Positions 1 to 64,000 of a DNA stretch of 64,000 nt are shown one piece after another. The stretch is from Clostridiales bacterium. GTDB lineage: Bacteria; Bacillota; Clostridia; Christensenellales; Borkfalkiaceae. Made by a program: the position numbers and the translations under genes. The DNA is taken from the NCBI GenBank assembly GCA_003523255.1, contig DPGH01000012.1, forward strand, positions 118,759 through 182,758, written 5' to 3'. The notes below the pieces were generated by a model. That model had not been told where the DNA came from and did no database searches. It saw only the letters and a list, made by a program, of their open reading frames with translations. Position 1 is the first letter of the stretch. Each line of letters starts with the position of its first letter.

Positions 1-1
1 G

Positions 2-433
2 ATAGATAACCCTAAGGTAAAGTTGATTGTTTTTGGCTCGGTTGTTAACGAACTGAAACCTAAAATAGAAGAACTAACGCATGGATGTGATAACGTTTTA
101 TATGTCGGGTGGATTAGTTCGGAACAGTCTTACGATTATTTTGAGGCAGCAGACTTAGTTGTTTTTCCTGGGAGACACTCTGTTTTTTGGGAGCAGGTAG
201 TTGGACAGGGTAAACCAATGATTGTAAAATATTGGGATGGCACTACCCATGTTGATTTAGGTGGAAACGTGGAGTTTTTATATAACGATAGTGTTGAAGA
301 AATAGAAAAGAAATTATTGTGTGTAATGCAGCCTACCGTTATTTCAAAAATGAAAGAAGTGGCTGAGCAAGAGGGAATGCAGATGTTTTCTTATAAAGAA
401 ATAGCTAGACGAAGTATTGAATTAAATAGGTAA
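2..433 (+). CDS. Glycosyltransferase family 1 (GT4-like), C-terminal fragment; reading frame is open to the window edge
   Basis: Frame open from nt 2 with no upstream stop. Translation ([21 protein letters not shown]...) resembles the C-terminal lobe of GT1 sugar transferases. AT-rich codon usage matches the neighbouring polysaccharide genes. Confidence 0.55.
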
Positions 434-438
434 ATGAT

Positions 439-1623
439 ATGATGATAGCAGTAGCGGGTACTGGGTATGTTGGTTTGTCGATGGCGATATTGTTATCGCA
501 ACATAATGAGGTAAAAGCCGTAGACATTGTTTCCGAAAAAGTCGAAATGATTAATGCGAGAAAATCGCCCATAGTAGACAAAGAAATACAGGAATATTTA
601 TCAACTAAAGATTTAAATTTGATTGCTACGACTAATGGCGATTTCGCATATAAAGACGCAGAATATGTAATAATAGCCGCACCTACTAATTACGATCCTG
701 AAAAAAACCATTTTGACACATCGGCTGTGGAAAGCGTTATAGAACAAGTTCTTCGCGTGAACAAAAATGCGATAATGGTCATAAAGTCTACTGTTCCTGT
801 TGGCTATACGGAAAGCGTTCGTAAAAAATACGGTTGTGAAAATATAATTTTTAGTCCGGAATTTTTGCGTGAAGGACACGCTCTTTACGATAATCTATAT
901 CCAAGCCGAATAATAGTCGGCTATCCGAAAAGCGATGAAAGACTTTTAAACGTGGCTGAAAAGTTTGCAGGTCTTTTAAAAAACGGTGCGATAAAACAAG
1001 ATATAAACGTATTATACGTAGGTTTAACCGAGGCAGAAGCGATTAAATTATTTGCAAATACGTATCTTGCTTTAAGGGTTGCTTATTTTAATGAGTTAGA
1101 TACTTATGCTGAGTTGAAAGGGTTAGATGCTAAGTCTATAATTGACGGTGTATCTTTAGATCCAAGAATAGGAGATTTTTATAATAACCCGTCTTTCGGT
1201 TATGGGGGCTACTGCTTACCAAAAGATACAAAGCAATTAATGGCTAATTATGCAAATGTACCACAAAATTTGATTTCGGCAATAGTTGAATCAAACTGCA
1301 CAAGAAAAGATTTTATAGCAGATCAGATAATAAAAAAACATCCTAGGAAAGTTGGAATTTATAGACTTACGATGAAGGCAAACAGTGATAATTTTCGACA
1401 TTCGTCCATACAAGGTGTAATGAAACGAATTAAAGCAAAAGGGATAGAAGTTATTATTTATGAGCCGACTATGAAAGAAAGCAGTTTTTTTGATAGTCAA
1501 GTTATAAAAAGTTTGGAAGAATTTAAAAAACAATCTGATATAATCATAACGAATCGTTATTCGAATGAACTTAATGATGTGTCAGAAAAGATTTATACAC
1601 GTGATCTGTTTTTTAGAGATTAA
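439..1623 (+). CDS. ugd: UDP-glucose 6-dehydrogenase
   Basis: N-terminal Rossmann motif [11 protein letters not shown] and the catalytic-Cys motif [14 protein letters not shown] typical of the UDP-glucose/GDP-mannose dehydrogenase family. Length is 394 aa. Confidence 0.9.
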
Positions 1624-1639
1624 CCGTTAGGACGTAAAA

Positions 1640-2890
1640 ATGAAATTATTTAAAACATGGTTTCCGTATTTTATTATTTTAGGGCCAGTATCTTTTACAT
1701 TTATTACAACAATAATTGGTTACAACTATGCTGAGCATGATGCAGTATACAAATATTACAATATCGTAATAGCATTAATGTGCTATCTATATGTATTTTA
1801 TTTATCTGTCAGGAATAACTATAAGTTTAATGTTTATGGCCTTATACTTGCATTAGTTTTCGTTTCAGGCTATTTTTTTTCTTATCTTATTTTAAAAAAT
1901 AAATCAACTATTGCTTATGACATGTGGACATACTATATAATTTGGGCATTGCCCGCTTATTTATTAGGGATGGTGAGTTCACGTGATAAACTTTTCTTAA
2001 ATAATATGTGGAAATCCATTGACCTGTTTATGCTGGTAATTACAATTATAGTTGTAATAAATGGGGTTTATTTTTTGAAAAACGGTAGACAAACATTCTC
2101 AACATCTGGAACAATAACATATCAGACAATATCTTACTTGTCGGCTTTCGCTTTTGGCTTAAATTATTTTTTGTTAATTGATACAGAAAATACAAATAGA
2201 GCAGTTTTTTTCAGGAAGAATATATTCTATAAGATATTTAGCATATTGCTTTTATTTTTACAAGGTGTTTCTCTTGTGGTGACAGGAGGTAGAGGCGGGT
2301 TTATATTACTTGTAGTATATTTTTTTTATATAACTTTTTTTCAAAAAGCGGAAAAACGTAATTATTTTAAAATAGTAGTTGTGTTAGCGATTATTGCATT
2401 TGTTACAATCATTTTTACAAGTAATAATAAGGCAATTGACATGGGTCTGCAAAGAATATTTTCGTACATTACAGACGAAGGTATTGACATGAGTGAAACA
2501 TCCTATAGAGATGTAAATTATAAAGTAGCGTTAGACTTGATATCTCAAAGACCTGCGTTTGGGTATGGTATATATGGATTGTTTATGTACACTTTTTATC
2601 CGCACAATATAGTTTTAGAAATATTACTTGGCGGTGGAATTTGTTATCTTATTTTATTTGTTATTTTTTTAGTGTTTATATCAAAAAAATTTATAAGAAT
2701 TAAGAATTTAAATAAAAATTCCTTATTGATTTTTTTGATATTACTGTATGACTTAGTAATGCTTATGTTCAGTGGAACATACCTGAGTGCTACAGCATTG
2801 TGGTTTTTTATTGGATTTGTAATAAATTACAGGACTAAAAAAAACATTAATTATGCCACTAATTTGTTATCGGTAAAATACAATGTGTAA
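1640..2890 (+). CDS. Polytopic membrane protein, O-antigen/capsule repeat-unit polymerase (Wzy-like) or O-antigen ligase family
   Basis: 416 aa, about 10-12 hydrophobic segments and a large loop region. It sits between ugd and glycosyltransferases in a Wzx/Wzy-type locus. No recognisable catalytic motif, so the assignment rests on topology and context. Confidence 0.55.
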   Translation: MKLFKTWFPYFIILGPVSFTFITTIIGYNYAEHDAVYKYYNIVIALMCYLYVFYLSVRNNYKFNVYGLILALVFVSGYFFSYLILKNKSTIAYDMWTYYIIWALPAYLLGMVSSRDKLFLNNMWKSIDLFMLVITIIVVINGVYFLKNGRQTFSTSGTITYQTISYLSAFAFGLNYFLLIDTENTNRAVFFRKNIFYKIFSILLLFLQGVSLVVTGGRGGFILLVVYFFYITFFQKAEKRNYFKIVVVLAIIAFVTIIFTSNNKAIDMGLQRIFSYITDEGIDMSETSYRDVNYKVALDLISQRPAFGYGIYGLFMYTFYPHNIVLEILLGGGICYLILFVIFLVFISKKFIRIKNLNKNSLLIFLILLYDLVMLMFSGTYLSATALWFFIGFVINYRTKKNINYATNLLSVKYNV

Positions 2891-4001
2891 TCAAGTTTAT
2901 TTTTTTATATCATTATTGTTAAAGGCAAATGGTAAAGATTTCAGTATAGGTGGGGTTCAAACATATTGTTTTGAACTATCAAAATTATTCATGAAAAATC
3001 AGATGGCTGTTACGGTTTATCAATTTGCCGAGAAAGATTTTGATATCTTTTATGAGGGAATTCATGTAATCGGGAAAAAAGTTCCCATAAATAATTATAA
3101 TAAAGCAAAAAAAATGCTCTATAAAAAATTTTTAGAAGAAGCTAAACCTGATAAAATTAACGATATCTTGCTTTTTGCTACCGATTATATGATTGTCAAG
3201 AATGATTTTGTAAAGTCGATTGCAATTCAGCACGGAGTGGCATGGGATATTACTTCATATAAAAAAGAAGCAGACTTAAGTAATATTTTTAAAATTATTT
3301 ATAACTCTATTGGTTCAATAAAAAAGTATTTACGATTTAAGAAAGTAAACAACATTGTTGCCGTAGATTATAATTTTTTAAACTGGTATAGAACACAGGT
3401 TAAAAATATAAACAACAAAATCGTGGTGATACCTAACTTTGTCGATAGAGTAAAATATCGTGAATCGATAAATAGTAACGTTGTAAAAATTATTTTTGCG
3501 CGTAGATTTGTGCCTTATCGCGGAACTCGTTTGTTTGTAAACGTAATAGGAAAACTTCTTCAAGCGTATGACAATATACAGATAACTATTGCCGGCGAAG
3601 GACCTGATGAAGAGTACATCAAAGAAAATATAGGTGAAAATAAAAATGTGTTTATTACGCGCTTTTCTCCCGATGAAAGTTTTAATGTACATTTACAACA
3701 CGATATAGCGGTAATACCAACCCTTGGCTCTGAGGGTACATCTCTTTCTCTGTTAGAGGCTATGGGGGCAGGTTGCGCAGTCGTTTGTACAAATGTCGGA
3801 GGAATGACAAATATAGTTTTAGATCGGTTTAACGGCATCATGATTGCGCCTACGGAAGAAGAACTGGTTAACGCCTTAAAAGAACTTATAGATGATCGCG
3901 AATTGAGAAATGCCTTATCTCAAAGGGCGGTAGAAACTGTTCAATCATCTTTTAATAAAAAAAGATGGGAAAATGAATGGATGAAAATAGTTGCAAAATA
4001 A
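2883..4001 (+). CDS. Glycosyltransferase family 1 (GT4-type retaining sugar transferase)
   Basis: C-terminal EX7E-type motif EGTSLSLLEAMGAGCAVVCTNVGG and FARRFVPYRGTRL. Overlaps the previous gene by 8 nt (operon). Confidence 0.85.
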   Translation: MCNQVYFFISLLLKANGKDFSIGGVQTYCFELSKLFMKNQMAVTVYQFAEKDFDIFYEGIHVIGKKVPINNYNKAKKMLYKKFLEEAKPDKINDILLFATDYMIVKNDFVKSIAIQHGVAWDITSYKKEADLSNIFKIIYNSIGSIKKYLRFKKVNNIVAVDYNFLNWYRTQVKNINNKIVVIPNFVDRVKYRESINSNVVKIIFARRFVPYRGTRLFVNVIGKLLQAYDNIQITIAGEGPDEEYIKENIGENKNVFITRFSPDESFNVHLQHDIAVIPTLGSEGTSLSLLEAMGAGCAVVCTNVGGMTNIVLDRFNGIMIAPTEEELVNALKELIDDRELRNALSQRAVETVQSSFNKKRWENEWMKIVAK

Positions 4002-5010
4002 AACAAAGGATAAATATAGTATGAAATTATTAACAATTTCGATTGCGGCATATAAGGCGGAAGAGTATATAGTTAAAGCGTTAGAATCGATTATAGGATC
4101 AAAATATATAGATAAGATACAGGTTGTGGTTGTTAATGATGGGTCAAAGGATGGGACTGTAAACATAGTTAAAAAGTATATAGACAGATACCCGACCATT
4201 GTTGACTTAATAGACAAAGAAAATGGAGGCTATGGGTCTACTATTAATGCTTCGCTACAAATAGCAAAAGGTCGATATTATAAGCTTTTGGATGCTGATG
4301 ATTGGTTTAATACCTCGGAGTTGGACAAATTAGTGGAGGCATTGGAAAGCACGAATGCCGATATTGTCGTTTCTGATTATTGCCGCTATTATGAGCGGAA
4401 TGGACTTACAGAGAATATAAAAACTTTAAAAGTTGAGTATGATCATATTTATGATGTTAAAGAATTAAATACATTTACCATAAATCCAGCGCTTACAGTA
4501 AAGACCCAAATAATACAGGGGCAGATTAAAATTACCGAAAAATGCTTATATACGGACGTTGAGTTCTGTGCTAAAGCGATTATAAAAGCTAATAATTTTG
4601 TTTATTTCCCCTATTGTGTTTACTGTTATCGTATTGGCAGGGAAGGACAGAGTGTTTCTTCGGAAGGCAGGATGAAACATATAGCAGAGCATGAATATAT
4701 CATTAAAGAATTATACGAAACTGCATTTGATAAAATTCAAAATGAAGAATCTAAAAACAGTATTTACAGATTGTTTAGCGAGCATATTAAATATTATGCA
4801 TTTTATGCAAAACCGAATAAAGATAATTTAAACAGGTTCATTTCTTTTTGTAAATATTTGAAAAATAACGCTCCCGAAGCTGTTAATTATTTAAATAAGT
4901 GGAGTAAAAAATGTTATAAGCATCCAAAAATATATTATCTTCCTACATGCATTTTTATCAGGTGTGGGCATAAAGTAAAAAAGTTGTTCAGAAAAAAGGA
5001 CTTGAAATGA
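3991..5010 (+). CDS. Glycosyltransferase family 2
   Basis: N-terminal GT-A signature LTISIAAYKAEEYIVKALESI...VVVNDGSKDGT and the DxD motif LDADDWF. Confidence 0.85.
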   Translation: MQNKTKDKYSMKLLTISIAAYKAEEYIVKALESIIGSKYIDKIQVVVVNDGSKDGTVNIVKKYIDRYPTIVDLIDKENGGYGSTINASLQIAKGRYYKLLDADDWFNTSELDKLVEALESTNADIVVSDYCRYYERNGLTENIKTLKVEYDHIYDVKELNTFTINPALTVKTQIIQGQIKITEKCLYTDVEFCAKAIIKANNFVYFPYCVYCYRIGREGQSVSSEGRMKHIAEHEYIIKELYETAFDKIQNEESKNSIYRLFSEHIKYYAFYAKPNKDNLNRFISFCKYLKNNAPEAVNYLNKWSKKCYKHPKIYYLPTCIFIRCGHKVKKLFRKKDLK

Positions 5011-6488
5011 TATACAATAATTCTATAAAAAAGAATTATATTTTACAAAGCATTCTTACAATAGCAAATGTCCTAATCCCTTTGGTAACGTACCCGTACA
5101 TAACAAGGGTTTTGTTACCAGTCGGCACAGGTAAAGTCGCTTTCGCAAATTCGGTTGTTGCATATTTTATTATGTTTGCGCAATTAGGTATTCCTACTTA
5201 TGCGGTAAAGGAGTGCGCTGCGGTCAGGGAAGATGAACAGGCGTTATCAACTAAAGTTAAAGAGTTGATGATTATTTGTGTCTGCACTTCACTTTTTTCT
5301 TGTCTGTGTTTGTATGTTTGTGTGTTGTTTGTTCAAAAACTATATGCGGAAAAATGGTTGTATCTGATTTTGAGTTGTTCCATTTTTTTACAGGCAATAG
5401 GGATCGAATGGCTGTTTTCGGCAATTGAACAATATTCATATATAACTAAGAGATCGTTATTATTTAAATTGATTTCTATGATAGCGATTTTTATCTTGAT
5501 ACGCAAAGAAACAGATTATGTTCTTTATGCGGGCATATCTGTATTTTCTACGTCTGCTTCTTATATATTAAACTTTTTCTATTCTAAAAAGTTTATAAAT
5601 TTAAAGAAGACCCAAAAGTTGAATTGTAAAAAGCATTTTAAAGGGATATTGATGTTTTTTGCAATGACATGCGCGTCAACAATATATCTGAATCTTGATT
5701 CGGTAATGTTGGGTTTTATTGTCGGGGATACTGAAGTGGGGTTATATAGTACTGCGGTAAAAGTCAGGACTTTACTATTAACATTGATAACTTCACTGGG
5801 AACAGTTGTTTTGCCGCGAGCATCATATTATATTGCGCAAGATAAAATGGAAGAATTTTGGGGGTTGATAAAAAAGTCGGCTGAATTCGTGTTTTTGCTA
5901 TCAATTCCGTTGACGATCTATTTTATTATATTTGCGAGGCCGAGTATTTTATTGCTTGCAGGGAATGATTTTTATGGTTCAATACTGCCTATGCAAATAA
6001 TTATGCCAACGCTATTTTTAGTGGGGGCTTCAAATTTGACCGGTATTCAGATATTGATACCGCTTGGAAAAGGAAAAATCGTTTTAATATCAGAAATTGT
6101 CGGTGCGATAATTGATTTTGTGTTAAATTTATTTTTGATAAAAAAGTATGGGGCAGTCGGTGCGGCTTTTACAACTTTATTAGCGGAATTATTTGTTTTA
6201 TTGGTTCAATTGGTTGCATTAAGGAAAGAATTAAAGAAAATTTTTTACAATATAAAAATAATAAAATATTTAAGTGCGATAGTTTTGGCTATTATAGGTT
6301 CGTATTGGATACAATTTTTTATTACAAATAATTTTGTATTATTAGTTGTAACTGCGTTTTCTTTTTTTATTATTTATTATGTGGTATTGTTGATAATTAA
6401 AGAAACTATGGCGACGCAAATATTTAGGTTGTTTATATCAATTATGAAGAAAATTTTTAAAAGGAAACAAGAAAATGAAAAAGGTTAA
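5007..6488 (+). CDS. wzx: Polysaccharide repeat-unit flippase (Wzx, MOP/PST family)
   Basis: 493 aa, about 12-14 TM segments. N-terminal region is typical of polysaccharide biosynthesis protein (PST) flippases. 4-nt overlap with the upstream GT2. Confidence 0.75.
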   Translation: MIYNNSIKKNYILQSILTIANVLIPLVTYPYITRVLLPVGTGKVAFANSVVAYFIMFAQLGIPTYAVKECAAVREDEQALSTKVKELMIICVCTSLFSCLCLYVCVLFVQKLYAEKWLYLILSCSIFLQAIGIEWLFSAIEQYSYITKRSLLFKLISMIAIFILIRKETDYVLYAGISVFSTSASYILNFFYSKKFINLKKTQKLNCKKHFKGILMFFAMTCASTIYLNLDSVMLGFIVGDTEVGLYSTAVKVRTLLLTLITSLGTVVLPRASYYIAQDKMEEFWGLIKKSAEFVFLLSIPLTIYFIIFARPSILLLAGNDFYGSILPMQIIMPTLFLVGASNLTGIQILIPLGKGKIVLISEIVGAIIDFVLNLFLIKKYGAVGAAFTTLLAELFVLLVQLVALRKELKKIFYNIKIIKYLSAIVLAIIGSYWIQFFITNNFVLLVVTAFSFFIIYYVVLLIIKETMATQIFRLFISIMKKIFKRKQENEKG

Positions 6489-7725
6489 ATATTTAATTTT
6501 AGGCGCAGGAATAAGTGGTTTGACATTCGCGACACTTAAAAGACAAGAAGATTATTTAATTATAGAAAAGAGTAATAAAGCAGGCGGCTTATGTAAATCG
6601 TTTTATGAAAATGGATATGTGTGGGATGTGGCAGGACATTTTTTCCATTTTCATTCTGAAGAAACAAAAAAGTATTATATAGAATTGATGAATGGGGTAG
6701 AACAAAAAAATGTAAAAAAATGTGCAAAAGTATATTATTCCGAAAAAATGATGGATGCACCTTTTCAATTTAATATTCATCAATTAAAAACCAAAGAGTT
6801 TATTGAATGTTTGACTGATTTGTATTTTGCGCATAGTGGTGATAGTGCGGAAAATTTCGAAGACTATGTCAAATGTAAATATGGTAACGGAATAGCCAAT
6901 AAGTTTTTGATACCTTATAACGAAAAATTATATGCTTGTAAAATGAACGAATTGGAAAAAAATTCTATGGGGGCATTTTTACCAAAACTAGATTTTTGTT
7001 CTTTAATGAATTATTATCGCATGGATAATAATTTGAATGGAAAGACTTATAATGATTTTTTTATGTATCCCGTAAACGGATGTATGGAAGTGATCAATTC
7101 CTTGATGAAAAAACTTGATAAAGAAAAAATAAAACTAAGCGAAAAGGTGATAGAAATTGACGTAGACAAAAAAGAAGTCGTAACGGATAGAGAGATTTAT
7201 AATTATGAATACTTGATAAGTTCTGTATCTTTGTCAACTTTTATTGAATGTGAGAAGGGAAAGAAAGAAAATATTTTAAATTGGAATAAGGTTCTGGTAT
7301 TGAATATCGGTTTTGACAGACCGAGTATAGACAAAAATGTTTCGTGGATTTATTTCCCGGGGAGTGAAATATTTTATAGAGTTGGTTTCTATAACAATAT
7401 AGCCGAGACTCAAAAGTTAAGCGTATATGTAGAGATAGGCTACAGTAAGGAAGAAGAAATAGACATTGAATATGCTTTTAAACAAACAATCAATGATCTT
7501 AAAAAAGTAGGGATAATCGGAGATCATAATGTGGATTCATGGCAACCGTATATCATCGATCCTGGGTATGTACATATTACTACTGAATGTACATCGATGA
7601 TCAATAATTATATGTCAAAAATGAAAGAAAAAAACGTGTATATGATTGGTCGATATGCTCGGTGGGAATATTCAGCAATGGATGATTCTTTTGAACAGGC
7701 TTTTAAACTAAACAAAGAGATTTAA
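6475..7725 (+). CDS. FAD-dependent oxidoreductase, UDP-galactopyranose mutase (Glf)-like
   Basis: N-terminal dinucleotide-binding motif LILGAGISGLTFA. C-terminal MIGRYARWEYSAMDDSFEQA resembles the Glf C-terminus (GRLGTYRYLDMD...). At 416 aa it is somewhat longer than canonical Glf. Confidence 0.5.
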   Translation: MKKVKYLILGAGISGLTFATLKRQEDYLIIEKSNKAGGLCKSFYENGYVWDVAGHFFHFHSEETKKYYIELMNGVEQKNVKKCAKVYYSEKMMDAPFQFNIHQLKTKEFIECLTDLYFAHSGDSAENFEDYVKCKYGNGIANKFLIPYNEKLYACKMNELEKNSMGAFLPKLDFCSLMNYYRMDNNLNGKTYNDFFMYPVNGCMEVINSLMKKLDKEKIKLSEKVIEIDVDKKEVVTDREIYNYEYLISSVSLSTFIECEKGKKENILNWNKVLVLNIGFDRPSIDKNVSWIYFPGSEIFYRVGFYNNIAETQKLSVYVEIGYSKEEEIDIEYAFKQTINDLKKVGIIGDHNVDSWQPYIIDPGYVHITTECTSMINNYMSKMKEKNVYMIGRYARWEYSAMDDSFEQAFKLNKEI

Positions 7726-7728
7726 ATT

Positions 7729-8820
7729 ATGAAAACTATAATGCTTGTATTCGGGACTAGACCCGAAGCGATAAAAATGTGTCCGCTCGTAAACGAGTTA
7801 AAGACGAGAAGAGGAATTAAAACGGTTGTATGCGTAAGCGGACAGCATAGACAAATGCTCGATCAGGTACTTGATGTATTCAATGTCGTTCCCGATTATG
7901 ATTTGTCTATAATGAAAGAAAAACAAACTTTGTTTGACATTACTACCAGTATATTGGACAAAATAAAAACCGTGCTCGAAGACGTAAAACCGGATGTGGT
8001 TCTTGTACACGGAGATACTTCTACGACGTTTGTAACGGCGCTTGCCTGTTTTTATTTGCAAATTCCTGTGGGACATGTCGAGGCGGGGCTCCGGACATAT
8101 AATATTTATTCGCCGTATCCGGAAGAGTTTAATCGGCAAGCGGTGAGCATTATATCAAAATATAATTTTGCTCCTACCGAACTTTCCAAAGAAAATTTAA
8201 TCCGAGAGGGTAAAGATCCTTCTTCGATTTATGTTACTGGAAATACTGCAATCGATGCTTTGAAAACGACGGTTAAACCCTGCTATACGCATTCTGATTT
8301 GGAATGGGCAAAGGATAGTAAACTTATAATTATAACAGCACATCGTAGAGAGAATCTCGGAGAGCCGATGCATCATATGTTTAGAGCCATAAGACGCATA
8401 ATGGATGAGCATAAAGATGTAAAAGCAATTTATCCGATTCATATGAACCCGATTGTAAGAAGTGAAGCGGAAGAGGAATTGAGCGGTTGTGATAGAATAC
8501 GAATAATAGAACCGCTCGAAGTTGTTGACTTTCATAATTTTCTTGCAAAAAGTTATATGATACTTACGGATAGCGGCGGTATTCAAGAAGAAGCGCCATC
8601 TCTTGGTAAACCGGTTCTTGTTATGAGAGATACGACTGAACGCCCGGAGGGAATTGCCGCCGGAACTTTAAAGTTAGTGGGAACAGACGAAGAAACGATT
8701 TATAAAAACTTTAAGTTGTTACTTGAGGATAAAACCGAGTACGATAAAATGGCACAGGCGAGTAATCCGTATGGCGACGGTTTTGCATGTAAAAGAATTG
8801 CGGATATTATAGGAGAGTAA
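7729..8820 (+). CDS. wecB: UDP-N-acetylglucosamine 2-epimerase (non-hydrolysing)
   Basis: MLVFGTRPEAIKMCPLV, HVEAGLRTYN and a DSGGIQEEAPSLGKPVLVMRDTTERPE block characteristic of WecB/MnaA. It is the last gene of the AT-rich segment. Confidence 0.9.
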   Translation: MKTIMLVFGTRPEAIKMCPLVNELKTRRGIKTVVCVSGQHRQMLDQVLDVFNVVPDYDLSIMKEKQTLFDITTSILDKIKTVLEDVKPDVVLVHGDTSTTFVTALACFYLQIPVGHVEAGLRTYNIYSPYPEEFNRQAVSIISKYNFAPTELSKENLIREGKDPSSIYVTGNTAIDALKTTVKPCYTHSDLEWAKDSKLIIITAHRRENLGEPMHHMFRAIRRIMDEHKDVKAIYPIHMNPIVRSEAEEELSGCDRIRIIEPLEVVDFHNFLAKSYMILTDSGGIQEEAPSLGKPVLVMRDTTERPEGIAAGTLKLVGTDEETIYKNFKLLLEDKTEYDKMAQASNPYGDGFACKRIADIIGE

Positions 8821-8823
8821 TTT

Positions 8824-9870
8824 ATGAATATTTTTAACAACAAAACTTTGATGATTACAGGGGGAACGGGGAGTTTCGGTAACGCCGTTCTCAATCGGTT
8901 TTTAAAAACCGATATCGGAGAAATTCGCATTTTTTCTCGCGACGAGAAAAAACAAGACGATATGCGCCACGAGTTTCAGGAAAGAATGCCCGAAGTTGCG
9001 GATAAAATAAAATTTTATATAGGCGACGTGCGCGACATTAACTCCGTCAGGGGTGCGATGCACGGTGTTGATTATATTTTTCATGCCGCCGCGCTTAAAC
9101 AGGTGCCGAGTTGTGAATTTTTCCCGATGGAAGCGGTCCGTACCAACGTTATCGGCACGGACAACGTTTTAACGGCGGCAATTGAGGAAGGCGTAAAGTC
9201 GGTTATATGTCTTTCCACGGACAAGGCGGCGTATCCTATTAACGCGATGGGGATGAGCAAAGCGGTAGAAGAAAAAATCGCCGTGGCGAAATCTCGCAAT
9301 AGCGGCAATACCAAAATATGCTGCACGCGTTACGGTAACGTAATGTGTTCGCGCGGGTCTGTTATTCCGCTGTGGATAGACCAGATAAAACACGGACAGC
9401 CCGTAACGCTTACAGAGCCCACGATGACGCGTTTTATAATGTCTTTGGATGAAGCGGTTGATTTAGTTCTTTTTGCGTTTGAACACGGCAAAAACGGCGA
9501 TTTGCTTATACAAAAAGCCCCCGCATGCACTATCCGTACGCAAGCGGAAGCGGTATGCGAACTTTTCGGCGGCAATAAAGAAGAGATAAAGGTGATAGGC
9601 ATACGCCACGGCGAAAAAATGTATGAAACGCTTTTAACCAAAGAAGAATGTGCAAAAGCTGTGGATATGGGTAATTTTTATCGAGTGCCGGCGGACAACC
9701 GCGACTTAAACTATGATAAGTATTTTAAGGACGGAAACGACAAGGCCGTTACCATAACCGAGTTCAATTCAAACAATACCAAAAGGCTTAACGTAGAAGA
9801 AACGAAAGCAAAAATCGCTTCGCTTGCCTACATACAGGACGAACTGAAAAAGTTACGTTCCGAAAAATAG
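8824..9870 (+). CDS. fnlA: UDP-N-acetylglucosamine 4,6-dehydratase/5-epimerase (FnlA/CapE/WbjB)
   Basis: N-terminus LMITGGTGSFGNAVLNRFL is almost identical in pattern to S. aureus Cap5E. Length 348 aa. This is the first gene of the higher-GC segment. Confidence 0.9.
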   Translation: MNIFNNKTLMITGGTGSFGNAVLNRFLKTDIGEIRIFSRDEKKQDDMRHEFQERMPEVADKIKFYIGDVRDINSVRGAMHGVDYIFHAAALKQVPSCEFFPMEAVRTNVIGTDNVLTAAIEEGVKSVICLSTDKAAYPINAMGMSKAVEEKIAVAKSRNSGNTKICCTRYGNVMCSRGSVIPLWIDQIKHGQPVTLTEPTMTRFIMSLDEAVDLVLFAFEHGKNGDLLIQKAPACTIRTQAEAVCELFGGNKEEIKVIGIRHGEKMYETLLTKEECAKAVDMGNFYRVPADNRDLNYDKYFKDGNDKAVTITEFNSNNTKRLNVEETKAKIASLAYIQDELKKLRSEK

Positions 9871-9874
9871 AGTT

Positions 9875-11071
9875 ATGAATATACTTGTAACCGGCGCGAA
9901 GGGTTTTGTCGGTAAAAACCTGTGTTACGCGTTAAAAAACGTAAAAGACGGCAAGGATAAGACCCGCCATAATCTTATCGTAAGCGAAATATACGAGTAC
10001 GATATCGACTCAAACGCGGCAGATTTGGCGTTATATTGTCAAAAAGCCGATTTCGTGTTTAACCTTGCGGGCGTAAATCGCCCGAAAGACCCTGAGGAGT
10101 TCAAAAAAGGCAATTTCGGTTTTGCGTCTACCCTTTTAAACGAGCTTGAAAAAGCAGGGAACAAGTGCCCCGTTATGCTCGCTTCGTCCATTCAGGCAAC
10201 GCTTATCGGCAGGTACGACGGCGAATACGGCAGAAGCAAAAAGGCGGGGGAACAATTGTTTTTCGACTATGCGGAAAGAACGGGCGCAAAAGTACTTGTA
10301 TACAGGTTTCCTAACCTGTTCGGCAAGTGGTGCCGCCCGAATTACAACAGCGCGGTCGCGACTTTTTGTTATAACGTCGCTAACGACTTACCTATAACCG
10401 TAAACGATCGTTCGACCGAACTCGAACTGCTTTACATAGACGATTTGGTTTGCGAAATGTTTGACGCGCTCGAAAATAAAGCGCATCGCGCCGAGTTTGA
10501 CGGATTAAAAACGGTAATAACCGAAAAAGGCAAATATTGCGCCGTACCCGTTACGCATAGGGTAACTCTCGGTGAAATAGCGGATTTATTGACGGAGTTT
10601 TCAAGACAACCGCAAACGCTTGTAATGCCGGAAATACCCGAAGGGTCTTTTGCGAAAAAATTGTATTCTACTTATTTGTCGTATTTGCCAAAAGAAAAAG
10701 TAACGTTTTCGCTAAAAACGAACTCGGACGCGCGCGGGAGTTTTACCGAACTGTTAAAAACCGAAAAATGCGGACAAATTTCCGTAAACGTTTCCGACCC
10801 GAAGATAACAAAAGGCAAGCACTGGCACAACAGTAAGTGGGAGTTGTTTATAGTCGTTTCCGGGCACGGACTGATACGCGAGCGCAAGATAGGCACGGAC
10901 GAGGTTATGGAGTTCGAGGTTTCGGGAGATAAAATAGAAGCCGTGCATATGCTCCCGGGGTATACGCACGAAATAATAAATTTAAGCGATACGGAAAAGT
11001 TGGTAACGGTAATGTGGGCGAACGAACAATTCGACGCCGCCCACCCCGATACTTATTTTGAGGAGATATAA
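9875..11071 (+). CDS. fnlB: UDP-2-acetamido-2,6-dideoxy-L-talose/L-QuiNAc reductase-epimerase with C-terminal cupin (FnlB/CapF/WbjC)
   Basis: N-terminus MNILVTGAKGFVGKNL (cf. Cap5F MNIVITGAKGFVGKNL), an SDR domain plus a C-terminal cupin-like region. 398 aa. Confidence 0.9.
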   Translation: MNILVTGAKGFVGKNLCYALKNVKDGKDKTRHNLIVSEIYEYDIDSNAADLALYCQKADFVFNLAGVNRPKDPEEFKKGNFGFASTLLNELEKAGNKCPVMLASSIQATLIGRYDGEYGRSKKAGEQLFFDYAERTGAKVLVYRFPNLFGKWCRPNYNSAVATFCYNVANDLPITVNDRSTELELLYIDDLVCEMFDALENKAHRAEFDGLKTVITEKGKYCAVPVTHRVTLGEIADLLTEFSRQPQTLVMPEIPEGSFAKKLYSTYLSYLPKEKVTFSLKTNSDARGSFTELLKTEKCGQISVNVSDPKITKGKHWHNSKWELFIVVSGHGLIRERKIGTDEVMEFEVSGDKIEAVHMLPGYTHEIINLSDTEKLVTVMWANEQFDAAHPDTYFEEI

Positions 11072-11073
11072 AA

Positions 11074-12252
11074 ATGAAAACAGATTATTCCGATATAAAG
11101 TTTAAAGGCGACGGGAGATTGAAACTACTTATAATCGTCGGCACCCGTCCCGAAATTATAAGGCTCGCCGCGGTTATAACCAAGTGCAGAAAGTATTTCG
11201 ACTGCGTACTGGCGCATACGGGGCAAAATTACGATTACAACTTAAACGGCGTGTTTTTTAAAGACCTTAAACTTGCCGACCCCGAAGTATATATGAACGC
11301 CGTGGGCGACGATTTGGGCGCGACGGTAGGCAACATAATAAACTGCTCGTATAAACTCATAAACGATATTAAGCCGGACGCGCTTTTAATTCTCGGCGAC
11401 ACTAATTCTTGCTTATCCGCCATTGCAGCGAAGCGTTTACACGTTCCGATATTCCATATGGAAGCGGGTAACAGGTGTAAAGACGAGTGTTTGCCGGAGG
11501 AAACCAACCGCCGTATAGTTGATATAATTTCCGACGTAAACATGGCTTATTCCGAACATGCGAGGCGGTACCTTGCGGAGTGCAGTTTACCGAAAGAAAG
11601 AACTTTCGTTACGGGTTCACCCATGGCGGAGGTGTTACGCGCGAATCTTACCGATATAGAAAAATCGGACGTACTGAAAAGGTTGAATTTACAACCGAAA
11701 AAATACATTTTGTTGTCTGCGCACCGCGAGGAGAATATCGATACCGAAAAGAACTTTACCGCGCTTTTTACGGCGATAAACGGTCTTGCGCAGAAATACG
11801 ATATGCCGATACTATATTCGTGCCATCCGCGCTCCAAAAAAAGACTTGACGAAAGCGGGTTTAAACTCGACGAGCGCGTTATAAGACACGAGCCGCTCGG
11901 TTTTCACGATTACAACAATTTGCAAATGAACGCTTTCGCGGTCGTTTCGGACAGCGGTACCTTGCCCGAAGAAAGCAGTTTTTACACGAGCATAGGCAAA
12001 CCGTTTCCCGCGGTGTGTATAAGGACTAGTACGGAACGTCCCGAGGCTTTGGATAAGGCATGCTTCGTTTTAGCGGGTATAGACGGCAACGGACTTATCC
12101 AGGCTGTTGATACCGCCGTAAGCATGAATGAAAACGGCGACGACGGCATACCCGTTCCCGATTACGTTGAAGAAAACGTGTCGACCAAAGTCGTTAAAAT
12201 AATACAGTCTTATACTTCTACCGTCAATAAAATGGTGTGGCGTAAGTTTTAA
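11074..12252 (+). CDS. fnlC: UDP-N-acetyl-L-talosamine/UDP-L-FucNAc 2-epimerase (FnlC/CapG/WbjD)
   Basis: LLIIVGTRPEIIRLAAVI, ILGDTNSCLSA and HMEAGNR motifs of the WecB-like 2-epimerase family. Positioned third in a conserved fnlABC arrangement. Confidence 0.9.
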   Translation: MKTDYSDIKFKGDGRLKLLIIVGTRPEIIRLAAVITKCRKYFDCVLAHTGQNYDYNLNGVFFKDLKLADPEVYMNAVGDDLGATVGNIINCSYKLINDIKPDALLILGDTNSCLSAIAAKRLHVPIFHMEAGNRCKDECLPEETNRRIVDIISDVNMAYSEHARRYLAECSLPKERTFVTGSPMAEVLRANLTDIEKSDVLKRLNLQPKKYILLSAHREENIDTEKNFTALFTAINGLAQKYDMPILYSCHPRSKKRLDESGFKLDERVIRHEPLGFHDYNNLQMNAFAVVSDSGTLPEESSFYTSIGKPFPAVCIRTSTERPEALDKACFVLAGIDGNGLIQAVDTAVSMNENGDDGIPVPDYVEENVSTKVVKIIQSYTSTVNKMVWRKF

Positions 12253-12281
12253 CGATTTTTGCATATTTGCTTTTATAAAAA

Positions 12282-13370
12282 ATGAACAAAACACTAAACT
12301 ATTTTTGCGAAAACTATACTTCTAACACGCTTGCGGGAACTTCCGTGCAGTCGTACTTTACGCCGCAGGGAAAGTTAGCGGCATACGCGTTTTATAAGCC
12401 GTTCTTGGCGGGCGAATTCGATTATTCGTTTTTGTTTACTAATACGGTAGACAGCACTTATTCGGACGGGAGCCTGACAAAGTGCAACGACCCTTGCGGA
12501 GAATGGAAGATATTCGATTGCAAGGTTATAATATGTAACGACGTAAACGCCGCGCTTAACGGTAGTTACGATAAGAGCAAGGAATTCGTTTTGACCTTTC
12601 GCGGTAGCCCTGAAAAAAAGGTTTTACCGAACGAAACTTTTTATACGGATTCCGCAAAACTTAACGTTACCGAAAACGAGTACATATGTATTAAAACGGT
12701 TTTCGAGGGGAAAAATATTCCTTGCCATATAGAAAATAAAATACTTACCTATATCGACGACGGTAACGGCGTTAAAGCGGATAAATACGTTCCGCTCCCT
12801 TCTATGATAGGCGTAAAAAGACACGTTAAAAAGAAAATCGCTTTTTGGGGCGACAGCATAACGCAGGGTATAGGTTGTAAAGAAGATTCTTACGCGCATT
12901 ATACCGCTGTCTGCGCCGAAATACTCGGCAACGAGTATTCGTTCTGGAACCTCGGTATAGGTTTCGGCAGGGCGGCGGACGCGGCGACAAACGGCGCGTG
13001 GGCGGATAAAGTTAAAACTTGCGATACGGTTATTGTTTGTTTCGGCGTGAACGACCTTTATAAAATAGGCGATTACGAAAAAATAAAAACGAGTTACGAT
13101 AGAATAATCGGGATACTGAAAGGGAAAAGGGTTATTTTTCAAACCATACCGCCGTTCGATTATCCCGATAACCTTTGCGAGATTTATTTAAAACTTAACG
13201 ACTATATTCGCAAAGAACTTTCAAAAAAAGTTTACGCCGTGTTTGACGAAACGCCTTATTTATCGGATAGCGAAAATCCTTTTGCCGCAAAGTACGGCGG
13301 GCATCCTGACGAAATCGGTTGCAAACTTTGGGGAGAGCGTTTAGCGGACTTTTTAAGGGACAAAATTTAA
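12282..13370 (+). CDS. SGNH/GDSL hydrolase-family protein with a ~180-aa N-terminal domain of unknown function (candidate polysaccharide/sugar O-acetyl esterase or transferase)
   Basis: Block I IAFWGDSITQGIG (GDS(L)), a GxND-like VCFGVNDL and block V GGHPDEIG (DxxH) in the C-terminal half. No signal peptide or TM. N-terminal half is Cys-rich (CNDPCGEWKIFDC) and I do not recognise it. Confidence 0.7.
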   Translation: MNKTLNYFCENYTSNTLAGTSVQSYFTPQGKLAAYAFYKPFLAGEFDYSFLFTNTVDSTYSDGSLTKCNDPCGEWKIFDCKVIICNDVNAALNGSYDKSKEFVLTFRGSPEKKVLPNETFYTDSAKLNVTENEYICIKTVFEGKNIPCHIENKILTYIDDGNGVKADKYVPLPSMIGVKRHVKKKIAFWGDSITQGIGCKEDSYAHYTAVCAEILGNEYSFWNLGIGFGRAADAATNGAWADKVKTCDTVIVCFGVNDLYKIGDYEKIKTSYDRIIGILKGKRVIFQTIPPFDYPDNLCEIYLKLNDYIRKELSKKVYAVFDETPYLSDSENPFAAKYGGHPDEIGCKLWGERLADFLRDKI

Positions 13371-13385
13371 TAAACGACGATTAAA

Positions 13386-13428
13386 AAGCGAACTTTGTTT
13401 TTACGACAGAGTTCGTTTTTTTTTTGCT
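13386..13428 (+). terminator. Rho-independent terminator closing the polysaccharide operon
   Basis: Stem CGAACTTTG/CAGAGTTCG (one mismatch), a 9-nt loop, followed by T9 (13416-13424). Confidence 0.7.
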
Positions 13429-13596
13429 TTTCGGCTTTTATGTTTAAAACCGACGGGTTTTGCTTACCGCCGTTATTTACCGCGATAAAAACGTTGTTAA
13501 ATTTATAAAAACAATCATAACGCTTTAAAAAGACACAAGACATATAGGGTAAACGGTAGTAAAATTTAATCGTAAAAGTATACTTGCGGGTAAATT

Positions 13597-13640
13597 TTTA
13601 GTCTTAATTTATAACTAAAATCTCCTATTAGGAGAATTAC
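13597..13640. promoter_or_regulatory. Two adjacent short inverted repeats (TTTTAGT-N11-ACTAAAA and TCTCCTA/TTAGGAGA palindrome) in the AT-rich intergenic region
   Basis: Perfect 7-nt arms read directly from the sequence. Candidate regulator binding sites upstream of the 14093 operon. Confidence 0.3.
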
Positions 13641-13775
13641 AAAGTAAATTTTACTCTTAGTTCGGGGTTGAAACGGTAAAAAAGTTATTGTATAATTAGA
13701 TAAACAAAGAATAAACGAAAATTATAAAAAAAACGAGCCATAATACGTATAAACGGTAAAAATAAAATTAAAAAA

Positions 13776-13815
13776 TATCAGATATATGTATTTTGTGCCA
13801 TTTTGTATCAGATAT
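13776..13815. promoter_or_regulatory. Direct repeat TATCAGATAT x2 (13776-13785 and 13806-13815) with internal ATTTTGT x2
   Basis: Exact 10-nt direct repeat spaced 30 nt, about 150 nt upstream of the small ORF and operon start. Plausible response-regulator-type tandem site or promoter-proximal element. Confidence 0.3.
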
Positions 13816-13959
13816 TATATTGCGGGAGTAAAATGCTATTATTAGATAGCGAAATATAGTTTAACCGCCGCGAGAGGGCGCTTTAAAGGCTTGAGATAAA
13901 AAAACAATACGGCAACGCCGTTTTATATATAAATATATTTTATAAGGAGTGTGTTTTTG

Positions 13960-14082
13960 ATGAAAAAACTATACGAACAACCGACAATCAAAATGACAGT
14001 TTTGCCTACGTGCGACGTGTTAAGCATATCGCCGACTTTCGACGATAAGAACTATTTGAAAGAAGAATGGTTCGATTTATAA
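13960..14082 (+). CDS. Unannotated small ORF (40 aa): MKKLYEQPTIKMTVLPTCDVLSISPTFDDKNYLKEEWFDL
   Basis: AAGGAG 10 nt upstream of the ATG. Ends 10 nt before the RBS of the 1006-aa secreted protein gene. Below the 60-aa cutoff of the ORF track. No homology assignable from memory. Confidence 0.4.
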   Translation: MKKLYEQPTIKMTVLPTCDVLSISPTFDDKNYLKEEWFDL

Positions 14083-14092
14083 GGGGGAAATT

Positions 14093-17000
14093 ATGAAAAC
14101 GAAAAGAATCACATTATTGCTTGCTATAATAGCGTTTTGCGCTTTTAGCCTTGCGCTGTCCTTTTCCGTCGTAAACAAAACCCGTGCGGAAGAGGTTACC
14201 GCCGCCGAGGGTATCGTGATGACGGAAGGCGCTTCCGTCCGGTACGACGCGGAAGAACCCGGCATAAGATTTACGACCGAAATGACTAAATCTTATTATG
14301 ACGAACTCGTTGCCGCCGCTACCGACGGCAAGGTCGATTTTTATACGATAATCACCGTAAACGGCAATACCGAAAAGTCCGCCCGCATAAACCACGAGCG
14401 CACGCTTCGGTTTGAAAACGGCGTTGCGACTTTTCAAGCCGCGCAACTTATAAAGCTTGTAAACCGCGAACTTACCGCCGAAGAGCGTAAAAAAGCCGCG
14501 GCGTTTGAGTTTACTGCGGACTTTTACGCGGAATACATAAATGCGAAAGGTGAAACCGTTACCGTTAAAGCGGACAAAAGCGGCGTTACGCGTTCTATGA
14601 GAGGCGTAGCAAGCTACGCGCTTTTAAACGGCAACGTAACGGACGAAAATAAAATAAACATGCTTAAAGGCTACCTCGGCACCGTTACCGAAAATACCGA
14701 AGTAAGGTATGCAGACCTTTCGGATAAATCCAAAGTAGACCTCGGTTTAGAGAGCGGTGCGGTATATTTAACCGCACAAAAAGCGGGCGATATAACGGAC
14801 GGCGTTGTAGACCTCTCCGCAGAAAATATTAAAACGGGTGTCGAAACGACCGTTTCCGTTTTCGACGCGGACAACAACGTTACCCGTTACAAATATATCT
14901 TTGCAGATAAAATAATCACCAAGGCAGAAGATTTGGCGGTTTTTGCGATAGCAGATCATAAAACGTACAAAAACGAAGGTTATTATATACTCGGTAATGA
15001 TATCGACGCGACGGGTTATACTCACAAACACGGTGCTTGGCTCGGTTGGGGAGAGAATCAACCCGGTTTTGAGGGCACCTTTGACGGCAGGGGGTATACG
15101 ATAAATAATCTTTCTATCGGTGCTTTCGGCTTATTCGGTTATATAAGACCGCATACCGTGCTTAAAAACTTTGCGCTGGTAAATATGAAACCCGTTCTTT
15201 CCCGCAGCGACGGCGTTGACGCCTTCGGCGGGCTTGCGTACATAGCGTATTCCACGCCGACGGCTTATCCCACGCTTGAAAACATTTATTTATCGTCGAG
15301 TTTTTTCCTTGACGACTACGTAATAACTTCGGGCAAGACTCAAGGTAAAACCCAAACGATAATAAGCTCTATGGTGTTTAGCGCGACTTGGGGTTACGAG
15401 CAAATTAAAAACTGTATATTCGAGTATACGGGAGACGTTGCAACCGGCGGGCGCGGCATATATTCCGGACTTCTCCAAGGCGGAAAGGACAAAATTACCG
15501 TTTTAGATTCGTTCGTAATAGGTAAAAACCCGGTCGTTCAAACCAAAAGCAACGATGTATACGACAGTGCGAACAATATAACCGAGGGTAGCGGTGCTAC
15601 CGTTTATCCGCTTACCCGTTACAGCGACTATGCCGGATTAACGGCGAACGTAACCGATTTCAGTTCGTTTGATACCGCTTACTGGGATATATCTAACGGC
15701 GCGCCTGTATTTAAGGGAGCGCAAAAGTATCTGAGTAAGCCCTACGTAACTATCGGCGGCAATACGGCGGCGAATTACGAACTCGGTATAAACGACGTAA
15801 AAACTCTCGGCGTAACTGCGTTTATCGGCGAGTTGAACGACGTAACTTATACCGTTACTTCGGGTAGCGAATACGTTACCGTAAGCGACGGAAATATAAC
15901 GGGCGTTGCGGTGGGCGATGCCGTAATTACCGCGCAATATACCCTCGGCGGCGAAGTTATGACCTCGTCGATAAACGTAACGGTCGTTCCCACCATAATA
16001 GAGGTAACGACTCCGTTAGAATTCAGTATGGCAGACGGAACGTTAACCGCGGCGGATAAAATCGCGATATTCGGAAACTCGGATATAGAGATACTTTCGG
16101 TAAACTGTTTTGACGCTTCGGTTGCGCTCTCTATTGCAGACGGCGTAATAACGGGCTTCCCCGAGTATACAGCAAAAAGCACGCCTAAAACGTATGCGGT
16201 TTCTTTCACGACCGCAGAGGCAATATATAAAGTAAACGTTACGCCGTATACGAAGATAATAAGGACTGCTGCGGATTTATCGGTGTTTAATTTCCCCGGT
16301 CATGACGGATACAAAAACGAAGGGTACTACGTACTCGGCAACAATATAGACGCGTCCGGGTATCTTCATAAACATACCACGGCGGCGGGTAATCCGACGT
16401 ATATAGACTGGAACACCAAAGGTACAACCGGGTTTGAGGGAACGATTGACGGCAGGGGTTACACGATAAGCAATATCACAATCGGTACAGGCGGATTGTT
16501 AGGGTATATAAGACCGAAGACGGTGCTTAAAAACTTTGCGATAACCGGCATAACGTTCCAAAGGACGCACGGAAACGGCGACCCGCTTACGGCGGCACTT
16601 GCTAAAATAATGTATTCTACGAAAGACAGTTATCCTATACTTGAAAATCTGTATATACAGGCAAACGCATTTATCGGCGGGGCGGATACGAACAGCAACC
16701 TTGTGGTAAACTGCACAACGGGTTATGAGAAAATCGTAAACTGCATATTCGAGTATTCGGGTGTAAAAGATACCACCGCAGGGCACGGAACGTATGCATC
16801 GCAAATAGCGGACAGAAACGTTACCGGGTTTAAGATTGAAAATTCTTACGTTATTTCGTTAAACCCCGTAGCGTGCGGCGGCAAAACCAACCCCGTATAC
16901 GACAGCGCGAACAAAATCGAGGCGACGACAGCGGAGTATACGGCGTTGTATCCGGATGGCTCAACGTTTCCTAAAAAGGATTTCTATACGGTTGAACTTA

Positions 17001-17113
17001 CTCGCTACGACGACTATACGGAACTTACCGCAAACGTAACCGACTTCAGTTCGTTCAGCGCTGATTACTGGGATATTTCAGCAGCGGGTTACCCCGTATG
17101 GAAAACAAAGTAA
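14093..17113 (+). CDS. Large secreted multi-domain protein (1006 aa) with two copies of a GLUG-like (GGLxGY) module and a bacterial Ig-like (Big_2-like) domain; paralog of 25925..29299
   Basis: Signal peptide MKTKRITLLLAIIAFCAFSLALSFS. Internally repeated ~150-aa module (KNEGYYILGNDIDATGY...FEGTFDGRGYTINNLSIGAFGLFGYI and KNEGYYVLGNNIDASGY...FEGTIDGRGYTISNITIGTGGLLGYI). Ig-like segment TYTVTSGSEYVTVSDGNITGVAVGDAVITAQYTLGG. AGGGGGA RBS. Confidence 0.7.
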   Translation: MKTKRITLLLAIIAFCAFSLALSFSVVNKTRAEEVTAAEGIVMTEGASVRYDAEEPGIRFTTEMTKSYYDELVAAATDGKVDFYTIITVNGNTEKSARINHERTLRFENGVATFQAAQLIKLVNRELTAEERKKAAAFEFTADFYAEYINAKGETVTVKADKSGVTRSMRGVASYALLNGNVTDENKINMLKGYLGTVTENTEVRYADLSDKSKVDLGLESGAVYLTAQKAGDITDGVVDLSAENIKTGVETTVSVFDADNNVTRYKYIFADKIITKAEDLAVFAIADHKTYKNEGYYILGNDIDATGYTHKHGAWLGWGENQPGFEGTFDGRGYTINNLSIGAFGLFGYIRPHTVLKNFALVNMKPVLSRSDGVDAFGGLAYIAYSTPTAYPTLENIYLSSSFFLDDYVITSGKTQGKTQTIISSMVFSATWGYEQIKNCIFEYTGDVATGGRGIYSGLLQGGKDKITVLDSFVIGKNPVVQTKSNDVYDSANNITEGSGATVYPLTRYSDYAGLTANVTDFSSFDTAYWDISNGAPVFKGAQKYLSKPYVTIGGNTAANYELGINDVKTLGVTAFIGELNDVTYTVTSGSEYVTVSDGNITGVAVGDAVITAQYTLGGEVMTSSINVTVVPTIIEVTTPLEFSMADGTLTAADKIAIFGNSDIEILSVNCFDASVALSIADGVITGFPEYTAKSTPKTYAVSFTTAEAIYKVNVTPYTKIIRTAADLSVFNFPGHDGYKNEGYYVLGNNIDASGYLHKHTTAAGNPTYIDWNTKGTTGFEGTIDGRGYTISNITIGTGGLLGYIRPKTVLKNFAITGITFQRTHGNGDPLTAALAKIMYSTKDSYPILENLYIQANAFIGGADTNSNLVVNCTTGYEKIVNCIFEYSGVKDTTAGHGTYASQIADRNVTGFKIENSYVISLNPVACGGKTNPVYDSANKIEATTAEYTALYPDGSTFPKKDFYTVELTRYDDYTELTANVTDFSSFSADYWDISAAGYPVWKTK

Positions 17114-17130
17114 AGTAAAAACTTTAAGCG

Positions 17131-17162
17131 GCGGTAAGCGGGCATAGCCACCCGCTTACCGC
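17131..17162 (+). other. Perfect 12-bp stem-loop (GCGGTAAGCGGG / CCCGCTTACCGC, 8-nt loop) between the secreted protein gene and the SBP gene
   Basis: Read directly. No downstream U-run, so more likely a partial terminator, RNA-processing or stability element giving differential expression within the operon. Confidence 0.45.
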
Positions 17163-17198
17163 ACCTTTAAGATAAAAAACAAATTCGGAGGAATTATA

Positions 17199-18938
17199 AT
17201 GAAAAAATTTTTTGCACTACTTTTATGTTTATTTACAGCGTTCTCCGTTACGGCATGCGGCTCGGCTGAAGAAGAGGATAACTCTACGACTACCGTTATC
17301 ACCGTACACAATTACAACGGCGGCGTAGGCAACAAATGGCTTGAAGACGCAGCCGCACGCTTTACCGCGCTTAAAACCGCCGACAGCTACGAAGAGGGTA
17401 AAACCGGCGTAAAAATCAATATCGTCGGCAACCAGCAGTCGGAACTCAGCACCATGGCGACTTCCGGTTACAACATGTTCTTTTTCGAGCAGCATTACGA
17501 TATAAGAAATCTTTCTCAAGGCGAAAAACTTCTTGATGTATCCGACGTGCTTACCGAAAAAAGCAACGACGAGCGCGACGGGGTAAAAGTTTCTATCGAA
17601 GATAAAATTCCCGAAGAGTACAGAAGCACTCTTAAAGGCGCGGACGGCAAATATTACGGCTTGCCGCATTACGCCTGGTATCCCGGTCTTACTTACGACA
17701 GAGAATTATTCGACAAATATAATTTCTATTTTGCCGCACCCGATGAAGCGAATAAACAAAAAATCGAAACGCAATTCGGCGGCGAGCATTACTTTATTGC
17801 CGACAAAAACGGCAAAAAGAGTTGCGGTTCCGACGGCAAATACGGCACTGCGGACGACGGACTTCCCTCGTCGGTAGAAGAATTTTTGGTTCTTTGCGCG
17901 TATATGAAAACCACGTACGGCGTTCAACCCGTTACTATGGCGGGTATGTATAAGTATTATTCTAACTATCTGGTTGAGGGGCTTTGGGCTTCGCTTTCCG
18001 GCGGGGAACAAATGAAAGTAAACTACACCTTTACCGGCGACGTAGACGTTGTAACCGGTTATACAAACGAAAACCTTTTTGAGGGTATAGACTACGTTAA
18101 AAAACCGATAGTGGAAACAAAGTCCGTTACCGAGGCGACCGGCTATCTCGCGTACGATTCCGTTTATCGTTACTATGCGGCTTCGCTCGTTAAAATACTC
18201 GAAAAAGAAAAGTTCTTCTCAAGCGACGCGACTATGGGCTCCGTTTCTCACACCACCGCGCAGGGCGACTTTATATTCAGCGGCAAGGCGCAAATGCCCA
18301 AAACCGCAATGCTTATAGAAGGTACCTACTGGTATAACGAAACCGAAGAAAAGGCTAACAACTTAACCGACTACTATTCCGACCCGAGAAATACCGAAAG
18401 GGACGTAAGGTGGATGAATTTACCGACCATTATAAGCGGCTCTGCCAAGCCCGTAGCGGACGACGCCCCCGCGAGAAAGAACACCGCGGTAGAAACTGGC
18501 GGTGCGTACCTTGTGGTAAATGCGAATATAGAAGGCAAAACCGGACTTATAAACGCTATTAAAGACTTTATCAAGTTCCTATACACCGACAGCGAACTCG
18601 AAGCGTTTACCGTTTCTACCGGTATACCCAAGGCTATGCTCGATTACGAAGTAAGCGACGCTAAAATCGCGGACCTTCCCGAGTTCAAAAAATCGGTTAT
18701 TAACTTTGCAAAAACGAGCGATGTAGTTTACGGCGCGGCGGATAACGAAACTTTCCTTAAAAACGGCAACGACGTGTTTAAGGTAAGGGTAAACGCACCC
18801 GTATTCGTACCCAAATACAAAAACGTATCTTACATGAGTTATTTCCAGGCGTATGAAAACGGCGCAACCGCGCAAGACGTATTCGAAGCCACGAGAATAA
18901 GCGCAGAGGGCTGGAAGGCGTATTATGTCGGCAATTAA
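17199..18938 (+). CDS. Extracellular solute-binding lipoprotein of a carbohydrate ABC transporter (LplA-like, family-1 SBP, unusually long at 579 aa)
   Basis: Lipoprotein signal with lipobox FSVTAC|G, followed by a Ser/Glu-rich linker. Size and context with two LplB/LplC-like permeases immediately downstream. Confidence 0.7.
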   Translation: MKKFFALLLCLFTAFSVTACGSAEEEDNSTTTVITVHNYNGGVGNKWLEDAAARFTALKTADSYEEGKTGVKINIVGNQQSELSTMATSGYNMFFFEQHYDIRNLSQGEKLLDVSDVLTEKSNDERDGVKVSIEDKIPEEYRSTLKGADGKYYGLPHYAWYPGLTYDRELFDKYNFYFAAPDEANKQKIETQFGGEHYFIADKNGKKSCGSDGKYGTADDGLPSSVEEFLVLCAYMKTTYGVQPVTMAGMYKYYSNYLVEGLWASLSGGEQMKVNYTFTGDVDVVTGYTNENLFEGIDYVKKPIVETKSVTEATGYLAYDSVYRYYAASLVKILEKEKFFSSDATMGSVSHTTAQGDFIFSGKAQMPKTAMLIEGTYWYNETEEKANNLTDYYSDPRNTERDVRWMNLPTIISGSAKPVADDAPARKNTAVETGGAYLVVNANIEGKTGLINAIKDFIKFLYTDSELEAFTVSTGIPKAMLDYEVSDAKIADLPEFKKSVINFAKTSDVVYGAADNETFLKNGNDVFKVRVNAPVFVPKYKNVSYMSYFQAYENGATAQDVFEATRISAEGWKAYYVGN

Positions 18939-19866
18939 AAACGAGGCAAAAACTATTTTTAACAGCAAAAGGCAACTGCACAGATTTTTATTCTGGTTAA
19001 GCATAGTCGTTTTGCCGCTTATACAGTTTTGCGTGTTTTACGTTTACGTAAACTTTAACATGATTGTAATGTCCTTTCAGCACTTCGAGGCTAAAACGGA
19101 CGCGTTAGGTTACGTAGTAAATTTTGCGGGATTAGAAAACTTTAAAGCGGCTTGGCAGTTCCTCGGCGCAAATCTTTACATGATTAAAAATTCGCTGATA
19201 TACTTCGTGTTCTGCACGTTGCTGACTATGGCGTTCTCGCTATGCTTTTCGTTCTATATCTATAAACAGTTTTTCGCTTCTAAGTTCTTTAAGGTGATGC
19301 TGTTTATGCCGCAAATCGTTTCAAGCGTGGTATTCGCGTTGCTGTTTAAGTATATCGTTACCGACGTTTACATAGGTATCGTCGGCGGCGAAAACGTTAT
19401 AGGGCTTTTGGATAACCCCGCAACGCGTTTCGGTACGGTGCTGTTTTACAACGTATGGATGGGCTTCGGCGTAAACATATTGCTGTTCAGCGGCGCGATG
19501 AGCGGTATAAACGAATCTATAGTAGAATCCGCCGAGATAGACGGCGCTACGCATTTAAGAGAATTCGTAAGTATAACCATACCTATGATATTCCCGACGA
19601 TTAAGTCGCTTTTGGTTCTCGGCATAGTCGGCGTGTTTACCAACCAGATGAATTTATTTACCCTTTTCGACAATCAGGCGGGGGACGTGTCTACGTTAGG
19701 TTACAGCATTTACCTGCAATCGGTACGAGCGGACATAATAAACAAAGACCCCAACAATCTCGACTTTTCGCAGTTGTCGGCTCTCGGTATAATCTTAACG
19801 CTTATACTTGTACCGATAACCACGGGCATTAAAAAACTGCTCGATAAGTACGGGGCAAGCGTGTAG
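18925..19866 (+). CDS. Carbohydrate ABC transporter permease (LplB-like, MalF/UgpA class)
   Basis: 6 TM segments. EAA-loop-like region ESAEIDGATHLREFVSITIPMIFP. 14-nt overlap with the SBP gene. Confidence 0.8.
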   Translation: MSAIKNEAKTIFNSKRQLHRFLFWLSIVVLPLIQFCVFYVYVNFNMIVMSFQHFEAKTDALGYVVNFAGLENFKAAWQFLGANLYMIKNSLIYFVFCTLLTMAFSLCFSFYIYKQFFASKFFKVMLFMPQIVSSVVFALLFKYIVTDVYIGIVGGENVIGLLDNPATRFGTVLFYNVWMGFGVNILLFSGAMSGINESIVESAEIDGATHLREFVSITIPMIFPTIKSLLVLGIVGVFTNQMNLFTLFDNQAGDVSTLGYSIYLQSVRADIINKDPNNLDFSQLSALGIILTLILVPITTGIKKLLDKYGASV

Positions 19867-19878
19867 GAGGAGCAAAAA

Positions 19879-20826
19879 ATGGATGATAAAAAAACTGCGT
19901 CCCGCGGGCGCGCTTTAAGTAACTTTTTTATAATTTTGCTCGGAACGATTATTTTGCTTTACGCGATATCGGTTATTCTTCCGCTTGTGTGGGGGCTTAT
20001 AACTTCGCTTAAATCGAATATGGACTTTCAGTACCAAAACAATAAACTTTGGTTTCCGAATGCAGAGTTCAGCGCGGCTGAAATAAAACTCGCCAACTAC
20101 TCGCTTATACTTAATAACTTTAACTTTTCCGAAACGGTAATGTTTTATTCGGGCAGCACTCTCGTAACGCATAAAGCGCAGGCAACGCTACCTTTACTTA
20201 TACTGAACACGTTTTTATACGCGGGGGTGGGTTGCCTTATACTCGCGATGGTACCCGCGGTTTGCGCATACGCCTGCACGAAATACAAGTTTAAGTTTAA
20301 CAAAGTAATTTTTATGCTTAACCTTGTCGTGATGACGTTGCCTATCGTAGGTTCTTACGCGACATCGCTTACGCTTTTGAGAAACTTGGGGTTATACGAT
20401 AACTTCTACGGTAACTATATACAAAAGTTTTCTTTTACCGGTATGTATTTCCTCGTGTTCGGCGCCTTTTACGAAACCTTTCCCGACGCGTATTTAGAGG
20501 CGGCGGAGATAGACGGCGCTTCGCATTACCGCGTGCTTTTCAATATAGTCATTCCGCTTTCGGCAAAAATGCTGGGCACGGTTGCGCTTATTCAGTTCGT
20601 TTCGCTCTGGAACGACTATCAAACGCCGCTTATGTATTTGCCCACGCATCCTACGCTTGCTTACGGCGTGTACTATATGGCTTTTAAAAACACTAACGGC
20701 GTGCTTTCCAAAACGCCGATAAAAATCGCGAGTTGTATGATACTCGCAGTGCCGATTTTAATTTTGTTCATCGTGTTTAAAGACAAACTCATGGGCAACA
20801 TTTCTGTCGGCGGAATTAAAGAATAA
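19879..20826 (+). CDS. Carbohydrate ABC transporter permease (LplC-like, MalG/UgpE class)
   Basis: EAA loop EAAEIDGASHYRVLFNIVIPL. 6 TM segments. Confidence 0.8.
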   Translation: MDDKKTASRGRALSNFFIILLGTIILLYAISVILPLVWGLITSLKSNMDFQYQNNKLWFPNAEFSAAEIKLANYSLILNNFNFSETVMFYSGSTLVTHKAQATLPLLILNTFLYAGVGCLILAMVPAVCAYACTKYKFKFNKVIFMLNLVVMTLPIVGSYATSLTLLRNLGLYDNFYGNYIQKFSFTGMYFLVFGAFYETFPDAYLEAAEIDGASHYRVLFNIVIPLSAKMLGTVALIQFVSLWNDYQTPLMYLPTHPTLAYGVYYMAFKNTNGVLSKTPIKIASCMILAVPILILFIVFKDKLMGNISVGGIKE

Positions 20827-20841
20827 ACCAAAAGGAGATGA

Positions 20842-23800
20842 ATGATGAAGGCAATAAAAAACAAATTGTTTGTTCTGGCGCTTTTGTGCGCGGCGGTATG
20901 TTTGCTTTCCGCGGGGTTTTTAACGATTAAACCCGTTTCCGCTTACGTCAGCGGCGAGTTTACCGAAACCGCGGTTAAAGACGAATACGTTGTGGGCGAT
21001 ACGTTTTCACTTAAAAACGCTAAAATCGAGTACGACTCCAAAGAGTACTCCGTAACGAGCGCGTCTATGCGTTATCCCGACGGCAGAGTTTTTGAAAAAT
21101 CCGAGTACGTTTTCGAGGACGCGGGTAAATACGTTTTAACCGCTTACGCAAAAACCGACGCGAACGAAACCGTGCGTACCGAAAAAGGAATAAGCGTTTT
21201 GTCGAGCGCGTACAGCGTTTCTGGCGAGGGTTCGCAAATCGAATATAAAGACGTTTTACCGATGAGCGCGGCGGAATATGCGGGATTGTATATAAAAGTC
21301 GCCGACGGAGAAACGTTTACCTATCACGAGGCAATCGATTTAACCGCGAACGGGGGAGTAAACACTTTTCTTTCGCTGTATCACTATAACTTTAATACTC
21401 GTCTCGAAGGGGCAGACGGTTCTTTAAGACAGGTAAACAATATAGTAATTCGCTTAACCGACTGCTACGACGAAAAGAATTATATCGAATACACCATGTA
21501 CTGGGGTCCTTCGATGATGTATTACAGGGCGGGCGCTTCTAACCAAAAGAGCACCGGCTTATATCAGAACTCCGCTACGGGCAATTACGTAACGATATAC
21601 GTTGACGGCGTTGCTTACCGCGTGTTCTATTCGGACTGGGGCACTCACTCCAACATGCGCGGGCACAATGCCGAAAACAGACAAGTTCCGTACGAATTTT
21701 CGTTCGACTACAACACCAAACGCTGCTATATCAAAGACTGCTATGCAAACTGGCTTGTAACCGACCTCGACAATACGGACATTCAGGCGGAAACGTTTAA
21801 CGGTTTTACCACGGGTGAAGTTTATCTTTCCATAAGGGGCGTAGATTATCAGCAGGCTCCGTACTTTGAAATAAACGTCTCCGAATTAAACGGCAAAACA
21901 GGCAAATCTCTCGATATGTCTTGCATCCGGGACAACGTTCCGCCGGAACTCGTTATAGACGTGCCGGAAGTCGACCCGATAAAAATCGCGAAGGGTGAAA
22001 AGTTCAAAACTTTCGACGCGACTGGTTACGATTTTAATCTGCTCGGCGACGTGTCCGTAAAAGTTTTTTACAATTACGGCACCAAATATCAGGTAAACGT
22101 ACCGACGGAAAACGGGTATTTTACGCCCGATAAAATCGGCGAATACACTTTTGTGTACACCGCAACGGACAAATACGGCAATAAAACCGAAAAGACGGTA
22201 AAAGTTTATTCCGTCGCGACCGAAAACGGCAAAACCATAGATTTTACCGTCGACAGGCTTACCGAACTTAAAACCGGTAAAGAGTGCGTTCTCCCCGAAT
22301 ATTCGGTACGCGGCATAAACGGCGGCGTTTCGGTAGAAACGTTTTACTCTTTCGGCGGAAAAGAAACAAAAATAATCGGCAACGCGTTTACTCCTACGGC
22401 TTTCGGCGAGTACGAGATAATCTACAGATATTTCGACGCGGTGTCTTATTACGAATATTCTTATAAAGTAAACAGCGTTTCTTCTGACGCGATAAGCCGT
22501 AAAACCGACGCGTTTTTACCCGAATACTTTATTAAAAACGCCGAATATTCTCTCGATAAACTTTTGGTAAACTCTTTCGATACGGGTAAGGTTTTAGACC
22601 ACGAAACGGAAATTTACGTAAGCGAGGACGGCGGAGAGTACAAAAAAATCTCTTACCAAAAATATAAGGTAAACGCCGAAAACAGTTTGAAGTTTAAGTA
22701 CGTTTACAAAGACTGGCAGTACGAAACGGGTGAAAAGAAAGTCGTAAACGTAGGTTTCGGCAGTTCGCTCGACTTAACCAAGTACTTTGTCGGCGGAGAA
22801 GCATCCGCAAACTTTAACAGCGCGACGCTTATCGCAAACGAAGAGGGTACTACTAAAATCGATTTTATAAATCCGATTTTAACGACGAATTTCAATATAG
22901 ACTTTTCCGTCCCGCAGGACGGCGCGGCTTACGAAGAACTTACGATAAGACTCATAAATTACTACAATTATCGCGAAGTGCTTGATATAAACTACAAAAA
23001 CATAAACGGCAAGGGCTATTTGGGTATTAACGACGGCGAGTATAAAACGCTTTTGAATACCGACTTTGCGGGAGTGCAGAGAACGCTTGCATATAATCAG
23101 AAATCCAACGAGTTCTCGACTTCCGGCGTAAATGTCGTTAGTCCGGTTAAGTTATCGTCGGAAAAGGTTTTCGTTTCGTTTATCGTTAAAAACGCAAGCG
23201 GCGTAGCCGGCGTAAAACTCAACGCGATAAACAATCAGGTGTTCTCTACGGTTAAAAACGACTTTATTTTGCCCGAATTTTCAGTAGGCGGCACCAACGG
23301 CATCTTCTCCAAAGGAGATTTGGTAACGATAGAGCCTATCGCGGTTTGCGACATGCTTTCGCCCGTTCTTGACGAAAACACGCTTTTAACGATAAAAGAC
23401 CCGAGCGGCAACGCGGTTACGGACGTTAACGGCGTAAAACTTACCGACGTTCCCGCGCAACTTAACTCTTACACGTTTGCGGCAAACGAGTTCGGAACTT
23501 ATATCTACACTTATACGGTAGAGGACGAAAGCGGTAACGTTGCGTATAGCAAAGACCTTGAAATAAAGGTTGCAGATACCGTTAAACCGCAAATTACGAT
23601 AAGCGGCATAAGTAACGGAGATAAATTAACCGCAAAATACGGCACCGTATACAAACTCCCCGATTGTACCGTTAGCGATAACAACACGGCGGTTTCGGAT
23701 ATTGTGGTAATAAAGGCGGTATTTACCCCCTCTAACGAGGTTATTACCGCGGGTGATACCGTGTATCTCGACAGGTGCGGTGTTTATACGATCGTATATT

Positions 23801-23868
23801 ACTGTTACGACGACGGCGGAAATTACGCTTCCGTTTCTTATACCTTACAAGTAGACAGAGGTGAATAA
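20842..23868 (+). CDS. Large secreted surface protein (1008 aa): N-terminal beta-sandwich (ConA-like?) region followed by several Ig-like (DUF5011-type) domains
   Basis: Signal peptide MMKAIKNKLFVLALLCAAVCLLSAG. Repeated Ig-like segments of the pattern P.I..G.....YG..Y.LP.......D.....V......G.YTIVY...D..GN (e.g. PQITISGISNGDKLTAKYGTVYKLPDCTVSDNNT...GVYTIVYYCYDDGGNYASVSYTLQV). No catalytic motif recognised. Confidence 0.6.
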   Translation: MMKAIKNKLFVLALLCAAVCLLSAGFLTIKPVSAYVSGEFTETAVKDEYVVGDTFSLKNAKIEYDSKEYSVTSASMRYPDGRVFEKSEYVFEDAGKYVLTAYAKTDANETVRTEKGISVLSSAYSVSGEGSQIEYKDVLPMSAAEYAGLYIKVADGETFTYHEAIDLTANGGVNTFLSLYHYNFNTRLEGADGSLRQVNNIVIRLTDCYDEKNYIEYTMYWGPSMMYYRAGASNQKSTGLYQNSATGNYVTIYVDGVAYRVFYSDWGTHSNMRGHNAENRQVPYEFSFDYNTKRCYIKDCYANWLVTDLDNTDIQAETFNGFTTGEVYLSIRGVDYQQAPYFEINVSELNGKTGKSLDMSCIRDNVPPELVIDVPEVDPIKIAKGEKFKTFDATGYDFNLLGDVSVKVFYNYGTKYQVNVPTENGYFTPDKIGEYTFVYTATDKYGNKTEKTVKVYSVATENGKTIDFTVDRLTELKTGKECVLPEYSVRGINGGVSVETFYSFGGKETKIIGNAFTPTAFGEYEIIYRYFDAVSYYEYSYKVNSVSSDAISRKTDAFLPEYFIKNAEYSLDKLLVNSFDTGKVLDHETEIYVSEDGGEYKKISYQKYKVNAENSLKFKYVYKDWQYETGEKKVVNVGFGSSLDLTKYFVGGEASANFNSATLIANEEGTTKIDFINPILTTNFNIDFSVPQDGAAYEELTIRLINYYNYREVLDINYKNINGKGYLGINDGEYKTLLNTDFAGVQRTLAYNQKSNEFSTSGVNVVSPVKLSSEKVFVSFIVKNASGVAGVKLNAINNQVFSTVKNDFILPEFSVGGTNGIFSKGDLVTIEPIAVCDMLSPVLDENTLLTIKDPSGNAVTDVNGVKLTDVPAQLNSYTFAANEFGTYIYTYTVEDESGNVAYSKDLEIKVADTVKPQITISGISNGDKLTAKYGTVYKLPDCTVSDNNTAVSDIVVIKAVFTPSNEVITAGDTVYLDRCGVYTIVYYCYDDGGNYASVSYTLQVDRGE

Positions 23869-25885
23869 CATGAAAAAAAGAATAATTGCGATTGCGCTGC
23901 TTATAGTTTGCTTGTTCGTTACGGGCTGTAATAAAGACGGCGACCTTCCTCACACGCCCGAAAGGCGTAACGACAAGGTTACTTACGAAGGCTCGCACAA
24001 CATGAGTTACGAATTTCTCGAAGACGATTTTATCAGCGACGGGCACAGCGATTACGTTTTGGTTTACTCCGCAAACGCTAAAAGTTACGACCTGACGGCT
24101 GTAAAAGAGTTCAATTCTATTTTTGAAAAAGCCACCGGTTTTACTCTTAACACGACGACGGACAGCGGGCTTTCTCATACGGCGGGCGGCAAATATATTT
24201 CTATCGGAAAAACCGCTTTGTTTGAAAGTTCGGGTTTAACCGTTAATTTCGACGAACTCGGCAACGAAGGCGTAAGAATACTTACCAAAGACAAAACGGT
24301 GTATATACTCGGCGGTAAAACTAACGGCGTTATATTCGGCGTTTACGATTTTATGAGCATAGCGTTTAATTACGAAACGTTTTATGAAGATTGCATTCAG
24401 ATAAACGAAGGCGTTAATAACCTTAAACTTATAAATTTCAACGTTACCGATATTCCGGATATCGCTTTGCGTGCGCGTAACTATTCCGTATATTCGAGAA
24501 AAAGCGAAGATTACGATATGAATATGTTCAAAACGCGTATGAGAATGACGAGCAACAGAGAACTTTTGCCGATACACAAAACGTATAGCCAGAGTTCGCC
24601 TTCAAGCATCTCGGACTCACATAACTCGACGTTCTTTCTCCCGAGAGAAGTTTATTATGCCGACCATCAGAAATGGTTTAGCGACAACGGCGACCAACTT
24701 TGCTACACCGCGCACGGCGACGCCGAAGAGTTCGAGGCGATGGCTTCAGAATGCGCTAAAAAGGTTGAATACAGCCTTACCTTGTACACTCCGGACGAGC
24801 ACCCCGAGTACGACGTGGTTGCGCTTAATATAATGGATAACCGCGCTATTTGCTCCTGCAAGGCGTGCGCGGCGTCGTTCAAAACGTACGATAACTGCAA
24901 CTCGGCGGCGGCTATAAAACTTATCAACAGAATGGCAGAACTTGTTGACGAGTGGATGGAAAAGCCCGAAAACGCGGCTTACAAAAGAGAAATGCACTAT
25001 ATATTCTTCGCATATCTCGATTTAGAACCGTGTCCCGCGCGCTATAACGAAGAAACCAAAAAGTACGAACCTATCGACGAAACGGTAAAAATGCGCGATA
25101 ACGTGGGCGTGTACCTTGCGCTTCTCGACCAACTCGATTATCAGGCGAGCATATACGACGCGGTAAACGACGACGGCAGAAAGATTATAGACGCATGGGG
25201 CGATATGACCGACTACGTATGGTACTGGCTGTACGAGATAAATTTCAGAAACGCCAACTATTTTTACGATTCGTTCAACTTTTTCGGAGAAGCGTATTCC
25301 TATATTTGCAATAAAGGCGCCACGCTTTTATACACGCAGGGTAAGTCTTACGAAATCGCTTGCGACACGGTATACGACAAGTTAAAACTTTACCTTAACT
25401 CCAAACTTTCGTGGGACAGTTCGCTCGACGTATCGGTTCTTACCGACAACTGGTTTAACGCGATGTTTAAAGAAGCCGCTCCCGCGATGAAACGGATATT
25501 CCTCGATACGCGTGCGTACAATGCTAAAATGATTCGCGATAACGGGTTTATCCATAAGCGTACTAATTATAACGAAGTAAACAACGCTAAATACTGGTCG
25601 CTTAACTATCTTAAACAGCAAATGGCTGCGTATGACGAGGCAAAACAAATTATCGCTACCGTATATGCGGAAGATTCCGTAACCAAAACGCGTATTTCGA
25701 GATATATCGAAGCGGAATGGTTTTCGCCGGCGTTTATAACTGCCCAGCTTTATGCCGTCAACCTTTCTACGGCGGAAAAGAGCGAACTCTACGCAAGAGT
25801 TTCCGCCGCGGTAGAAGATTTAGGCATCACCCGTACGGGAGAGTCCTCGGGAACGAGCGTTATGGACGTATTGAATAACATGTAA
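23861..25885 (+). CDS. Lipoprotein, DUF4838/GH20b-N-terminal-like putative glycoside hydrolase (674 aa)
   Basis: Lipobox LFVTGC|N. N-terminal region (YVLVYSANAKSYDLTAVKEFNSIFEKATGF...VYILGGKTNGVIFGVYDF) resembles the beta-hexosaminidase/GH67-type N-terminal domain seen in DUF4838 proteins. The family name is given from memory and is not verified. Confidence 0.4.
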   Translation: MNNMKKRIIAIALLIVCLFVTGCNKDGDLPHTPERRNDKVTYEGSHNMSYEFLEDDFISDGHSDYVLVYSANAKSYDLTAVKEFNSIFEKATGFTLNTTTDSGLSHTAGGKYISIGKTALFESSGLTVNFDELGNEGVRILTKDKTVYILGGKTNGVIFGVYDFMSIAFNYETFYEDCIQINEGVNNLKLINFNVTDIPDIALRARNYSVYSRKSEDYDMNMFKTRMRMTSNRELLPIHKTYSQSSPSSISDSHNSTFFLPREVYYADHQKWFSDNGDQLCYTAHGDAEEFEAMASECAKKVEYSLTLYTPDEHPEYDVVALNIMDNRAICSCKACAASFKTYDNCNSAAAIKLINRMAELVDEWMEKPENAAYKREMHYIFFAYLDLEPCPARYNEETKKYEPIDETVKMRDNVGVYLALLDQLDYQASIYDAVNDDGRKIIDAWGDMTDYVWYWLYEINFRNANYFYDSFNFFGEAYSYICNKGATLLYTQGKSYEIACDTVYDKLKLYLNSKLSWDSSLDVSVLTDNWFNAMFKEAAPAMKRIFLDTRAYNAKMIRDNGFIHKRTNYNEVNNAKYWSLNYLKQQMAAYDEAKQIIATVYAEDSVTKTRISRYIEAEWFSPAFITAQLYAVNLSTAEKSELYARVSAAVEDLGITRTGESSGTSVMDVLNNM

Positions 25886-25891
25886 AAAAAC

Positions 25892-25912
25892 GGGGTCGTA
25901 AAGGGCGACCCC
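25892..25912 (+). other. Short GC hairpin (GGGGTCG...CGACCCC) immediately before the RBS of the 25925 gene, no U-run
   Basis: Read directly. Possible intra-operon attenuator or stabiliser. Confidence 0.35.
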
Positions 25913-25924
25913 TAAGGAGGAAGT

Positions 25925-28900
25925 ATGAAGAAAAAATTAACAGTATTACTACTATCGTTATGCGCGTTGCTTTGCGTTTTCGGCGCGGCGGCGTGTAACG
26001 ACAATCCCGATACTCCGCCGGAACCGAGCGTTACCGAGAGTTTGACTCTTAACAGCGCGCGGTGCGAATTGCTCGTCGGCGACGAATTTAAACTCGTTGC
26101 AACGTATACGGGCAACGCGCAGGGCGAAGTAAGTTTCGTTTCCGATAACGCCGCCGTCGTGGAAGTGGCGAATGACGGAACGATAACCGCCGTAGCGGAG
26201 GGTGAAGCCAACGTTACCGCAAGCAAAGGCGAAAAATCCGCAAAATGCGCGGTTACCGTTTCTTTCGGTAGCGAAACGCCTTTGTTAAAGTTTGACGAAA
26301 GCGAATTGTCTTTAACGAGAAAAGATTCGCTCGATTTAAATGTTAAAGTACATTTCAACAACAAAACGTTTACTCCTACCGACGTCGAATATTCTGTAGA
26401 AGACGAAGAAATCGGTAAAGTCGAAAACGGAAAGTTTGTTCCCGAAAAACTCGGTTTTACTAAAATAACCGCAACGGGTAAGTGGGGCGGCAAAACTCTT
26501 ACGAGCGAAAGCATGACAGTAACCGTTACGCGTGATCTCAGACTTTATTTTAACGACGGCGGCGAGGATAAAGTAGAACTTTATTCTAAGGCGTCTTATA
26601 GGGGTCTGTCTTTCGTAACCGAGCAAGATTTTATCGTGCGCGCATTCGAGGACGGCGAAGCGCTTACCGGCAGGGGCGCAAGCGTTATCGAGGGAGATGA
26701 CGTTATCTCTTACGAAAACGGCAAAATTAAAGCCTTAAAAAAGGGAACTGCCAAAATAGAAATTTACTGCGTGGATAACGGCGGAGAAAGGTTTACTAAA
26801 ACGGTAGATGTGCTTGTAAAAGTTCCCGTGGCGGAAATTACCGACCCCGTGGAATTAAGCCTTAAAAAAGGAGTTTTCTCGTCCGAAGCGTTAAACGCTA
26901 TGTTTGAAAGCGGCTCGGTAGCCGTTACCGACATATCGTGCGATAACGACGATGTTACCGCTTCGGTTTCCGGCGGCAGAGTTTCTATCGGTGGCGACTT
27001 TGCCTTGGCAACACCCGTTTATTTCACCGTTTATACAGAAGAATACGGTTGCAAAGTTCCGCTCGTTCTTTATTCCGATATTATAACCGAGGCTTCAGAC
27101 TTCTCGTCTTTCGTAATAGCAAGACAAGATGATTATAAAAACGAAGGATATTATATACTCGGTAACGATATAGACGCATCGGGTTACTTGTATAAACATA
27201 CTACTGCCTCGGGCGGTAAACCGTGGATAAGCATGGGCGGCGGAAAGAACGGCTTTAACGGTACGTTTGACGGCAGAGGACACGTCGTAAACAATATGAC
27301 GATAGGTACTTTCGGAATATTCGGATATATAATGCCTAAAGCGACTATTAAAAACGTGGCGTTTACAAACGTTAAGTATCAAGACACTTACGGTAATAAA
27401 GAGATACTCGTAGCTACTCTTGCGACCTGTATCGACTCGTCAGAAAACGTTTATCCTACGTTAGAAAACTTGTATATACAGGCAAGTTCGTTTATCGGCG
27501 GAGAAAATACTATTTGTAACCTCGTAACCAACTCGACCGTCGGATACGAAAAAGTAAAAAATTGTATTTTTGAATTCAGCGGAGTTGATAATATTGCGGG
27601 GCACGGGGTATATTCAAGCCTTGTGTTTAGCAGCAATACCAAGTTAAAAGTAGAAAATTCTTACGTAATATCTACTTCTCCCGTTGCTTCCGGTAAAGGT
27701 TCCAACATAATTGCGGACAGCGAAAACAAACTTGCCGCAACGAAAGAAAAATATCAGGGCTTATATCCGAGTAAAACGGACGATAAATTTATTGCTTATC
27801 CGCTTACCCGTTATAACGACTATGCGGAATTTAAACAAAACGTTTCTAATCTGGCTGCTTTCGATACCGCATACTGGGATATATCTAACGGCGCGCCGAT
27901 ATTCAAAGGCGTGCAAAAAGTATTTAAGCCGTATATAACCGTAGACGGTAATCCAGCAAGCGAATTAGAGTTGATATTAAACGAAGAAAAAGAACTCGGC
28001 GTTACGTCGTTTATAGGTCAAATAGCAAACGTTACTTTTGCCGTTACTTCCGGTAGCGAAAACGTTACTATAGAAAACGGCGTGTTAAAGGGTATTAAAA
28101 CGGGTAAAGCAGTTGTTTCTGCCGTGTTCGCGCTCGGCGGTGAAAACGTTACCCTTACGTTAAACGTAAACGTGGTAAACGAAATTATAACCGTCAACAC
28201 TCCGATAGAATTCAGTATGATGGACGGCACGCTTACTTCTGCAGATAAAACCGCCATATTCGGTAGCGACGCGGTAGAAATTATCGATGTAAAGGCTACC
28301 GATATAACGGCTAACCTCTCGCTTGTAAACGGCAAAATAACGGGCTTCCCCGAATACACCGCGGGTGCCGCGCCTAAAACGTACGAGGTGTTGTTTACTA
28401 CGGCAGACGCTATTTATAAAGTAAACATTACGCCTTATACGAAAATAATAAAAACCGTTTCCGATTTATCGGTATTCAATTTCCAAGGTCATACGGGCTA
28501 CAAGAACGAAGGATATTACGTGTTAGACAACAACATAAACGCGTCCGGGTATCTGCATAAACATACCACGGCATCGGATAATCCGACGTATATAGACTGG
28601 AATACTAACGGCACAACCGGGTTTGAGGGAACGATTGACGGCAGAGGATATACGATAAGCAATATCACGATCGGCACCGGCGGTTTGTTAGGGTATATAA
28701 GACCTAAAACAACGATTAAAAATCTTGCCATAACCGGTATAACGTTCCAAAGAACGTACGGTAGTGATGACCCGCTTACAGCGGCGCTTGTCAAAATAAT
28801 GTATTCGACGAAAGACAGTTATCCTGTACTTGAGAATTTATATATAAAGGCAAACGCGTTTATCGGCGGGGCAGATACAAACAGTAACCTTGTGGTAAAC

Positions 28901-29299
28901 TGCACCTCCGGCTATGAAAAAATAGTGAACTGCATATTCGAGTATTCGGGGGCGAAAGATACCACCGCCGGACACGGCACGTACTCCTCGCAAATAGCGG
29001 GTAGAAACAACACAGGGTTTAAGGTAGAAAATTCTTACGTAATCTCGTTAAACACCGTAGCGTGCGGCGGCAAAACCAACCCCGTTTACGACAGCGCAAA
29101 CAAAATCGAGGCGACGACAGCGGAGTACACGGCGTTGTATCCGGATGGCTCAACGTATCCTAAAAAAGATTTCTATACCGTAGAGCTTACTCGTTACGAC
29201 GACTATGCGGAACTTACCGAAAACGTAACCGATTTCAGTTCGTTCAGCGACGCTTACTGGGATATTACCGCGGGCTATCCCGTGTGGAAAAACGCTTAA
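25925..29299 (+). CDS. Large secreted/lipoprotein multi-domain protein (1124 aa): two Big_2-like domains and two GLUG-like modules; paralog of 14093..17113
   Basis: Signal with lipobox FGAAAC|N. Big_2-like segments (LTLNSARCELLVGDEFKLVATYTGN...VTASKGEKSAKCAVTV). Modules KNEGYYILGNDIDASGYLYKHTT...FNGTFDGRGHVVNNMTIGTFGIFGYI and the C-terminal ~300 aa >90% identical to the C-terminus of the 14093 protein. AGGAGG RBS. Confidence 0.7.
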   Translation: MKKKLTVLLLSLCALLCVFGAAACNDNPDTPPEPSVTESLTLNSARCELLVGDEFKLVATYTGNAQGEVSFVSDNAAVVEVANDGTITAVAEGEANVTASKGEKSAKCAVTVSFGSETPLLKFDESELSLTRKDSLDLNVKVHFNNKTFTPTDVEYSVEDEEIGKVENGKFVPEKLGFTKITATGKWGGKTLTSESMTVTVTRDLRLYFNDGGEDKVELYSKASYRGLSFVTEQDFIVRAFEDGEALTGRGASVIEGDDVISYENGKIKALKKGTAKIEIYCVDNGGERFTKTVDVLVKVPVAEITDPVELSLKKGVFSSEALNAMFESGSVAVTDISCDNDDVTASVSGGRVSIGGDFALATPVYFTVYTEEYGCKVPLVLYSDIITEASDFSSFVIARQDDYKNEGYYILGNDIDASGYLYKHTTASGGKPWISMGGGKNGFNGTFDGRGHVVNNMTIGTFGIFGYIMPKATIKNVAFTNVKYQDTYGNKEILVATLATCIDSSENVYPTLENLYIQASSFIGGENTICNLVTNSTVGYEKVKNCIFEFSGVDNIAGHGVYSSLVFSSNTKLKVENSYVISTSPVASGKGSNIIADSENKLAATKEKYQGLYPSKTDDKFIAYPLTRYNDYAEFKQNVSNLAAFDTAYWDISNGAPIFKGVQKVFKPYITVDGNPASELELILNEEKELGVTSFIGQIANVTFAVTSGSENVTIENGVLKGIKTGKAVVSAVFALGGENVTLTLNVNVVNEIITVNTPIEFSMMDGTLTSADKTAIFGSDAVEIIDVKATDITANLSLVNGKITGFPEYTAGAAPKTYEVLFTTADAIYKVNITPYTKIIKTVSDLSVFNFQGHTGYKNEGYYVLDNNINASGYLHKHTTASDNPTYIDWNTNGTTGFEGTIDGRGYTISNITIGTGGLLGYIRPKTTIKNLAITGITFQRTYGSDDPLTAALVKIMYSTKDSYPVLENLYIKANAFIGGADTNSNLVVNCTSGYEKIVNCIFEYSGAKDTTAGHGTYSSQIAGRNNTGFKVENSYVISLNTVACGGKTNPVYDSANKIEATTAEYTALYPDGSTYPKKDFYTVELTRYDDYAELTENVTDFSSFSDAYWDITAGYPVWKNA

Positions 29300-29354
29300 C
29301 CATTCCGTGCGGCGCATAAAGCGTCCGCATTGTGAAGATCATCAATGCTCTTTT

Positions 29355-29400
29355 AATAACGACGGACGCCGATTAAAAGTCGGTGCCCGTCGTTATTTTA
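29355..29400 (+). terminator. Rho-independent terminator ending the 14093-29299 operon
   Basis: Stem AATAACGACGG / CCGTCGTTATT (11 bp) with a structured loop, followed by TTTT. Confidence 0.6.
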
Positions 29401-29516
29401 AATCAAATTGCATAACAATTAAAAGCGTTAAATCGGTTTATGCGCTGACAGCAAACGGGTATATTTCACTTTATAAAGCATAAAGCAATTACTAAAAACC
29501 GCAAAAAATTACAGTA

Positions 29517-29548
29517 AAAGACCCACGGGTGCACCCCGCGGGTCTTTT
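29517..29548. terminator. Bidirectional terminator hairpin adjacent to the tRNA-Ala 3' end
   Basis: AAAAGACCCACGGG-tgcac-CCCGCGGGTCTTTTT. 9/10-bp stem flanked by an A-run and a T-run. Confidence 0.6.
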
Positions 29549-29624
29549 TGGTGGAGATAACGAGATTCGAACTCGTGGCCTTTTGACTGCCAGTCAAACG
29601 CGCTACCAACTGCGCCATACCCCC
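29549..29624 (-). tRNA. tRNA-Ala (anticodon GGC), 76 nt with encoded CCA
   Basis: Manual fold of the minus strand: acceptor GGGGGTA/TATCTCC with the G3:U70 alanine identity pair; D-arm GCGC-AGTTGGTA-GCGC; anticodon stem TTTGA/TCAAA with loop CTGGCAG (GGC); T-arm ACGAG-TTCGAAT-CTCGT; discriminator A, CCA. Confidence 0.85.
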
Positions 29625-29737
29625 GCGCTTATAAAATTACGTAAGCGGGGCAAACCCGCCTGCAAACTTTATTTTATCATATCTGCGGCAAACGCGCAAG
29701 CGTATGCCGCAGATATTTTTAACTGACCGGCAAAAAT

Positions 29738-30835
29738 TTACACGTTAAAGCGGAATAAAACTACGTCGCCGTCGCGAATTACGTAATCTTTGCCTTCAAG
29801 CCGTACTTTGCCGTGTTCTTTGGCGGCGTTAAAACTGCCGAGTTCGACAAGAACGTCATAATCGACTATTTCGGCGCGAATAAACCCTTTCTCAAAGTCG
29901 GAATGTATTTTGCCTGCGGCTTGCGGGGCTTTGGTGCCTTGTTCGATGGTCCAGGCGCGTACTTCTTTTTCTCCCGCGGTAAGGTAACTTAAAAGTCCAA
30001 GTAAGCGGTAAGATGTTTTAACGAGTTTGTCGAGTCCGCTTTCCGTTTCTCCGAGTTCGTTTAAAAACATTTCTTTTTCATCGTCGGGGAGCCCGGAAAG
30101 TTCTTCTTCCGTCTTTGCGCAGATAACCATCGATTCGGCGTTTTCGCTTGCGGCGTAGTCGATGACTTTTTTTGCAAGCGGAAGTTCGTTTTCGTTTTTG
30201 CCCATATCCTTTTCGCTTATGTTTGCGGTGTATATAACGGGCTTTGCGGTTAATAGAAAAAGCGATTTTAAAATTTCTTTTTCTTCTTCCGTACAGGGGA
30301 GAGTTCTCGCGGGTTTTAAGTCGTTTAAATGCGCGTAAAGTTTTTCTAAAAACTCCGCCTCTGTTTTATATTTTTTATCGCCGGTTTTGACGAGCGAAAC
30401 GGATTTGTCCAGTCTTTTTTTAACCGCGTCCGTATCGGCGAAAATAAGTTCCGTGTTTATCGTTTCTATGTCGCGTACGGGGTCTATCGAATTGTCTACG
30501 TGCGTTACGTTTTCATCCTCGAAGCATCTTACTACGTGTACGATAGCGTCCGTTTCGCGAATGTTAGCCAAAAATTTGTTGCCGAGCCCTTCGCCTTTGC
30601 TTGCGCCTTTTACGAGCCCCGCGATGTCTACGAACTCGACTACGGCGGGGGTAACTTTTTTGGTGTTGTAAAGTTTTGCGAGCACGTCAAGCCTTTTATC
30701 TGGTACCGCAACCATACCGACGTTCGGTTCTATGGTGCAAAACGGGTAATTTGCGCATTCTGCGCCGGCTTTCGTTATCGCGTTGAACAGGGTGGATTTT
30801 CCCACGTTGGGAAGACCTACTACGCCTAATTTCAT
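29738..30835 (-). CDS. ychF: Ribosome-binding ATPase YchF (Obg-family GTPase)
   Basis: MKLGVVGLPNVGKSTLFNA P-loop, a C-terminal TGS domain, 365 aa. Confidence 0.92.
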   Translation of the reverse strand: MKLGVVGLPNVGKSTLFNAITKAGAECANYPFCTIEPNVGMVAVPDKRLDVLAKLYNTKKVTPAVVEFVDIAGLVKGASKGEGLGNKFLANIRETDAIVHVVRCFEDENVTHVDNSIDPVRDIETINTELIFADTDAVKKRLDKSVSLVKTGDKKYKTEAEFLEKLYAHLNDLKPARTLPCTEEEKEILKSLFLLTAKPVIYTANISEKDMGKNENELPLAKKVIDYAASENAESMVICAKTEEELSGLPDDEKEMFLNELGETESGLDKLVKTSYRLLGLLSYLTAGEKEVRAWTIEQGTKAPQAAGKIHSDFEKGFIRAEIVDYDVLVELGSFNAAKEHGKVRLEGKDYVIRDGDVVLFRFNV

Positions 30836-30944
30836 ATAAATTCTCCGATGTGGTTATTAGTTTTTCGGCAACGTAAAAACAAATCGCGTAGCCGAACGAC
30901 TTAATCAATTATATAGCATTTATTTATAAAATACAAGTTATTTG

Positions 30945-30973
30945 TTGATTTATTTACCGAAATGTGATATTAT
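30945..30973 (+). promoter_or_regulatory. Sigma-A-type promoter for argS: TTGATT -N17- TATTAT
   Basis: Consensus-like -35 and -10 hexamers with 17-nt spacing, 44 nt upstream of the argS ATG. Confidence 0.45.
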
Positions 30974-31016
30974 CGTGCTGACAGGGCTAAAGCCCGTTAC
31001 GCATCAAGGAAGTTTT

Positions 31017-32705
31017 ATGGATTACAAGAATTATATTGCGCAAAAATTATCGATTAGCGGATTAGACGTAAACGACGTGGCGTCTTTTATTGAAGTGCCT
31101 CCTTCGTCCGAAATGGGCGACTTCGCTCTTCCGTGCTTTAAACTCGCAAAAACGATGCGTTCTTCGCCGATAAAAATAGCGGAAGAACTCGCCGCGAAGT
31201 TTAACGCCGATGACGTGGTGTCAGAAGTTACGGCGGTAAACGGTTATCTTAATTTTAAAGTAAACAGAGCGGCTTTCGTAAAAGCGACGCTTGACGAGAT
31301 TTTAGATTGCGGCGAAAAATACGGCTCGTCGAACGAGGGTAACGGTAAAACCGTTTGCATAGATTATTCTTCCATAAACATCGCAAAGCCGTTTCATATC
31401 GGGCATTTAAGTACTACCGTTATAGGTAGCGCTCTTTGTAAAATATTCAGGTTTTTAGGCTACAAGGTAGTGGGCATAAACCATCTCGGCGATTACGGCA
31501 CGCAGTTCGGTAAACTCATCGTCGCGTATAAAAAATGGAGCGGCAGAGAAGCGGTGGAAAGCGGCAGACTTAAAGAACTTTCCCGCATATACGTAAAATT
31601 TCACGAAGAAGCCAAAATTCATCCCGAACTCGACGACGAGGCACGCGCTTATTTCAAAAAAATCGAGGACGGCGACAAAGAAAGCGTGGAACTTTTCGAC
31701 TTTTTCAAGAGGATAACTCTCGAAGAGGTGGATAAGATATATAAACTTCTTAAAGTGGATTTCGATTCTTACGCGGGCGAAAGTTTTTATAACGATAAAA
31801 TGGGCGCGGTTATAGACGAACTTAAAGAAAAAGGTTTGTTAAAAACTTCGGACGGGGCGTCCGTCGTAGACCTCGAAAAGTACGGAATGCCGCCCTGTCT
31901 TATACTTAAATCCGACGGTTCGTCTTTATACGCCACGCGCGATATAGCCGCCGCGATTTACAGAAAAAACACTTACGACTTTTATAAATGTCTTTACGTG
32001 GTCGCGTATCAGCAAAACCTTCACTTTAAACAGTTTTTCAAAGTACTCGAACTTATGGGTAAGGACTGGGCGAAAGATCTCGTACACGTGTCGTACGGCA
32101 TGGTGTCGCTCGAAAGCGGTTCGATGAGTACCCGAGAAGGTAAGGTGGTTCTACTTGAAGACGTTATCGATAAAACGATCGAAAAAGCGGGCAAGGTTAT
32201 AGAAGAGAAAAACCCGAACATTAAAGATAAAGATAAAATCGCGCGTGCGGTCGGCACGGGCGCGGTGATTTTTTCCGCGTTATGCAACAATAAAATAAAG
32301 GACATAGTTTTCAGTTACGACAGAGTTTTGTCTTTCGAAGGCGAAACTTGCCCCTACGTTCTTTATACGGTTGCACGTTGTAACAGCGTTTTAACCAAAT
32401 GCGGGTATACGGGCAAGGAAAGCGTATCTGTTCCGCAAATATCCGCCGACGAATACGAAACGGTTAAAATTCTCGCTAAGTTTAAAGAGACCGTTGTTTC
32501 CGCCGCCGAGAAATACGAACCGAGTCTTGTAACGAGATACGCGCTCGACCTTGCCGCGGCGTTTAACAAGTTTTATATTTCATCTAAAATCGCCGTGGAC
32601 GACGCCGAACTTAAAAACTTCCGTTTGTCGATAACTAAAGCGGTAAAAACCGTTTTGACTTCCGCGATGACGCTTCTCGGTATCGAAACCGTAGAGCAGA
32701 TGTAA
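31017..32705 (+). CDS. argS: Arginine--tRNA ligase
   Basis: HIGH-type motif PFHIGHLSTT, a GSMSTREG (KMSK-equivalent) motif and a DALR anticodon-binding C-terminus. Start moved from 30942 to the ATG at 31017, which has an AAGGAAG SD and matches the MDYKNY N-terminus length of ArgS. Confidence 0.9.
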   Translation: MDYKNYIAQKLSISGLDVNDVASFIEVPPSSEMGDFALPCFKLAKTMRSSPIKIAEELAAKFNADDVVSEVTAVNGYLNFKVNRAAFVKATLDEILDCGEKYGSSNEGNGKTVCIDYSSINIAKPFHIGHLSTTVIGSALCKIFRFLGYKVVGINHLGDYGTQFGKLIVAYKKWSGREAVESGRLKELSRIYVKFHEEAKIHPELDDEARAYFKKIEDGDKESVELFDFFKRITLEEVDKIYKLLKVDFDSYAGESFYNDKMGAVIDELKEKGLLKTSDGASVVDLEKYGMPPCLILKSDGSSLYATRDIAAAIYRKNTYDFYKCLYVVAYQQNLHFKQFFKVLELMGKDWAKDLVHVSYGMVSLESGSMSTREGKVVLLEDVIDKTIEKAGKVIEEKNPNIKDKDKIARAVGTGAVIFSALCNNKIKDIVFSYDRVLSFEGETCPYVLYTVARCNSVLTKCGYTGKESVSVPQISADEYETVKILAKFKETVVSAAEKYEPSLVTRYALDLAAAFNKFYISSKIAVDDAELKNFRLSITKAVKTVLTSAMTLLGIETVEQM

Positions 32706-32707
32706 AC

Positions 32708-33355
32708 GTGAATAAGGCGGTAATTTTCGATTTGGACGGAACGCTTATAGATTCCGTCCCGGATATAACGCTTAACCTAAATCTCGCGCTATCGAATTTC
32801 GGATTTAACGCCGTTGCCGAAATCGATGTTAAAGATATGATCGGGCACGGCGCGAGGAATCTCGTTTTTAACGCGATAGGTAAAAGCGTTTCAAGCGAAA
32901 CGCTTGACAAAGTTTTAAATTTTTACAATAATATTTATACGGCATCTCCTTTCGTAAAAACCAAAACGTATTTCGGCGTAAACGATATGCTGAGCGAACT
33001 CGTTAAGCGCGGGTATTTGCTCGCGGTGTGTTCTAATAAACCGCAAATTACTACCGAAAAAATAGTAAAAACGGCGTTTGCCCCGAGATTGTTTTCGGTT
33101 GTAAGCGGATACGCCTCGGGCGGGGCGTTAAAGCCCGATAAAAAAGCCGTAACGGACGTTTTGGATAAATTATGCGTTTTACCCGAAAACGCTTTTCTAA
33201 TCGGCGATATGGTAACCGACGCGGTCGCGGCGTTGCGCGCGGGCGTAAAATTCATAGCGGCGCAATGGGGCTACGGCAAAGTCGAAAGTCTTATTGCTTC
33301 GGGAGCAACGGCGTTTGCCGCTTTTCCCGCCGAAATTCTCAAATTCATTCGCTGA
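32708..33355 (+). CDS. HAD-superfamily hydrolase (phosphoglycolate phosphatase-like)
   Basis: Motif I VIFDLDGTLIDS, motif II-III pattern. GTG start. 215 aa. Confidence 0.8.
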   Translation: MNKAVIFDLDGTLIDSVPDITLNLNLALSNFGFNAVAEIDVKDMIGHGARNLVFNAIGKSVSSETLDKVLNFYNNIYTASPFVKTKTYFGVNDMLSELVKRGYLLAVCSNKPQITTEKIVKTAFAPRLFSVVSGYASGGALKPDKKAVTDVLDKLCVLPENAFLIGDMVTDAVAALRAGVKFIAAQWGYGKVESLIASGATAFAAFPAEILKFIR

Positions 33356-33401
33356 ATCCCACAACTAACTTTAAAAACGAGATAATAAACGGAGTATCGA
33401 T

Positions 33402-34610
33402 TTGCAGACATCATACGAAGTCGTTATCGTCGGCGGCGGCGTTTCCGGCGCGGCGTGTGCGATAGAACTTACGCGTGGCAAAACGCGCTTTAACGGAGAA
33501 AACGTTTTAATCGCCGAGCGTAACGACAGACTTTTAAAAAAACTTACCACGACGGGTAACGGACAGGGCAACCTTACAAATTCCTCACTCGGCGCGCGCG
33601 ATTATCACGGCAACGAAAATTTTATACGCGGTTTTTTTGCGGAACAAGAGGATTTAAAAGGTTACTTTGAATCGCTCGGCGTGCCCATCGTGTATACCGA
33701 AAGCGGCAAAGCGTATCCCGCTTCTAAACAGGCTTCCGCGGTAACGGACGCGTTGCGTGCTCATTTAGAGAGCGCCGACGTAAAAACCGTAACCGGAGCA
33801 AAAGTTATGTCGGTAAAAAAAGAGAAAGACGTTTTTATCGTAAAAACCGATAAAGCCGCGTTTACGGCAAAACGCGTCGTGCTCGCTTTCGGCGGGGCGG
33901 CGGCAAAGCAATTCGGTACGGACGGCACTTCGTATAATCTCGCAACTGAATTAGGGCACGGTTTAACAGACCTTAAACCGTCTATAGTTCAACTTAAAAC
34001 GGAAAGAGAGCCGATTAAAGGTCTCAAAGGTATAAAAGCATGCGCGCGCGTTACGTTGTTTGACGGCGCAAAACCGATAAAAAGCGCAACGGGCGACGTG
34101 TTGTTTACCGAATACGGGGTGTCCGGTTCGGCGATATTTTCGATTTCGTCTTATCTTTGGCAAACCCGAAATCCGTATATAAAAACGGAGTTTTTGCCCG
34201 AGTTCGATATCGATGCTACCGAAAGCGCGCTTGTCGCGGCGGCACGTTCTCCGTTATATAAAATCAATCCTTACGCGTGCGTTGTAAACAAAAAGATAGG
34301 CGAGGCGTTATATAAAACCGCGCGTGATAAATCGGTAAAAAGTTTAGCGTACGCGCTTAAAAATTTTACGCTTAAAGTTACCGGTACTCTCGGTTTTGAC
34401 AGTGCGCAAACCACGCACGGCGGAATAAACGCCGACGAAATCGACTATAATTCAATGGAAAGCAAATTGATTAAAAACCTGTATATAATCGGCGAAGCGT
34501 TAGACGTAGACGGCGATTGCGGAGGATATAATCTTTCGTTTGCGTTTCTGTCCGGCGTTAAGGCGGCAAATAGTATAAAAAATTCAATTAAAAACGAATT
34601 ACGTAAATAA
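33402..34610 (+). CDS. FAD-binding flavoprotein of the HI0933/YhiN (BaiN-like, aminoacetone-oxidase-type) family
   Basis: VVIVGGGVSGAACAIEL dinucleotide fold; C-terminal GEALDVDGDCGGYNLSFAFLSG typical of this family. TTG start. Confidence 0.7.
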   Translation: MQTSYEVVIVGGGVSGAACAIELTRGKTRFNGENVLIAERNDRLLKKLTTTGNGQGNLTNSSLGARDYHGNENFIRGFFAEQEDLKGYFESLGVPIVYTESGKAYPASKQASAVTDALRAHLESADVKTVTGAKVMSVKKEKDVFIVKTDKAAFTAKRVVLAFGGAAAKQFGTDGTSYNLATELGHGLTDLKPSIVQLKTEREPIKGLKGIKACARVTLFDGAKPIKSATGDVLFTEYGVSGSAIFSISSYLWQTRNPYIKTEFLPEFDIDATESALVAAARSPLYKINPYACVVNKKIGEALYKTARDKSVKSLAYALKNFTLKVTGTLGFDSAQTTHGGINADEIDYNSMESKLIKNLYIIGEALDVDGDCGGYNLSFAFLSGVKAANSIKNSIKNELRK

Positions 34611-34621
34611 GAGGTCATTTT

Positions 34622-36076
34622 ATGGGCAAATTCAAAAAACTTACGGCGGAAATGCTTGAAGACAAGCATCTTACCATTCTTCGCGCTCTCGGTAGAGAAA
34701 TGGGCGTAAAAACGCCCGCAGCAAAAAACAAAGAGCAACTTATAGGCGAAATACTCGATATACAAAGCGGCAGATTAAAACCCGAAGAGCCTAACGGCAA
34801 AGGCGCGCCGCTGAAAATAAAAATCGATTTATCGGAGTTTATAGCAACTCCCGAGGACGATGGAAAAGAGGAAAAGAACGAATATAAATTCGACCCGCCC
34901 GCAAAAATCGTCGTAAACGACAGCGTTAAACCCGCCGCCGACGAGAAAATAGTTGAAGGCGTGCTTGAACAGCATAATTCCGGTTACGGTTTTTTAAGGG
35001 TAAACAATTACGAAAACTCGAACGACGACGCGTACGTGTCCATTCAAAACATAAAAAAATACAATCTCCGTCGCGGAGATATAGTTAAAGGCATAGTAAA
35101 GGGTATCAGAGAGAAAGATTCCGCCGCCCTTCAATCGGTTATATCCATAAACGGAATGAGCCCCGAAAAATTTTTGTATCGCAAAAACTTTGACGACCTC
35201 GTTCCGTATTACCCCACGCGCAGATTAAAACTCGAAACGCCTGAAAGCGGTTCTGATCTCGCTATAAGGTGTATAGACCTTTTCGCGCCGCTCGGCATGG
35301 GGCAAAGAGGTTTAATCGTCGCGCCGCCGAAAACAGGTAAAACCACGCTTCTTAAAAAAATCGCGCAGTCGATTGAAAAAAATTATAAAGACGTTAAACT
35401 TATAGTTCTTTTAATCGACGAGCGTCCCGAAGAGGTTACCGACATTGAACGCTCCGTTTCGGGCGAAGTGGTATTTTCTACTTTCGACGAAAACGCGGAG
35501 CACCATATCCGTGCCGCCGAACTGGTTATAAACAGGGCTAAAAGGCTTGTAGAAGTCGGTAGTGACGTGGTTATTTTAATGGATTCCATAACCCGCCTTG
35601 CAAGGGCGTATAACAACGTATGCGAGTCGTCCGGCAAAACGCTTTCGGGCGGGTTGGACCCCGTTTCGCTTATCGGACCTAAACGCTTTTTCGGCGCGGC
35701 GAGAAATATTGAAAACGGCGGCAGTCTGACCATTCTTTCTACCGCTCTTATTGAAACCGGCAGTCGTATGGACGACGTTATTTACGAGGAGTTTAAAGGC
35801 ACGGGCAATATGGAAATACATCTTTCGAGAGAACTCAGCGAAAAACGTATTTTCCCCGCGATAGATTTATATAAGTCGGGTACGAGAAAAGAAGAACTTT
35901 TACTCTCCGAAAAAGAACTTTCGGTAGTTTACGGACTTCGTAAAATTCTGTCGGAGCGCGACGACGCGACCGACGCGCTTTTAGAAATGCTTAAAAAGAC
36001 TAAAGACAACGAAGAGTTTATTGCAAAAGTACCCACGTGGATAAAGCTTTACGGAAAAGACGATGAAATCAGGTAG
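34622..36076 (+). CDS. rho: Transcription termination factor Rho
   Basis: N-terminal Rho_N/insertion region, cold-shock-like RNA-binding segment, Walker A GMGQRGLIVAPPKTGKTTLL, RecA-type ATPase core. 484 aa. Confidence 0.92.
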   Translation: MGKFKKLTAEMLEDKHLTILRALGREMGVKTPAAKNKEQLIGEILDIQSGRLKPEEPNGKGAPLKIKIDLSEFIATPEDDGKEEKNEYKFDPPAKIVVNDSVKPAADEKIVEGVLEQHNSGYGFLRVNNYENSNDDAYVSIQNIKKYNLRRGDIVKGIVKGIREKDSAALQSVISINGMSPEKFLYRKNFDDLVPYYPTRRLKLETPESGSDLAIRCIDLFAPLGMGQRGLIVAPPKTGKTTLLKKIAQSIEKNYKDVKLIVLLIDERPEEVTDIERSVSGEVVFSTFDENAEHHIRAAELVINRAKRLVEVGSDVVILMDSITRLARAYNNVCESSGKTLSGGLDPVSLIGPKRFFGAARNIENGGSLTILSTALIETGSRMDDVIYEEFKGTGNMEIHLSRELSEKRIFPAIDLYKSGTRKEELLLSEKELSVVYGLRKILSERDDATDALLEMLKKTKDNEEFIAKVPTWIKLYGKDDEIR

Positions 36077-36986
36077 AAACAAAACCATAGATTTTGACTT
36101 GACGGAAGGCGAAAAGTATTTAAAGCGCGTTGTTTACGAAAAAGACGTAAAAAGTTTACCCGTAAATTCTGTCGTTTGCGGCGACGCGTTCAAATCGCTC
36201 GAAAAAGTCGAAAACGCTTGCGTAGACTTACTTATAGTAGACCCGCCTTATAACTTATTTAAAAATTATCACGGCAATTCGTTCAAAAAAACTTCTGACG
36301 AAGAATACGCCGCGTATACCGAAAAATGGATAAAAGCGGTTAAACCGAAACTTAAACCGACCGCGAGCGTTTACGTTTGTTGCGACTGGAAAAGTTCGAT
36401 TACGATAGGCAGGGTTCTTGCTGAAAATTTCGAATTAAAAAACAGAATAACCTGGCAGAGAGAAAAAGGCAGGGGGGCTTCTCGGAACTGGAAAAACGGG
36501 TTAGAGGACGTGTACTTTTGCACCGCCGGCGACGAATATATTTTTAACCTTGCCGCAGTCAAACAAAGAAAAAAAGTACTCGCGCCGTATAAAGAGAACG
36601 GCTCTCCAAAAGACTGGGTAGAAACGCCATGCGGGCGTTATCGCGATACTTGCCCGTCTAACTTTTGGGACGATATTTCCGTACCTTACTGGTCCATGGC
36701 GGAAAATACCGCGCACCCGACGCAAAAACCGGAAAAACTCATTGCGAAAATCATTCTGGCAAGTTCAAACGAAGGCGATTTGATACTCGACCCGTTCGCG
36801 GGGAGCGGAACGTCCGCGGTTACCGCAAAAAAACTCGGGAGAAATTACGTGGCGATAGAACAAAACCCGTTATACTGCGCCTGGGCTATAAAACGGCTCG
36901 AAACCGCCGAAACCGATAAGTCCATACAAGGTTACTTTGACGGCGTTTTTTGGGAACGTAACAGTCGCCCGCAGTCCGATAATTAA
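36063..36986 (+). CDS. Orphan DNA methyltransferase, beta-class N6-adenine/N4-cytosine (DPPY) type, CcrM/M.HinfI-like
   Basis: Motif IV LLIVDPPYN precedes motif I LDPFAGSGTSAV (beta-class order). Overlaps the rho stop by 14 nt. No restriction endonuclease candidate on either side. Confidence 0.8.
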   Translation: MKSGRNKTIDFDLTEGEKYLKRVVYEKDVKSLPVNSVVCGDAFKSLEKVENACVDLLIVDPPYNLFKNYHGNSFKKTSDEEYAAYTEKWIKAVKPKLKPTASVYVCCDWKSSITIGRVLAENFELKNRITWQREKGRGASRNWKNGLEDVYFCTAGDEYIFNLAAVKQRKKVLAPYKENGSPKDWVETPCGRYRDTCPSNFWDDISVPYWSMAENTAHPTQKPEKLIAKIILASSNEGDLILDPFAGSGTSAVTAKKLGRNYVAIEQNPLYCAWAIKRLETAETDKSIQGYFDGVFWERNSRPQSDN

Positions 36987-37000
36987 AATTTTGTATATAC

Positions 37001-37040
37001 AAAAAAACGCCGTCCGTTATGCTACGGACGGCGTTTATAC
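37001..37040. terminator. Bidirectional rho-independent terminator between the MTase gene and the convergent membrane-protein gene
   Basis: A7-CGCCGTCCGT-tatgct-ACGGACGGCG-TTTATACGTTTTTG. Confidence 0.7.
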
Positions 37041-37050
37041 GTTTTTGTAT

Positions 37051-38103
37051 TTATACCGGCGAAAATATTCCGAGCAATATTATGCCCGCAAACGTTAGAC
37101 CTATCGCGGTATAGTGCAGTGCGGAAAGTTTTTCTTTAAGGAAAATTCTGCTCCACAAAACCGAAAGCACGCAGTAAGCGGAAATCATGGGGAGCCCCGC
37201 GTCGAAATCCGAGAACACGACCGCCATATAGAAAATCTGACCTATCGTTTCGCACGCGCCGCCGAGTATAAGCGATTTTCTTAAAGTAAGTTTTTCTCCG
37301 ACCTCGCTCGGTTCGTTACCGTACGCAAAAAACTTTTCTTTTTTAATAAACTTAACTATTACGAAAGATATTATCGCAAACAAAAGCGCGGTAAACTCGA
37401 ACGACGTGTTAGAAGCGTATTCCGTCATATCGAACAACTCGAAATGTTCTATCGCTTTATCGCCTACGGTTCCGAGCGCGTCCATCAATAAGTAAATAAT
37501 CGGAATTAAAATCGCGATAAGACTTTTAGTGTATTTGAATTGTTTGCTGTCCTGGCGGGCGAGTTTAACCGCCTCGTCCTCGCGGTATTCCACCACGCCG
37601 AGCGAAACTATGCCTATCGTTATAAGAACCACGGCGACTATCGACCAGGCGTCAATCGTCGCCCACCCCGCGATAATGCAAATCAAAAGCGCAAGCGAAC
37701 CCGAAGAATTGCATATGGGGGAGGATACTGATAATTCGATGTATCTGAGCCCCGCATAGCCTATTACCATTGCCAACAGGTATACGGCGGCTACCGGTGC
37801 GTAGCGTAAAAAGTCCGCGGGTTTAAAGTCGGTGTAAATAATATTGCGCCACCACTCGGGGTCGGCGCCCTCTTCTATCGGGGGAATAAACGCGCTTACG
37901 ATAATGGTTATTATCGCGTGTAAACCCATTATAACGCCCACCGCAAACATAACTTTAAAGTGGCTGTTTTTGTCTTTTTGCGAAGTGCCTAATTTTGAAA
38001 ACAAGTCCGAACCGCTCCAGCATAAAAGAGCGATAAGGGCAAAAATAAAACTCATAATATAAAATCTCCTTGAAAAAAAGCGTAATATCCCCTTTAAAAC
38101 CAA
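37051..38103 (-). CDS. Integral membrane protein (about 10 TM; possible DMT/permease-type transporter), function unknown
   Basis: Hydrophobicity pattern only. No family signature recognised. Confidence 0.45.
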   Translation of the reverse strand: MVLKGILRFFSRRFYIMSFIFALIALLCWSGSDLFSKLGTSQKDKNSHFKVMFAVGVIMGLHAIITIIVSAFIPPIEEGADPEWWRNIIYTDFKPADFLRYAPVAAVYLLAMVIGYAGLRYIELSVSSPICNSSGSLALLICIIAGWATIDAWSIVAVVLITIGIVSLGVVEYREDEAVKLARQDSKQFKYTKSLIAILIPIIYLLMDALGTVGDKAIEHFELFDMTEYASNTSFEFTALLFAIISFVIVKFIKKEKFFAYGNEPSEVGEKLTLRKSLILGGACETIGQIFYMAVVFSDFDAGLPMISAYCVLSVLWSRIFLKEKLSALHYTAIGLTFAGIILLGIFSPV

Positions 38104-38116
38104 AAAAGGGGAAAAA

Positions 38117-38815
38117 TTATAAATCGTACCCGCGTAAACGGGTGTCGGGAATATAGGCTTTAAGAATTTCTTTAAATCTTAAAGCGTCGCTTTCTTCCAC
38201 GGGGGATAGATATGACTCGATACAGTCTTCGCTGTTTTTGAACTTCTGTAAAAAATACTTGTCCGCTCCTTTAATCCATTTTCCTATTTCCGTAATGCTG
38301 TTTAAGGTATGGAACTCTTTTACGAGCGTGGTACGGAATTCGTATTTTGCCGCTCCGCTTAAAAAATACGAAACGGTTTTTTCTATCTTCGACGTGTCGA
38401 ATTTATCGAAGCCGATTATCTCGGCATAATGCGCTTTATCGTTTTTAATATCCATCGCAAAGTAGTCGGCAAGCCCGTTTTCGTTAAGCGTTTTAACGGC
38501 TTCGGGATTTGTTCCGTTAGTGTCTACTTTTACGGAGTAGCCGAGTTTTTTAAGTCTTTCGCAAAACTCCGGCAAGTCTTTTTGTAAAGTGGGTTCGCCG
38601 CCGGTAACGCAAACTCCTTCGAGTATGCCTTTACGTTTAGTAAGGTAATCGAAAACTTCTTTTTCGTCCATCGCGGGCAGGCGGTCGTAATCTATAACGA
38701 GCGCGGAATTGTGGCAAAATCCGCACTTAAAATTGCAATTGCCGGTAAAAACCGTCGCCGCGACGAAACCGTCGTAATCGACGAGAGATAATTTTTCCAA
38801 ACCGTAAATTTTCAT
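38117..38815 (-). CDS. Radical-SAM glycyl-radical-enzyme activase, anaerobic ribonucleotide reductase activating protein (NrdG)-like
   Basis: N-terminal YDGFVAATVFTGNCNFKCGFCHN (CxxxCxxC cluster), a TGGEP SAM-binding motif, 232 aa. No nrdD adjacent. Confidence 0.55.
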   Translation of the reverse strand: MKIYGLEKLSLVDYDGFVAATVFTGNCNFKCGFCHNSALVIDYDRLPAMDEKEVFDYLTKRKGILEGVCVTGGEPTLQKDLPEFCERLKKLGYSVKVDTNGTNPEAVKTLNENGLADYFAMDIKNDKAHYAEIIGFDKFDTSKIEKTVSYFLSGAAKYEFRTTLVKEFHTLNSITEIGKWIKGADKYFLQKFKNSEDCIESYLSPVEESDALRFKEILKAYIPDTRLRGYDL

Positions 38816-38830
38816 AAATTCAAAGCCCCG

Positions 38831-39781
38831 CTAAACGTCTGTTTTTTCGTTTTCTTCTTTAATCAGTTGTTTTTCGGCTTCTTCAAGGTCGTTTATCGAA
38901 ACGGGGTTTACGTGCACCATGCAGTGTTTTATTCTCCCGTCCAGCCCTTCGATTGCCGAATGCGCTTTTTCCGCAATGTTATGCGCCGCTTTAAGAGAAA
39001 GATTTTCGTACGCGCCTATTTCCGCGTCCACGTAAATTTTATTGCCGAAAACTCTCGTTTTAAGGCTGTCTACCGAAAGTACCCCGTCGATGGACAAAAG
39101 CGCGTTTTTTATTTCTTCCGTTTGCTTTTCAGGACAAGACTTGTCGGTCAGTTCGTCGATGGATTCGATAAATATTTTTACCGCCGTTTTAATTATGAAC
39201 ACGCATACGATAACCGAGGCGATAACGTCGAATATTTTCATGTTAAAAGCGAGCGTCGCTCCGACGCCTAAAAGCGTGCCGAGCGAAGAAATCGCGTCCG
39301 ACCGGTGATCCCATGCCGCCGCTTTAAGAGAAACAGAGTTCGCTTTTTTCGCCTCGTAACGGGTAAACCTATACATAAATTCTTTTACGACTACCGAAAC
39401 CGCCGCCGCAATCAACGCAAGCGTTTCGGGAGCGGGGGCGGACTTGTACTCGCCGGTTACAAGACTTACGATTCCGTCGTAGCCTATGAGCGCGCCGGAA
39501 GCGAAAACCATTACGGCAAGAATAATAGAAGCGACGCATTCGAGTCGCTCGTGGCCGTACGGGTGGTCGGCGTCCGACGGTTTGTTTGCGACCGCAACGC
39601 CGATTATCACGATAATCGTGCTCAAAACGTCAGAACAGGAGTTTACCGCGTCGGAAACGAGCGCGGCGGAATTGCCGAGCAGACCGCCTGTAAGTTTTAA
39701 CGCCGCCAAAAAAAAGTTGACGACTATGGTTATAACGGAAACTTTGATAACCGTTTTTTTAGCAACGTCTGATTTAATCAA
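38831..39781 (-). CDS. Cation diffusion facilitator family metal efflux transporter (CzcD/FieF-like)
   Basis: Six TM helices with AALVSDAVNSCSDVLST and HRSDAISSLG motifs, and a C-terminal cytoplasmic domain. Confidence 0.85.
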   Translation of the reverse strand: MIKSDVAKKTVIKVSVITIVVNFFLAALKLTGGLLGNSAALVSDAVNSCSDVLSTIIVIIGVAVANKPSDADHPYGHERLECVASIILAVMVFASGALIGYDGIVSLVTGEYKSAPAPETLALIAAAVSVVVKEFMYRFTRYEAKKANSVSLKAAAWDHRSDAISSLGTLLGVGATLAFNMKIFDVIASVIVCVFIIKTAVKIFIESIDELTDKSCPEKQTEEIKNALLSIDGVLSVDSLKTRVFGNKIYVDAEIGAYENLSLKAAHNIAEKAHSAIEGLDGRIKHCMVHVNPVSINDLEEAEKQLIKEENEKTDV

Positions 39782-39886
39782 CTAAACGCCCCGCTTGCGC
39801 GTGAATTTATTTATTATTATACTTTTATTTTAACTTGCTTGTCAAACGAAACGCGTCGTGTTAAAATAAAAAAAAAGGAGCGCGGT

Positions 39887-40324
39887 ATGAAAGCGGTTTT
39901 GCAAAGAGTATTGTCGGCGACGCTTAAAGTCGACGAAAAAATTATATCCGAAACGGGTAAAGGTTACGTGGTTTTTCTCGGCGTGGGTACGGGCGATACG
40001 GAAGAAAACGCCGATTATTTTATAAAGAAAATACCGGGATTGCGCGTTTTTGAGGACGAAAACGGCAAAATAAACAAATCTATAACAGACGTCAAGGGGG
40101 AAATATTGCTAGTTTCGCAATTTACGCTGTACGCAAACGCTTCTCACGGCAACCGCCCCGATTTTCTATCGGCGATGGAGCCACGCCGCGCGGAGGAGTT
40201 ATATCTTTACGTCGCAAAAGGACTTAAAGAAAAGGGGATATGCGTTAAACTCGGCGTTTTCGGCGCGGATATGAAAATAAGCCAGGTAAACGACGGACCG
40301 TTTACGATTATTCTCGAAAAATAA
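39887..40324 (+). CDS. dtd: D-aminoacyl-tRNA deacylase
   Basis: MKAVLQRV..., SQFTLYA and NGPFT hallmarks. Start placed at ATG 39887 behind an AAAGGAG SD (the ORF-track start at 39839 adds an unlikely 16-aa extension). Confidence 0.88.
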   Translation: MKAVLQRVLSATLKVDEKIISETGKGYVVFLGVGTGDTEENADYFIKKIPGLRVFEDENGKINKSITDVKGEILLVSQFTLYANASHGNRPDFLSAMEPRRAEELYLYVAKGLKEKGICVKLGVFGADMKISQVNDGPFTIILEK

Positions 40325-40329
40325 ACGAT

Positions 40330-40366
40330 AAAAAAACGCCGCGGAGATTCGCGGCGATAGTTTTAA
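40330..40366. terminator. Bidirectional terminator between dtd and the convergent TSCPD gene
   Basis: A7-CGCCGCG-gagatt-CGCGGCG-ATAGTTTT. Confidence 0.6.
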
Positions 40367-40374
40367 AGTACGAA

Positions 40375-40629
40375 TTACACGGCGTGCGTCTGTTTGTATT
40401 TTTCGAGCGCGGTGGCGAACTGATCGCCGCAAGAGGTGTTGCCGCGGCACTTTATGCCTTTGAGTAAAGATATAACTTCGTCTATCTGCCTTCCTTCGAC
40501 GAGTTTGGATACGGCTTGAAGGTTGCCGGGGCATCCGCCGAAAAATTTAACGTCGGTAACTTTACCGTCGGGCGTAACGTCGAACGATATTTTTGTAGAA
40601 CACGTTCCTTTGGTAAAATAAGTTTCCAT
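40375..40629 (-). CDS. Small TSCPD-domain protein (TIGR03905-like, 84 aa)
   Basis: KFFGGCPGNLQAV...CRGNTSCGDQFA pattern of the TSCPD/NrdD-associated small-domain family. Assignment from memory. Confidence 0.5.
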   Translation of the reverse strand: METYFTKGTCSTKISFDVTPDGKVTDVKFFGGCPGNLQAVSKLVEGRQIDEVISLLKGIKCRGNTSCGDQFATALEKYKQTHAV

Positions 40630-40642
40630 AAAACTCCTTTGG

Positions 40643-41197
40643 TCAATCGACGAGGTTTTCGTAAACGGTGCGGTAAACGTCCGCCGCTTTCTCGTTCCAT
40701 TTTTTGTAAATGTCTTTCGCCGTCTGGCGGTTAGGCACTACGAGTTTCAGTTCGAGCACGGGCTGAACGGGCTCTATTATCTTAAGATAAACGGTATAAG
40801 TTCCGTCTTTATTCATAAAGTAATCTGCAACGCACTCCTGTTTTCTTCTGTAACGCGTGCGGTTGTTTTTTATGAAAAGCGAAATTTCTTCTCTGGTAGA
40901 GGCGGGTATGTTTATAAAAAAGTTCGCAAGACAAACGCGCCCGTCCGTCGTGATGGTATACATCGGTTCGGACCCGCCGCCTATATCGTAAATCCAGCCG
41001 TTTTCGAGCAGTTGACTGAGTATGGGTTGGCAGTCCATATAGGCAAGCCAGTTGTTGGAAGAACAGCACATGTCGAGCACCGTATTTTCGGACAGCGGCA
41101 CTTCCATTTTGTCGAAAACGAACAGGAGTATTAACTTGTTTAAGGACGAATCGCCTTTTACCTGCATTTGCTTTACTCCGATTTTACTACCGACCAT
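40643..41197 (-). CDS. Conserved hypothetical protein (possibly DUF4364 family)
   Basis: 184 aa, soluble. Co-oriented and 13 nt from the TSCPD gene. Family name uncertain. Confidence 0.4.
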   Translation of the reverse strand: MVGSKIGVKQMQVKGDSSLNKLILLFVFDKMEVPLSENTVLDMCCSSNNWLAYMDCQPILSQLLENGWIYDIGGGSEPMYTITTDGRVCLANFFINIPASTREEISLFIKNNRTRYRRKQECVADYFMNKDGTYTVYLKIIEPVQPVLELKLVVPNRQTAKDIYKKWNEKAADVYRTVYENLVD

Positions 41198-41345
41198 TAT
41201 ATTACAAAAAACGCCTTTTGTAAATAGGTTTATAGAAAATTTTGCAAAATTATAACGAAAAACGGTTTATAATCGGCGTGCAATGTGGTATACTTAATCA
41301 AAATAGGGTAGCCGTAACCGCGGCAATCATAGCGGAGGTAAGATT

Positions 41346-42158
41346 TTGAACACTCGCGAAGAGTTAGACGCGTTCGTTTTACGTGCGGACGAATTGATAC
41401 AAAGCAGTTATATTCTCGCCGACATAAAAATCGTAAACCTTTTAAAGGCGATAGCCGCTTCTAAAACCATTCTCGCGATTTTCGAAAACTGCATTTCGGG
41501 TTTCGATTTTGAAGAGGCGTGCAAAAAATATCTCGTAAAAAGTAAATATCTTGCGGGGGATAAGGGCGAATTCGTGCTTCCTTCCACCACGAGGGAGTTG
41601 CTCGCTTTCGTGTTTTACGTGCTCGTTAAGGTAGACGATAAGTCGATAGACCTTGCGGAGTTCATAAATAAATATTTTTACGTGGACGGCAGTTTTTCGG
41701 CGGGATATCACGCGTTTATAAAAGCGATGATTATTCCTATGCGCGATTCTGTTAAAACTCTTACCGAAAGCGTTATAGAGGGTAAACTTCAAAACCCCGT
41801 CGAGGCTTTGAAAGAAGAGGAAACCCGTCGCGAAAAAGAAAAAGAAGAAAACGCAAAAAAAGCGGAAATCGAGGCGGAAATACAAAAAAAAGGATACGCC
41901 GACAGCGTAAAAAAGATAAAAGCGATACTTTTAACCGACAAAGTTAAGATAAAATCCTCCAAACGAAAAGACGCGGTTAAAAACGAAATGCTTTTAATCG
42001 TCGACATGCTTGCAAACGTTATCACCGGCGGCGACGGAGACGCGATCGAATACGCGTTTACCGCTTATAAATATCTTGCCAAAGCGCACCCCTTTTCTAT
42101 GTGCGGCAGGGTAAGAAAAATAGGCAAACTTTTAGAGGGCGTTTATCGTGAACTTTGA
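41346..42158 (+). CDS. Hypothetical protein with lysine/glutamate-rich coiled-coil segment
   Basis: TTG start behind a GGAGGT SD. Central EEETRREKEKEENAKKAEIEAEIQKKG low-complexity region. Divergent from the DUF4364-like gene. Confidence 0.5.
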   Translation: MNTREELDAFVLRADELIQSSYILADIKIVNLLKAIAASKTILAIFENCISGFDFEEACKKYLVKSKYLAGDKGEFVLPSTTRELLAFVFYVLVKVDDKSIDLAEFINKYFYVDGSFSAGYHAFIKAMIIPMRDSVKTLTESVIEGKLQNPVEALKEEETRREKEKEENAKKAEIEAEIQKKGYADSVKKIKAILLTDKVKIKSSKRKDAVKNEMLLIVDMLANVITGGDGDAIEYAFTAYKYLAKAHPFSMCGRVRKIGKLLEGVYREL

Positions 42159-42669
42159 GGAAAAAACGCTTGTCAAAAATTACGTTTATAAAGGCAAAAT
42201 ATTAAACCTGCGTAACGACGAGGTTCTGCTTCCGGACGGTAAAACGTCTAAGCGAGAAATAGTCGAGCATAGCGGCGGCTCAGCCATGTATTGCGAAAAG
42301 GGCGGTAAGGTTTTACTCGTTAATCAGTTCAGGTACGCGTATAATCGGGTATTATACGAATTGCCTGCGGGTAAATTAAACCCGGGCGAAAACCCCGCGG
42401 ATACCGCGATAAGAGAACTCGAAGAAGAATGCGGCGTAAAAGCGGGTAAAGTCGAACTCATGTTTGAGATTTATCCTTCGCCGGGGTATACCGACGAGAT
42501 TATAAGGGTTTACCGCGCGACCGAATTGACCGAAACGAAAATTCGTCTTGACGAGGGCGAGTTTTTGACTTCGGAATGGTTCGATAAAAACGAATTGAAA
42601 AAAATGATTGCGCACGGCGAAATAAAAGACGGTAAAACGCTCGTTGCGCTTTTATCCGAAATAAAGTAA
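42148..42669 (+). CDS. NUDIX hydrolase (ADP-ribose pyrophosphatase-like)
   Basis: Nudix box GKLNPGENPADTAIRELEEECGV. Confidence 0.85.
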   Translation: MNFEEKTLVKNYVYKGKILNLRNDEVLLPDGKTSKREIVEHSGGSAMYCEKGGKVLLVNQFRYAYNRVLYELPAGKLNPGENPADTAIRELEEECGVKAGKVELMFEIYPSPGYTDEIIRVYRATELTETKIRLDEGEFLTSEWFDKNELKKMIAHGEIKDGKTLVALLSEIK

Positions 42670-42711
42670 ATATCGGGGAACTTGATAGATTATAGCAAAG
42701 GCAGAAAATAA

Positions 42712-44535
42712 GTGAAAAGAGAAGACGTAAGAAACGTTGCGATAATCGCGCACGTAGACCACGGCAAAACCACGTTGGTCAACGAAATGTTAAAACAAGG
42801 CGGTATATTCCGCAGCAATCAAGAAGTAATGGACAGAGTAATGGATTCCGGCGATCTCGAAAGAGAGCGCGGCATTACCATTCTCGCAAAAAATACTTCC
42901 GCGTTTTATAACGGTGTTAAAATCAACATAGTCGACACTCCCGGACACGCAGATTTCGGCGGAGAAGTGGAGCGCGTTTTGAAAATGGTAAACGGCGTAC
43001 TCGTCCTCGTGGACGCGTGCGAGGGACCTATGCCTCAAACTCGCTTCGTTATGCAAAAGGCGCTCGAACTTAACCACAAACTTATAATCGTAGTTAATAA
43101 AATCGACCGTCCGGACGCGAGGTTGAAAGAAGTGCAGGACGAAATACTCGAACTGCTTTTCGACCTGAACGCAAGCGACGACCAACTCGACAGCCCCATA
43201 GTGTTTTGCTCGGGGCGTAACGGTACCGCAACTACGGATTTAAGCGTACCCGGCGTAGACTTAAAACCGCTTTTCGAGAAAATAGTCAATTATTTCCCCG
43301 CGCAGGAAGTGGATACCGACGGACCTTTCCAGATGCTCGTTTCGTCGATAGACTATAACGAATACGTCGGGAGAATAGGTATCGGAAGAATAGAAAGGGG
43401 CGTCGCCTCCGTCAATATGGACGTGGAAACGTGTAATTATAACGTGTCCGGTTACGGCGCGAAAGGCAAACTCGTAAGCATGTATCAGATAGAGGGCTTA
43501 AACAGAGTTCCTTGCGACAGTGCGAAAGCGGGAGATATAGTATGTATAAGCGGGCTTGAAAACATTTCGATAGGCGACACCGTTTGCGCGCCGACCTGCG
43601 TTGAACCCGTGCCTTTCGTTAAAATTTCCGAACCGACCGTAGAAATGACTTTCTCGGTAAACGATAGTCCGTTTGCCGGTAAAGAGGGTAAATTCGTAAC
43701 AACCCGCCACCTTCGCGACAGACTGTTTAAGGAGATGCTTAAAGACGTTTCTCTCCGCGTCGAAGAAACGGATTCCGCCGACTCTTACCGCGTTTGCGGC
43801 AGGGGAGAAATGCATTTATCCATACTCATCGAAACGATGCGCCGCGGCGGCTATGAGTTTCAGGTGGGCGCGCCGAAAGTTTTGTATAAAGAAGAAAACG
43901 GCGTTTTGCTTGAACCTATGGAAAGACTCGTCGTAGACGTGCCGGAAGATAAGACGGGCAGCGTGTTTTCGAGTATGGGCGTAAGAAAAGGCGAACTTTT
44001 ACAAATGGAAAACGTGGGTAGCAGAATTCGCTTGGAATTCAAAATTCCCGCACGCGGCTTGTTCGGGTATAAAAGTCAGTTTTTGACCGATACCCGCGGC
44101 GAGGGCGTTTTCAATACCATATTTTACGGATACGAAGAGTTTAAAGGCGAAATTGAAAGACGAGCCACCGGTTCTCTCGTCGCGTTTGAAACGGGCGAAG
44201 CGGTTACTTACGGACTTTATAACGCGCAAGGGCGCGGTCAGTTGTTTATCGGCGCGGGCACGCAGGTCTACGAGGGTATGGTGGTGGGCGTATCTCCCAA
44301 AAACGAGGACATAACGGTAAACGTATGCAAGAAAAAACACCTTACAAACACTCGCGCTTCCGGTTCTGACGACGCTCTCAGACTCGAAACTCCTAAGATA
44401 ATGAGCCTTGAAGAGGCGATGGAATTTATCGCCGACGACGAACTGTTGGAAATTACTCCGAAAAACATTCGTATCAGAAAGAAAACTTTAGACACCGAAA
44501 CCCGCTTAAAAAGAAAAGCCCGCGGGCTCGAATAG
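42712..44535 (+). CDS. typA: Translational GTPase TypA/BipA
   Basis: [18 protein letters not shown]1, DTPGHADF G3, NKIDR G4. EF-G-like domain order. GTG start. 607 aa. Confidence 0.92.
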
Positions 44536-44581
44536 AAAGCCGTAAAATTTACTTGTTTTAAATAAAAATCATAACTGAAAC

Positions 44582-44614
44582 GAAGAGGTCGCCCGTTTAT
44601 CGGGCGACCTCTTC
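44582..44614. terminator. Perfect 14-bp hairpin (GAAGAGGTCGCCCG-tttat-CGGGCGACCTCTTC) between convergent typA and the Cys-rich small gene
   Basis: Read directly. The U-run is weak on both strands and slightly better for the minus-strand gene. Confidence 0.6.
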
Positions 44615-44667
44615 CGCTTGAAAGCGTCTACTTTATGAGTCGTCTTTCGTAAAATAACTTTTGCGGT

Positions 44668-44874
44668 TTATTTGCAGCCGCAGCCTAAGTTGCCGAAAAA
44701 GTTCCCGCCGCCTTTGCAGCAGCAGCAAATAAGGAGCAGAGCCACAGGCAGACAGTAGCAACTGTTGAAGATTCCGTTAAGGCAGCCGCTTTTTGCGAGG
44801 CAGATAATAAGTAAAATTATCAGAATCCATAAGCAGCAATTGTTGCCGCCGAATAAGTCAAAACATCCGTTCAT
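44668..44874 (-). CDS. Small cysteine-rich hydrophobic protein (68 aa, 13 Cys), YjcZ-like?
   Basis: Strong SD GGAGG 7 nt upstream of the ATG. Sequence MNGCFDLFGGNNCCLWILIILLIICLAKSGCLNGIFNSCYCLPVALLLICCCCKGGGNFFGNLGCGCK. A terminator hairpin lies downstream. The opposite-strand ORF 44765..44968 is rejected. Confidence 0.6.
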   Translation of the reverse strand: MNGCFDLFGGNNCCLWILIILLIICLAKSGCLNGIFNSCYCLPVALLLICCCCKGGGNFFGNLGCGCK

Positions 44875-45130
44875 ACGTTTACCTCCAAAGTATATACGAA
44901 CCTCCGCCTATGTAGTTTTAAGTGTTTCGGCGAAGTTTTCTACTATCAATATAGTCGCAAAATCTTAAAAATGTTACGACCGCCCTTTTTTTATTTGCTA
45001 CCGCAATTAAAATGTGTTAAAATAATGCAAAAGGCGGACAGAACTATTCGTTCGACCTAATAACATAAAAACAGGTTTTTTACTTAAAATTTCGACGGGT
45101 ATTCATTCGTAAACCCGATTGGAGGCAAAA

Positions 45131-45730
45131 ATGCAAAGTAACCTTACAAAGACCCGTAAAATCACGTATTTTGCGGTGCTTACGGCACTCGTTGTCGTTT
45201 TTCAACTTTTGTGCGGCACGTTACGCATCGGCGCGATAAATCTTAATTTTTCACTCGTTCCGATAGTCGTCGGCGCAATGCTGCTCGGGCCGTTGTTCGG
45301 CTCGATTATCGGTCTTATCGAAGGCGTCGTCGTGCTCGTCATGGGGGTAACGGGATTAGACCCGTTTACAAACGCATTGTTCGGTTTAGAGCCGGTCGTA
45401 ATCGCGGCAGTGTGTCTCGTCAAAACGGCGGCGGCAGGCGCGGTTTCGGGCTTGCTATTTAAACTTTGCGAAAAGAAAAATCGCACTCTCGGCGCGTTCG
45501 TCGCGTCGGCGGCGGCACCCGTCGTCAACACGCTTATATTCGTTATAGGTATGCTGTTTATTCAGGGTGCGCTCGTAGAACTCGGGTATACGGACGGAAC
45601 TTTCGTTTCTATACTCACCGCGCTCGTCGGATTTAATTTTTTCGTCGAACTGGTTATAAATCTCGTACTCGCGCCGGCGGTTTTACGCGTCGCCTGCGCG
45701 GTAGATAAAAATTTCGGGAGAGAACAATGA
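45131..45730 (+). CDS. ECF-transporter substrate-specific (S) component, putative pantothenate-specific (PanT-like) by linkage to coaX
   Basis: About 6 TM small membrane protein. GGAGG SD before ATG 45131. 4-nt overlap with type III pantothenate kinase. Confidence 0.5.
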   Translation: MQSNLTKTRKITYFAVLTALVVVFQLLCGTLRIGAINLNFSLVPIVVGAMLLGPLFGSIIGLIEGVVVLVMGVTGLDPFTNALFGLEPVVIAAVCLVKTAAAGAVSGLLFKLCEKKNRTLGAFVASAAAPVVNTLIFVIGMLFIQGALVELGYTDGTFVSILTALVGFNFFVELVINLVLAPAVLRVACAVDKNFGREQ

Positions 45731-46500
45731 TACTCGCGATAGACGTTGGCAATACCAACATAAAATACGGAGTTTACGATAAAGACGCGCTCGTCGCGTC
45801 GTTCAGGGTTTCGTCGCGGCTATCTCGCACGGCGGACGAATACGGGTCGGTACTCGTAAATCTATTATCCGATAAGGGTATAGAAAAGGGTGAAATAAAA
45901 GGCATTATAGTTTCTTCCGTCATACCGCACCTTAATTACACGATATGCCATATGTGCGAATACTTTTTCGACATTTCACCCTTAATGGTGGGGCCGGGGA
46001 TAAAAACGGGGCTCGACGTAAAGGTGGAAAGTCCGAAAGAGGTCGGCGCGGACAGAATAGTAAACAGCGTGTCCGCATATAATAAATACGGCGGACCGAT
46101 AGTCGTTATAGACTTCGGAACGGCAACCACTTTTAACGTGATAGACGGAAAGGGCGCGTTAATCGGCGGCGTAATCGCCCCGGGTATAAAAACCTCGCTC
46201 GAGAGTCTTGTAAAAAACACCGCGCAATTACCTATGATTGAACTCGTTTCGCCAAAATCGGTAATCGCCAAGAATACCGAAACCAACATGCAGGCGGGTA
46301 TTATTTTCGGCTTTGCGGGGCTTGTGGACAACATTCTTAACAAGATAAAAGCCGAACTCGGCAGCGAAAACGTAAAAGTCGTAGCGACGGGCGGACTCGG
46401 CGAAATAATCGCCAAAGAAGTAAAAAGCATTTCAATCGTCGACAGAACGCTTACTCTCGACGGGTTGAAAACGATATATAATCTCAACGTAAAAGGTTAA
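45727..46500 (+). CDS. coaX: Type III pantothenate kinase
   Basis: MILAIDVGNTNIKYGVY, GADRIVNSVSA and FGTATTF motifs of CoaX (Bvg accessory factor family). Confidence 0.88.
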   Translation: MILAIDVGNTNIKYGVYDKDALVASFRVSSRLSRTADEYGSVLVNLLSDKGIEKGEIKGIIVSSVIPHLNYTICHMCEYFFDISPLMVGPGIKTGLDVKVESPKEVGADRIVNSVSAYNKYGGPIVVIDFGTATTFNVIDGKGALIGGVIAPGIKTSLESLVKNTAQLPMIELVSPKSVIAKNTETNMQAGIIFGFAGLVDNILNKIKAELGSENVKVVATGGLGEIIAKEVKSISIVDRTLTLDGLKTIYNLNVKG

Positions 46501-46514
46501 ATAGGGTGAGAGAA

Positions 46515-47789
46515 ATGAAAAAAGTCGGTGTTGCGATTTTAGGGCTCGGCGTCGTCGGCGGCGGTACGTTCAAAATACTTACCGAAAAGAAAGAGTTTTT
46601 CAAAAAAACTCAACGGCTCGACGTTACCGTAGAAAGCGTTTTGGAGCGCGATAAAGAGCGCGCGATTAGAGCGGGTGCGAGCGAAGATATAATCGCCGGT
46701 AATATCGAAGAGGTCGTGTCTAATCCCAACGTCGATATCGTCGTAGAAGTTATGGGCGGAGTAGAGCCTGCCAAAACTTTCGTGCTTAAAGCGCTTAAAA
46801 GCGGCAAAAGCGTAGTAACTTCTAATAAAGAACTTTTCGCCAAATGCAGACACGAACTCGAAGCGGAAGCGCGCAAAAACGGCGCGGGACTGTATTTCGA
46901 AGCGACCTGCGTCGGCGGCGTTCCGATAATACGCACGCTTATAGACGGCATGCAGGCGAACGAAATCGCTTCGATTAAAGGTATAATAAACGGCACCACG
47001 AATTACGTGCTGACAAAAATGACTAAAGACGGGCTTTCATACGAAGCCGCTTTGAAAAACGCACAGGATCTCGGGTTTGCCGAACGCAACCCCGCGGCGG
47101 ACGTAGAGGGGTTTGACGCGACTTATAAACTTTCGATTCTCGCAAGCCTTGCCTTCCATAGCGATATTTCGATAGGACAAGTATATCGCGAGGGTATAAC
47201 CGCCGTAACCGCGGAGGATATCTCCGCGGGGGCAGAAGCGGGTTATGTACTTAAACTGCTTGCTATAGGTAAAAAATCGGAGGCGGGCGTAGAAGTTCGC
47301 GTTCATCCCGCCTTTATACCCGTAAATTCCGGACTTGCGGGAATCAGCGACTCCTTTAACGCCGTACTGTTAAACGGCGATTCCGTGGGCGAAATAATGC
47401 TTACCGGGCGCGGCGCAGGCGCGCTCCCTACCGGCAGTGCAATCGTGTCGGATGTTATTTACGCCGCAAAACATTCCGAAGATTTTCGAGCGCCGCTCTT
47501 CAGCGACGAAAAAACCGAAAAGGAAACGCCTGTCGTTTCGGACTTTATATCGGCAAGGTTCGTAAGACTTACCGCTTCTTCTTCGGCGTCCGTCGGCAAA
47601 ATCGTTTCCGCAATGGAAAAATCGGGCGTAAGCGTTAAATCTATAAAAGAAAAAGCGCAAAGCGGCGGCGTAGAGGTTACCGTTATAACCGCCCCCGCGA
47701 AGGAGAGCGCATTCAAAAAGGCAGAGGATAAAATCGCCTCTTCTTGCGGCGACGTAAAAATCGTTTCCGCGATAAGAGTGGAAGAATAG
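46515..47789 (+). CDS. hom: Homoserine dehydrogenase with C-terminal ACT domain
   Basis: VGVAILGLGVVGGG NAD fold, catalytic-domain consensus, C-terminal ACT. Start at ATG 46515 after AGGGTGAGAG. Confidence 0.85.
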   Translation: MKKVGVAILGLGVVGGGTFKILTEKKEFFKKTQRLDVTVESVLERDKERAIRAGASEDIIAGNIEEVVSNPNVDIVVEVMGGVEPAKTFVLKALKSGKSVVTSNKELFAKCRHELEAEARKNGAGLYFEATCVGGVPIIRTLIDGMQANEIASIKGIINGTTNYVLTKMTKDGLSYEAALKNAQDLGFAERNPAADVEGFDATYKLSILASLAFHSDISIGQVYREGITAVTAEDISAGAEAGYVLKLLAIGKKSEAGVEVRVHPAFIPVNSGLAGISDSFNAVLLNGDSVGEIMLTGRGAGALPTGSAIVSDVIYAAKHSEDFRAPLFSDEKTEKETPVVSDFISARFVRLTASSSASVGKIVSAMEKSGVSVKSIKEKAQSGGVEVTVITAPAKESAFKKAEDKIASSCGDVKIVSAIRVEE

Positions 47790-47805
47790 TTTATAACTAA
47801 TAAAA

Positions 47806-47839
47806 CAAAAACGCTCGCATATCAAGGCGAGCGTTTTTC
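47806..47839. terminator. Bidirectional rho-independent terminator (A-run-ACGCTCGC-atatcaag-GCGAGCGT-TTTT)
   Basis: Perfect 8-bp stem flanked by A/T runs, between hom and the convergent DnaD-like gene. Confidence 0.75.
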
Positions 47840-47850
47840 GTTGACTTTGT

Positions 47851-49533
47851 TTATTTTTTGTCAAAGCAGTCGCAACGATGCGTGCCGACGTAGCCCGTGT
47901 CTTTGCATTTTTCGCAAACGTAAACGGGGGTAAGGTCTTTCGTTTTAAGTCCTATCGAAGCGAGTTTTTTCTCGATTTCCGCGTTCAATTGCGCTTTTTC
48001 AGATTCCAACGCGGCAAGTTTGTCGTTTTGACCGGAAATTTCCGCAAAAGCAAGGTCTTTTTCTATGCTGAACGTTCTTTCGTAGTCGGCGGCAAAACCT
48101 TCTATTTCCATTGCCACGTCTAAATTCTTTTGCGCGACGGAAGCGGCTTTCGCGCGGCGTTTTTCGTATTCGCGGTTGTAAGCCTCCGGCGATAGTTCTC
48201 CGTCGAAAGATGACTTTTCGGTTATCGATTCCGCGGTAAATACGCCTTTGTTTTTCCAGTTTGACAAAACTCCGTTCACGTACGCTACGGGCGAATTTTT
48301 GCCCGCGGCGAGTTTTGCCGCTTCTAAAATCATATCCTCGCCGAAATTCCAACTTTTCCACGTGGCAAGATTTTCTCTGTCCCACGCGTTGGGTCTGCGA
48401 TTTACGCCCGCCGTCGCAAGGAATTTCGAAATAAATTCGTCCGCGATTTTAAGCGAACCGAAATAGTCGCTTACGCTCGATAAATCTATAAATCCGCGTT
48501 CTCTTAAATACTCTATAAGTTCATCCATGGCTTTAAGAGAGTTCTTGCCCGATTTAAAACATTCGGATGCGATAAACAAAAGCGTTTCGTCCGAATAGCC
48601 GTAAGAAAGCCATTTGTTGGTATATACGTCTATTACCGTTTCCATAACCTCGGTGTATACCGAAAGCGTTTTGTTTATCTTTATCGCAAGGTCGTAAACC
48701 GCTTGTTTTTTATCGAAATAACCTTTCATTTCGCTTACGGAAAAACATTTTACCGAATATAATTCGTTAAGCAGACGGTCGAGCGTTTCCATGCCGCCTT
48801 TTTTTACTTTGCTTGCGGCAAACGTAATCGCTTCCGTTTCGAACCCAAGGTCGCCGGTCCATTTTTTATAAAAATTCAAATCTTCGATTTCGGGCTTGCG
48901 TTTAAGCGAAAGCGCTTTGAAAATCTTTTCTATTTCCGCCGTACGCAAAACGTAAGAAGAAAGTTCTTTTTCAACCTTTTCTACGGTAACAACGCCTTTT
49001 TCGGCAAAATTTTTCGCCACGCGCGTTATATACTTATAGCCGATATCCGAGCCTTTAAGGTCAACGCAATAATTGACTATCATAATCATCGCTTCGGGCT
49101 TTATGCCGTACGTTTCCATCACGTTAAAGTATTCCGTGTATTCGTTCGTGCCTATCATGCGCGAAGATACCGCCTGTTGCACGGCTTTGGTAAACTCGGA
49201 GTATTTTTCGGTTTTGTATTTTCTCGGTTTTGAAAGAGAAGTCGCTTTCACCGGGAAGTATTCTACGGAAAGCGGGTCAGAGGAAAGCACGGAAACCAAG
49301 CCGAATTCTTCCCAGTACTTAAAGCAAGAAAGAACTTCTTCTTCAGAAAGTTTAAGGGTATCCGCAACGTCTTTAACAGACCTGTCGCCACGGTCGAATT
49401 TGCATAAATATAAACCGTAAAGGTAGACTTTAACCGCTTCTCCCGAAGAGAAAGGCATGTATTGACAGATAAATACGTTTTCTACGTCGGTAAATGCCGA
49501 CGACGTAAAATCTTTAGAATAAAAACAGGTCAT
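47851..49533 (-). CDS. DnaD-domain protein (replication initiation/membrane attachment, Bacillus DnaB-like) with C-terminal Cys cluster
   Basis: N-terminal winged-helix DnaD-like region and repeated DnaD-like C-domains. C-terminus VCEKCKDTGYVGTHRCDCFDKK. Start set to the MTCFY Met (49533), which has a GGAGAG SD. Confidence 0.6.
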   Translation of the reverse strand: MTCFYSKDFTSSAFTDVENVFICQYMPFSSGEAVKVYLYGLYLCKFDRGDRSVKDVADTLKLSEEEVLSCFKYWEEFGLVSVLSSDPLSVEYFPVKATSLSKPRKYKTEKYSEFTKAVQQAVSSRMIGTNEYTEYFNVMETYGIKPEAMIMIVNYCVDLKGSDIGYKYITRVAKNFAEKGVVTVEKVEKELSSYVLRTAEIEKIFKALSLKRKPEIEDLNFYKKWTGDLGFETEAITFAASKVKKGGMETLDRLLNELYSVKCFSVSEMKGYFDKKQAVYDLAIKINKTLSVYTEVMETVIDVYTNKWLSYGYSDETLLFIASECFKSGKNSLKAMDELIEYLRERGFIDLSSVSDYFGSLKIADEFISKFLATAGVNRRPNAWDRENLATWKSWNFGEDMILEAAKLAAGKNSPVAYVNGVLSNWKNKGVFTAESITEKSSFDGELSPEAYNREYEKRRAKAASVAQKNLDVAMEIEGFAADYERTFSIEKDLAFAEISGQNDKLAALESEKAQLNAEIEKKLASIGLKTKDLTPVYVCEKCKDTGYVGTHRCDCFDKK

Positions 49534-49742
49534 AAAATAACGCTCTCCGTAAAGCAAATCTTAAAAACGCTTGCTTTGGCGAATATATTGTTATATAATA
49601 TTATTTAAGTTATATCTACATATTCGGGTAGTATAACCATAACGCCGTATATCGACATTATAAACGAATAAACGTAAAAAATCAACCTTTATAAACGGCT
49701 CTTTTAAAAAACGGCGCATCGCGCCGTAGCCGACGGAGTAAC

Positions 49743-51428
49743 ATGGCAAGCGAAATTCTTACGCCCGCGCTCGTGTGGGAGGATTTTAAAATAGAACACT
49801 CTCCCGAACCGGAACTTATAGCCGAATATAAAAACGACGGCGTTACCGTAACGCGTTTCACCCTCCGCGGGAGAAGCGTAAAAGGCGGCGACGTTAAAAT
49901 TTACTGCGCCCTCGCGCGGGACGAAAGTCTTGAAAAAAGCCCGGGCGTTTTCGTCGTACAAGATTTTGCGGACGGCGCGGACGAAACGTTTATAACGTTT
50001 CTCGCACGCAAAGGTTTTACCGCGCTCGTTTTCGATCTGGCGGGGAGCGTAGGCGACAGGGGTAACAGAACCGTTTACCCCGACAGCGTTTCTTACGCGA
50101 ATTACGCTAATTGTAAAGATTCGATTTTGACCGTAAACGGTAGTATAAAAGATACGTGCTGGTACGAATGGGGTGTTGCGGCAAGGTATGCGTTCGATTA
50201 CCTCGCTTCGTTACCTTTTGTTACTGGTATAGGCGGAATAGGCACGGGAGAAGCGGCTACCGTATTGTGGCATCTCGCCGCGACGGAAAAACGCTTGAAA
50301 TGCGCCGCATTCGTTAAAAATTGCGGTTGGCTCGCTTATTCCGGCAGATTTAAATTCAGCGGAATTCCGGACGCGGATTTCAACGACGAAACTTTAAAAT
50401 TCGTTGCGGGGGTAGAGCCGCAAACTTACGCCGCGCATATCACTTGCCCGACGATGCTTTTGGTGCCGACGAATTGCAAGCGTTTCGACGCGGACAGGGC
50501 GTGCGATACCCTTTCCCGCATAAAAGACGGGATTTATTGCTTTTTAGACTACTCGGTCAAGTTCAGAGATTCCGTCTCGCATGACGAACTTAAAAACTGC
50601 GAGTTGTTTTTCGATAAATTTTTATGCGGCAAGTCCGTTGATTTACCGTCAAAAGCGGAAATATACGGCGAAGCGGAAAACGGCAAACTCAAAATAAGCG
50701 TTTCGCCGGACGAAAAAGAACTTGCGGGCGTTTCCGTTTACGTTGCGGAGGGTGTGGTAGACCCCGCGCTTCGGTCATGGAGAGAGATAAAAGAATTTTC
50801 GGTTACGGACGACGGAAAACACGTTTTCTGTTACGCTCCATATTCCGGCTCGGGTATCGTAACGTTTTTCGCGCGGATGCGATACAAAAACGGCGCGACC
50901 GTAGGAACGCCTGTGCTTTGTAAAAAGTTTTCCGAAAGCGAAGCCTCTCTTAAATATAAAAGCAACGTTATATATTCGTCGAGAGAATGCGAAACGGAAG
51001 GCGTTTTCGGCGCGGCTACGAGCGGCGTGCCCGCTCCGATAGATATAGATCTTTTTCCGGATAACGTCGTCGCGGTAGGCGAGGGACCTTGCGGAATAAA
51101 AGGCGTGAGGTGTACCGGCGGTTTGCTTACGTTTGCCGTCGGCGCGGAGAGATACCGTCCTTCGGAAGAGGCAAGCATACTTTTAGACGCGTACGTTAAA
51201 GAAGATTCGGTTTTATCCGCAAGCGTTTACACGGACTTTTTCGGTAACCGCGTCGAATACGTCGCACGGTTAAAATTACGCGGCGGCAACATCTGGCATA
51301 ACGTAAAGTTTTCGAGAACGGATTTTAAAACCGCCGAAGGCAGACCTCTTAAAAACTTCGATAGTATTCAGGGGCTTAAAATTGACGCCGTAGGGGAATA
51401 CTTGATTAACAACGTGTTGTGGGTGTAA
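49743..51428 (+). CDS. Hypothetical protein, N-terminal alpha/beta-hydrolase-like fold (no canonical GxSxG), 561 aa
   Basis: Weak resemblance to acetyl-xylan-esterase/dienelactone-hydrolase-type folds (GVFVVQDFADGADE...LVFDLAG). Catalytic nucleophile motif not evident. Confidence 0.35.
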   Translation: MASEILTPALVWEDFKIEHSPEPELIAEYKNDGVTVTRFTLRGRSVKGGDVKIYCALARDESLEKSPGVFVVQDFADGADETFITFLARKGFTALVFDLAGSVGDRGNRTVYPDSVSYANYANCKDSILTVNGSIKDTCWYEWGVAARYAFDYLASLPFVTGIGGIGTGEAATVLWHLAATEKRLKCAAFVKNCGWLAYSGRFKFSGIPDADFNDETLKFVAGVEPQTYAAHITCPTMLLVPTNCKRFDADRACDTLSRIKDGIYCFLDYSVKFRDSVSHDELKNCELFFDKFLCGKSVDLPSKAEIYGEAENGKLKISVSPDEKELAGVSVYVAEGVVDPALRSWREIKEFSVTDDGKHVFCYAPYSGSGIVTFFARMRYKNGATVGTPVLCKKFSESEASLKYKSNVIYSSRECETEGVFGAATSGVPAPIDIDLFPDNVVAVGEGPCGIKGVRCTGGLLTFAVGAERYRPSEEASILLDAYVKEDSVLSASVYTDFFGNRVEYVARLKLRGGNIWHNVKFSRTDFKTAEGRPLKNFDSIQGLKIDAVGEYLINNVLWV

Positions 51429-51442
51429 AGGCTTTCGGTAAA

Positions 51443-52030
51443 ATGTATTATAAAATTCGCAACAGTCTTATCGAGGACGAGCAAAAAGAAATTAAATCCG
51501 ATTTGCGTTTTCTGGCGATTATCGGCGTCCTTACGGCGATTTTTTTCGCTATAGTCATTGTTTTTAACGAGGTTTTTATAACCGTAACGGTAGACGGACC
51601 TTCTATGCAACCTAATTATTATACGGGGGACGTGCTTTTGGTAAACAAAGCCAAAACGCCCGAATACGGCGATGTGGTGATAGTTGACCTCGGCGAAAAA
51701 TGGCTTATAAAACGCGTAGTCGCAAAGGGCGGAGATACGGTTGAATTAAAAGACGGGTACGTATACAGAAACGGCGAAAAACTTATAGAAGATTACGTTA
51801 AAGAGCAGGGCAAAACCATTCGCGAAACGTTAGGCGATAAGTTCGTTTTGGGTAAAGACGAGATTTTTTATCTCGGCGATAACCGTGCGGAAAGCAGAGA
51901 CGCGAGACATTACGGCGCGTGTACTACGGGTGAAATCGTCGGCGTAGTTGAAAACGATTATCCTTTCGTATTGAAATTCGGAACGTTTTTGCGTAAACTG
52001 TTTTACGGTTTTACTTACGTAAAGGATTAA
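51443..52030 (+). CDS. lepB: Signal peptidase I (S26 family)
   Basis: GPSMQP (Ser nucleophile), IKRVVAKGGD (Lys box), GDNRAESRDAR box. An alternative GTG start at 51419 overlaps the upstream gene. Confidence 0.85.
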   Translation: MYYKIRNSLIEDEQKEIKSDLRFLAIIGVLTAIFFAIVIVFNEVFITVTVDGPSMQPNYYTGDVLLVNKAKTPEYGDVVIVDLGEKWLIKRVVAKGGDTVELKDGYVYRNGEKLIEDYVKEQGKTIRETLGDKFVLGKDEIFYLGDNRAESRDARHYGACTTGEIVGVVENDYPFVLKFGTFLRKLFYGFTYVKD

Positions 52031-52049
52031 CTAACGGAGAAAAGTAAAA

Positions 52050-52547
52050 GTGTTGCAACCTAAAAACCGACTCGTTTTCGGGGTCGTAAAAGGCGCCGTT
52101 AAAGGCGTGTTGAAAGCGATATATAAAGTGTTGTCAGTATTTAATCTGCACTTTACGCTTTTTCTTGCCGTTTTAGGTTTGATACTTTATCTTACGGGTA
52201 CGTTTGAAAAGGGCGGCGCGCTTTTGATATGTTACGTGTTGCTTTTGATTTTGTCGGTTATATTCGCGCTTTTTTCTACGATAAAAAAGGTTTTTAAAAT
52301 CGGCAAAAAGAAAGGTGGCGGCGTTACGATAGTTAATACCGATAGCGAAACCGAGAACGAAAACGTGGGAGTCCCGCACGAAGAGAAAAAAACATATTCG
52401 GGCGAGTCGAGAGAAGAATGCGAGCCGCGTTATTACAGGGTAAAGCAAGACCCGCGCTGTATTATGGCAGAGTACCCCGACAGGTACGTTTTGTATCGCA
52501 AAACAGAAAACGGGCTGAAAAGGATACGCACCGACTACAAAAGATAA
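52050..52547 (+). CDS. Hypothetical small membrane protein
   Basis: Two TM segments then a charged tail. GTG start after a GGAGAAAAG SD. Confidence 0.4.
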   Translation: MLQPKNRLVFGVVKGAVKGVLKAIYKVLSVFNLHFTLFLAVLGLILYLTGTFEKGGALLICYVLLLILSVIFALFSTIKKVFKIGKKKGGGVTIVNTDSETENENVGVPHEEKKTYSGESREECEPRYYRVKQDPRCIMAEYPDRYVLYRKTENGLKRIRTDYKR

Positions 52548-52558
52548 AAAGAGGACTT

Positions 52559-53083
52559 ATGACCGAGTATTTTAAGACGGAATATTACGAACAGGCTAAA
52601 AGACAACGTAAAAAAGTGCTGGCTATATATTTTATCGTTTTTGCCGTTTATCTGGCGGCAAGCGGGGTATTGCTCGGTTATTACGTTACGCTTACCTATC
52701 AATCGCCGAAAATCACCGTGGTAAAACTTATCGAATATCCCCTTACCGCGGTTTTTATAGTTTTTTCTTTTATCTATCTCGGCATTGCCGTAAGAAGGGT
52801 AAATAAATTTTACGCTATGTGCGTTAATATCATTACGGGGTTAAAAGAGACTTCCGAAGCGAACTTTTTCGAGTATGACGAAACTTTGACGGAAAAAGAC
52901 GGCGTGGATATGAAGTCGCTCGTATTTCTCGAATGGAACAAGTATAAAAAAGGCTATTACGAAAGAAAAGTTCTCGTTTTTTACGAAAAAGAATTTCCCG
53001 AGATACCCGAGGGGTCGGGCGTTAGGTTTATAACGCAGGGCAACGTTCTCGTGTCTTACGAAATTTTAGACGAAACCGTATAA
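52559..53083 (+). CDS. Hypothetical membrane protein (2 TM + cytoplasmic domain)
   Basis: ATG at 52559 behind an AGAGGA SD. The ORF-track start at 52418 overlaps the previous gene in another frame and is rejected. Confidence 0.45.
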   Translation: MTEYFKTEYYEQAKRQRKKVLAIYFIVFAVYLAASGVLLGYYVTLTYQSPKITVVKLIEYPLTAVFIVFSFIYLGIAVRRVNKFYAMCVNIITGLKETSEANFFEYDETLTEKDGVDMKSLVFLEWNKYKKGYYERKVLVFYEKEFPEIPEGSGVRFITQGNVLVSYEILDETV

Positions 53084-53121
53084 AAACGCGGCGCTACATA
53101 AAAATCTTAAAGGAGAAAAAC

Positions 53122-54873
53122 ATGACTTTAAAATACGACTGGAATACGCAGGAAATTTACGAAAACGCGGAAGCGTGGAACAAAGACTACGATACGGTTA
53201 AAAACGGAGCCGATTTTTCGGAGTTTAAAGGCAAACTCGGAGATGCCGAGCAATTTTTGCTCTGTATGAAAAAACAGGAAAAATTCGGTAGAATTCTTGA
53301 GAAGTTAAGCGTTTACGCCATGATGAAGCACGACGAAAACACGAAAGATTCGCTTGCGGATTCGCTTTATTCGCGCGTATCTTCGCTCGCTTCGGATTTT
53401 TCCGCGGCGGCGGCGTTTATCGTGCCCGAACTTACCGCGCTTCCAGAAGAAACGCTTAAAAGTTATATCGCAAACGAAAAATTTTCCGCATACGATTATT
53501 CGCTAAAATGTATATTAAAATCCAAACAACACGTTTTAAGCGAAAACGAAGAAAAAATACTTGCTATGGCGGGTGAAACTTTCGGTTCGTTCCGCGATAT
53601 CTTTACTAAAACGGACAACGCCGACCTTAACGCCGGCAGTATAAAAAAAGACGGTAAAAACGTTAAACTTACCCACGGCATGTACGGCGTTTTGATGCAG
53701 GACAAAGACCGCGATATAAGACGGAAAACTTTCCGTAAATATTATAAAGCGTATACTTCGCTTATAAACACCATATCCGCAACATATTACGGCAGCGTTA
53801 AAAAAGACGTGCTCGTTGCAAAGGTTAAAAAATATCCGTCCGCTCTCGCAATGGCGCTCGATTCCGAAGACGTGGACGTAAAGGTTTACGAAAACCTTAT
53901 TTCTTCCGTGCATCGCGCGTTTCCGCTTTTGCACCGCTATATGGCTGAAAAGAAAAAAATACTCGGTTACGACGAAATGCATATGTACGACATGTACGTT
54001 CCCGCAACCGAGGGAAAAGATATTAAACTTCCGTACGAAAAGGCTTACGACCTCGTTATAGAGGGACTTTCGGTATTCGGGGACGAATACGCGAATCTTC
54101 TTAAACGGGCGAGAGAAGAACGCTGGATAGACGTATACGAAAAGGACGGCAAAAAGAGCGGCGCGTACAGCGTAGCGGTTTACGACACGCACCCCTACGT
54201 ACTTTTAAACTATCAGCAAACCACGCACGAGATTTTTACCATCGCGCACGAGATGGGGCATAGCATTCACTCGTATTTTTCCAACAAAAATCAGCCGTAC
54301 GATAAATCCGATTATAAGATATTCGTGGCGGAAGTTGCGAGCACCGTGAACGAAGTGCTTCTCGTCAAATACTTGTTAAAGAAAGAAAAAGACGTTAAAA
54401 CCAGAAAGTTTTTACTTTCTTATTTCCTTGAAATGCTTCGCACCACCCTATTCCGTCAGACACAGTTCGCCGAGTTTGAAGAATTTTCGCATTCTTCGGT
54501 AGAAAAGGGCGAGCCGCTTACAAAAGAAAGCATGTGCGCGGAATATTTAAGACTTAATAAAGAATATTACGGAGACGCCGTCGTTTCAGACGACGAAATA
54601 AAGTACGAATGGGCAAGAATTCCGCATTTTTACCGCGCGTTTTACGTTTATAAATACGCGACGGGTATAATCAGCGCGACCGCAATCGTGAGGCGGATAC
54701 TTACCGAGGGCGAACCCGCCGTTAAAGATTATTTTAAGTTTTTGTCCTCCGGCAATTCTGCGGGACCTGTAGAACTTCTTAAAATCGCGGGTGCGGATTT
54801 AACTAAGGACGAACCCTTTAACGCGGCGTTCAAGGAGTTTGAGGACGCGCTTGAGGAATTTTGTAAACTATAA
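53122..54873 (+). CDS. pepF: Oligoendopeptidase F (M3B)
   Basis: HEMGH zinc motif (TIAHEMGHSIHSYF), 583 aa. Confidence 0.88.
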   Translation: MTLKYDWNTQEIYENAEAWNKDYDTVKNGADFSEFKGKLGDAEQFLLCMKKQEKFGRILEKLSVYAMMKHDENTKDSLADSLYSRVSSLASDFSAAAAFIVPELTALPEETLKSYIANEKFSAYDYSLKCILKSKQHVLSENEEKILAMAGETFGSFRDIFTKTDNADLNAGSIKKDGKNVKLTHGMYGVLMQDKDRDIRRKTFRKYYKAYTSLINTISATYYGSVKKDVLVAKVKKYPSALAMALDSEDVDVKVYENLISSVHRAFPLLHRYMAEKKKILGYDEMHMYDMYVPATEGKDIKLPYEKAYDLVIEGLSVFGDEYANLLKRAREERWIDVYEKDGKKSGAYSVAVYDTHPYVLLNYQQTTHEIFTIAHEMGHSIHSYFSNKNQPYDKSDYKIFVAEVASTVNEVLLVKYLLKKEKDVKTRKFLLSYFLEMLRTTLFRQTQFAEFEEFSHSSVEKGEPLTKESMCAEYLRLNKEYYGDAVVSDDEIKYEWARIPHFYRAFYVYKYATGIISATAIVRRILTEGEPAVKDYFKFLSSGNSAGPVELLKIAGADLTKDEPFNAAFKEFEDALEEFCKL

Positions 54874-54908
54874 TCTATTATTACCTAAAGAAAACAGGAT
54901 AATCACAG

Positions 54909-56420
54909 ATGGAAAAAACCAAAGTAACGGAAAAACTTAAAACTTACGGAGAAATGCCGCACAGTTTAGAGGCGGAACAAGCGCTTCTCGGCTGTATGCT
55001 GATGGACCCCGTTTTGCAAGTGGAAGTTTCTTCTTTCGTAAGAGAAGAGGATTTTTTCGCCGAGTCGCATAAATATATATTTAACGCGATGATAGGGCTT
55101 ATAAAGAACAATCAGCCGGTAGATCTCGTTACGCTTACCGACAAACTCGAAAAAGAGGGCTGGCTTGAACAGGCGGGCGGAATAACGTATATAAGCGGAC
55201 TTACCAACGTTTTGCCTTCCGCCGCTAATTATAAGCGGTATCTCGATATCGTTACGAGAGACAGCATGTTGCGTAAACTTATCTCGGGCGCTTCGGAAAT
55301 AATCGAGGAAAGCAGAAAAAGCACGGATAAAATAGCCGCGCTCGCTTTTGCGGAAAAAACGGTTTTCGATATTTCTAATACGGCGGATACGAGCACGATG
55401 GTAAAAATCGGCTCGATTATACCCGACGTAATGACTCGTTTCGACGAATTGTCTAAAGACAAATCGTCTTATCGCGGCATAAAAACGCAGTTCCGCGGCA
55501 TAGATAATCTGCTTAACGGTTTGCACGGCAGCGACCTTATCGTTTTAGCGGCGCGCCCGGCCGTAGGTAAAACGTCGTTTGCGATGAATATTGTTGAAAA
55601 CGTCGCGTTGCAGGGCTATTCCTGTGCCGTTTTCTCTCTTGAAATGGGCAAAGAGCAACTCGTGCAGAGAATGATGTGCTCGGTCGCCGGGGTCAGCATG
55701 GAACATGCCCTTAAAGGCACCATGAACAAAATGGAATGGCTTAAAATCGCGAAGGCGAGAGAACTCCTCGGCAGTGCGAAGATTTTTATAGACGATTCCG
55801 CGGCGGTAACCCCGCAGGAGTTGTTGTCCAAATGCCGCAGACTAAAACGCAAAAGCGGTTTAGACCTCGTTATGGTCGATTACATACAGTTAATGTCGTC
55901 GGGGTCGAAACGCAAAGACGATAACCGTCAGCAGGAAATAACCGAAATTTCGAGAAACCTTAAAATAATGGCGAAAGAACTTAACGTTCCCGTAATCGCA
56001 TTGTCTCAGCTTTCTCGTCAGGTAGAAGCGAGAAAGGGCAGACCTCAACTTTCGGATTTAAGAGAGTCGGGCGCAATAGAGCAGGACGCGGATATAGTTA
56101 TGTTTATTCACCGTCCGGATAAAAACGCGACGGAAAAAGAACTTGCCGAAGGCAAAATCAAAAAGAACGTTGCCGAAATTATAGTCGAAAAACACAGAAA
56201 CGGTCCGCAAGGGCTTGTCGAACTGTTCTTTAAGGGCGAATGTACTAAGTTCGTCAACTTAAACGAGTCGGGTGAACCCGAAGGCACGAAAGAGGAAACT
56301 TCCGCTCCGCAACGCGCGGGGGTTGCGGAGGCAGAAGATTTGCCTTTTGAAAACGCGCCGGACGATTCGCCGCTACCGGAGGAGCCGCCGACAACCGTAG
56401 ACGACGAATTATTCGAATAA
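54909..56420 (+). CDS. dnaB: Replicative DNA helicase (DnaB family; DnaC in Bacillus nomenclature) with acidic C-terminal extension
   Basis: N-terminal AEQALLGCMLMDP, Walker A ARPAVGKTSFAMNI, RecA-fold H2/H3/H4 motifs. About 50-aa Pro/Glu/Asp-rich tail. Confidence 0.92.
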   Translation: MEKTKVTEKLKTYGEMPHSLEAEQALLGCMLMDPVLQVEVSSFVREEDFFAESHKYIFNAMIGLIKNNQPVDLVTLTDKLEKEGWLEQAGGITYISGLTNVLPSAANYKRYLDIVTRDSMLRKLISGASEIIEESRKSTDKIAALAFAEKTVFDISNTADTSTMVKIGSIIPDVMTRFDELSKDKSSYRGIKTQFRGIDNLLNGLHGSDLIVLAARPAVGKTSFAMNIVENVALQGYSCAVFSLEMGKEQLVQRMMCSVAGVSMEHALKGTMNKMEWLKIAKARELLGSAKIFIDDSAAVTPQELLSKCRRLKRKSGLDLVMVDYIQLMSSGSKRKDDNRQQEITEISRNLKIMAKELNVPVIALSQLSRQVEARKGRPQLSDLRESGAIEQDADIVMFIHRPDKNATEKELAEGKIKKNVAEIIVEKHRNGPQGLVELFFKGECTKFVNLNESGEPEGTKEETSAPQRAGVAEAEDLPFENAPDDSPLPEEPPTTVDDELFE

Positions 56421-57409
56421 TGATAACCGAGATTTTACCGGTAACCGACGAAAGCGTTGCCGAGGCTGTGAAAATTTTAAAGGGCGGCGGAGTTATAGGC
56501 ATGCCGACCGAAACCGTATACGGTTTGGCGGCAATCGGAACCATTCCCGACGCCGTAAAAAAAATTTACGAAATAAAGGGCAGACCGTCCGATAATCCGC
56601 TTATCGCACACGTGCACGAAAATTACGATATAGAAAAACTCGTGCGGGTGGATAACGATTACGCTTACGAGTTGAAAAAACGGTTTACGCCAGGTCCGCT
56701 GACCATGGTTTTTTACAGTAAAGGCGTGGTTTGTAAAGAAGCGGTTTGCGGCGGAGATACGCTCGCCGTGAGAATACCTTCTCACAAGGGCGCGCAAAAA
56801 CTGCTTTCCGCGGTGAACGAGCCGATAGTTGCGCCGAGCGCGAACGTGTCTAAACATACAAGCCCCGTTACGGCTCGGCAGGTATACGACGATTTGAACG
56901 GTAAACTGTCGCTGATACTCGACGGCGGCAAATGTTCGGGCGGGATAGAAAGCACCGTTTTAGACGTAACGGGACCGGTTCCGCGCATATTGCGCCCCGG
57001 GCTTATCACGAGAGAAATGATAGAAAGCGTTACGGGCGCTTGCGAAATAGCGGAACATAAACAAACGGACAAAGTTCGTTCGCCCGGCGTAAAATACAGA
57101 CATTATCGTCCCAAATGCGAAACCGCCTTGTTTTCTGAGGATTGCCTTAGCGGTGCGGTTAATTTGTATAACGAAACGTTTGCGCAAGGCAAAACGCCGT
57201 ACATAATGTGTTCGGACGCGGTTGCGGAGAGCCTTGCCGGTAAAAACCTTTTAAGACTCGGAAACACCGGCGAAGAAATGGCGGCGAACTTATACGACAA
57301 ACTGTTAGAGGGCGAAAAAAAAGCCGATATAATTATAGCCGTATATACCGAGAGAACGGACGGCGTTTATCTCGGCGTAACCAACAGAATAAGGAAATCT
57401 TGCGGATGA
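56420..57409 (+). CDS. tsaC: L-threonylcarbamoyladenylate synthase (TsaC/YwlC/Sua5 family)
   Basis: GMPTETVYGLAAIG and KGRPSDNPLIAHV YrdC-domain motifs plus a Sua5 C-terminal domain. Confidence 0.88.
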   Translation: MITEILPVTDESVAEAVKILKGGGVIGMPTETVYGLAAIGTIPDAVKKIYEIKGRPSDNPLIAHVHENYDIEKLVRVDNDYAYELKKRFTPGPLTMVFYSKGVVCKEAVCGGDTLAVRIPSHKGAQKLLSAVNEPIVAPSANVSKHTSPVTARQVYDDLNGKLSLILDGGKCSGGIESTVLDVTGPVPRILRPGLITREMIESVTGACEIAEHKQTDKVRSPGVKYRHYRPKCETALFSEDCLSGAVNLYNETFAQGKTPYIMCSDAVAESLAGKNLLRLGNTGEEMAANLYDKLLEGEKKADIIIAVYTERTDGVYLGVTNRIRKSCG

Positions 57410-57876
57410 AAAAAATTCTTTTCGTGTGTACGGGCAACACTTGCCGCAGTCCTATGGCGGAAGTTATACTGAAAGCCAAAATAAAAAACGCAGGCGTTAA
57501 AGGCGTAAGGGTATCGAGCGCGGGACTTTCCGCCGAGACCGGCGGTAAAATGAGCAAAAACTCTATAACCGCGCTTAAGAATTTGGGATACGCGCCGCGC
57601 GGTTTCAAATCTAAACCCGCCGACGCGAAAACGCTTTTGTCAAGCGACATTATCGTTTGCATGACGGCGGAGCACAAAAACAGAATAAAAAACTTTCCGG
57701 GTACGGTTACCGTCAGAGAACTTACAGGTTTTTGCGACATATCGGACCCGTACGGCGCGGGGCTTGACGAATATGTTAAAACCTCGCACGAAATAGAAGA
57801 CGTTTGCAATATAATCGTAGAAAAAATAATATCAGGCGAGTTATGGACTTTGCCCGAAAGCGATAAAATCGTTTAG
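57400..57876 (+). CDS. ywlE: Low-molecular-weight protein phosphatase (YwlE-like protein-arginine phosphatase / LMW-PTP)
   Basis: P-loop CTGNTCRSPMAE and a DPYG motif. Synteny ywlC-ywlE-rpiB(ywlF). Confidence 0.85.
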   Translation: MRMKKILFVCTGNTCRSPMAEVILKAKIKNAGVKGVRVSSAGLSAETGGKMSKNSITALKNLGYAPRGFKSKPADAKTLLSSDIIVCMTAEHKNRIKNFPGTVTVRELTGFCDISDPYGAGLDEYVKTSHEIEDVCNIIVEKIISGELWTLPESDKIV

Positions 57877-57887
57877 GAGAATAGAAA

Positions 57888-58340
57888 ATGAAAATTGCTA
57901 TAGGTTGCGACCACGGCGGTATAAATCTTAAACCCGTCCTGCTCGCGCATTTGGACAAAAGAGGGATAGAATATCACGACTTCGGCTGTTATTCTAAAGA
58001 CTCCGTAGACTACAACGATTATGCGGAAAAAGTCGGCAAAGCGGTTGCCCGCGGCGAATACGACCTCGGCATATTGATTTGCGGAACGGGTATCGGCATG
58101 AGTATCGTCGCGAATAAAATAAAAGGCGTGCGTTGCGCGCATTGCCACGATGTTTTTTCGGCTAAAATGACAAAACTTCATAACGACGCCAACGTGCTTG
58201 CCTTCGGCGAAAGGGTGATAGGTCCGGGGCTTATGCTCGAAATCGTAGACGCTTTTATAAATACCGGGTTTTCGGGCGAAGAAAGGCACGTTCGCAGAGT
58301 CGATAAAATAAAAAAACTCGAAGACGAAAATTTTAAATAA
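57888..58340 (+). CDS. rpiB: Ribose-5-phosphate isomerase B
   Basis: MKIAIGCDHGG...ILICGTGIGMSIVANK RpiB/LacAB signature. Confidence 0.9.
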   Translation: MKIAIGCDHGGINLKPVLLAHLDKRGIEYHDFGCYSKDSVDYNDYAEKVGKAVARGEYDLGILICGTGIGMSIVANKIKGVRCAHCHDVFSAKMTKLHNDANVLAFGERVIGPGLMLEIVDAFINTGFSGEERHVRRVDKIKKLEDENFK

Positions 58341-58364
58341 ACGAAGGAATAAGGGAATTAGTTT

Positions 58365-59243
58365 ATGAAAGTAAAAAAAGCGGTTATACCGGCGGCAGGA
58401 CTCGGCACGAGATTTTTACCCATTACCAAAGCGGTGCCGAAACCTATGCTTCCCGTTCTCGACAAGCCGACGATTCAGTACATATGCGAAGAACTGACGC
58501 GTGCCGGGATAGACGATATTACGATAGTCGTTTCTCCTGACAGCGACGTTATAAAACGTCATTTCGGCGCGGCTCCCGCCCTTGAAAAGGCTCTTATCGA
58601 AGACGGAAAAACCAAACTTTACGAAGTAGAGCAAAAAACACGGAGTTTTAACGTTCGTTTCGTCGAGCAAAAAGTGCCTAACGGTCTTGCCGGCGCGATT
58701 TTATGCGCCGAAGAGTTTATTAAAGGCGAACCTTTTGCTCTTCTTCTCGGCGACGAACTTTTATATGCAGGAGAAAACGAAAAATCGTGTATGGAAAAAC
58801 TTGTTGACGCTTACGAAAAAACGGGTAAAACCGTGCTTTGCGCGATGGAGTTTTTCGGCGACGATTTATCTAAATACGGCAATATAGGCGTTTCCGGCGA
58901 GGACGGAGATATAATAAACGTATCCGCAATGATTGAAAAACCCTCCGTAAACGAGGCGTTAAGCAATTATGCCATAATAGGCAGATACGTTATCGCGCCG
59001 GGGGTTTTAGACGTATTAAAAACGCTTAAACCGCACGGCAGAGAAATATGCCCGACAGACGCCTATGACGAACTTGCAAAAGCGGGCAAAGTGGTTGCAG
59101 TGCGTTACGACGGAAAGCGTTACGACGTCGGCGATAAGTTCGGTTATTTAAAAGCAAACGCGGAGTTTTCGCTGATGAGTAAAGAGATAGGCGAGAGTGC
59201 CAAAGAATATTTTATCTCTCTTGCGGAAAAGTTAAAAAATTAA
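58365..59243 (+). CDS. galU: UTP--glucose-1-phosphate uridylyltransferase
   Basis: KAVIPAAGLGTRFLPITKAVPKPMLPV signature. Confidence 0.9.
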   Translation: MKVKKAVIPAAGLGTRFLPITKAVPKPMLPVLDKPTIQYICEELTRAGIDDITIVVSPDSDVIKRHFGAAPALEKALIEDGKTKLYEVEQKTRSFNVRFVEQKVPNGLAGAILCAEEFIKGEPFALLLGDELLYAGENEKSCMEKLVDAYEKTGKTVLCAMEFFGDDLSKYGNIGVSGEDGDIINVSAMIEKPSVNEALSNYAIIGRYVIAPGVLDVLKTLKPHGREICPTDAYDELAKAGKVVAVRYDGKRYDVGDKFGYLKANAEFSLMSKEIGESAKEYFISLAEKLKN

Positions 59244-59254
59244 CGGGATAGGCT

Positions 59255-59572
59255 ATGAACGAAAAAACTTGTTCTTTTTGCGGCACGACGCTTGCCGTGT
59301 TCAAAAAAACGGGTATGCTCGGTTGCGCGCAGTGCTACGAAACGTTTTCTAAAGAAGTGGCGGAATGGGTAAAAACCGTTCAGGAGGGCGACGAACACGT
59401 CGGCAAAACGCCGACTATGCTCCCCGAAAGAGAATACGTTAAAAGATACAACGAACTTAAACGCCTTAAAGAAAACGCAATCATAAACGGAGATTTTTCT
59501 TCCGCAAACGAAATCGCGGGCGAAATGACGGATATTATGTTTGCACTCGAAGATTCGGGGGAGTATTTATGA
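59255..59572 (+). CDS. mcsA: McsA-like protein (CxxC zinc-finger pair + UVR domain), short form
   Basis: CSFCGT...CAQC zinc ribbon and a UVR-like helix (YVKRYNELKRLKENAIINGDF). Immediately upstream of mcsB-clpC. Only 105 aa. Confidence 0.55.
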   Translation: MNEKTCSFCGTTLAVFKKTGMLGCAQCYETFSKEVAEWVKTVQEGDEHVGKTPTMLPEREYVKRYNELKRLKENAIINGDFSSANEIAGEMTDIMFALEDSGEYL

Positions 59573-60579
59573 CCGTAATCAATCCCGAAATTTACATGGG
59601 CAACGTCGTAAAAACGCGCGTAAGGCTTGCAAGAAATCTCGTAGGTTATCCTTTTCGTTTATCCGACGAAATCGTTTCGCGCGAGATAGTGAAAAAACTT
59701 AAACGCGCGTTGCAAAAAACGGGCGATTTTGCGGCGTTTATGACGGGCGACCTTTCTCCCATGACGCTCGAAGCGATGAAAGAAAAGCACCTTATAAGCT
59801 GTAATTTAATCGAAAACAGGGGCGTTTCCGCCGCGCTCGTATCGGACGACGAGAGCGTTTCGATTATGGTCGGAGAAGAGGACGTTTTGAGAGAGCAGTG
59901 TTTTATGAAAGGGCTGCGACTTAAAGAAGCGTACGAACGCATAGACGAGATAGACGATTGCGTGTCGACGGAGTTCGATTTTTCTTTCGACGACAAACTC
60001 GGCTATTTAACGGCGTGCCCGACTAATCTCGGTACGGGATTAAGGGCTTCGGTTATGACTTTTTTGCCTGCGCTTACCGAAAGCGGAAAAATAAAGCGAA
60101 CGGTTGATAACCTTAAAGAAAGAGGTCTTACCGTAAGGGGGCTTTACGGTGAAGGCAGTGCGGCTGAAGGTTTTTTGTATCAGATCAGCAATGAGGTAAC
60201 TCTCGGCGTTACCGAGTTTGAAATCATCAGGCGTGTAGAAAACGCGGTTTTAAGCATTTGCGAAGCGGAACGAAGAGAGGCGGAAAGACTGTATACAAGA
60301 AACGAACTTTTTACCATGGATAAAGCCAAAAAGTCTTTCGGCGTGCTGACTAACGCCGTACTTTTAAATTATAACGAGTTTTTGGAACATATGGCGAGAG
60401 TTAAAATCGCCGCAATGCTCGGTATGATAGACGTAACGGATTTCGGCGTGATTGACGACCTGACGGAAGCGGTGAGGCCCGCGAGTCTGTGCGTCAGATG
60501 CGGCAAAAAACTTTCCGAAACGGACGAAGATTTAAGCCGTGCCGAAACCGTAAGAAAAGAACTTTTGAAAATCATTTAA
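59569..60579 (+). CDS. mcsB: Protein-arginine kinase (ATP:guanido phosphotransferase)
   Basis: Phosphagen-kinase active-site motif CPTNLGTGLRASV. Position between mcsA and clpC. Confidence 0.88.
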   Translation: MTVINPEIYMGNVVKTRVRLARNLVGYPFRLSDEIVSREIVKKLKRALQKTGDFAAFMTGDLSPMTLEAMKEKHLISCNLIENRGVSAALVSDDESVSIMVGEEDVLREQCFMKGLRLKEAYERIDEIDDCVSTEFDFSFDDKLGYLTACPTNLGTGLRASVMTFLPALTESGKIKRTVDNLKERGLTVRGLYGEGSAAEGFLYQISNEVTLGVTEFEIIRRVENAVLSICEAERREAERLYTRNELFTMDKAKKSFGVLTNAVLLNYNEFLEHMARVKIAAMLGMIDVTDFGVIDDLTEAVRPASLCVRCGKKLSETDEDLSRAETVRKELLKII

Positions 60580-60591
60580 AAGGAGCGAAAT

Positions 60592-63087
60592 TTGATGTAT
60601 TACGACGCATTTTCGCGCAGCGTGAACGAAGTTATAGAACTTTCCACTACGCTTGCGAAGCGTTTCGGTTGCAGATATATCGGCAGCGAGCATATTTTGT
60701 TTGGACTGTTAAACGTTTCCGACGGGCGTGCGGCGGCGATTCTGCGTGAAGCGGAAGTCGATAACGACAGATATCTTTATTATTTTCAGAGAACGGTTGA
60801 AAAAGACCTTGTTATTCCCGGCAATATGTTTACGCCGAGGACGAAAAGACTTTTCGAAACGGCTATAGATATTTCGCTTAAAGCACACGCGGGTTTCGTC
60901 GGCACGGAGCATCTTTTGCTTGCGGTGCTTACCGATACCGGCAGCGTGGCGGTCGCAATACTTAAAGCAATGCGCGTACCCGTTGACGAAATAATAGAAG
61001 AACTTTCTTCCACTCTTTTCGGTGCGGACGATTTCGGCGACGAGGCGGACGAATACGAGGACGTTAAGTCTCCTTCCGTTTTATATGCCGGCGCTCAAAA
61101 AACCGCAGGGCAACCCCATACTACGGGCGAGCAGACCGACCTCGGCGAACTCGCTAAATTCGGCGTAAATCTTTGTAAACTCGCGTCCGACGGAAAACTC
61201 GACCCCGTTATCGGCAGGAAAAAGGAGATAGACCGAGTAATTCAGATTCTGTCCCGCAGAACGAAAAACAACCCCGTTCTTATCGGCGAACCGGGCGTAG
61301 GTAAAAGCGCGGTGGTAGAAGGACTTGCGGAGGCTATCGTAGAGGGCAGAGTTCCGGAAATTTTGGCGGATAAAACGGTATTTTCGCTTGACATTGCAAG
61401 TATGCTTGCAGGTGCGAGATACCGCGGAGATTTTGAGGAAAGACTGAAAAAAGCCATAGACGTAGTAAAAGACAACGGCAACATTATTTTATTTATCGAC
61501 GAAATTCACAACATCGTCGGCGCTGGCAGCACCGGCGAAGGCAATATGGACGCGGCTAATATTTTAAAACCCATGCTTTCACGCGGGGAATTGCAAACCA
61601 TAGGCGCGACTACTATAGACGAATATCGAAAGTATATCGAAAAAGACGCCGCGTTAGAACGCCGTTTTCAACCCGTTATAGTCGACGCGCCCTCGGTAGA
61701 CGAAACGGTGGAAATTTTAAAAGGGCTCCGCGACAAATACGAATCTCACCACGGCGTATCTATTCCGGACGACGCCATTACCGCCGCGGTTACGTTATCG
61801 GACAGATATATTACGGACAGATTTTTACCCGATAAAGCGATAGACCTTATCGACGAAGCGGCGTCCCGCGTGCGACTCGACAGTTATAATTCGCCGGTAG
61901 AAGCCCGTCAGAAAGAAAACGAACTCAATCTTTTAATCGCGCAAAAAAACGACGCCAAAAGAAGAGACGATTTTGAAAGGGCTATAAAACTGAACAAGGA
62001 CATTGACAGGGTTTCGGCGGAACTCGACGAAATCAAAGCGCGTGCCCAAAAGTCCTCCGGTTCGAGGGATAAACTCAGACTCACGCCGGACGACGTGGCT
62101 AAAGTCGTAAGCAATTGGACGGGCGTACCCGTAGTTAAACTTACCGAAACCGAGGCGCAAAAACTTTTAGACCTCGAGGATACTCTTCATAAACGCGTTA
62201 TCGGTCAAAGCGAAGCGGTAAAAGCGGTTGCGTACGCGATAAGGCGGGCAAGGGCAGGGTTAAAAGACCCCAACAGACCCGTCGGTTCGTTTATATTCGT
62301 AGGTCCTACGGGCGTAGGTAAAACCGAACTCGCAAAAGCGCTTGCCGAGACCGTTTTCGGCAACGAAAACAATCTTATCAGAGTAGATATGAGCGAGTTT
62401 ATGGAAAAGCATTCCGTCAGCAAACTCGTCGGCGCGCCGCCGGGATACGTCGGGTTCGACGAGGCGGGGCAACTTACCGAAAAGGTAAGGAGAAAACCGT
62501 ATTCCGTTATACTTTTCGACGAGATAGAAAAAGCCCATCCGGACGTTTTCAATCTGATGTTGCAAATTTTAGACGACGGCAGACTTACCGACAGCAAGGG
62601 TAGAGTCGTAAGTTTTAAAAATACCATCATAATAATGACGAGCAACGTCGGCGCGACGGAAATACAAAAAACCGCTTCTCTCGGATTTAAGGCGGGCAAA
62701 GCCGCGGAATACGACGATATGTGCGACAGATATAACGAAGCGCTTAAAGAAAAATTCCGCCCCGAATTTTTGAACAGGATAGACGAGATAATAGTATTCG
62801 AAAAACTGAAGAAAAGCGAAACGGCGCAAATAGCGGAACTTATGTTGTCGTCGCTGAAAAAACGCCTTGCCGCATTCGACGTAAAACTCGAAATAACCCC
62901 TTCAGCGATGGATCTGATAACCGAAAAGGGTTACGACGAAAATTACGGCGCGCGCCCGCTTAAAAGGGTGTTACAGCGGTATATAGAGGATAAACTGAGC
63001 GAAGAGATTCTGCTCGGCAATCTAAAAGAAAAATCGGTTATAGAAATAGACGCCGCGGGAGACGAATTTATTTTTATAAAAAAATAA
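60592..63087 (+). CDS. clpC: ATP-dependent Clp protease ATP-binding subunit ClpC
   Basis: Double Clp_N repeat, two AAA+ modules ([10 protein letters not shown] and [15 protein letters not shown]), UVR/linker segment, 831 aa. Confidence 0.92.
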
Positions 63088-63161
63088 TTTACCGATAAAA
63101 ACGACTAAAATAAAAAGGGTTTTAAGCCGCCTGCGGCGTAATAATATATAGGAGGCATCTT

Positions 63162-63698
63162 ATGAAACTTGAAATTTTGGCAAGAAACTGTGAAGTAAGC
63201 GACAAACTCAAACGCATCACCGAAAACAAACTCGAAAAACTCGATAAATATTTCGGCGAAGACGAGCCTTCCGCAAAGGTTGTGTTCAAAAAAGAAGGTC
63301 AACTTTTAACGACCGAAGTAATGCTTTCTTATGCAGGCAAATTCGTTCGCGCGGCGGCTTCGGGAGATAATTTTTACGACGACCTCGACGTGGTATTACC
63401 TAAACTCGAGGGGCAGATAAGAAAATACCGCACCCGCTTCGACAAGCATAATAAAAACAACGCTTATAAAACTCAGGCGGAATTCTCCGGCGAAAAAACT
63501 TACGAAGAAAAGAAAACTCGCCTGGTAAAAGAGAAGAAATTCGCGCTTTCTCCCATGACTGTGGATGAGGCGATAGAAGAAATGGAACTTTTGGGACACT
63601 CTTTCTACGTATTCAGAGAGGCGAAAAGCAACACGGTGCAAGTTCTGTACGCCCGTAACGACGGCGACCTTGCGCTTATAGAAACCGACGGCGAATAA
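63162..63698 (+). CDS. hpf: Ribosome hibernation-promoting factor, long form
   Basis: N-terminal sigma54-modulation/RaiA fold (MKLEILARNCEVSDKLK...) plus a C-terminal dimerisation domain. TAGGAGG RBS. Confidence 0.9.
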   Translation: MKLEILARNCEVSDKLKRITENKLEKLDKYFGEDEPSAKVVFKKEGQLLTTEVMLSYAGKFVRAAASGDNFYDDLDVVLPKLEGQIRKYRTRFDKHNKNNAYKTQAEFSGEKTYEEKKTRLVKEKKFALSPMTVDEAIEEMELLGHSFYVFREAKSNTVQVLYARNDGDLALIETDGE

Positions 63699-63727
63699 AC
63701 GCTTCGGATTACGGGGTAATCGTTCAA

Positions 63728-64000
63728 ATGAAAATCGGCGTTTCAACCGCGTCGTTGTTCGGCAGATATTTTACTGAGGACGCTTTAAAGTTTTTAAGCG
63801 ACGGCGGCGTCGAAACGGCGGAAGTTTTTCTCGAAACCTACCGTGAATATACGGCGGAATTCGGCGAAATACTTAAAAAAAACAAAGGTAAAACCGAAGT
63901 CCATTCGGTTCATACTTTGACGACGCAATTCGAGCCGCAATTGTACAGCCTTAACGTTCGTGCGAAAGAAGATTCTTTCGGTTTGCTCGAGGGAACCATG
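63728..64000 (+). CDS. Sugar-phosphate isomerase/epimerase (xylose-isomerase-like TIM barrel), N-terminal fragment; 3' end outside window
   Basis: MKIGVSTASLFGRY...ETAEVFLETYREY pattern typical of AP-endonuclease-2/TIM-barrel sugar isomerases. Truncated by the window edge. Confidence 0.45.
   Translation, partial: MKIGVSTASLFGRYFTEDALKFLSDGGVETAEVFLETYREYTAEFGEILKKNKGKTEVHSVHTLTTQFEPQLYSLNVRAKEDSFGLLEGTM

Follow-up and report, generated by a model that had tools for sequence, protein, structure and literature searches.

The first 13370 positions of the 64,000-nucleotide stretch analysed here (the window) belong to an ordinary gene cluster for a surface polysaccharide in an uncultured Clostridia species from the human gut. 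Taken jointly, the results make it likely that the cluster is one Wzx/Wzy-type operon with the usual gene-class pattern of GC content, an old, inherited GC step and a history of module shuffling. The host would be a spore-forming, uncultured species of ≈ 45% GC. GC segmentation of polysaccharide clusters has long been described, and the locus, which shows a pattern of the textbook type, carries little weight as a discovery. It does document a family of related, module-shuffled loci of gut Clostridia, probably for a glycan containing L-FucNAc and ManNAc, and this family bears on how surface antigens vary from strain to strain in the gut.

The operon, with all genes on the same strand, would span ≈ 17.4 kb, of which window positions 1-13370 form the 3′ three-quarters. 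Genes upstream of position 1 were read from L095, the same contig as the window. The gene order is GT4, GT4, polysaccharide deacetylase, GT1, ugd, wzy, GT, GT2, wzx, flavin oxidoreductase, wecB, fnlA, fnlB, fnlC and GDSL. The tight or overlapping spacing of these genes and a terminator-like element at 13383-13431 (+ strand; a 17-pair stem followed by a T-run, the best-scoring match of the scan) point to a single transcription unit. Five co-oriented glycosyltransferase genes are present, two GT4 and one GT1 upstream in L095 and gt1 and gt2 in the window.

All genes described below are on the + strand. The window opens within the GT1-family glycosyltransferase gene (3′ end at 1-433; the full gene, 389 aa, starts 736 bp upstream, as seen in L095), which has 32% GC, belongs to the AT-rich core and is 85-87% identical at the amino acid level to its L099 and L100 orthologues. 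It is followed by a ugd-like nucleotide-sugar dehydrogenase gene (439-1623; three UDPG_MGDP_dh domains by Pfam; 34% GC) and a wzy-type repeat-unit polymerase gene (1640-2890; Pfam Wzy_C, 49 bits against a cut-off of 31.7). The latter has the lowest GC content in the locus (27.6%), and its closest non-self relatives are only ≈ 60% identical. The GT4/GT1-family glycosyltransferase gene gt1 (2883-4001; Pfam) is common to all four related loci, with 74% amino acid identity to L099, L100 and L103, and starts the block that is colinear with L103, the alignment beginning at 2931-2969. The GT2-family gene gt2 (4021-5010; Pfam Glycos_transf_2; 329 aa as called) begins at ATG 4021 according to the gene callers and at TTG 3991 in the longest ORF; it is 81-82% identical to its counterparts in L100 and L103. 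Identities to the same two loci were 86-87% for the wzx flippase gene (5007-6488; Pfam Polysacc_synt, 113 bits; 31% GC) and 79-83% for fad, which encodes a flavin-dependent oxidoreductase of the amine-oxidase family (6475-7725; Pfam Amino_oxidase and NAD_binding_8). The remaining genes are wecB/mnaA for a non-hydrolysing UDP-GlcNAc 2-epimerase (7729-8820; TIGR00236, 508 bits against a cut-off of 210), a fnlA/capE-like UDP-GlcNAc 4,6-dehydratase/5-epimerase gene (8824-9870; Pfam Polysacc_synt_2 and Polysacc_syn_2C; 45% GC), a fnlB/capF-like reductase gene (9875-11071; Pfam Epimerase and a C-terminal domain), a fnlC/capG-like 2-epimerase gene (11074-12252; Pfam Epimerase_2) and, last in the operon, a gene for a GDSL/SGNH-family protein (12282-13370; Pfam Lipase_GDSL_2; 42.5% GC). 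The gene calls (ugd, wzy, GT1, GT2, wzx, flavin oxidoreductase, wecB, fnlA/B/C-like and GDSL) agree with both Pfam and NCBIfam.

The model scores limit how closely several of the enzymes can be named. For the ugd-like protein the best NCBIfam match was the UDP-glucose 6-dehydrogenase model (607 bits against an equivalog cut-off of 757); the TIGR03026 nucleotide-sugar dehydrogenase subfamily cut-off was exceeded, and WecC models gave only 75-101 bits. The product is thus probably a UDP-glucose 6-dehydrogenase. The fad product matched the UDP-GALP_mutase model with 41 bits (cut-off 304) over the N-terminus only; it appears weakly UDP-galactopyranose-mutase-like, an assignment at the family level only. 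The FnlA-like protein matched TIGR04130 (FnlA) best, with 504 bits, under the equivalog cut-off of 730 (PseB, 309 bits). The FnlB-like protein scored 358 bits with NF047837 (WbcJ reductase; cut-off 500), and the FnlC-like protein scored 210.2 bits with TIGR00236, the wecB model (cut-off 210.15). Across 80 loci the fnlA/B/C set was mostly arranged A-B-C, some loci having another order or lacking fnlB. From the gene content, we infer that a repeat-unit glycan with ManNAc, L-FucNAc and probably GlcA would be built and exported. An initiating phosphoglycosyl transferase gene (Bac_transf/WecA-type) was absent between adh_short and the terminator in the window species, and could lie elsewhere in the genome; a Bac_transf gene opens each of the related loci L099, L100 and L103. 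No chain-length or export regulator (Wzz/CpsCD type) was found among the Pfam families of the locus genes. Because the locus of the window species contains neither a priming phosphoglycosyl transferase nor a chain-length regulator, the pathway assignment is incomplete.

The compositional contrast within the locus is strong. An AT-rich island of 31.2% GC extends from about − 1810, that is ≈ 1.8 kb upstream of the window, to 7750-7970; its in-window part was set at 1-7969 by likelihood segmentation with BIC, per-gene GC and GC3. GC content was 31.4% at 1-7728 and 32.4% at 1-8820, compared with 45.5% both in fnlABC (8824-12252) and at 14093-64000. No 7.7-kb background window fell below 44.1% GC, so the contrast is far beyond chance. 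The first-pass annotation had described an AT-rich cassette at 1-8820 with ≈ 30% GC, followed by ≈ 50% GC: the strong island is confirmed, but it runs from upstream of the window to within or near wecB, and the measured levels are ≈ 31% and ≈ 45.5%. For the AT-rich genes, fnlABC and ten housekeeping genes, GC3 was 0.25-0.31, 0.50-0.53 and 0.48-0.54, and a CAI-like index gave 0.54-0.61, 0.68-0.70 and 0.69-0.73, respectively; the AT-rich genes thus differ from both other sets, and the composition of fnlABC matches that of the housekeeping genes.

The transition itself is less abrupt than the single step at the wecB stop and fnlA ATG that had been described. wecB is intermediate in composition (39.7% GC, GC3 0.35) and ranks at the 0.2th percentile among equally sized background windows. 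Measured over 500 bp on either side, GC content rose from 32.0 to 40.0% at 7728/7729 and from 39.6 to 45.8% at 8820/8824. The rise therefore consists of two steps of similar size across wecB, with no single sharp step at 8820. Under maximum-likelihood segmentation with three or more segments (five were best by BIC), the island ends on its right side at 7750-7970, within wecB or at its start. The island is preceded in L095 by two glycosyltransferase genes of 40-42% GC. In operon order, the per-gene values are 42 and 40%; 31, 32, 34, 28, 32, 32, 31 and 30%; 40% for wecB; and 45, 46, 46 and 42.5%. GC segmentation as in O-antigen clusters is present: wzx, wzy and glycosyltransferase genes are lowest, the sugar-precursor genes are intermediate to genome-typical, and GC rises towards the edges. 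This is the usual gene-class pattern, with a very AT-rich wzy/wzx/glycosyltransferase core, intermediate wecB and 5′ GT4 genes, and genome-typical fnlABC.

The closest relatives of the locus span the transition. The segment gt1-gt2-wzx-fad-wecB-(3 nt)-fnlA-fnlB-fnlC gave one unbroken 9.3-kb alignment with L103-L106 at 78.9% identity, from window position 2931/2969 to 12253 and across both GC steps. L103-L106 belong to another species, in which the locus lies at a different chromosomal site (polA-coaE ... rplU-rpmA); per-gene GC is 30-33, 39 and 45-46%, and the wecB-fnlA spacer is likewise 3 nt. They are the joint colinear nearest relative of gt1 through fad, wecB and fnlABC. Distances at four-fold sites between the window and L103 were 1.02 for gt2, 0.66 for wzx, 1.06 for fad, 1.35 for wecB, 1.26 for fnlA and 1.06 for both fnlB and fnlC. 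The wzx value is lower than those of the fnl genes (1.06-1.26) and than the pooled value of 1.28 for housekeeping genes, for which the nearest known species served as reference; this suggests a possibly more recent exchange of some of the AT-rich block. The data on the segment shared with L103 fit vertical descent as well as a transfer of the entire block.

Related junctions were seen in two further loci. In L004, wecB and fnlA are again separated by 3 nt with a step from 41 to 49.5% GC, and in L099 wecB (91% amino acid identity) adjoins fnlA (88%) with a step from 38 to 46%. Among the genes of the related loci, conservation is highest for wecB, at 89-91% amino acid and 80-84% DNA identity (L099, L100 and L103). 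In four hosts of 43-50% GC, gene-by-gene GC is 26-28% for wzy, 30-31% for wzx, 30-31% for fad, 38-40% for wecB and 45-46% for fnlA; the core ranges from 26 to 34% across the four species' loci, which differ by ≈ 21-23% in DNA sequence. The GC step across wecB/fnlA would thus be inherited, having been present in a common ancestor with related loci of at least two other species. It would then predate the window genome, and no cassette replacement there would have created it.

The locus is mosaic, both compositionally and evolutionarily, in several modules. The first-pass annotation was right about the mosaic; the modules are more numerous than the two it had proposed, and there is no fusion seam at the wecB stop in the window genome. 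Strain differences in the related species are confined to the wzy-proximal 5′ part, which is swapped between the strains L103 and L104, while the 3′ part including fnlABC is 98% identical. This agrees with the predicted variable 5′ part and conserved fnlABC, but gt1-gt2-wzx-fad, although AT-rich, lie inside the conserved block and outside the strain-variable part. L100 lacks fnlABC, and its homology both to the window and to L103 breaks off precisely with the wecB stop codon; recombination or an indel has therefore affected the wecB/fnlA boundary on at least one occasion in the family. Colinear homology between the window and L103 ends at 12253, the end of fnlC. The GDSL gene had no tblastn match in 80 fnlA loci, and its position in L099, L100 and L103 is taken by other genes, with an NTP_transf_5 gene in its place. 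The locus family appears to evolve by shuffling of whole-gene modules at gene boundaries, gt1 and wecB acting as conserved linkers. The modules would be the wzy-proximal cassette, a segment that is either gt2-wzx-fad or another wzx set, an fnlABC block that may be missing, and a tail of GDSL or NTP_transf_5. Within the window species, the exact wzy, wecB and fnlA proteins were linked on the same six contigs. A conspecific strain, 99.3% identical downstream, carried an identical fnlA over the part seen, and fnlABC-GDSL was present on every long contig seen around the downstream permease (a small sample). Neither replacement nor presence/absence polymorphism was found among these six contigs and the long contigs, again a small sample.

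Why the core is AT-rich allows several answers. It had been proposed that the segment from wzy to wecB (1-8820) was recently acquired from an AT-rich donor and that the wecB stop marks its fusion to an fnlABC block either native or of separate origin. The 14-point GC difference and the difference in codon usage are real, a module boundary can fall at the wecB stop, as L100 shows, and distant Wzy homologues (≈ 35% identity) include those of low-GC Firmicutes (Clostridium perfringens, Staphylococcus and Peribacillus). We nevertheless consider a recent replacement very improbable. L103-L106 align unbroken from ≈ 2950 to 12253 and are the nearest neighbour of both halves, the very result that the first-pass annotation had named beforehand as refuting its model; spacer and per-gene GC are the same, and synonymous divergence is comparable on the two sides of the junction. 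L004 and L099 show the wecB-fnlA junction with its GC step as well, the composition of wecB is intermediate, and segmentation fits the boundary best at 7750-7970. Integrase and transposase domains were absent from the Pfam results for the locus genes, the boundary repeats of the island were short, chance-level ones only, and both halves were present on all sampled contigs of the window species. No AT-rich donor was identified: the close relatives of the AT-rich genes all lie in similar AT-rich islands inside genomes of 43-50% GC. Nor could fnlABC be demonstrated to be native, because fnlA has relatives at 80-88% amino acid identity in two phyla, among both Clostridia and Bacteroidales MAGs. 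The case shows that neighbouring genes can differ by a sharp GC step of old, inherited origin, and such a step alone should not be taken for a recent transfer junction.

We favour an old low-GC ancestry of the core with slow amelioration, probably together with gene-class-specific pressure. That the core was imported from a much lower-GC lineage before the loci of the four species diverged, the step being a fossil of slow amelioration, is the standard reading for O-antigen clusters (PMC3715488), and we regard it as a serious possibility, somewhat short of probable. Three-taxon polarised substitutions at third positions of conserved codons in the AT-rich genes showed a W→S excess, with ratios of 1.97, 2.85 and 1.63 (window, L099 and L100) and of 1.85, 2.43 and 1.55 (window, L103 and L100). 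Stationary simulations, which capture the parsimony artefact, predicted only 1.3-1.65; P was about 0.005-0.05 for the window and ≤ 0.007 for L099, and the fnlABC control gave 0.6-1.3. The excess over the artefact is modest and model-dependent, however, and that of L100 is not significant. Moreover, GC4 is still 0.32-0.42 against 0.61-0.65 in the fnl genes in both lineages after ≈ 1 substitution per four-fold site, the raw net gain is at most ≈ 5 GC3 points against a rough neutral expectation of ≈ 11, and the search for a donor lineage was as unsuccessful for an ancient import as for a recent one. The low GC of wzx, wzy and glycosyltransferase genes might instead be a gene-class-specific equilibrium rather than a donor signature, if selection favoured low or attenuated expression, regulation of AT-rich DNA or certain recombination properties, or if such genes were constantly exchanged within an AT-rich pool; we hold this explanation only tentatively. 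It accords with the almost identical gene-by-gene GC in four hosts despite their divergence, and with a low-GC trough that is general near fnlABC in many taxa: a lower-GC 1-kb trough was found within 10 kb in all 48 fnlA loci from other species (mean minimum 33%, mean median 42%), and the GC of fnlA itself tracked local GC (r = 0.85). Reeves et al. likewise point to wzx and wzy as the genes of lowest GC in many polysaccharide clusters, an observation that "needs explanation" (PMC3715488). On the other hand, the W→S excess suggests that the genes are not fully at equilibrium, and the pattern would also arise if the genes had ameliorated in parallel in hosts of similar GC. It seems rather unlikely to us that some active process keeps the wzy/wzx/glycosyltransferase core AT-rich, with amelioration weak at most, so that its composition would not be the waning signature of a donor. 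If it were true, loci of this family from gut Clostridia would offer a workable natural system in which to ask the old question of why genes for polysaccharide processing are AT-rich across so many bacteria. The conserved gene-by-gene GC in four hosts provides a small data set on donor signature versus maintenance in wzx and wzy.

The gene content resembles that of known capsule loci. In Staphylococcus aureus cap5/cap8, a single operon, the conserved sugar-precursor genes lie outside and the type-specific transferases, polymerase and flippase are central; capE/F/G correspond to FnlA/B/C, capP encodes a 2-epimerase and capO a dehydrogenase, and the repeat unit contains L-FucNAc and a ManNAc derivative. 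In contrast, the window dehydrogenase is Ugd-like rather than a UDP-ManNAc dehydrogenase, regulator and priming genes of the capA-D type are absent, and a deacetylase, a flavin oxidoreductase and a GDSL protein are additional. The cps loci of Streptococcus pneumoniae serotypes 4 and 12F are similar in gene content, being Wzy-dependent Firmicute loci with their own mnaA and fnlA-C. In the serotype 4 locus, mnaA-fnlA-fnlB-fnlC lie together at the 3′ end. The serotype 4 capsule uses MnaA, a WecB homologue, and FnlA-C for ManNAc and L-FucNAc, which are made from UDP-GlcNAc (PMC4838161). The wzg-wzh-wzd-wze start and the dexB/aliA flanks of pneumococcal cps are all missing from the window locus.

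The O-antigen (rfb) clusters of Salmonella enterica and Escherichia coli share with the window locus a segmental GC content that rises towards the cluster edges; in both, moreover, recombination proceeds by modules and the central genes are strain-specific (Reeves et al. 2013, PMC3715488). The window locus differs in lacking galF/gnd flanks and a priming transferase, and its product is not an LPS O antigen, because the host is a Gram-positive-type gut Clostridia species. In Salmonella, glycosyltransferase, wzx and wzy genes have 28-37% GC in a genome of 51-52%, and those of the sugar pathways range from intermediate values to the genome average (PMC3715488). The GC contrast is smaller in the window locus, since the background here is only ≈ 45% GC.

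The probable polysaccharide operon occupies window positions 1-13370, where it consists of 12 ORFs, all on the forward strand, with tight or overlapping spacing. Comparison with Pfam and NCBIfam models identified the 3′ end of a GT1 glycosyltransferase gene (1-433), a Ugd-like nucleotide-sugar dehydrogenase (439-1623), a Wzy_C polymerase (1640-2890), a GT4/GT1 transferase (gt1, 2883-4001), a GT2 transferase (gt2, 4021-5010), a Wzx flippase (5007-6488), a flavin amine-oxidase-family protein (fad, 6475-7725) and WecB (7729-8820; 508 bits versus a cut-off of 210). These are followed by genes for FnlA-, FnlB- and FnlC-like enzymes (8824-12252), named from their best-scoring models although FnlA and FnlB fell below the strict equivalog cut-offs, and by a GDSL/SGNH protein gene (12282-13370) with a strong terminator-like hairpin (13383-13431, forward strand) at its 3′ side. 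We rejected the assignment of the dehydrogenase as a UDP-ManNAc dehydrogenase similar to S. aureus CapO, since the Ugd model scored 607 bits and the WecC models 75-101 bits. Assignment of fad as a UDP-galactopyranose mutase was likewise unsupported (41 bits versus a cut-off of 304, covering the N-terminal Rossmann part only).

The same contig from another assembly (L095, a human-gut metagenome assembly) extends further upstream and places the start of the operon ≈ 4 kb 5′ of the window, where it adjoins uxuA and a gene for a short-chain dehydrogenase. This extension adds two GT4 genes, a gene for a polysaccharide deacetylase and the 5′ part of the GT1 gene. The first GT4 gene adjoins the short-chain dehydrogenase gene at L095:4056-4329 (window about -4305 to -4032). 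No priming phosphoglycosyl transferase or chain-length regulator was found among the genes of this species' locus in L095 and the window.

The first-pass annotation had described an AT-rich cassette (1-8820) fused at the wecB stop codon to a GC-typical fnlABC block. A large compositional island is indeed present. The GC content was 31.4% in 1-7728, 39.7% in wecB and 45.5% in both fnlABC (8824-12252) and positions 14093-64000; no 7.7-kb background segment fell below 44.1%. The levels of ∼ 30% and 50% originally stated are thus better given as ∼ 31% and 45.5%. Codon usage followed the same course: GC3 and a CAI-like index, computed against housekeeping genes, were 0.25-0.31 and 0.54-0.61 for the AT-rich genes, 0.35 and 0.64 for wecB, 0.50-0.53 and 0.68-0.70 for fnlABC, and 0.48-0.54 and 0.69-0.73 for ten housekeeping genes. 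Instead of a single sharp step at 8820, there were two steps of similar size, one at each end of wecB (32.0 to 40.0% at 7728/7729 and 39.6 to 45.8% at 8820/8824). Likelihood segmentation with at least three segments (five being best by BIC) placed the right edge of the island at 7750-7970, not at 8820. The island begins ∼ 1.8 kb 5′ of the window, and since its 5′ border consists of glycosyltransferase genes of 40-42% GC, the GC profile is graded on both sides. Scanning the GC boundaries for repeats and for remnants of IS elements yielded only chance-level AT-rich matches, and a promoter scan gave hits at the level of shuffled sequence.

Three related loci in other species (L099, L100 and L103), at three other chromosomal sites, were reached through matches to Wzy (∼ 60% identity) and to the flavin protein (79-83%). 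Each of them opens with a Bac_transf gene, unlike the locus studied here. L103, together with L104-L106, represents strains of one species (including NCBI assembly GCA_964317065.1) in which the locus lies between polA-coaE and rplU-rpmA. With blastn, these loci and window positions 2931/2969-12253 formed one ungapped-scale alignment (9.3 kb, 78.9% identity). It extends over gt1-gt2-wzx-fad-wecB-fnlA-fnlB-fnlC and passes through both GC steps. The two sides have the same 3-nt spacer between fad and wecB and again between wecB and fnlA, and the GC contents of the individual genes are nearly equal. In L103, GC content and amino acid identity to the window were 33% and 74% for gt1, 33% and 81% for gt2, 30% and 87% for wzx, 31% and 83% for fad, 39% and 89% for wecB, 46% and 87% for fnlA, 45% and 81% for fnlB, and 45% and 89% for fnlC. 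Four-fold-site distances between the two loci were 1.02 (gt2), 0.66 (wzx) and 1.06 (fad) on one side, and 1.35 (wecB), 1.26 (fnlA), 1.06 (fnlB) and 1.06 (fnlC) on the other. The colinear alignment and these distances indicate that both sides of the step have one nearest neighbour and are of roughly equal age, which is the very outcome that the first-pass annotation had named as speaking against its proposal. The proposal that two blocks were sharply fused at the wecB stop is not upheld. The same arrangement recurs in two further organisms: L004 has the wecB TAA codon, 3 nt and the fnlA ATG with a GC step from 41 to 49.5%, and in L099 wecB (91% amino acid identity) is followed by fnlA (88%) with a step from 38 to 46%.

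Comparison of the window, L099, L100 and L103 by whole-gene modules revealed a mosaic. The 5′ GT4 pair (∼ 69-72% DNA identity), gt1 and wecB are common to all four loci, wecB being the most conserved at the DNA level (80-84%). The wzy-proximal cassette, deacetylase-GT1-(ugd)-wzy, is common to the window, L099 and L100 (∼ 77.5%), and L103-L106 carry unrelated genes in its place. The gt2-wzx-fad module is present in the window, L100 and L103; L099 has instead another wzx, a pyruvyl transferase gene and an FrhB-like gene. The window and L103 share fnlABC; the order in L099 is fnlA-NTP_transf_5-fnlB′-fnlC, with an fnlB only 59.5% identical, and L100 lacks fnlABC, its homology to the window and L103 ending exactly at the wecB stop. 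The tail gene is GDSL in the window and an unrelated NTP_transf_5 gene in the other loci. One strain of the L103 species has an extra 327-aa gene between fnlB and fnlC (L105:14616-15599), which, together with the NTP_transf_5 gene of L099, indicates that the fnlABC block also takes insertions at gene boundaries. The 3′ end of wecB is thus a module boundary, one among several in this family; the window and its closest relative have no breakpoint there.

The comparison of strains suggested in the first-pass annotation was possible for the species of L103. Starting at the 5′ end of gt1 and continuing past fnlC, L103 and L104 share 98.3% identity. Their gene content differs only in the interval that separates the GT4 genes from gt1; in one of the two, only a 77-aa remnant is left of the second GT4 gene. 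The strain-variable cassette is accordingly the wzy-proximal part, equivalent to roughly -1.8 to +2.95 kb of the window. The expectation that the 5′ part varies and fnlABC is constant was borne out in part: gt1-gt2-wzx-fad, although AT-rich, fall within the constant block alongside fnlABC. The earlier description of a mosaic locus with a variable 5′ cassette stands in modified form.

Within the species of the window, exact-protein look-ups found its wzy, wecB and fnlA products on the same six contigs. FnlA was identical over the 316 residues seen in a strain 99.3% identical downstream, and all long contigs seen around the downstream permease carried fnlABC-GDSL. In this small sampling no alternative cassette was seen, and a metagenome scan for strains with other cassettes, with the downstream 1006-aa gene as anchor, gave no confirmed hit. 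The window's flanks were absent from all 80 fnlA loci examined. A genome-collection scan with FnlA was uninformative on conspecific strains, as the window's own species was not among the matches listed (best 88%).

Among the matches listed, FnlA relatives of 80-88% amino acid identity came from MAGs of both Clostridia and Bacteroidales/Prevotellaceae. Over 48 fnlA loci, the GC content of fnlA tracked local GC (r = 0.85), and a lower-GC trough lay nearby in every one (mean 1-kb minimum of 33% versus a mean median of 42%). Given this wide spread and the tracking of GC, fnlABC is a widely shared, well-ameliorated module, whose host-like GC is no proof of native origin. For the AT-rich genes, all close relatives that could be placed lie in similar AT-rich islands inside genomes of 43-50% GC; named low-GC Firmicutes appeared among the Wzy matches at ∼ 35% identity only. 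We polarised changes at third positions of conserved codons by three-taxon parsimony, with stationary simulations as a gauge of artefact. The AT-rich genes showed W-to-S excess ratios of 1.6-2.9 (parsimony artefact alone, 1.3-1.65), nominally significant in the window and L099 lineages but not in L100; fnlABC, treated in the same way, gave 0.6-1.3. The excess is a hint, and suggestive only, that these genes have been ameliorating slowly from ancestors still richer in AT. The raw net change amounted to ∼ 5 GC3 points or less, and with roughly one substitution accumulated per four-fold site the AT-rich genes still have GC4 of 0.32-0.42, so that an old AT-rich origin and maintained AT-richness are both compatible with the data.

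How the block came to reside in different hosts allows two explanations. The four loci lie in four different chromosomal contexts, and no genes common to the window were found in the L099, L100 and L103 flanks. Transfer of the block within the clade is possible, as is vertical descent with relocation. Between the window and the nearest known species by ArgS (L107), amino acid identities were 79% for ArgS, 90% for TypA, 85% for YchF and 68% for Rho, and the pooled four-fold distance of housekeeping genes was 1.28. This is about equal to the wecB/fnlABC distances from L103 and somewhat above that of wzx (0.66); the near equality leaves room for both transfer and descent. The conclusion on the junction is unchanged under either.

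The locus is real but ordinary, a fresh example of a known locus type with a known composition pattern. A WecB homologue is paired with FnlA-C in S. aureus cap5/cap8. Such a set also supplies ManNAc and L-FucNAc for the pneumococcal serotype 4 and 12F capsules (PMC4838161). The GC pattern matches that described for Salmonella O-antigen clusters, which contain segments of differing GC: glycosyltransferase, wzx and wzy genes are at 28-37%, and sugar-pathway genes are at intermediate or genome-average GC, lower nearer the serotype-specific genes (PMC3715488). The authors take the pattern as a sign of transfer from ancestors of lower GC; the particularly low GC that wzx/wzy have in many clusters, they add, "needs explanation" (PMC3715488). 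What is mildly new here is only that gene-by-gene GC values are stable across four hosts.

Downstream of the operon, the intergenic region 13371-14092 (30.6% GC), which separates it from the next operon, includes the terminator and an 11/12 promoter-like site (13668-13696). A 40-aa ORF (13960-14082), just 5′ of the 1006-aa gene, is kept in strains at 99% and 95.5% identity; the window has one residue different from the three other strains checked, K in place of E at position 11. The region 14093-29299 looks like a glycan-utilisation locus, with two ABC permeases, a DUF4838/GH67N-like protein, a 579-aa gene without Pfam match that may encode a solute-binding protein, and a 1124-aa protein with Big_2 and hyaluronate-lyase N-beta domains. 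A C-terminal segment of ∼ 1 kb common to the 1006-aa and 1124-aa proteins (16141-17105 and 28316-29291; ∼ 85% DNA identity) is an internal duplication. The junction 3′ of the 1124-aa gene (∼ 29300-29740; L085:20699-, L087:15823-) varies between strains, the next gene being ychF in the window, a DUF87 protein gene in the 99.3% strain (L085) and an LRR_5 protein gene in the 95.5% strain (L087).

Housekeeping genes of a Firmicute (ychF, argS, rho, typA, dnaB, mcsB and clpC) lie elsewhere in the window. At 34622-36986, rho is directly followed by an N6/N4 DNA methyltransferase gene that overlaps its 3′ end. The pair is kept in L107 (L107:13675-16006; 68% amino acid identity), and no restriction enzyme gene was seen beside it. 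The glycan-utilisation and polysaccharide loci, on the far side of ychF, are without counterpart in L107. There, a 270-aa gene, NUDIX and typA adjoin ychF-argS (L107:5526-16006); in the window, rho and the methylase gene intervene and the distance is ∼ 12 kb (29738-44535). The closest non-self ArgS among 5.8 billion proteins, 79% identical, is from a "Clostridiales/Clostridia bacterium" MAG, and L107, the nearest relative by ArgS, carries gerA-type spore germination genes. The longest argS ORF (30942-32705) begins at TTG; its homologues are 560 aa long and cover 96%, which places the true start probably ∼ 25 codons downstream.

Follow-up and report, generated by a model that had tools for sequence, protein, structure and literature searches.

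Organization of the operon

The DNA that we analyzed is a stretch of 64,000 nt (hereafter, the window) from a genome named "Clostridiales bacterium" at NCBI. ORF calling on the window revealed eight co-directional, closely spaced ORFs between positions 13960 and 29299 of the plus strand, with terminators on either side (Table 1); the source genes carry the locus tags DEV87_05875 to DEV87_05905. A previous, sequence-only reading of this DNA had all ORF positions right, but counted seven genes. The gaps between genes range from -14 to +85 nt, and a terminator pattern scan found no convincing plus-strand terminator within the operon. Close spacing and terminators at the flanks only are consistent with the genes being carried on one transcript. 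The genes can be considered real, since each of the large proteins has many homologs and the gene order is conserved.

The noncoding leader region (13371-13959; 589 nt) is AT-rich, as previously described, but shorter than the 720 nt given before, which included the small ORF. It contains short repeats (AAACGGTAxxAAA three times and TATCAGATAT twice); no Rfam family matches it and its RNA structure is not significant. At the 3' end, the terminator previously noted beside the tRNA-Ala gene corresponds to a terminator-like hairpin followed by a T-run. No regulator gene is present between positions 12282 and 33355, where the neighbors of the operon encode a GDSL lipase, tRNA-Ala, YchF, ArgS, and a HAD hydrolase.

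Table 1. Features of the operon and its boundaries (positions in the window)
Feature	Position	Strand	Description	Evidence
Intrinsic terminator	13383..13421	+	Ends the GDSL-lipase gene that precedes the operon; 5' boundary	17-pair hairpin and T-run
Promoter candidate	13668..13696	+	Best sigma-70-like candidate, TTGAAA-17-TATAAT	Consensus match only (11/12)
sORF	13960..14082	+	Micro-protein, 40 aa, MKKLYEQPTIKMTVLPTCDVLSISPTFDDKNYLKEEWFDL; RiPP/lasso-leader-like; companion of P1	AGGAG 10 nt upstream of ATG
P1	14093..17113	+	Secreted, 1006 aa: signal peptide, ~160-aa N-domain, module A, Big_2-like linker, module B
SBP	17199..18938	+	Lipoprotein solute-binding protein, 579 aa, lipobox VTA↓C	Ortholog profile matches sugar SBPs; divergent member of family 1 (oligosaccharide-binding)
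ABC permease 1	18925..19866	+	UgpA/MalF-like	PF00528, E=1.2e-11; NCBIfam UgpA/MalF partial matches
ABC permease 2	19879..20826	+	UgpE/MalG-like	PF00528, E=4.5e-10; NCBIfam UgpE/MalG partial matches
Ig-rich surface protein	20842..23868	+	1008 aa; N-terminal helix (signal or anchor)	Ig-like and jelly-roll domains
DUF4838 protein	23861..25885	+	Lipoprotein, 674 aa, lipobox VTG↓C; GH67N/GH20b-like N-domain and DUF4838 (PF16126) TIM-barrel	Pfam
P7	25925..29299	+	Lipoprotein, 1124 aa, lipobox AAA↓C; Big_2 and HL_N-beta Ig-like domains and two beta-helix modules	Pfam Big_2, HL_N-beta
Terminator-like hairpin	29361..29400	+	ACGACGGACGCCGA...TCGGTGCCCGTCGT then TATTTT; 3' boundary	Read by eye; not listed by the pattern scan
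tRNA-Ala(GGC)	29549..29624	-

A putative oligosaccharide importer

The SBP sequence alone matches no Pfam model. A profile built from 28 SBP orthologs, though, matches sugar-binding SBPs of the PDB, including 9h0n (E=3.5e-24), the chitin-oligosaccharide NagB2, and a XOS-binding protein. We found no match to an ATPase (ABC_tran) among the operon proteins or 30 other ORFs of the window, a set that does not extend to roughly a dozen ORFs at 42.1-63.7 kb. CUT1-type sugar importers of Firmicutes usually share an ATPase of the MsmX/MsmK type, and the ATPase gene is usually absent beside the permeases. The importer had been described as ATPase-less, which holds for the scanned ORFs, but is ordinary for the CUT1 class rather than an oddity. 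The operon resembles CUT1/LplABC-type importers in its ~580-aa lipoprotein SBP, in its UgpA/MalF- and UgpE/MalG-like permeases, and in having no ATPase gene; it differs from them in an SBP too divergent for any Pfam model.

A DUF4838 lipoprotein

DUF4838 (PF16126) provides the catalytic domain in both GH163 and GH185 (PMC10570127), so that the degrading enzyme of the operon is identifiable at the family level. The match is strong (E=2.7e-24; 86.4 bits versus a cut-off of 26.6), with residues 188-546 corresponding to positions 15-323 of the 325 of the model. It upholds the GH20b/DUF4838 identity suggested before, and DUF4838 is not a family of unknown function. The only characterized DUF4838 enzymes are the GH163 BT1035, an endo-beta-GlcNAcase acting on complex N-glycans, and the GH185 Sp_0475, an exo 6-sulfo-beta-GlcNAcase with active-site residues Q174, H227, D309, and Y436, and R633 for sulfate (PMC10570127). 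Like these enzymes, the operon protein has the whole PF16126 domain and a GH20b/GH67N-like N-terminal domain. Unlike them, it is a lipoprotein and belongs to a cell of the Gram-positive type, Sp_0475 being cytoplasmic; it also does not carry the F5/8 domain of BT1035 and has a conserved cluster of four Cys that is absent from the account of GH163/GH185 enzymes in PMC10570127.

The invariant positions in its orthologs include H254, D326, N356, Y385, and Y458 together with the Cys cluster; R204 is conserved too. Compared by spacing, H254/D326/Y458 are arranged similarly to, and may correspond to, H227/D309/Y436 of Sp_0475. The sequence evidence points to the DUF4838 lipoprotein being probably a glycoside hydrolase of the GH163/GH185 group. 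It could nonetheless be inactive or of quite different specificity, given that the family is very diverse.

Giant surface proteins

P1 and P7 are paralogs, as had been recognized, with 63% identity over 751 aligned positions. Both contain two copies of a repeated module (P1, residues 269-548 for module A and 717-1006 for module B; P7, residues 381-668 and 836-1124), which is ~280 aa long and not ~150 aa as stated before. Its predicted fold is a right-handed parallel beta-helix (pLDDT 90). The nearest known counterpart is the GLUG-type helix of IgA1 proteases, which is non-catalytic; the closest PDB structures (3n6z, 7uvk, and 7jgj) represent the N-terminal region of these proteases, in line with the GLUG/beta-helix assignment of the earlier reading. 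At the sequence level, P1 has no match to Pfam GLUG (PF07581) or Peptidase_M26_N (PF05342) at E<=10, and P7 has none at E<=0.01, PF05342 being faint or weak in distant homologs only. Unlike IgA1 proteases, P1 and P7 possess no M26 metalloprotease domain: HExxH is absent from both and from the Ig-rich protein, and no peptidase Pfam family matches. The module also differs from the IgA1-protease helix in a distinct, conserved cap at its C-terminus (RY...F...W...G.P.FK) and in its tandem arrangement with Big_2 domains. The ~160-aa N-terminal domain of P1 (N-domain), with the signature "GASVR...GIRF...TRSMRGVA", is a new domain. As for P7-like genes, 29 of 35 orthologs have a lipobox by regular expression and most of the others a lipobox-like Cys, while GLUG signatures are present in 19.

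The Ig-rich protein comprises approximately seven Ig-like domains along with two jelly-roll domains of larger size (concanavalin/legume-lectin-like; residues ~125-350 and ~640-800), with no enzyme fold found. As noted before, the three giant proteins showed no catalytic motif, and they showed no catalytic fold either.

A conserved micro-protein upstream of P1

The sORF is the least expected and most unusual element of the operon. Its length is counted from the ATG, the automatic ORF list beginning at GTG 13951. It had been noticed as a small leader-like ORF; the gene is present, but was under-read, for it belongs to a conserved, lasso-leader-like family tied to N-domain proteins. This unannotated family comprises at least 1,687 clusters among 1.84e9 representatives, is matched by no Pfam or NCBIfam model, and is conserved at positions Y5, P8, D19, S24, and W37. 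In all 10 N-domain proteins checked, an sORF lies -16 to +15 nt upstream, whereas 600 kb of control loci with GLUG-type proteins yielded neither sORFs nor N-domains. The sORF and P1 pair travels together, being at the 5' end of the operon here and at the 3' end in most relatives.

Lasso peptide precursors are characterized by a YxxPxL leader motif, a Thr (or Ile/Val) at -2, and a ring-forming Asp/Glu at core positions 7-9 (PMC10368454). The window sORF has the leader motif as Y-x-x-P-x-[LI] (Y5, P8, and I10), with Y and P at least 90% conserved across 18 operon-linked members; the motif lies 1-2 residues further from the presumed cleavage site than it does in canonical lasso precursors. Numbering the invariant Ser as +1, the sORF superfamily resembles lasso precursors (PMC10368454) in having Thr at -2 (126 of 163 members), Asp/Glu enriched at +7/+8/+9 (0.46/0.41/0.30 versus a baseline of ~0.2), a median "core" of 19 aa, and commonly a bulky Trp. 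The window peptide departs from them: its -2 residue is Ser, and its Asp residues are confined to +5/+6, with no acid at +7 to +9. Lasso systems keep their maturation genes (RRE/PqqD, leader protease, and cyclase) nearby, while the invariant genomic partner of the sORF is instead a giant secreted N-domain protein. Genes for PqqD, kinase, protease, or cyclase were found neither in the window nor in any operon locus, and the same is true of homologs of the L066 PqqD, HprK-like, and S24-like proteins; no lasso cyclase was seen at any locus. A distant family member is present as three tandem precursors next to genes for PqqD and HPr-kinase-like proteins. In its sequence features, the sORF product resembles a precursor that gives rise to a modified peptide of the lasso type.

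Conservation in gut Clostridia

The comparative check showed that the gene order is conserved. The core SBP, permease, permease, Ig/lectin protein, DUF4838 protein, and P7-like protein (a Big_2/beta-helix lipoprotein) recurs in the genomes of ~40 species among the uncultured Clostridia of the gut, including Christensenella, Catabacter, Ca. Scatosoma, and Pumilibacteraceae. It is intact in 24 of the ~29 fully covered loci and permuted in two more; its sixth gene corresponds to the N-terminal part of P7. In natural fusions (P0005, 1243 aa; L007, 1534 aa), a single polypeptide carries the N-domain, the beta-helix, and DUF4838, so that the non-catalytic parts are physically tied to the enzyme. In relatives, the neighboring genes encode GH95, GH78, GH2, GH4, GH20C, GH127, GH63-like, NagB, and PfkB proteins, as well as GFO/IDH/MocA oxidoreductases and, at several loci, AraC-type regulators. 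The glycosidases are heterogeneous and point to no single substrate.

A model for glycan capture, cleavage, and import

We suggest, with a probability of about 0.6, that this operon serves glycan utilization of the Gram-positive type in an uncultured member of the gut Clostridia. The capture, degradation, and import of a glycan had been proposed before, and this fits the conserved synteny, which combines a sugar importer with a GH-family enzyme and with surface proteins of the lectin and beta-helix types. We infer activities and interactions from the observed domain identities, folds, lipoboxes, and synteny. The SBP, the DUF4838 enzyme, and P7 would be tethered as lipoproteins on the outer face of the membrane, the Ig/lectin protein would be anchored through its N-terminal helix, and P1 would be secreted. 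Capture and display of a complex glycan may fall to the Ig protein, through its lectin-like jelly rolls, and to P1 and P7, through their GLUG-type beta-helices. The DUF4838 enzyme, a relative of the GH163/GH185 retaining beta-N-acetylhexosaminidase-type hydrolases, would then cut this glycan. The large SBP would catch the freed oligosaccharide for import via the two permeases, powered by a shared ATPase of the MsmX kind with its gene elsewhere in the genome. The sORF would be translated along with P1 and functionally coupled to its new N-domain. From the enzyme family, our best guess for the substrate is a HexNAc-containing host or dietary glycan.

Several other explanations can be conceived for the large proteins. 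P1 and P7 might be catalytic through their beta-helix modules, which would then form a new polysaccharide lyase or hydrolase family; in that case the operon would encode several depolymerases and the DUF4838 enzyme would be only an exo-acting finisher. We deem this unlikely. We give slightly less credit still to the large proteins being adhesins or surface architecture (host or particle attachment, or an S-layer-like coat), their linkage to the transporter being incidental or localizing uptake. Across ~40 species, the genes for the Ig protein, DUF4838, and the P7-like protein stay linked, in strictly conserved order, to those for the SBP and permeases; this is hard to explain for pure adhesins, as are the fusions of N-domain and beta-helix with DUF4838, and lectin-like domains suit glycan capture equally well. 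The genomic position brings to mind yet another function, the processing and recycling of a capsule or exopolysaccharide made by the upstream locus (window positions 1-13370), which the sequence-only reading offered as its alternative: the operon lies directly downstream of this Wzx/Wzy-type capsule locus with FnlABC-like UDP-HexNAc enzymes, and a HexNAc-rich capsule would suit a HexNAc-active hydrolase family. Nevertheless, between the two loci lie a terminator and a spacer of 589 nt, and the capsule locus has a low-GC part (30-33%; the operon has 44-47%, the same as the remainder of the window) that looks independently acquired. Moreover, polysaccharide-synthesis families are absent from the 25 commonest neighbor Pfams of the ~40 related loci, whose gene maps show other neighbors. 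Adjacency to such genes is thus not conserved, which largely refutes the capsule alternative and makes it very improbable.

Regarding the sORF, we tentatively entertain that it constitutes with P1 a separate two-gene unit riding in the operon. The peptide could be a true RiPP precursor, matured by enzymes of other loci, whose mature form the N-domain binds, displays, or responds to, or a nascent-peptide regulator of P1 translation. The joint movement of the pair, its constant spacing, the control loci devoid of both elements, the lasso-like rules of the superfamily, and the tandem precursors beside PqqD all favor such a unit. Against it stand the lack of maturation genes in the window and operon loci, the atypical -2 and acidic positions of the window peptide, and the lack of a signal sequence on a peptide whose partner domain is extracellular; for attenuation, no RNA structure points to it. 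More doubtful is a bolder proposal, that sORF and N-domain form an undescribed two-part system, the peptide having been recruited as obligate partner of the N-domain, alongside a new type of glycan-harvesting surface complex (Ig/lectin protein, DUF4838, and beta-helix lipoprotein) confined to Christensenellales-like gut bacteria. If so, the giant glycan-capture proteins would bear at their tip a domain paired with a peptide derived from a lasso/RiPP precursor. The peptide could be a trans-matured ligand or plug held by the invariant arginines of the N-domain, could instead aid folding, secretion, or anchoring, or could be a nascent-peptide sensor tying P1 synthesis to a signal.

Comparison with known systems

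As a putative glycan utilization operon, the locus can be compared with the polysaccharide utilization loci of both Bacteroidota and Gram-positive bacteria. To the SusE/F-type SGBPs of Bacteroidota PULs it is similar by analogy only, with membrane-tethered Ig-like and lectin/CBM-like chains beside a transporter and an enzyme; there is no sequence relation, the cell envelope differs, and none of the eight operon proteins matches the Pfam families of TonB-dependent receptors or SusD, so that no SusC/SusD pair is present. Closer are the gpPULs of Roseburia/Eubacterium rectale (Sheridan et al. 2016, PMC5320581), which likewise combine a GH-family enzyme, an SBP-dependent ABC importer, and surface proteins in co-directional genes. 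Of the gpPUL components, we found a degrading enzyme (PF16126, by family) and a carbohydrate transporter (SBP and two BPD_transp_1 proteins), but neither a regulator nor an ATPase gene in or next to the operon, which therefore agrees with the formal gpPUL definition only in part; several related loci do have AraC-type regulators beside them, as in gpPULs. Unlike gpPULs, the operon includes a single recognizable enzyme, and half of its coding capacity is devoted to three ~1000-aa non-catalytic proteins of unannotated families, in addition to the micro-protein. The hosts differ as well, being uncultured Christensenellales-like Clostridia here and Lachnospiraceae for gpPULs. The earlier claim of a system "new as a defined system" was then too strong, because the operon is a variant of the Gram-positive PUL theme (PMC5320581): an uncharacterized yet recognizable Gram-positive polysaccharide utilization cassette.

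Organization of the operon and its surroundings

The sequence-only reading placed the ORFs at coordinates that we matched exactly, but counted seven genes where the operon has eight ORFs (see table). Intergenic gaps range from -14 to +85 nt, and the G+C content of the operon (44-47%) is similar to that of the remainder of the window. Outside the operon and the capsule locus, the scanned ORFs are housekeeping genes (ychF, argS, rho, typA, clpC-like). An N6/N4 DNA methylase gene lies directly 3' of rho and overlaps it (36063-36986), with no restriction partner evident among the scanned neighboring genes.

Features of the operon and its flanks (window positions)
Feature	Position	Strand	Remarks
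Capsule locus genes	1-13370		UDP-Glc dehydrogenase, Wzy-like polymerase, GT1, GT2, Wzx flippase, amine oxidase-like protein, two UDP-GlcNAc 2-epimerases, FnlA/CapE-like and CapF-like enzymes, GDSL acylhydrolase
Terminator of upstream GDSL gene, strong	13383-13421	+	hairpin scan
Promoter-like site	13668-13696	+	11/12 consensus match; consensus scan
sORF, 40 aa	13960-14082	+	ATG start; AGGAG 10 nt 5' of it
P1, 1006 aa	14093-17113	+	ORF map; type-I signal peptide read from translated sequence
SBP lipoprotein, 579 aa	17199-18938	+	ORF map; lipobox present
Two permeases	18925-19866 and 19879-20826	+	BPD_transp_1 in both; resemble UgpA/MalF and UgpE/MalG
Ig/lectin protein, 1008 aa	20842-23868	+	ORF map
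DUF4838 lipoprotein, 674 aa	23861-25885	+	lipobox; PF16126 match
P7, 1124 aa	25925-29299	+	lipobox; Big_2 and HL_N-beta Ig-like domains at start
Hairpin and T-run 3' of P7	about 29361-29400	+	read from sequence
tRNA-Ala(GGC)	29549-29624	-	other strand from operon

The leader carries two sets of repeats, which an unlinked regulator might use as operators: AAACGGTA(A/G)xAAA at 13551, 13671 and 13751 (region 13551-13815), the middle copy overlapping the -35 of the best promoter candidate, and TATCAGATAT, present twice 30 nt apart (13776 and 13806). A riboswitch or attenuator was ruled out, as Rfam returned no match and the RNA fold z-score was -0.45; no RNA structure or Rfam element at the small ORF (sORF) or the leader points to attenuation. 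A defense-system or phage origin of the operon was likewise rejected: PADLOC gave no matches, and PHROG matches were almost confined to the Big_2 Ig region, the one weak match elsewhere being to a family of unknown function at the start of the beta-helix module. Upstream, the window begins with a locus for capsule or polysaccharide synthesis, whose first ~8 kb have a G+C content of 30-33%, against 43-47% elsewhere in the window. This compositional difference suggests that they are a horizontally exchanged, serotype-specific part.

A conserved cassette in gut Clostridia

An alignment of the Ig/lectin protein, used to scan a single genome of each species, yielded 51 loci, about 40 of them with full-length relatives, all from uncultured gut Clostridia. 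The hosts are Christensenella, Catabacter, Ca. Scatosoma, Pumilibacteraceae and "Clostridia bacterium" MAGs, sampled from human, sheep, yak, deer and chicken. Of about 29 loci covered in full, 24 keep the order SBP-permease-permease-Ig/lectin-DUF4838-P7-like, and two more have it in permuted form, so that the gene order on which the sequence-only reading had proposed a check is indeed conserved at its core. Some cassettes have an extra DUF4838 fusion protein of 1450-1530 aa on their 5' side, and the cassette sometimes occurs in two copies per genome, as one would expect of PULs whose specificity has diversified. Several genomes have two Ig-protein loci (L032/L038 in JAZSFP01, L009/L045 in CAZNWP01, L028/L031 in JAZSJN01); L032 and L038 each hold a complete six-gene cassette, and the other pairs are interrupted by contig ends. 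Contig CAZNWP010000014, which carries the cassette (loci L003/L009), belongs to an uncultured Christensenella MAG.

The flanks of the cassettes are carbohydrate-related. Most frequent are GFO/IDH/MocA oxidoreductases, with 12 of the 91 flanking ORFs (loci L007-L048); they may act as GH109-like NAD-dependent glycosidases or, in the downstream pathway, as sugar oxidoreductases; AraC regulators number 7-9, and genes for GH94-like, GH78, GH2, GH63-like, GH4, GH20C, GH127, GH95, PfkB and NagB proteins also occur.

The probable enzyme, the binding protein and the surface proteins

The DUF4838 protein scores 86 bits against PF16126, the match spanning the entire model, and also shows a weak GH67N-type N-domain. 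PF16126 is the catalytic TIM-barrel of GH163 and GH185, and only two members of this glycosidase family are characterized: BT1035 (GH163), an endo-beta-GlcNAcase acting on complex N-glycans, and Sp_0475 (GH185), an exo 6-sulfo-beta-GlcNAcase with a substrate-assisted mechanism (PMC10570127). The probable degrading enzyme, which the sequence-only reading called GH20b/DUF4838-like, therefore falls in a known family. No solved relative was found by sequence or profile, beyond weak N-domain similarity to GH67/GH84. Across 35 orthologs, D326, N356, Y385, H254, Y458 and a four-Cys cluster are conserved or nearly so. The cysteines (C281, C331, C333 and C336; QLCYTA ... DxxxxCxCxxC) are near-invariant and adjoin the invariant D326; they may form a structural metal site, a feature that the GH185 paper does not mention (PMC10570127).

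The solute-binding protein (SBP) alone found no match in Pfam, NCBIfam or PDB sequence searches; when 28 orthologs were combined into a profile, it matched family-1 oligosaccharide-binding proteins of solved structure, namely 9h0n (E=3.5e-24), the chitin-oligosaccharide binder NagB2 and a xylo-oligosaccharide binder. Lipoboxes are found in the SBP, the DUF4838 protein and P7. For the Ig/lectin protein there are at least 179 clusters, and all those with a source name are labeled "hypothetical".

The giant surface proteins P1 and P7 are 63% identical across 751 aligned positions. Their repeat, described before as ~150 aa long, is in fact a unit of about 280 aa present in two copies in each protein. 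The last ~800 nt of the two genes (16300-17113 and 28480-29299) are 83-93% identical at the DNA level, versus 54-75% for the preceding 600 nt; because the 3' ends are so much more alike, the sequences suggest that the C-terminal beta-helix module was recently duplicated or subjected to gene conversion. Related cassettes encode P7-like proteins that are nearly all lipoproteins, with one to three GLUG signatures in 19 of 35. Relatives of P1 are few (29 clusters, one of them, P0005, fused to DUF4838). Several show faint Peptidase_M26_N similarity, and identity as an M26 protease was ruled out by the absence of HExxH. Neither P1 nor its N-domain matched anything in Pfam, NCBIfam or PDB sequence searches, and a literature search for "GLUG + beta-helix" found nothing relevant.

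A micro-protein family with a branch coupled to the N-domain

In P1-type proteins a signal peptide precedes the N-domain, which is ~160 aa long and carries the motifs GASVR...GIRF...TRSMRxVA. An ORF of 36-53 aa lies at -16 to +15 nt 5' of every P1-type protein examined (10 of 10 specifically checked). Pairs of sORF and N-domain number more than 20. In relatives the pair usually sits at the 3' end of the cassette; in the window it is at the 5' end. Since the C-terminal parts of the sORF partners vary (beta-helices, DUF4838, others), the constant partner is the N-domain. P0005 (L001 7277-11008, 1243 aa) and a 1534-aa protein (L007 1594-6198) combine signal peptide, N-domain, GLUG-type beta-helix and DUF4838 in a single chain, each preceded by an sORF. 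No stretch of the N-domain alignment was conserved enough to seed a metagenome scan. The module alignment returned only distant GLUG-type proteins, which served as a negative control: neither an sORF nor an N-domain occurs in their 80 loci (600 kb).

The peptides share Y5, P8, D19, S24 and W37; no Pfam or NCBIfam model covers them, PDB sequence searches with the sORF were equally empty, and their motif had no literature match. Searching 1.84 billion representatives with a profile yielded 1,687 clusters (E<=1e-3), the best 150 all 30-75 aa long, with the consensus MKKxYExPxLEVIxFExEDVITTS and then an acidic or glycine-rich tail, often with Trp. Taking the invariant Ser as +1, 126 of 163 family members have Thr at -2, with Asp/Glu peaks at +4/+5 and +7 to +9 and a median "core" of 19 aa. 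YxxPxL, Thr(-2) and a ring acid at 7-9 are hallmarks of lasso-peptide precursors (PMC10368454). The superfamily has all of these, with acids at +7 to +9, whereas the window peptide departs from the rules, with Ser at -2 and Asp at +5/+6; in 18 operon-linked peptides the Asp/Glu excess at +7 to +9 (13/18 by hand count) is indistinguishable from composition (roughly ~58% expected at ~25% Asp/Glu).

Distant family members have mixed contexts (one RiPP-like cluster, one orphan beside UxaC/SDR/DUF4832, one contig too short to judge), and strict pairing thus holds for the operon-linked branch and not for the whole superfamily. In the RiPP-like cluster (L066 1317-3383, on a 3.4-kb metagenome contig), an AraC regulator and three tandem precursors of 49, 45 and 42 aa, whose tails end in GWGEWP-type motifs, are accompanied by a PqqD protein, a P-loop protein resembling HPr kinase (weak ScmC) and an S24/S26-like peptidase of 152 aa (SGDSMEP). 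The cluster may stand for a RiPP class that is either phosphorylated and lasso-like or new. Maturation genes of this kind are absent from the window and from every cassette locus.

Discussion

The best-supported reading of the operon, to which we give a probability of about 0.6, is a Gram-positive-type glycan utilization cassette. Surface-tethered lectin-like and beta-helix proteins would catch a complex glycan, the DUF4838-family hydrolase would cut it, and the divergent SBP and two permeases would take up the products, powered by a shared ATPase encoded elsewhere. The operon does lack an ATPase gene for its importer, as the sequence-only reading had remarked, yet this is no peculiarity, its absence from such operons being ordinary. 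Judging from the two characterized DUF4838 members, HexNAc-containing glycans are tentatively suggested as substrate, although the glycosidases neighboring the cassette are heterogeneous.

The fusion of N-domain, beta-helix and DUF4838 in relatives ties the non-catalytic proteins to an enzyme. We consider it unlikely that the beta-helices of P1 and P7 are themselves catalytic, and quite improbable that the proteins act purely as adhesins or surface architecture. Capsule processing, proposed earlier from the adjacent capsule locus, is very improbable: polysaccharide-synthesis genes are not among the carbohydrate-related flanking genes of related cassettes, so this adjacency is not conserved. 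That sORF and P1 form an autonomous peptide-protein unit is a tentative idea, and one compatible with the glycan-cassette reading.

Christensenellales-like Clostridia are heritable, health-associated and mostly uncultured gut bacteria, whose mode of feeding is largely obscure. Being present in about 40 species-level genomes and built around the DUF4838 glycosidase family, the cassette is a concrete, testable candidate for their harvest of complex glycans. The sORF peptides form a large micro-protein family that lacks annotation and shows features of RiPP precursors; one of its branches is coupled to surface proteins and not to maturation enzymes. Should the sORF-N-domain pairing prove functional, RiPP-like peptides would have a new role.

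Contrary to the earlier claim, the operon does not amount to a categorically new system but is an uncharacterized variant on the theme of Gram-positive polysaccharide utilization loci (gpPULs), with an enzyme family already known; it departs from the formal gpPUL definition only in having no regulator in the locus. Three things are new: the six-gene cassette, which is conserved in Christensenellales-like gut bacteria and specific to them; three sizeable families or domains without annotation (the N-domain, the beta-helix module and the Ig/lectin protein); and a micro-protein resembling RiPP precursors that is strictly coupled to a new domain at the N-terminus of secreted surface proteins.

Follow-up and report, generated by a model that had tools for sequence, protein, structure and literature searches.

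A 40-codon gene beside a large secreted-protein gene in a Clostridiales bacterium: a candidate orphan precursor of a YxxP-leader peptide superfamily

A 40-codon open reading frame that immediately precedes the gene for a 1006-aa secreted protein in a Clostridiales bacterium is, as judged from comparison with its relatives, very probably a genuine small protein-coding gene. The reading that we favour, to which we assign a probability of about 0.5 on the strength of sequence comparison, is that its product is an orphan RiPP-like precursor, similar to the precursors of LPPs, which would be matured in trans and would be functionally tied to the secreted protein encoded next to it. This reading rests on two considerations: Y5, P8, a hydrophobic residue at position 10 and S24 are kept while the rest of the peptide diversifies, as would be expected of a leader for a common binding partner followed by a core, and the one known reader of such a leader motif is a PqqD-type recognition element (RRE). 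To our knowledge, no other type of protein reads the [Y/W]xxPx motif.

The ORF lies on the forward strand of the window (the whole stretch of 64,000 nucleotides that was analysed) and extends from an ATG at 13960 to a TAA at 14080–14082; its translation, MKKLYEQPTIKMTVLPTCDVLSISPTFDDKNYLKEEWFDL, is as quoted in an earlier, sequence-only reading of this DNA, which had also proposed the Shine-Dalgarno sequence AAGGAG that is indeed present on the same strand at 13945–13950, with a 9-nt spacer to the ATG. Other assemblies have homologues, or relatives at the level of the motif, at this same position. The Shine-Dalgarno sequence is invariant in two of the close relatives (loci L001 and L003), while a third (L005) has it at a shifted position. 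A mechanical list of ORFs opens the frame at GTG 13951 (43 aa); unlike this GTG, ATG 13960 is the start kept in relatives. The stop codon had been placed 10 nt before the ribosome binding site of the 1006-aa gene, which needs correction: 10 nt is the distance to the ATG of that gene at 14093, and its ribosome binding site (GGGGGA, 14083–14088, forward strand) abuts the stop codon of the peptide, an arrangement replaced by an ATGA overlap in L006 and L133. The ORF is unannotated, as had been noted. In the NCBI MAG record, to which the protein accessions HCH74689–HCH74691 belong, DEV87_05870 (the upstream GDSL gene), DEV87_05875 (the 1006-aa gene) and DEV87_05880 (the next gene) run consecutively, so that no tag is left for it; the exact 40-aa product is present in ENA and Logan gene calls.

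The GDSL gene ends at 13370 and is followed by a terminator with a 17-bp stem (13383–13421). The intergenic region that follows this gene (722 nt, 31% GC) holds a candidate sigma-70-like promoter for the operon, TTGAAA-17-TATAAT at 13668–13696 on the forward strand, which by consensus match (11 of 12 positions) is the best in the region. The 100 nt directly 5′ of the ORF (13860–13959, forward strand) travel with the gene pair, being 83–97% identical in L001, L003 and L005, the last of which has a different genomic context. Within this conserved segment, upstream of the Shine-Dalgarno sequence, is a small hairpin on the forward strand (ACGGC-AAC-GCCGT, 13909–13921) followed by a U-run; its loop varies in relatives, and one stem change yields a G-U pair. 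RNA folding gave a z-score of -2.5 over 401 nt, with this 5-bp hairpin and its U-run as the sole such element upstream of the Shine-Dalgarno sequence. Rfam matched nothing relevant in the ORF region, and no alternative terminator/antiterminator pair overlapping the ORF was found. The peptide itself possesses neither a signal peptide nor a transmembrane segment. Residues 1–24 (13960–14031, forward strand) form a leader-like part, M-K-K-x-Y5-x-x-P8-x-I10 ... L15 ... V20-L21-x-x-S24, which follows the ungapped consensus of 78 superfamily peptides described below and shows at its N-terminus the alternating pattern typical of a beta-strand. Residues 25–40 (14032–14079, forward strand) form a variable, acidic, core-like tail with a Trp near its end (EEWFDL), where [E/P]-W-[F/L/I] recurs among relatives.

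An ORF of this length is expected by chance: ATG-initiated ORFs of at least 40 codons arose in 53% of shuffles of the 722-nt, 31% GC intergenic region (n=5000), and conservation must therefore decide whether the gene is real. Close homologues of the peptide, at 95, 79 and 68% identity, are encoded by other assemblies in the corresponding position 5′ of the big gene, and an exhaustive HMM search added one further relative, P0035; word-indexed protein searches with so short a query reach near relatives only. The codon-level signal in the substitutions among these close relatives is weak, with dN/dS of 0.89 (window against L003) and 0.48 (against L005), compared with 0.11–0.22 for the big gene, and with neither an excess of third-position changes nor any codon-position periodicity. 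The shuffling result, the dN/dS near 0.9 against L003 and the missing third-position excess are what one would expect if the frame had arisen by chance within a conserved non-coding leader region and yielded no product. We consider this highly improbable for several reasons. Only 1.3% of the same shuffles yielded an ORF of that length (40 codons or more) together with a correctly spaced SD-like core. The probability of the ORF surviving random substitution is 0.27 for the lineage with 12 changes and 0.07 for that with 26, jointly about 0.02, and the 19 variable positions among close relatives avoid the family-consensus positions (1/11 against 18/29; Fisher p=0.004), in keeping with the invariance of M1, Y5, P8 and S24 in peptide alignment A3. 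The motif also recurs at the same position in four distant loci with unalignable DNA, and the family has at least 90 members. The odds of ORF survival, the motif-avoiding substitutions and the motif in distant loci together outweigh the weakness of the dN/dS values. The sequence-only reading had made the case depend on conservation of the frame, with a synonymous-site pattern as its mark; frame, position and amino-acid motif are kept in distant loci where the DNA is beyond alignment, while the synonymous-site pattern is missing among the close relatives, which by that standard speaks against coding selection.

The pairing of the peptide with the secreted protein, which we call B-type, is conserved well beyond the near relatives. 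An ORF of 40–48 aa with the sequence M-[KR]-K-x-Y-x-x-P-x-hydrophobic adjoins a homologue of the 1006-aa protein in six independent arrangements, either 10–24 nt before the big gene or overlapping it by ATGA. One arrangement is that of the window, L001 and L003. A second is found in L005, where a serine recombinase lies upstream and a CNNM gene downstream; because the peptide gene, 100 nt of 5′ sequence and the big gene occur together in this different neighbourhood, the three pieces appear to move as a unit. In the remaining four the DNA is unalignable, the peptide ORF has 42–48 aa and the big protein is about 28–32% identical: L006/L213 (MRKVYSKPQLSLTSFSLGDTLLNS...EEWLT..., ATGA overlap), L009/L214 (MKQYKTPQFEIHFITEDIITSS...PGWLS, before the big gene), L133 (MRKDYAAPSAAVCKLEYKDVLCTS...IKWIT..., ATGA overlap) and L204 (MKKCYEKPDVLFVLFEEQDAVRTS...PGWWD, before the big gene), the big protein of the first two being 28–30% identical to that of the window. 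The overlaps in L006 and L133 are suggestive of translational coupling. Because shuffled DNA contains the motif only about 18 times in 758 kb, counting both strands, its presence within a 150-nt slot in 4/4 distant loci is not due to chance. A metagenome scan with the big-protein alignment retrieved mostly remote proteins that share a GLUG-like module alone; L133 and L204 were informative.

The operons of L213 and L214 contain the gene set of the window (solute-binding protein, two permeases, Ig protein, DUF4838 protein, A-type paralogue, peptide and B-type protein) in permuted order, with the peptide and B-type pair at the end rather than the start, so that the peptide stands in mid-operon between two large genes. 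The A-type paralogue of the window (25925–29299) is without such a peptide, and no paralogous peptides were found within the window. Conservation of the pair, along with the lack of a peptide at the A-type gene, argues for a real small gene with a specific link to the B-type protein. Every B-type-paired peptide keeps Y5, P8, the hydrophobic residue at position 10 and S24 and changes fast elsewhere, although [E/P]-W-[F/L/I] recurs near the C-terminus of these peptides (EDWFSL, EEWLT.., IKWIT.., PGWLS, PGWWD), as it does in many superfamily members. It had been asked earlier whether homologous operons always carry such a peptide; one is present beside the B-type homologue in all six arrangements, including 4/4 distant loci, and among the roles that had been listed, that of a small-protein partner gains support from this conserved pairing. 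On balance, a functional tie between the peptide and the 1006-aa protein is rather likely.

The partner gene (14093–17113, forward strand) encodes a protein with a signal peptide and two internal GLUG-like modules, which is predicted to be an all-beta multidomain protein. Pfam recognized no domain above threshold in it, and its AF2 model (pLDDT 70, all-beta) matches generic tandem Ig-like or S-layer-like folds only, which point to no function. The rest of the operon (17199–29299, forward strand), analysed with Pfam, encodes a 579-aa lipoprotein, two ABC importer permeases, a 1008-aa Ig-domain protein, a DUF4838 protein and the 1124-aa A-type paralogue. The lipoprotein, which has no Pfam match, is a probable solute-binding protein, and the transporter consists of the two permeases (BPD_transp_1 in Pfam), which are of the sugar-importing type. 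A sugar-type ABC importer in one operon with a DUF4838 protein suggests that the operon functions in glycan use at the cell surface. The peptide gene lies at the 3′ edge of a Wzy-type polysaccharide locus.

The leader-like part of the peptide is shared far more widely than the B-type pairing. We scanned 185,579 species genomes with a degenerate DNA pattern for MKKxYxKPx[h]x[h] and obtained at least 123 matches, of which at least 117 start ORFs of no more than 90 aa and at least 91 start ORFs of 30–90 aa. The matches listed come mostly from Prevotella/Bacteroidales and Clostridia and among them fall into three classes: true lasso precursors, Cys-rich peptides of 70–88 aa and ‘plain’ peptides of 36–70 aa. 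The lasso precursors caught by the same pattern (L048, L065, L026 and L087) include paeninodin-type and cyanobacterial-type sequences (NCBIfam 1.7e-16 and 3.8e-8). Each locus of the Cys-rich class has an HprK-like protein, most have a radical SAM enzyme, and some have a PqqD or SPase-like protein. The plain class, likewise mostly from Prevotella/Bacteroidales and Clostridia, comprises about 78 peptides among the matches listed and has no model in Pfam or NCBIfam. Its members are conserved at positions beyond the search pattern (hydrophobic residues at 15 and 20–21, Ser at 24, in 37/78, and at 25) and have acidic tails, usually with a Trp near the end. When 45 family leaders were compared with NCBIfam, the matches were weak and all of them were to RiPP precursor families. 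At least one MAG carries two members (L074 and L105).

The N-terminus of the window peptide, MKKLYEQPTIKM, fits the family pattern M-K-K-x-Y-x-[K/Q/T]-P-x-hydrophobic-x-hydrophobic, and its positions 1–26 score 22 bits against the family PSSM, compared with a maximum of 1.0 among 594 background ORFs of the window. L15, V20, L21 and S24 of the second half of the leader are all present, with a fit over positions 13–26 that is modest, since 10/594 background ORFs score as well. In size (40 aa, within the family range of 35–90) and in position, 10 nt before the gene of a 1006-aa signal-peptide protein on the same strand, it also resembles other members. Based on these sequence features, we regard membership in the YxxP-leader superfamily as well supported and probable. 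The window peptide has no match in Pfam or NCBIfam, PDB sequence searches with two peptide profiles matched nothing, and a literature search by family sequence strings found nothing.

Most non-cysteine members of the family are ‘orphans’ that lie directly beside genes of large secreted or surface proteins. Plain-class peptides have large proteins as their neighbours on the same strand (median 552 aa); these neighbours are enriched in signal peptides, as scored by a crude heuristic (41/77 against 61/234; OR 3.2, p=2e-5), and their domains include BspA-type LRR_5, Flg_new (Listeria-Bacteroides repeats), SLH, Peptidase_M60, Mfa-like fimbrillin, Big_2 and fn3. In Prevotella the peptide is usually 3–46 nt 3′ of the big gene; in Clostridia it is often 5′ of the secreted-protein gene.

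Genes that could mature such a peptide accompany a few family members. In L064 (Herbivorax), a Flg_new protein, a peptide and an SLH protein are encoded along with a ScmC/HprK-like protein, a PqqD (Pfam 1e-18; lasso-PqqD 5e-11), an archaeal-type SPase-I-like protein and an ABC exporter. L080 (Prevotellaceae) holds a secreted protein of 528 aa, a peptide, a secreted protein of 485 aa, a second peptide, an HprK-related protein, an SPase-like protein, a PqqD and an MsbA-like ABC protein, while in L122 an SPase-like peptidase (BLASTP 6e-25 to that of L064) precedes a secreted protein of 239 aa, a peptide ending in VEDWFE and a secreted protein of 676 aa. Altogether, maturation machinery was seen in 3 of about 75 non-cysteine family loci, which is a lower bound because loci are fixed 8-kb blocks. 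Nothing comparable was found at the window or its orthologous loci. A phmmer search with the RREs of L064 and L017 against six-frame ORFs of the window, L001–L012, L133 and L204 gave no match, PqqD is absent from the precomputed Pfam annotation of L213 and L214, and SPase-like and HprK-like queries had no match in the window. No RRE, SPase-like protein, HprK-like protein, radical SAM maturase or peptide exporter was thus seen in the 64-kb window or within 10 kb on either side of the pair in L213/L214, and the window has no CxxxCxxC ORF of 250 aa or more. By eye, the sole radical SAM enzyme in the window is a candidate housekeeping NrdG, and the sole GxSMxP protein (51419–52030), missed by the SPase-like queries, is a candidate membrane-anchored housekeeping signal peptidase. 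With no maturation gene at the window or at orthologous loci, maturation in trans is an assumption of the reading that we favour.

The closest known counterparts are the LPP precursors (LppA) of Bacillota, which have 35–200 aa and the leader consensus YxxPxVLxHQxIxFETxxS (Popov et al., Nat Commun 2026; PMC13381572). The LPP leader is bound via YxxP by a discrete RRE, the RRE-binding motif being defined as [Y/W]xxPx[L/V/I/F/A]; the precursor is polyphosphorylated on core Ser3 by an HprK-like kinase and cleaved by a SipW-like peptidase, and the clusters lie within capsular polysaccharide loci (PMC13381572). The family described here resembles LPPs in its short precursors, N-terminal YxxPx[V/L/I] leader, Ser about 19 residues past the Tyr and highly variable C-terminus; in the discrete PqqD RRE, SipW/archaeal-type SPase I, HprK-like kinase and MsbA-like exporter of family loci L064, L080 and L017; and, as LPP clusters lie in capsular loci, in the position of the window peptide at the edge of a polysaccharide locus. 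The window peptide contains the RRE-binding motif as Y5-E-Q-P8-T-I10. However, the remainder of the LPP leader consensus (VLxHQxIxFET) is unmatched, agreement being confined to the Tyr, the Pro and the first hydrophobic residue; its Ser residues are at +17 and +19 from the Tyr, compared with +18 in the LPP consensus; and the window and orthologous loci are without the LPP enzymes. Moreover, LPPs have been described in Bacilli only, with no mention of Clostridia, Bacteroidota or surface proteins (PMC13381572), whereas the present family is found mainly in Clostridia and Bacteroidota and is paired with genes of large secreted proteins.

Lasso precursors (e.g. the paeninodin family, NF033524) likewise have a [Y/W]xxPx[L/V/I/F/A] leader that is read by a discrete PqqD-type RRE (B1), but the window peptide lacks the conserved ring-forming Asp/Glu at core positions 7–9 with a small N-terminal residue, NCBIfam lasso models do not match it, and neither a lasso cyclase (Asn-synthetase-like) nor a B2 cysteine protease was found among the window ORFs (Pfam on the operon and the polysaccharide locus; the others by eye, from their N-termini). 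A lasso-ring register of S22...D28/D29 in the tail was considered and rejected, as it is lost in P0030 (N22), P0038 and P0037. A Paenibacillus-type sequence is, by NCBIfam, a paeninodin-family lasso peptide and not the sactipeptide precursor CteA. With radical-SAM RiPP precursors that use PqqD-type recognition (e.g. SSH-motif RaS-RiPPs, NF050043, and the Cys-rich 70–88-aa class), the window peptide shares an N-terminal leader, but it has a single, non-conserved Cys (Cys18; Gly in P0002) and no Cys-rich core, and no radical SAM maturase is nearby. The prochlorosins offer a precedent for orphan precursor genes that are served by a distant maturase. As in that system, precursors of the present family are scattered away from enzyme genes, and the leader is kept while the core diversifies; the differences are that each orphan here is wired to a specific secreted-protein gene and that a trans-acting maturase is assumed for the host. 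Many orphan precursors have been predicted in human microbiomes (PMC11953309).

In the mechanism that we propose, the peptide and the 1006-aa secreted protein would share a transcript, probably with coupled translation; a recognition protein whose gene lies elsewhere in the genome would bind the leader; the peptide would then be modified, possibly in the region of the conserved Ser24, cleaved and exported; and, once extracellular, it would act either jointly with its cognate secreted protein or upon it. The step of maturation as a RiPP in trans is the more tentative part, and we place it a little below an even chance.

The main competitor to this mechanism is that the small protein acts directly with the 1006-aa protein, without modification or RiPP machinery, for which it might be a cytoplasmic escort, a secretion-timing factor or a subunit that adds a beta-strand to an Ig-like or GLUG module. 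Such a role would agree with a pair that is conserved and moves as a unit, with no maturation gene nearby in any of the six arrangements, and with the beta-strand-like alternation of the peptide N-terminus opposite a partner modelled as an all-beta multidomain protein. But only the partner carries a Sec signal peptide, so that an unmodified pair would meet before export only. In addition, the same leader motif is found beside unrelated surface families (LRR_5, Flg_new, SLH, M60), which suggests that the leader serves a third partner shared by all of them and not the individual neighbours, and some family members are located inside LPP-like clusters. We therefore give the unmodified partner a minor, though appreciable, share of the probability. 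The sequence-only reading had also named a small secreted signal, and a pheromone that is exported and sensed to control a glycan-utilisation or surface-protein operon would be a sub-case of the exported peptide favoured here. The precursor-like build and the short aromatic and acidic C-terminus suit a pheromone, and in one locus pair (L039/L101) a LytTR-type regulator and a membrane protein that by eye is a candidate Agr-type kinase lie upstream of the secreted-protein and peptide genes of L101. This Agr-like context is limited to that one pair, no regulator or sensor kinase is near the gene pair in the window, L213 or L214, and the only transporter of the operon is a sugar-type importer. Of that earlier proposal, the processed and exported build, with its leader, variable tail and LPP-like genes in some family loci, can be retained, while a role in signalling is improbable.

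The third role suggested from the sequence was that of a leader or regulatory peptide, in which translation of the ORF would control the 1006-aa gene in cis, by stalling or by coupling that opens the downstream ribosome binding site, and the product would have no function. The gene is at the 5′ end of the operon, its stop codon abuts the next ribosome binding site or overlaps the next start in relatives, the 5′ region with its hairpin and U-run is conserved, and nucleotide conservation among close relatives is without codon periodicity, all of which would fit. Known regulatory leader or arrest peptides include TnaC, SecM and MifM, and arrest peptides are conserved in the C-terminal residues that lie within the ribosomal exit tunnel. 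The window peptide resembles these as a short ORF immediately 5′ of a secreted-protein gene with spacing close enough to permit coupling, but its conserved residues (Y5, P8, S24) are N-terminal rather than at a stalling C-terminus, and it has no signal or transmembrane segment with which to sense secretion. Its position relative to the neighbour gene also varies across the family, being in mid-operon in L213 and L214 and, in Prevotella, usually 3–46 nt after the neighbour; and neither an Rfam family nor an alternative-structure pair was found over the ORF. A TnaC-like ‘WF..D’ resemblance was rejected because family members differ in how far it lies from the stop codon. Given these findings, the cis-regulatory leader is disfavoured and is even less probable than the pheromone; of the roles originally listed, the partner and the processed or exported peptide are those that gain support. 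Translational coupling may persist as a secondary property of the peptide gene.

The leader logic and the enzyme set invoked here are already known. In the literature searched, we found no description of the size of the family, its spread to Bacteroidota and Clostridia, the predominance of orphans or their systematic pairing with surface proteins. If the reading that we favour is true, the ORF represents a very large family of precursor-type peptides without a Pfam or NCBIfam match here, and the recognition logic of lasso peptides and LPPs (a YxxP leader and PqqD), known from self-contained clusters, would extend to scattered orphans that are systematically paired with surface-protein genes in a context of glycan utilisation and the cell surface. 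A broader proposal, which goes beyond this reading and which we consider unlikely, though not negligibly so, is that a genome of gut Clostridia or Bacteroidota encodes dozens of lasso/LPP-type leader peptides, each wired to one large surface or secreted protein, with one distant module of PqqD, SipW-like peptidase, HprK-like kinase and ABC exporter maturing and exporting all of them, and with each partnering its own protein outside the cell, as cofactor, anchor, inhibitor or maturation tag. By dropping ORFs of less than 60 aa, annotation pipelines miss a conserved component of these operons. Because the hosts of the family are dominant gut and rumen bacteria (Prevotella, Oscillospiraceae and other Clostridia), the pairing would provide a testable handle on the role of LPP-like peptides and of the orphan precursors predicted in microbiomes, and, should the peptide act as an extracellular partner, it would represent a new biological role for RiPP-type peptides.

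The peptide operon of this stretch adjoins a complete locus for Wzy-dependent polysaccharide biosynthesis (window 439-13370), which lies directly upstream and encodes a UDP-glucose dehydrogenase, Wzy, GT1 and GT2 glycosyltransferases and a Wzx-type flippase, along with two UDP-GlcNAc 2-epimerases, Polysacc_synt_2-type dehydratases and a GDSL hydrolase. Its position is like that reported for the clusters of linear polyphosphorylated peptides (LPPs), which also occur in the context of polysaccharide loci (PMC13381572). The eight-gene operon spanning window 14093-29299 recurs in the loci of two other species (L213 and L214), where it is circularly permuted: the small peptide ORF and the gene for the B-type secreted protein come first in the window operon, and they come last, after the A-type paralogue, in the other two. 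The B-type (14093-17113) and A-type (25925-29299) proteins of the window, both large and secreted, are 63% identical over 73% of their length, and GLUG-like modules (TKIIT.AEDL...EGYY.LGNDIDA...GF.GTFDGRG.TI.N...GLFG) are duplicated in each. Their likeness to Peptidase_M26_N is only faint, and no catalytic fold was recognisable in either paralogue. One assembly has the A-type paralogue broken into ORFs of 193 and 766 aa (L008:2272-5301), reflecting either a frameshift or stop codon or else an assembly error.

Between the window and L003, a close relative bearing the same gene pair, dS was 0.12 for the small ORF (13960-14082), far lower than the 0.58 of the adjacent B-type gene, and codon periodicity was absent from the substitutions that separate the window ORF from its counterparts in L003 and in L005, another close relative. 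The low dS together with the aperiodic substitutions hints at overlapping nucleotide-level constraint on this ORF or at recent recombination of the segment.

The intergenic region upstream of the ORF contains a small plus-strand hairpin (ACGGC-AAC-GCCGT, window 13909-13921), followed by a U-run and situated 25 nt before the SD sequence. Among the relatives compared, its stem is conserved while its loop is altered, and one C-to-T change yields a G-U pair on the plus strand; at the RNA level the hairpin could act like an attenuator or have a stabilising role. Farther upstream, two copies of the direct repeat TATCAGATAT, 32 nt apart (window 13786-13830), are found in L003 and the related locus L001 as well, and this repeat could be a regulator binding site. 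The three close relatives also carry an additional element directly 5′ of the conserved 5′ region (L001:5700-5900, L003:3500-3600, L005:2500-2600), which includes a poly-G tract of varying length (about 10, 11 and 12-13 G) and which in L001 constitutes an insertion of ~165 nt between TTAACCGCCGCG direct repeats. This element, a candidate phase-variable promoter tract or small mobile insertion, has no counterpart in the window at its expected place just before position 13860.

A separate class of Cys-rich peptides of 70-88 aa bears the same MKKxYxKP leader (L014, L017, L038, L040, L098, L100, L115, L125 and L132), and many of its members end in CYH.P....LFNS or a similar sequence. All nine loci also encode an HprK-like protein, and most of them include a radical SAM enzyme, none being detected in L125; a PqqD protein is present in some, and an SPase-like peptidase in L017. 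These loci appear to represent an uncharacterised RiPP cluster type of Oscillospiraceae and Clostridia.

A representative search also returned P0036, a 101-aa protein built of tandem CDVLAISNTLDHGM repeats, the repeat being similar to the segment CDVLSISPTFDD of the window peptide (E=3.8e-4). In one locus pair of the family, L039/L101, the genes for a 1096-aa secreted protein and the peptide are preceded in L101 by those for a response regulator of the LytTR type and for a membrane protein judged by eye to resemble Agr-type kinases (L101:1913-3917). This gene context hints that some members of the peptide family might be sensed as signals.
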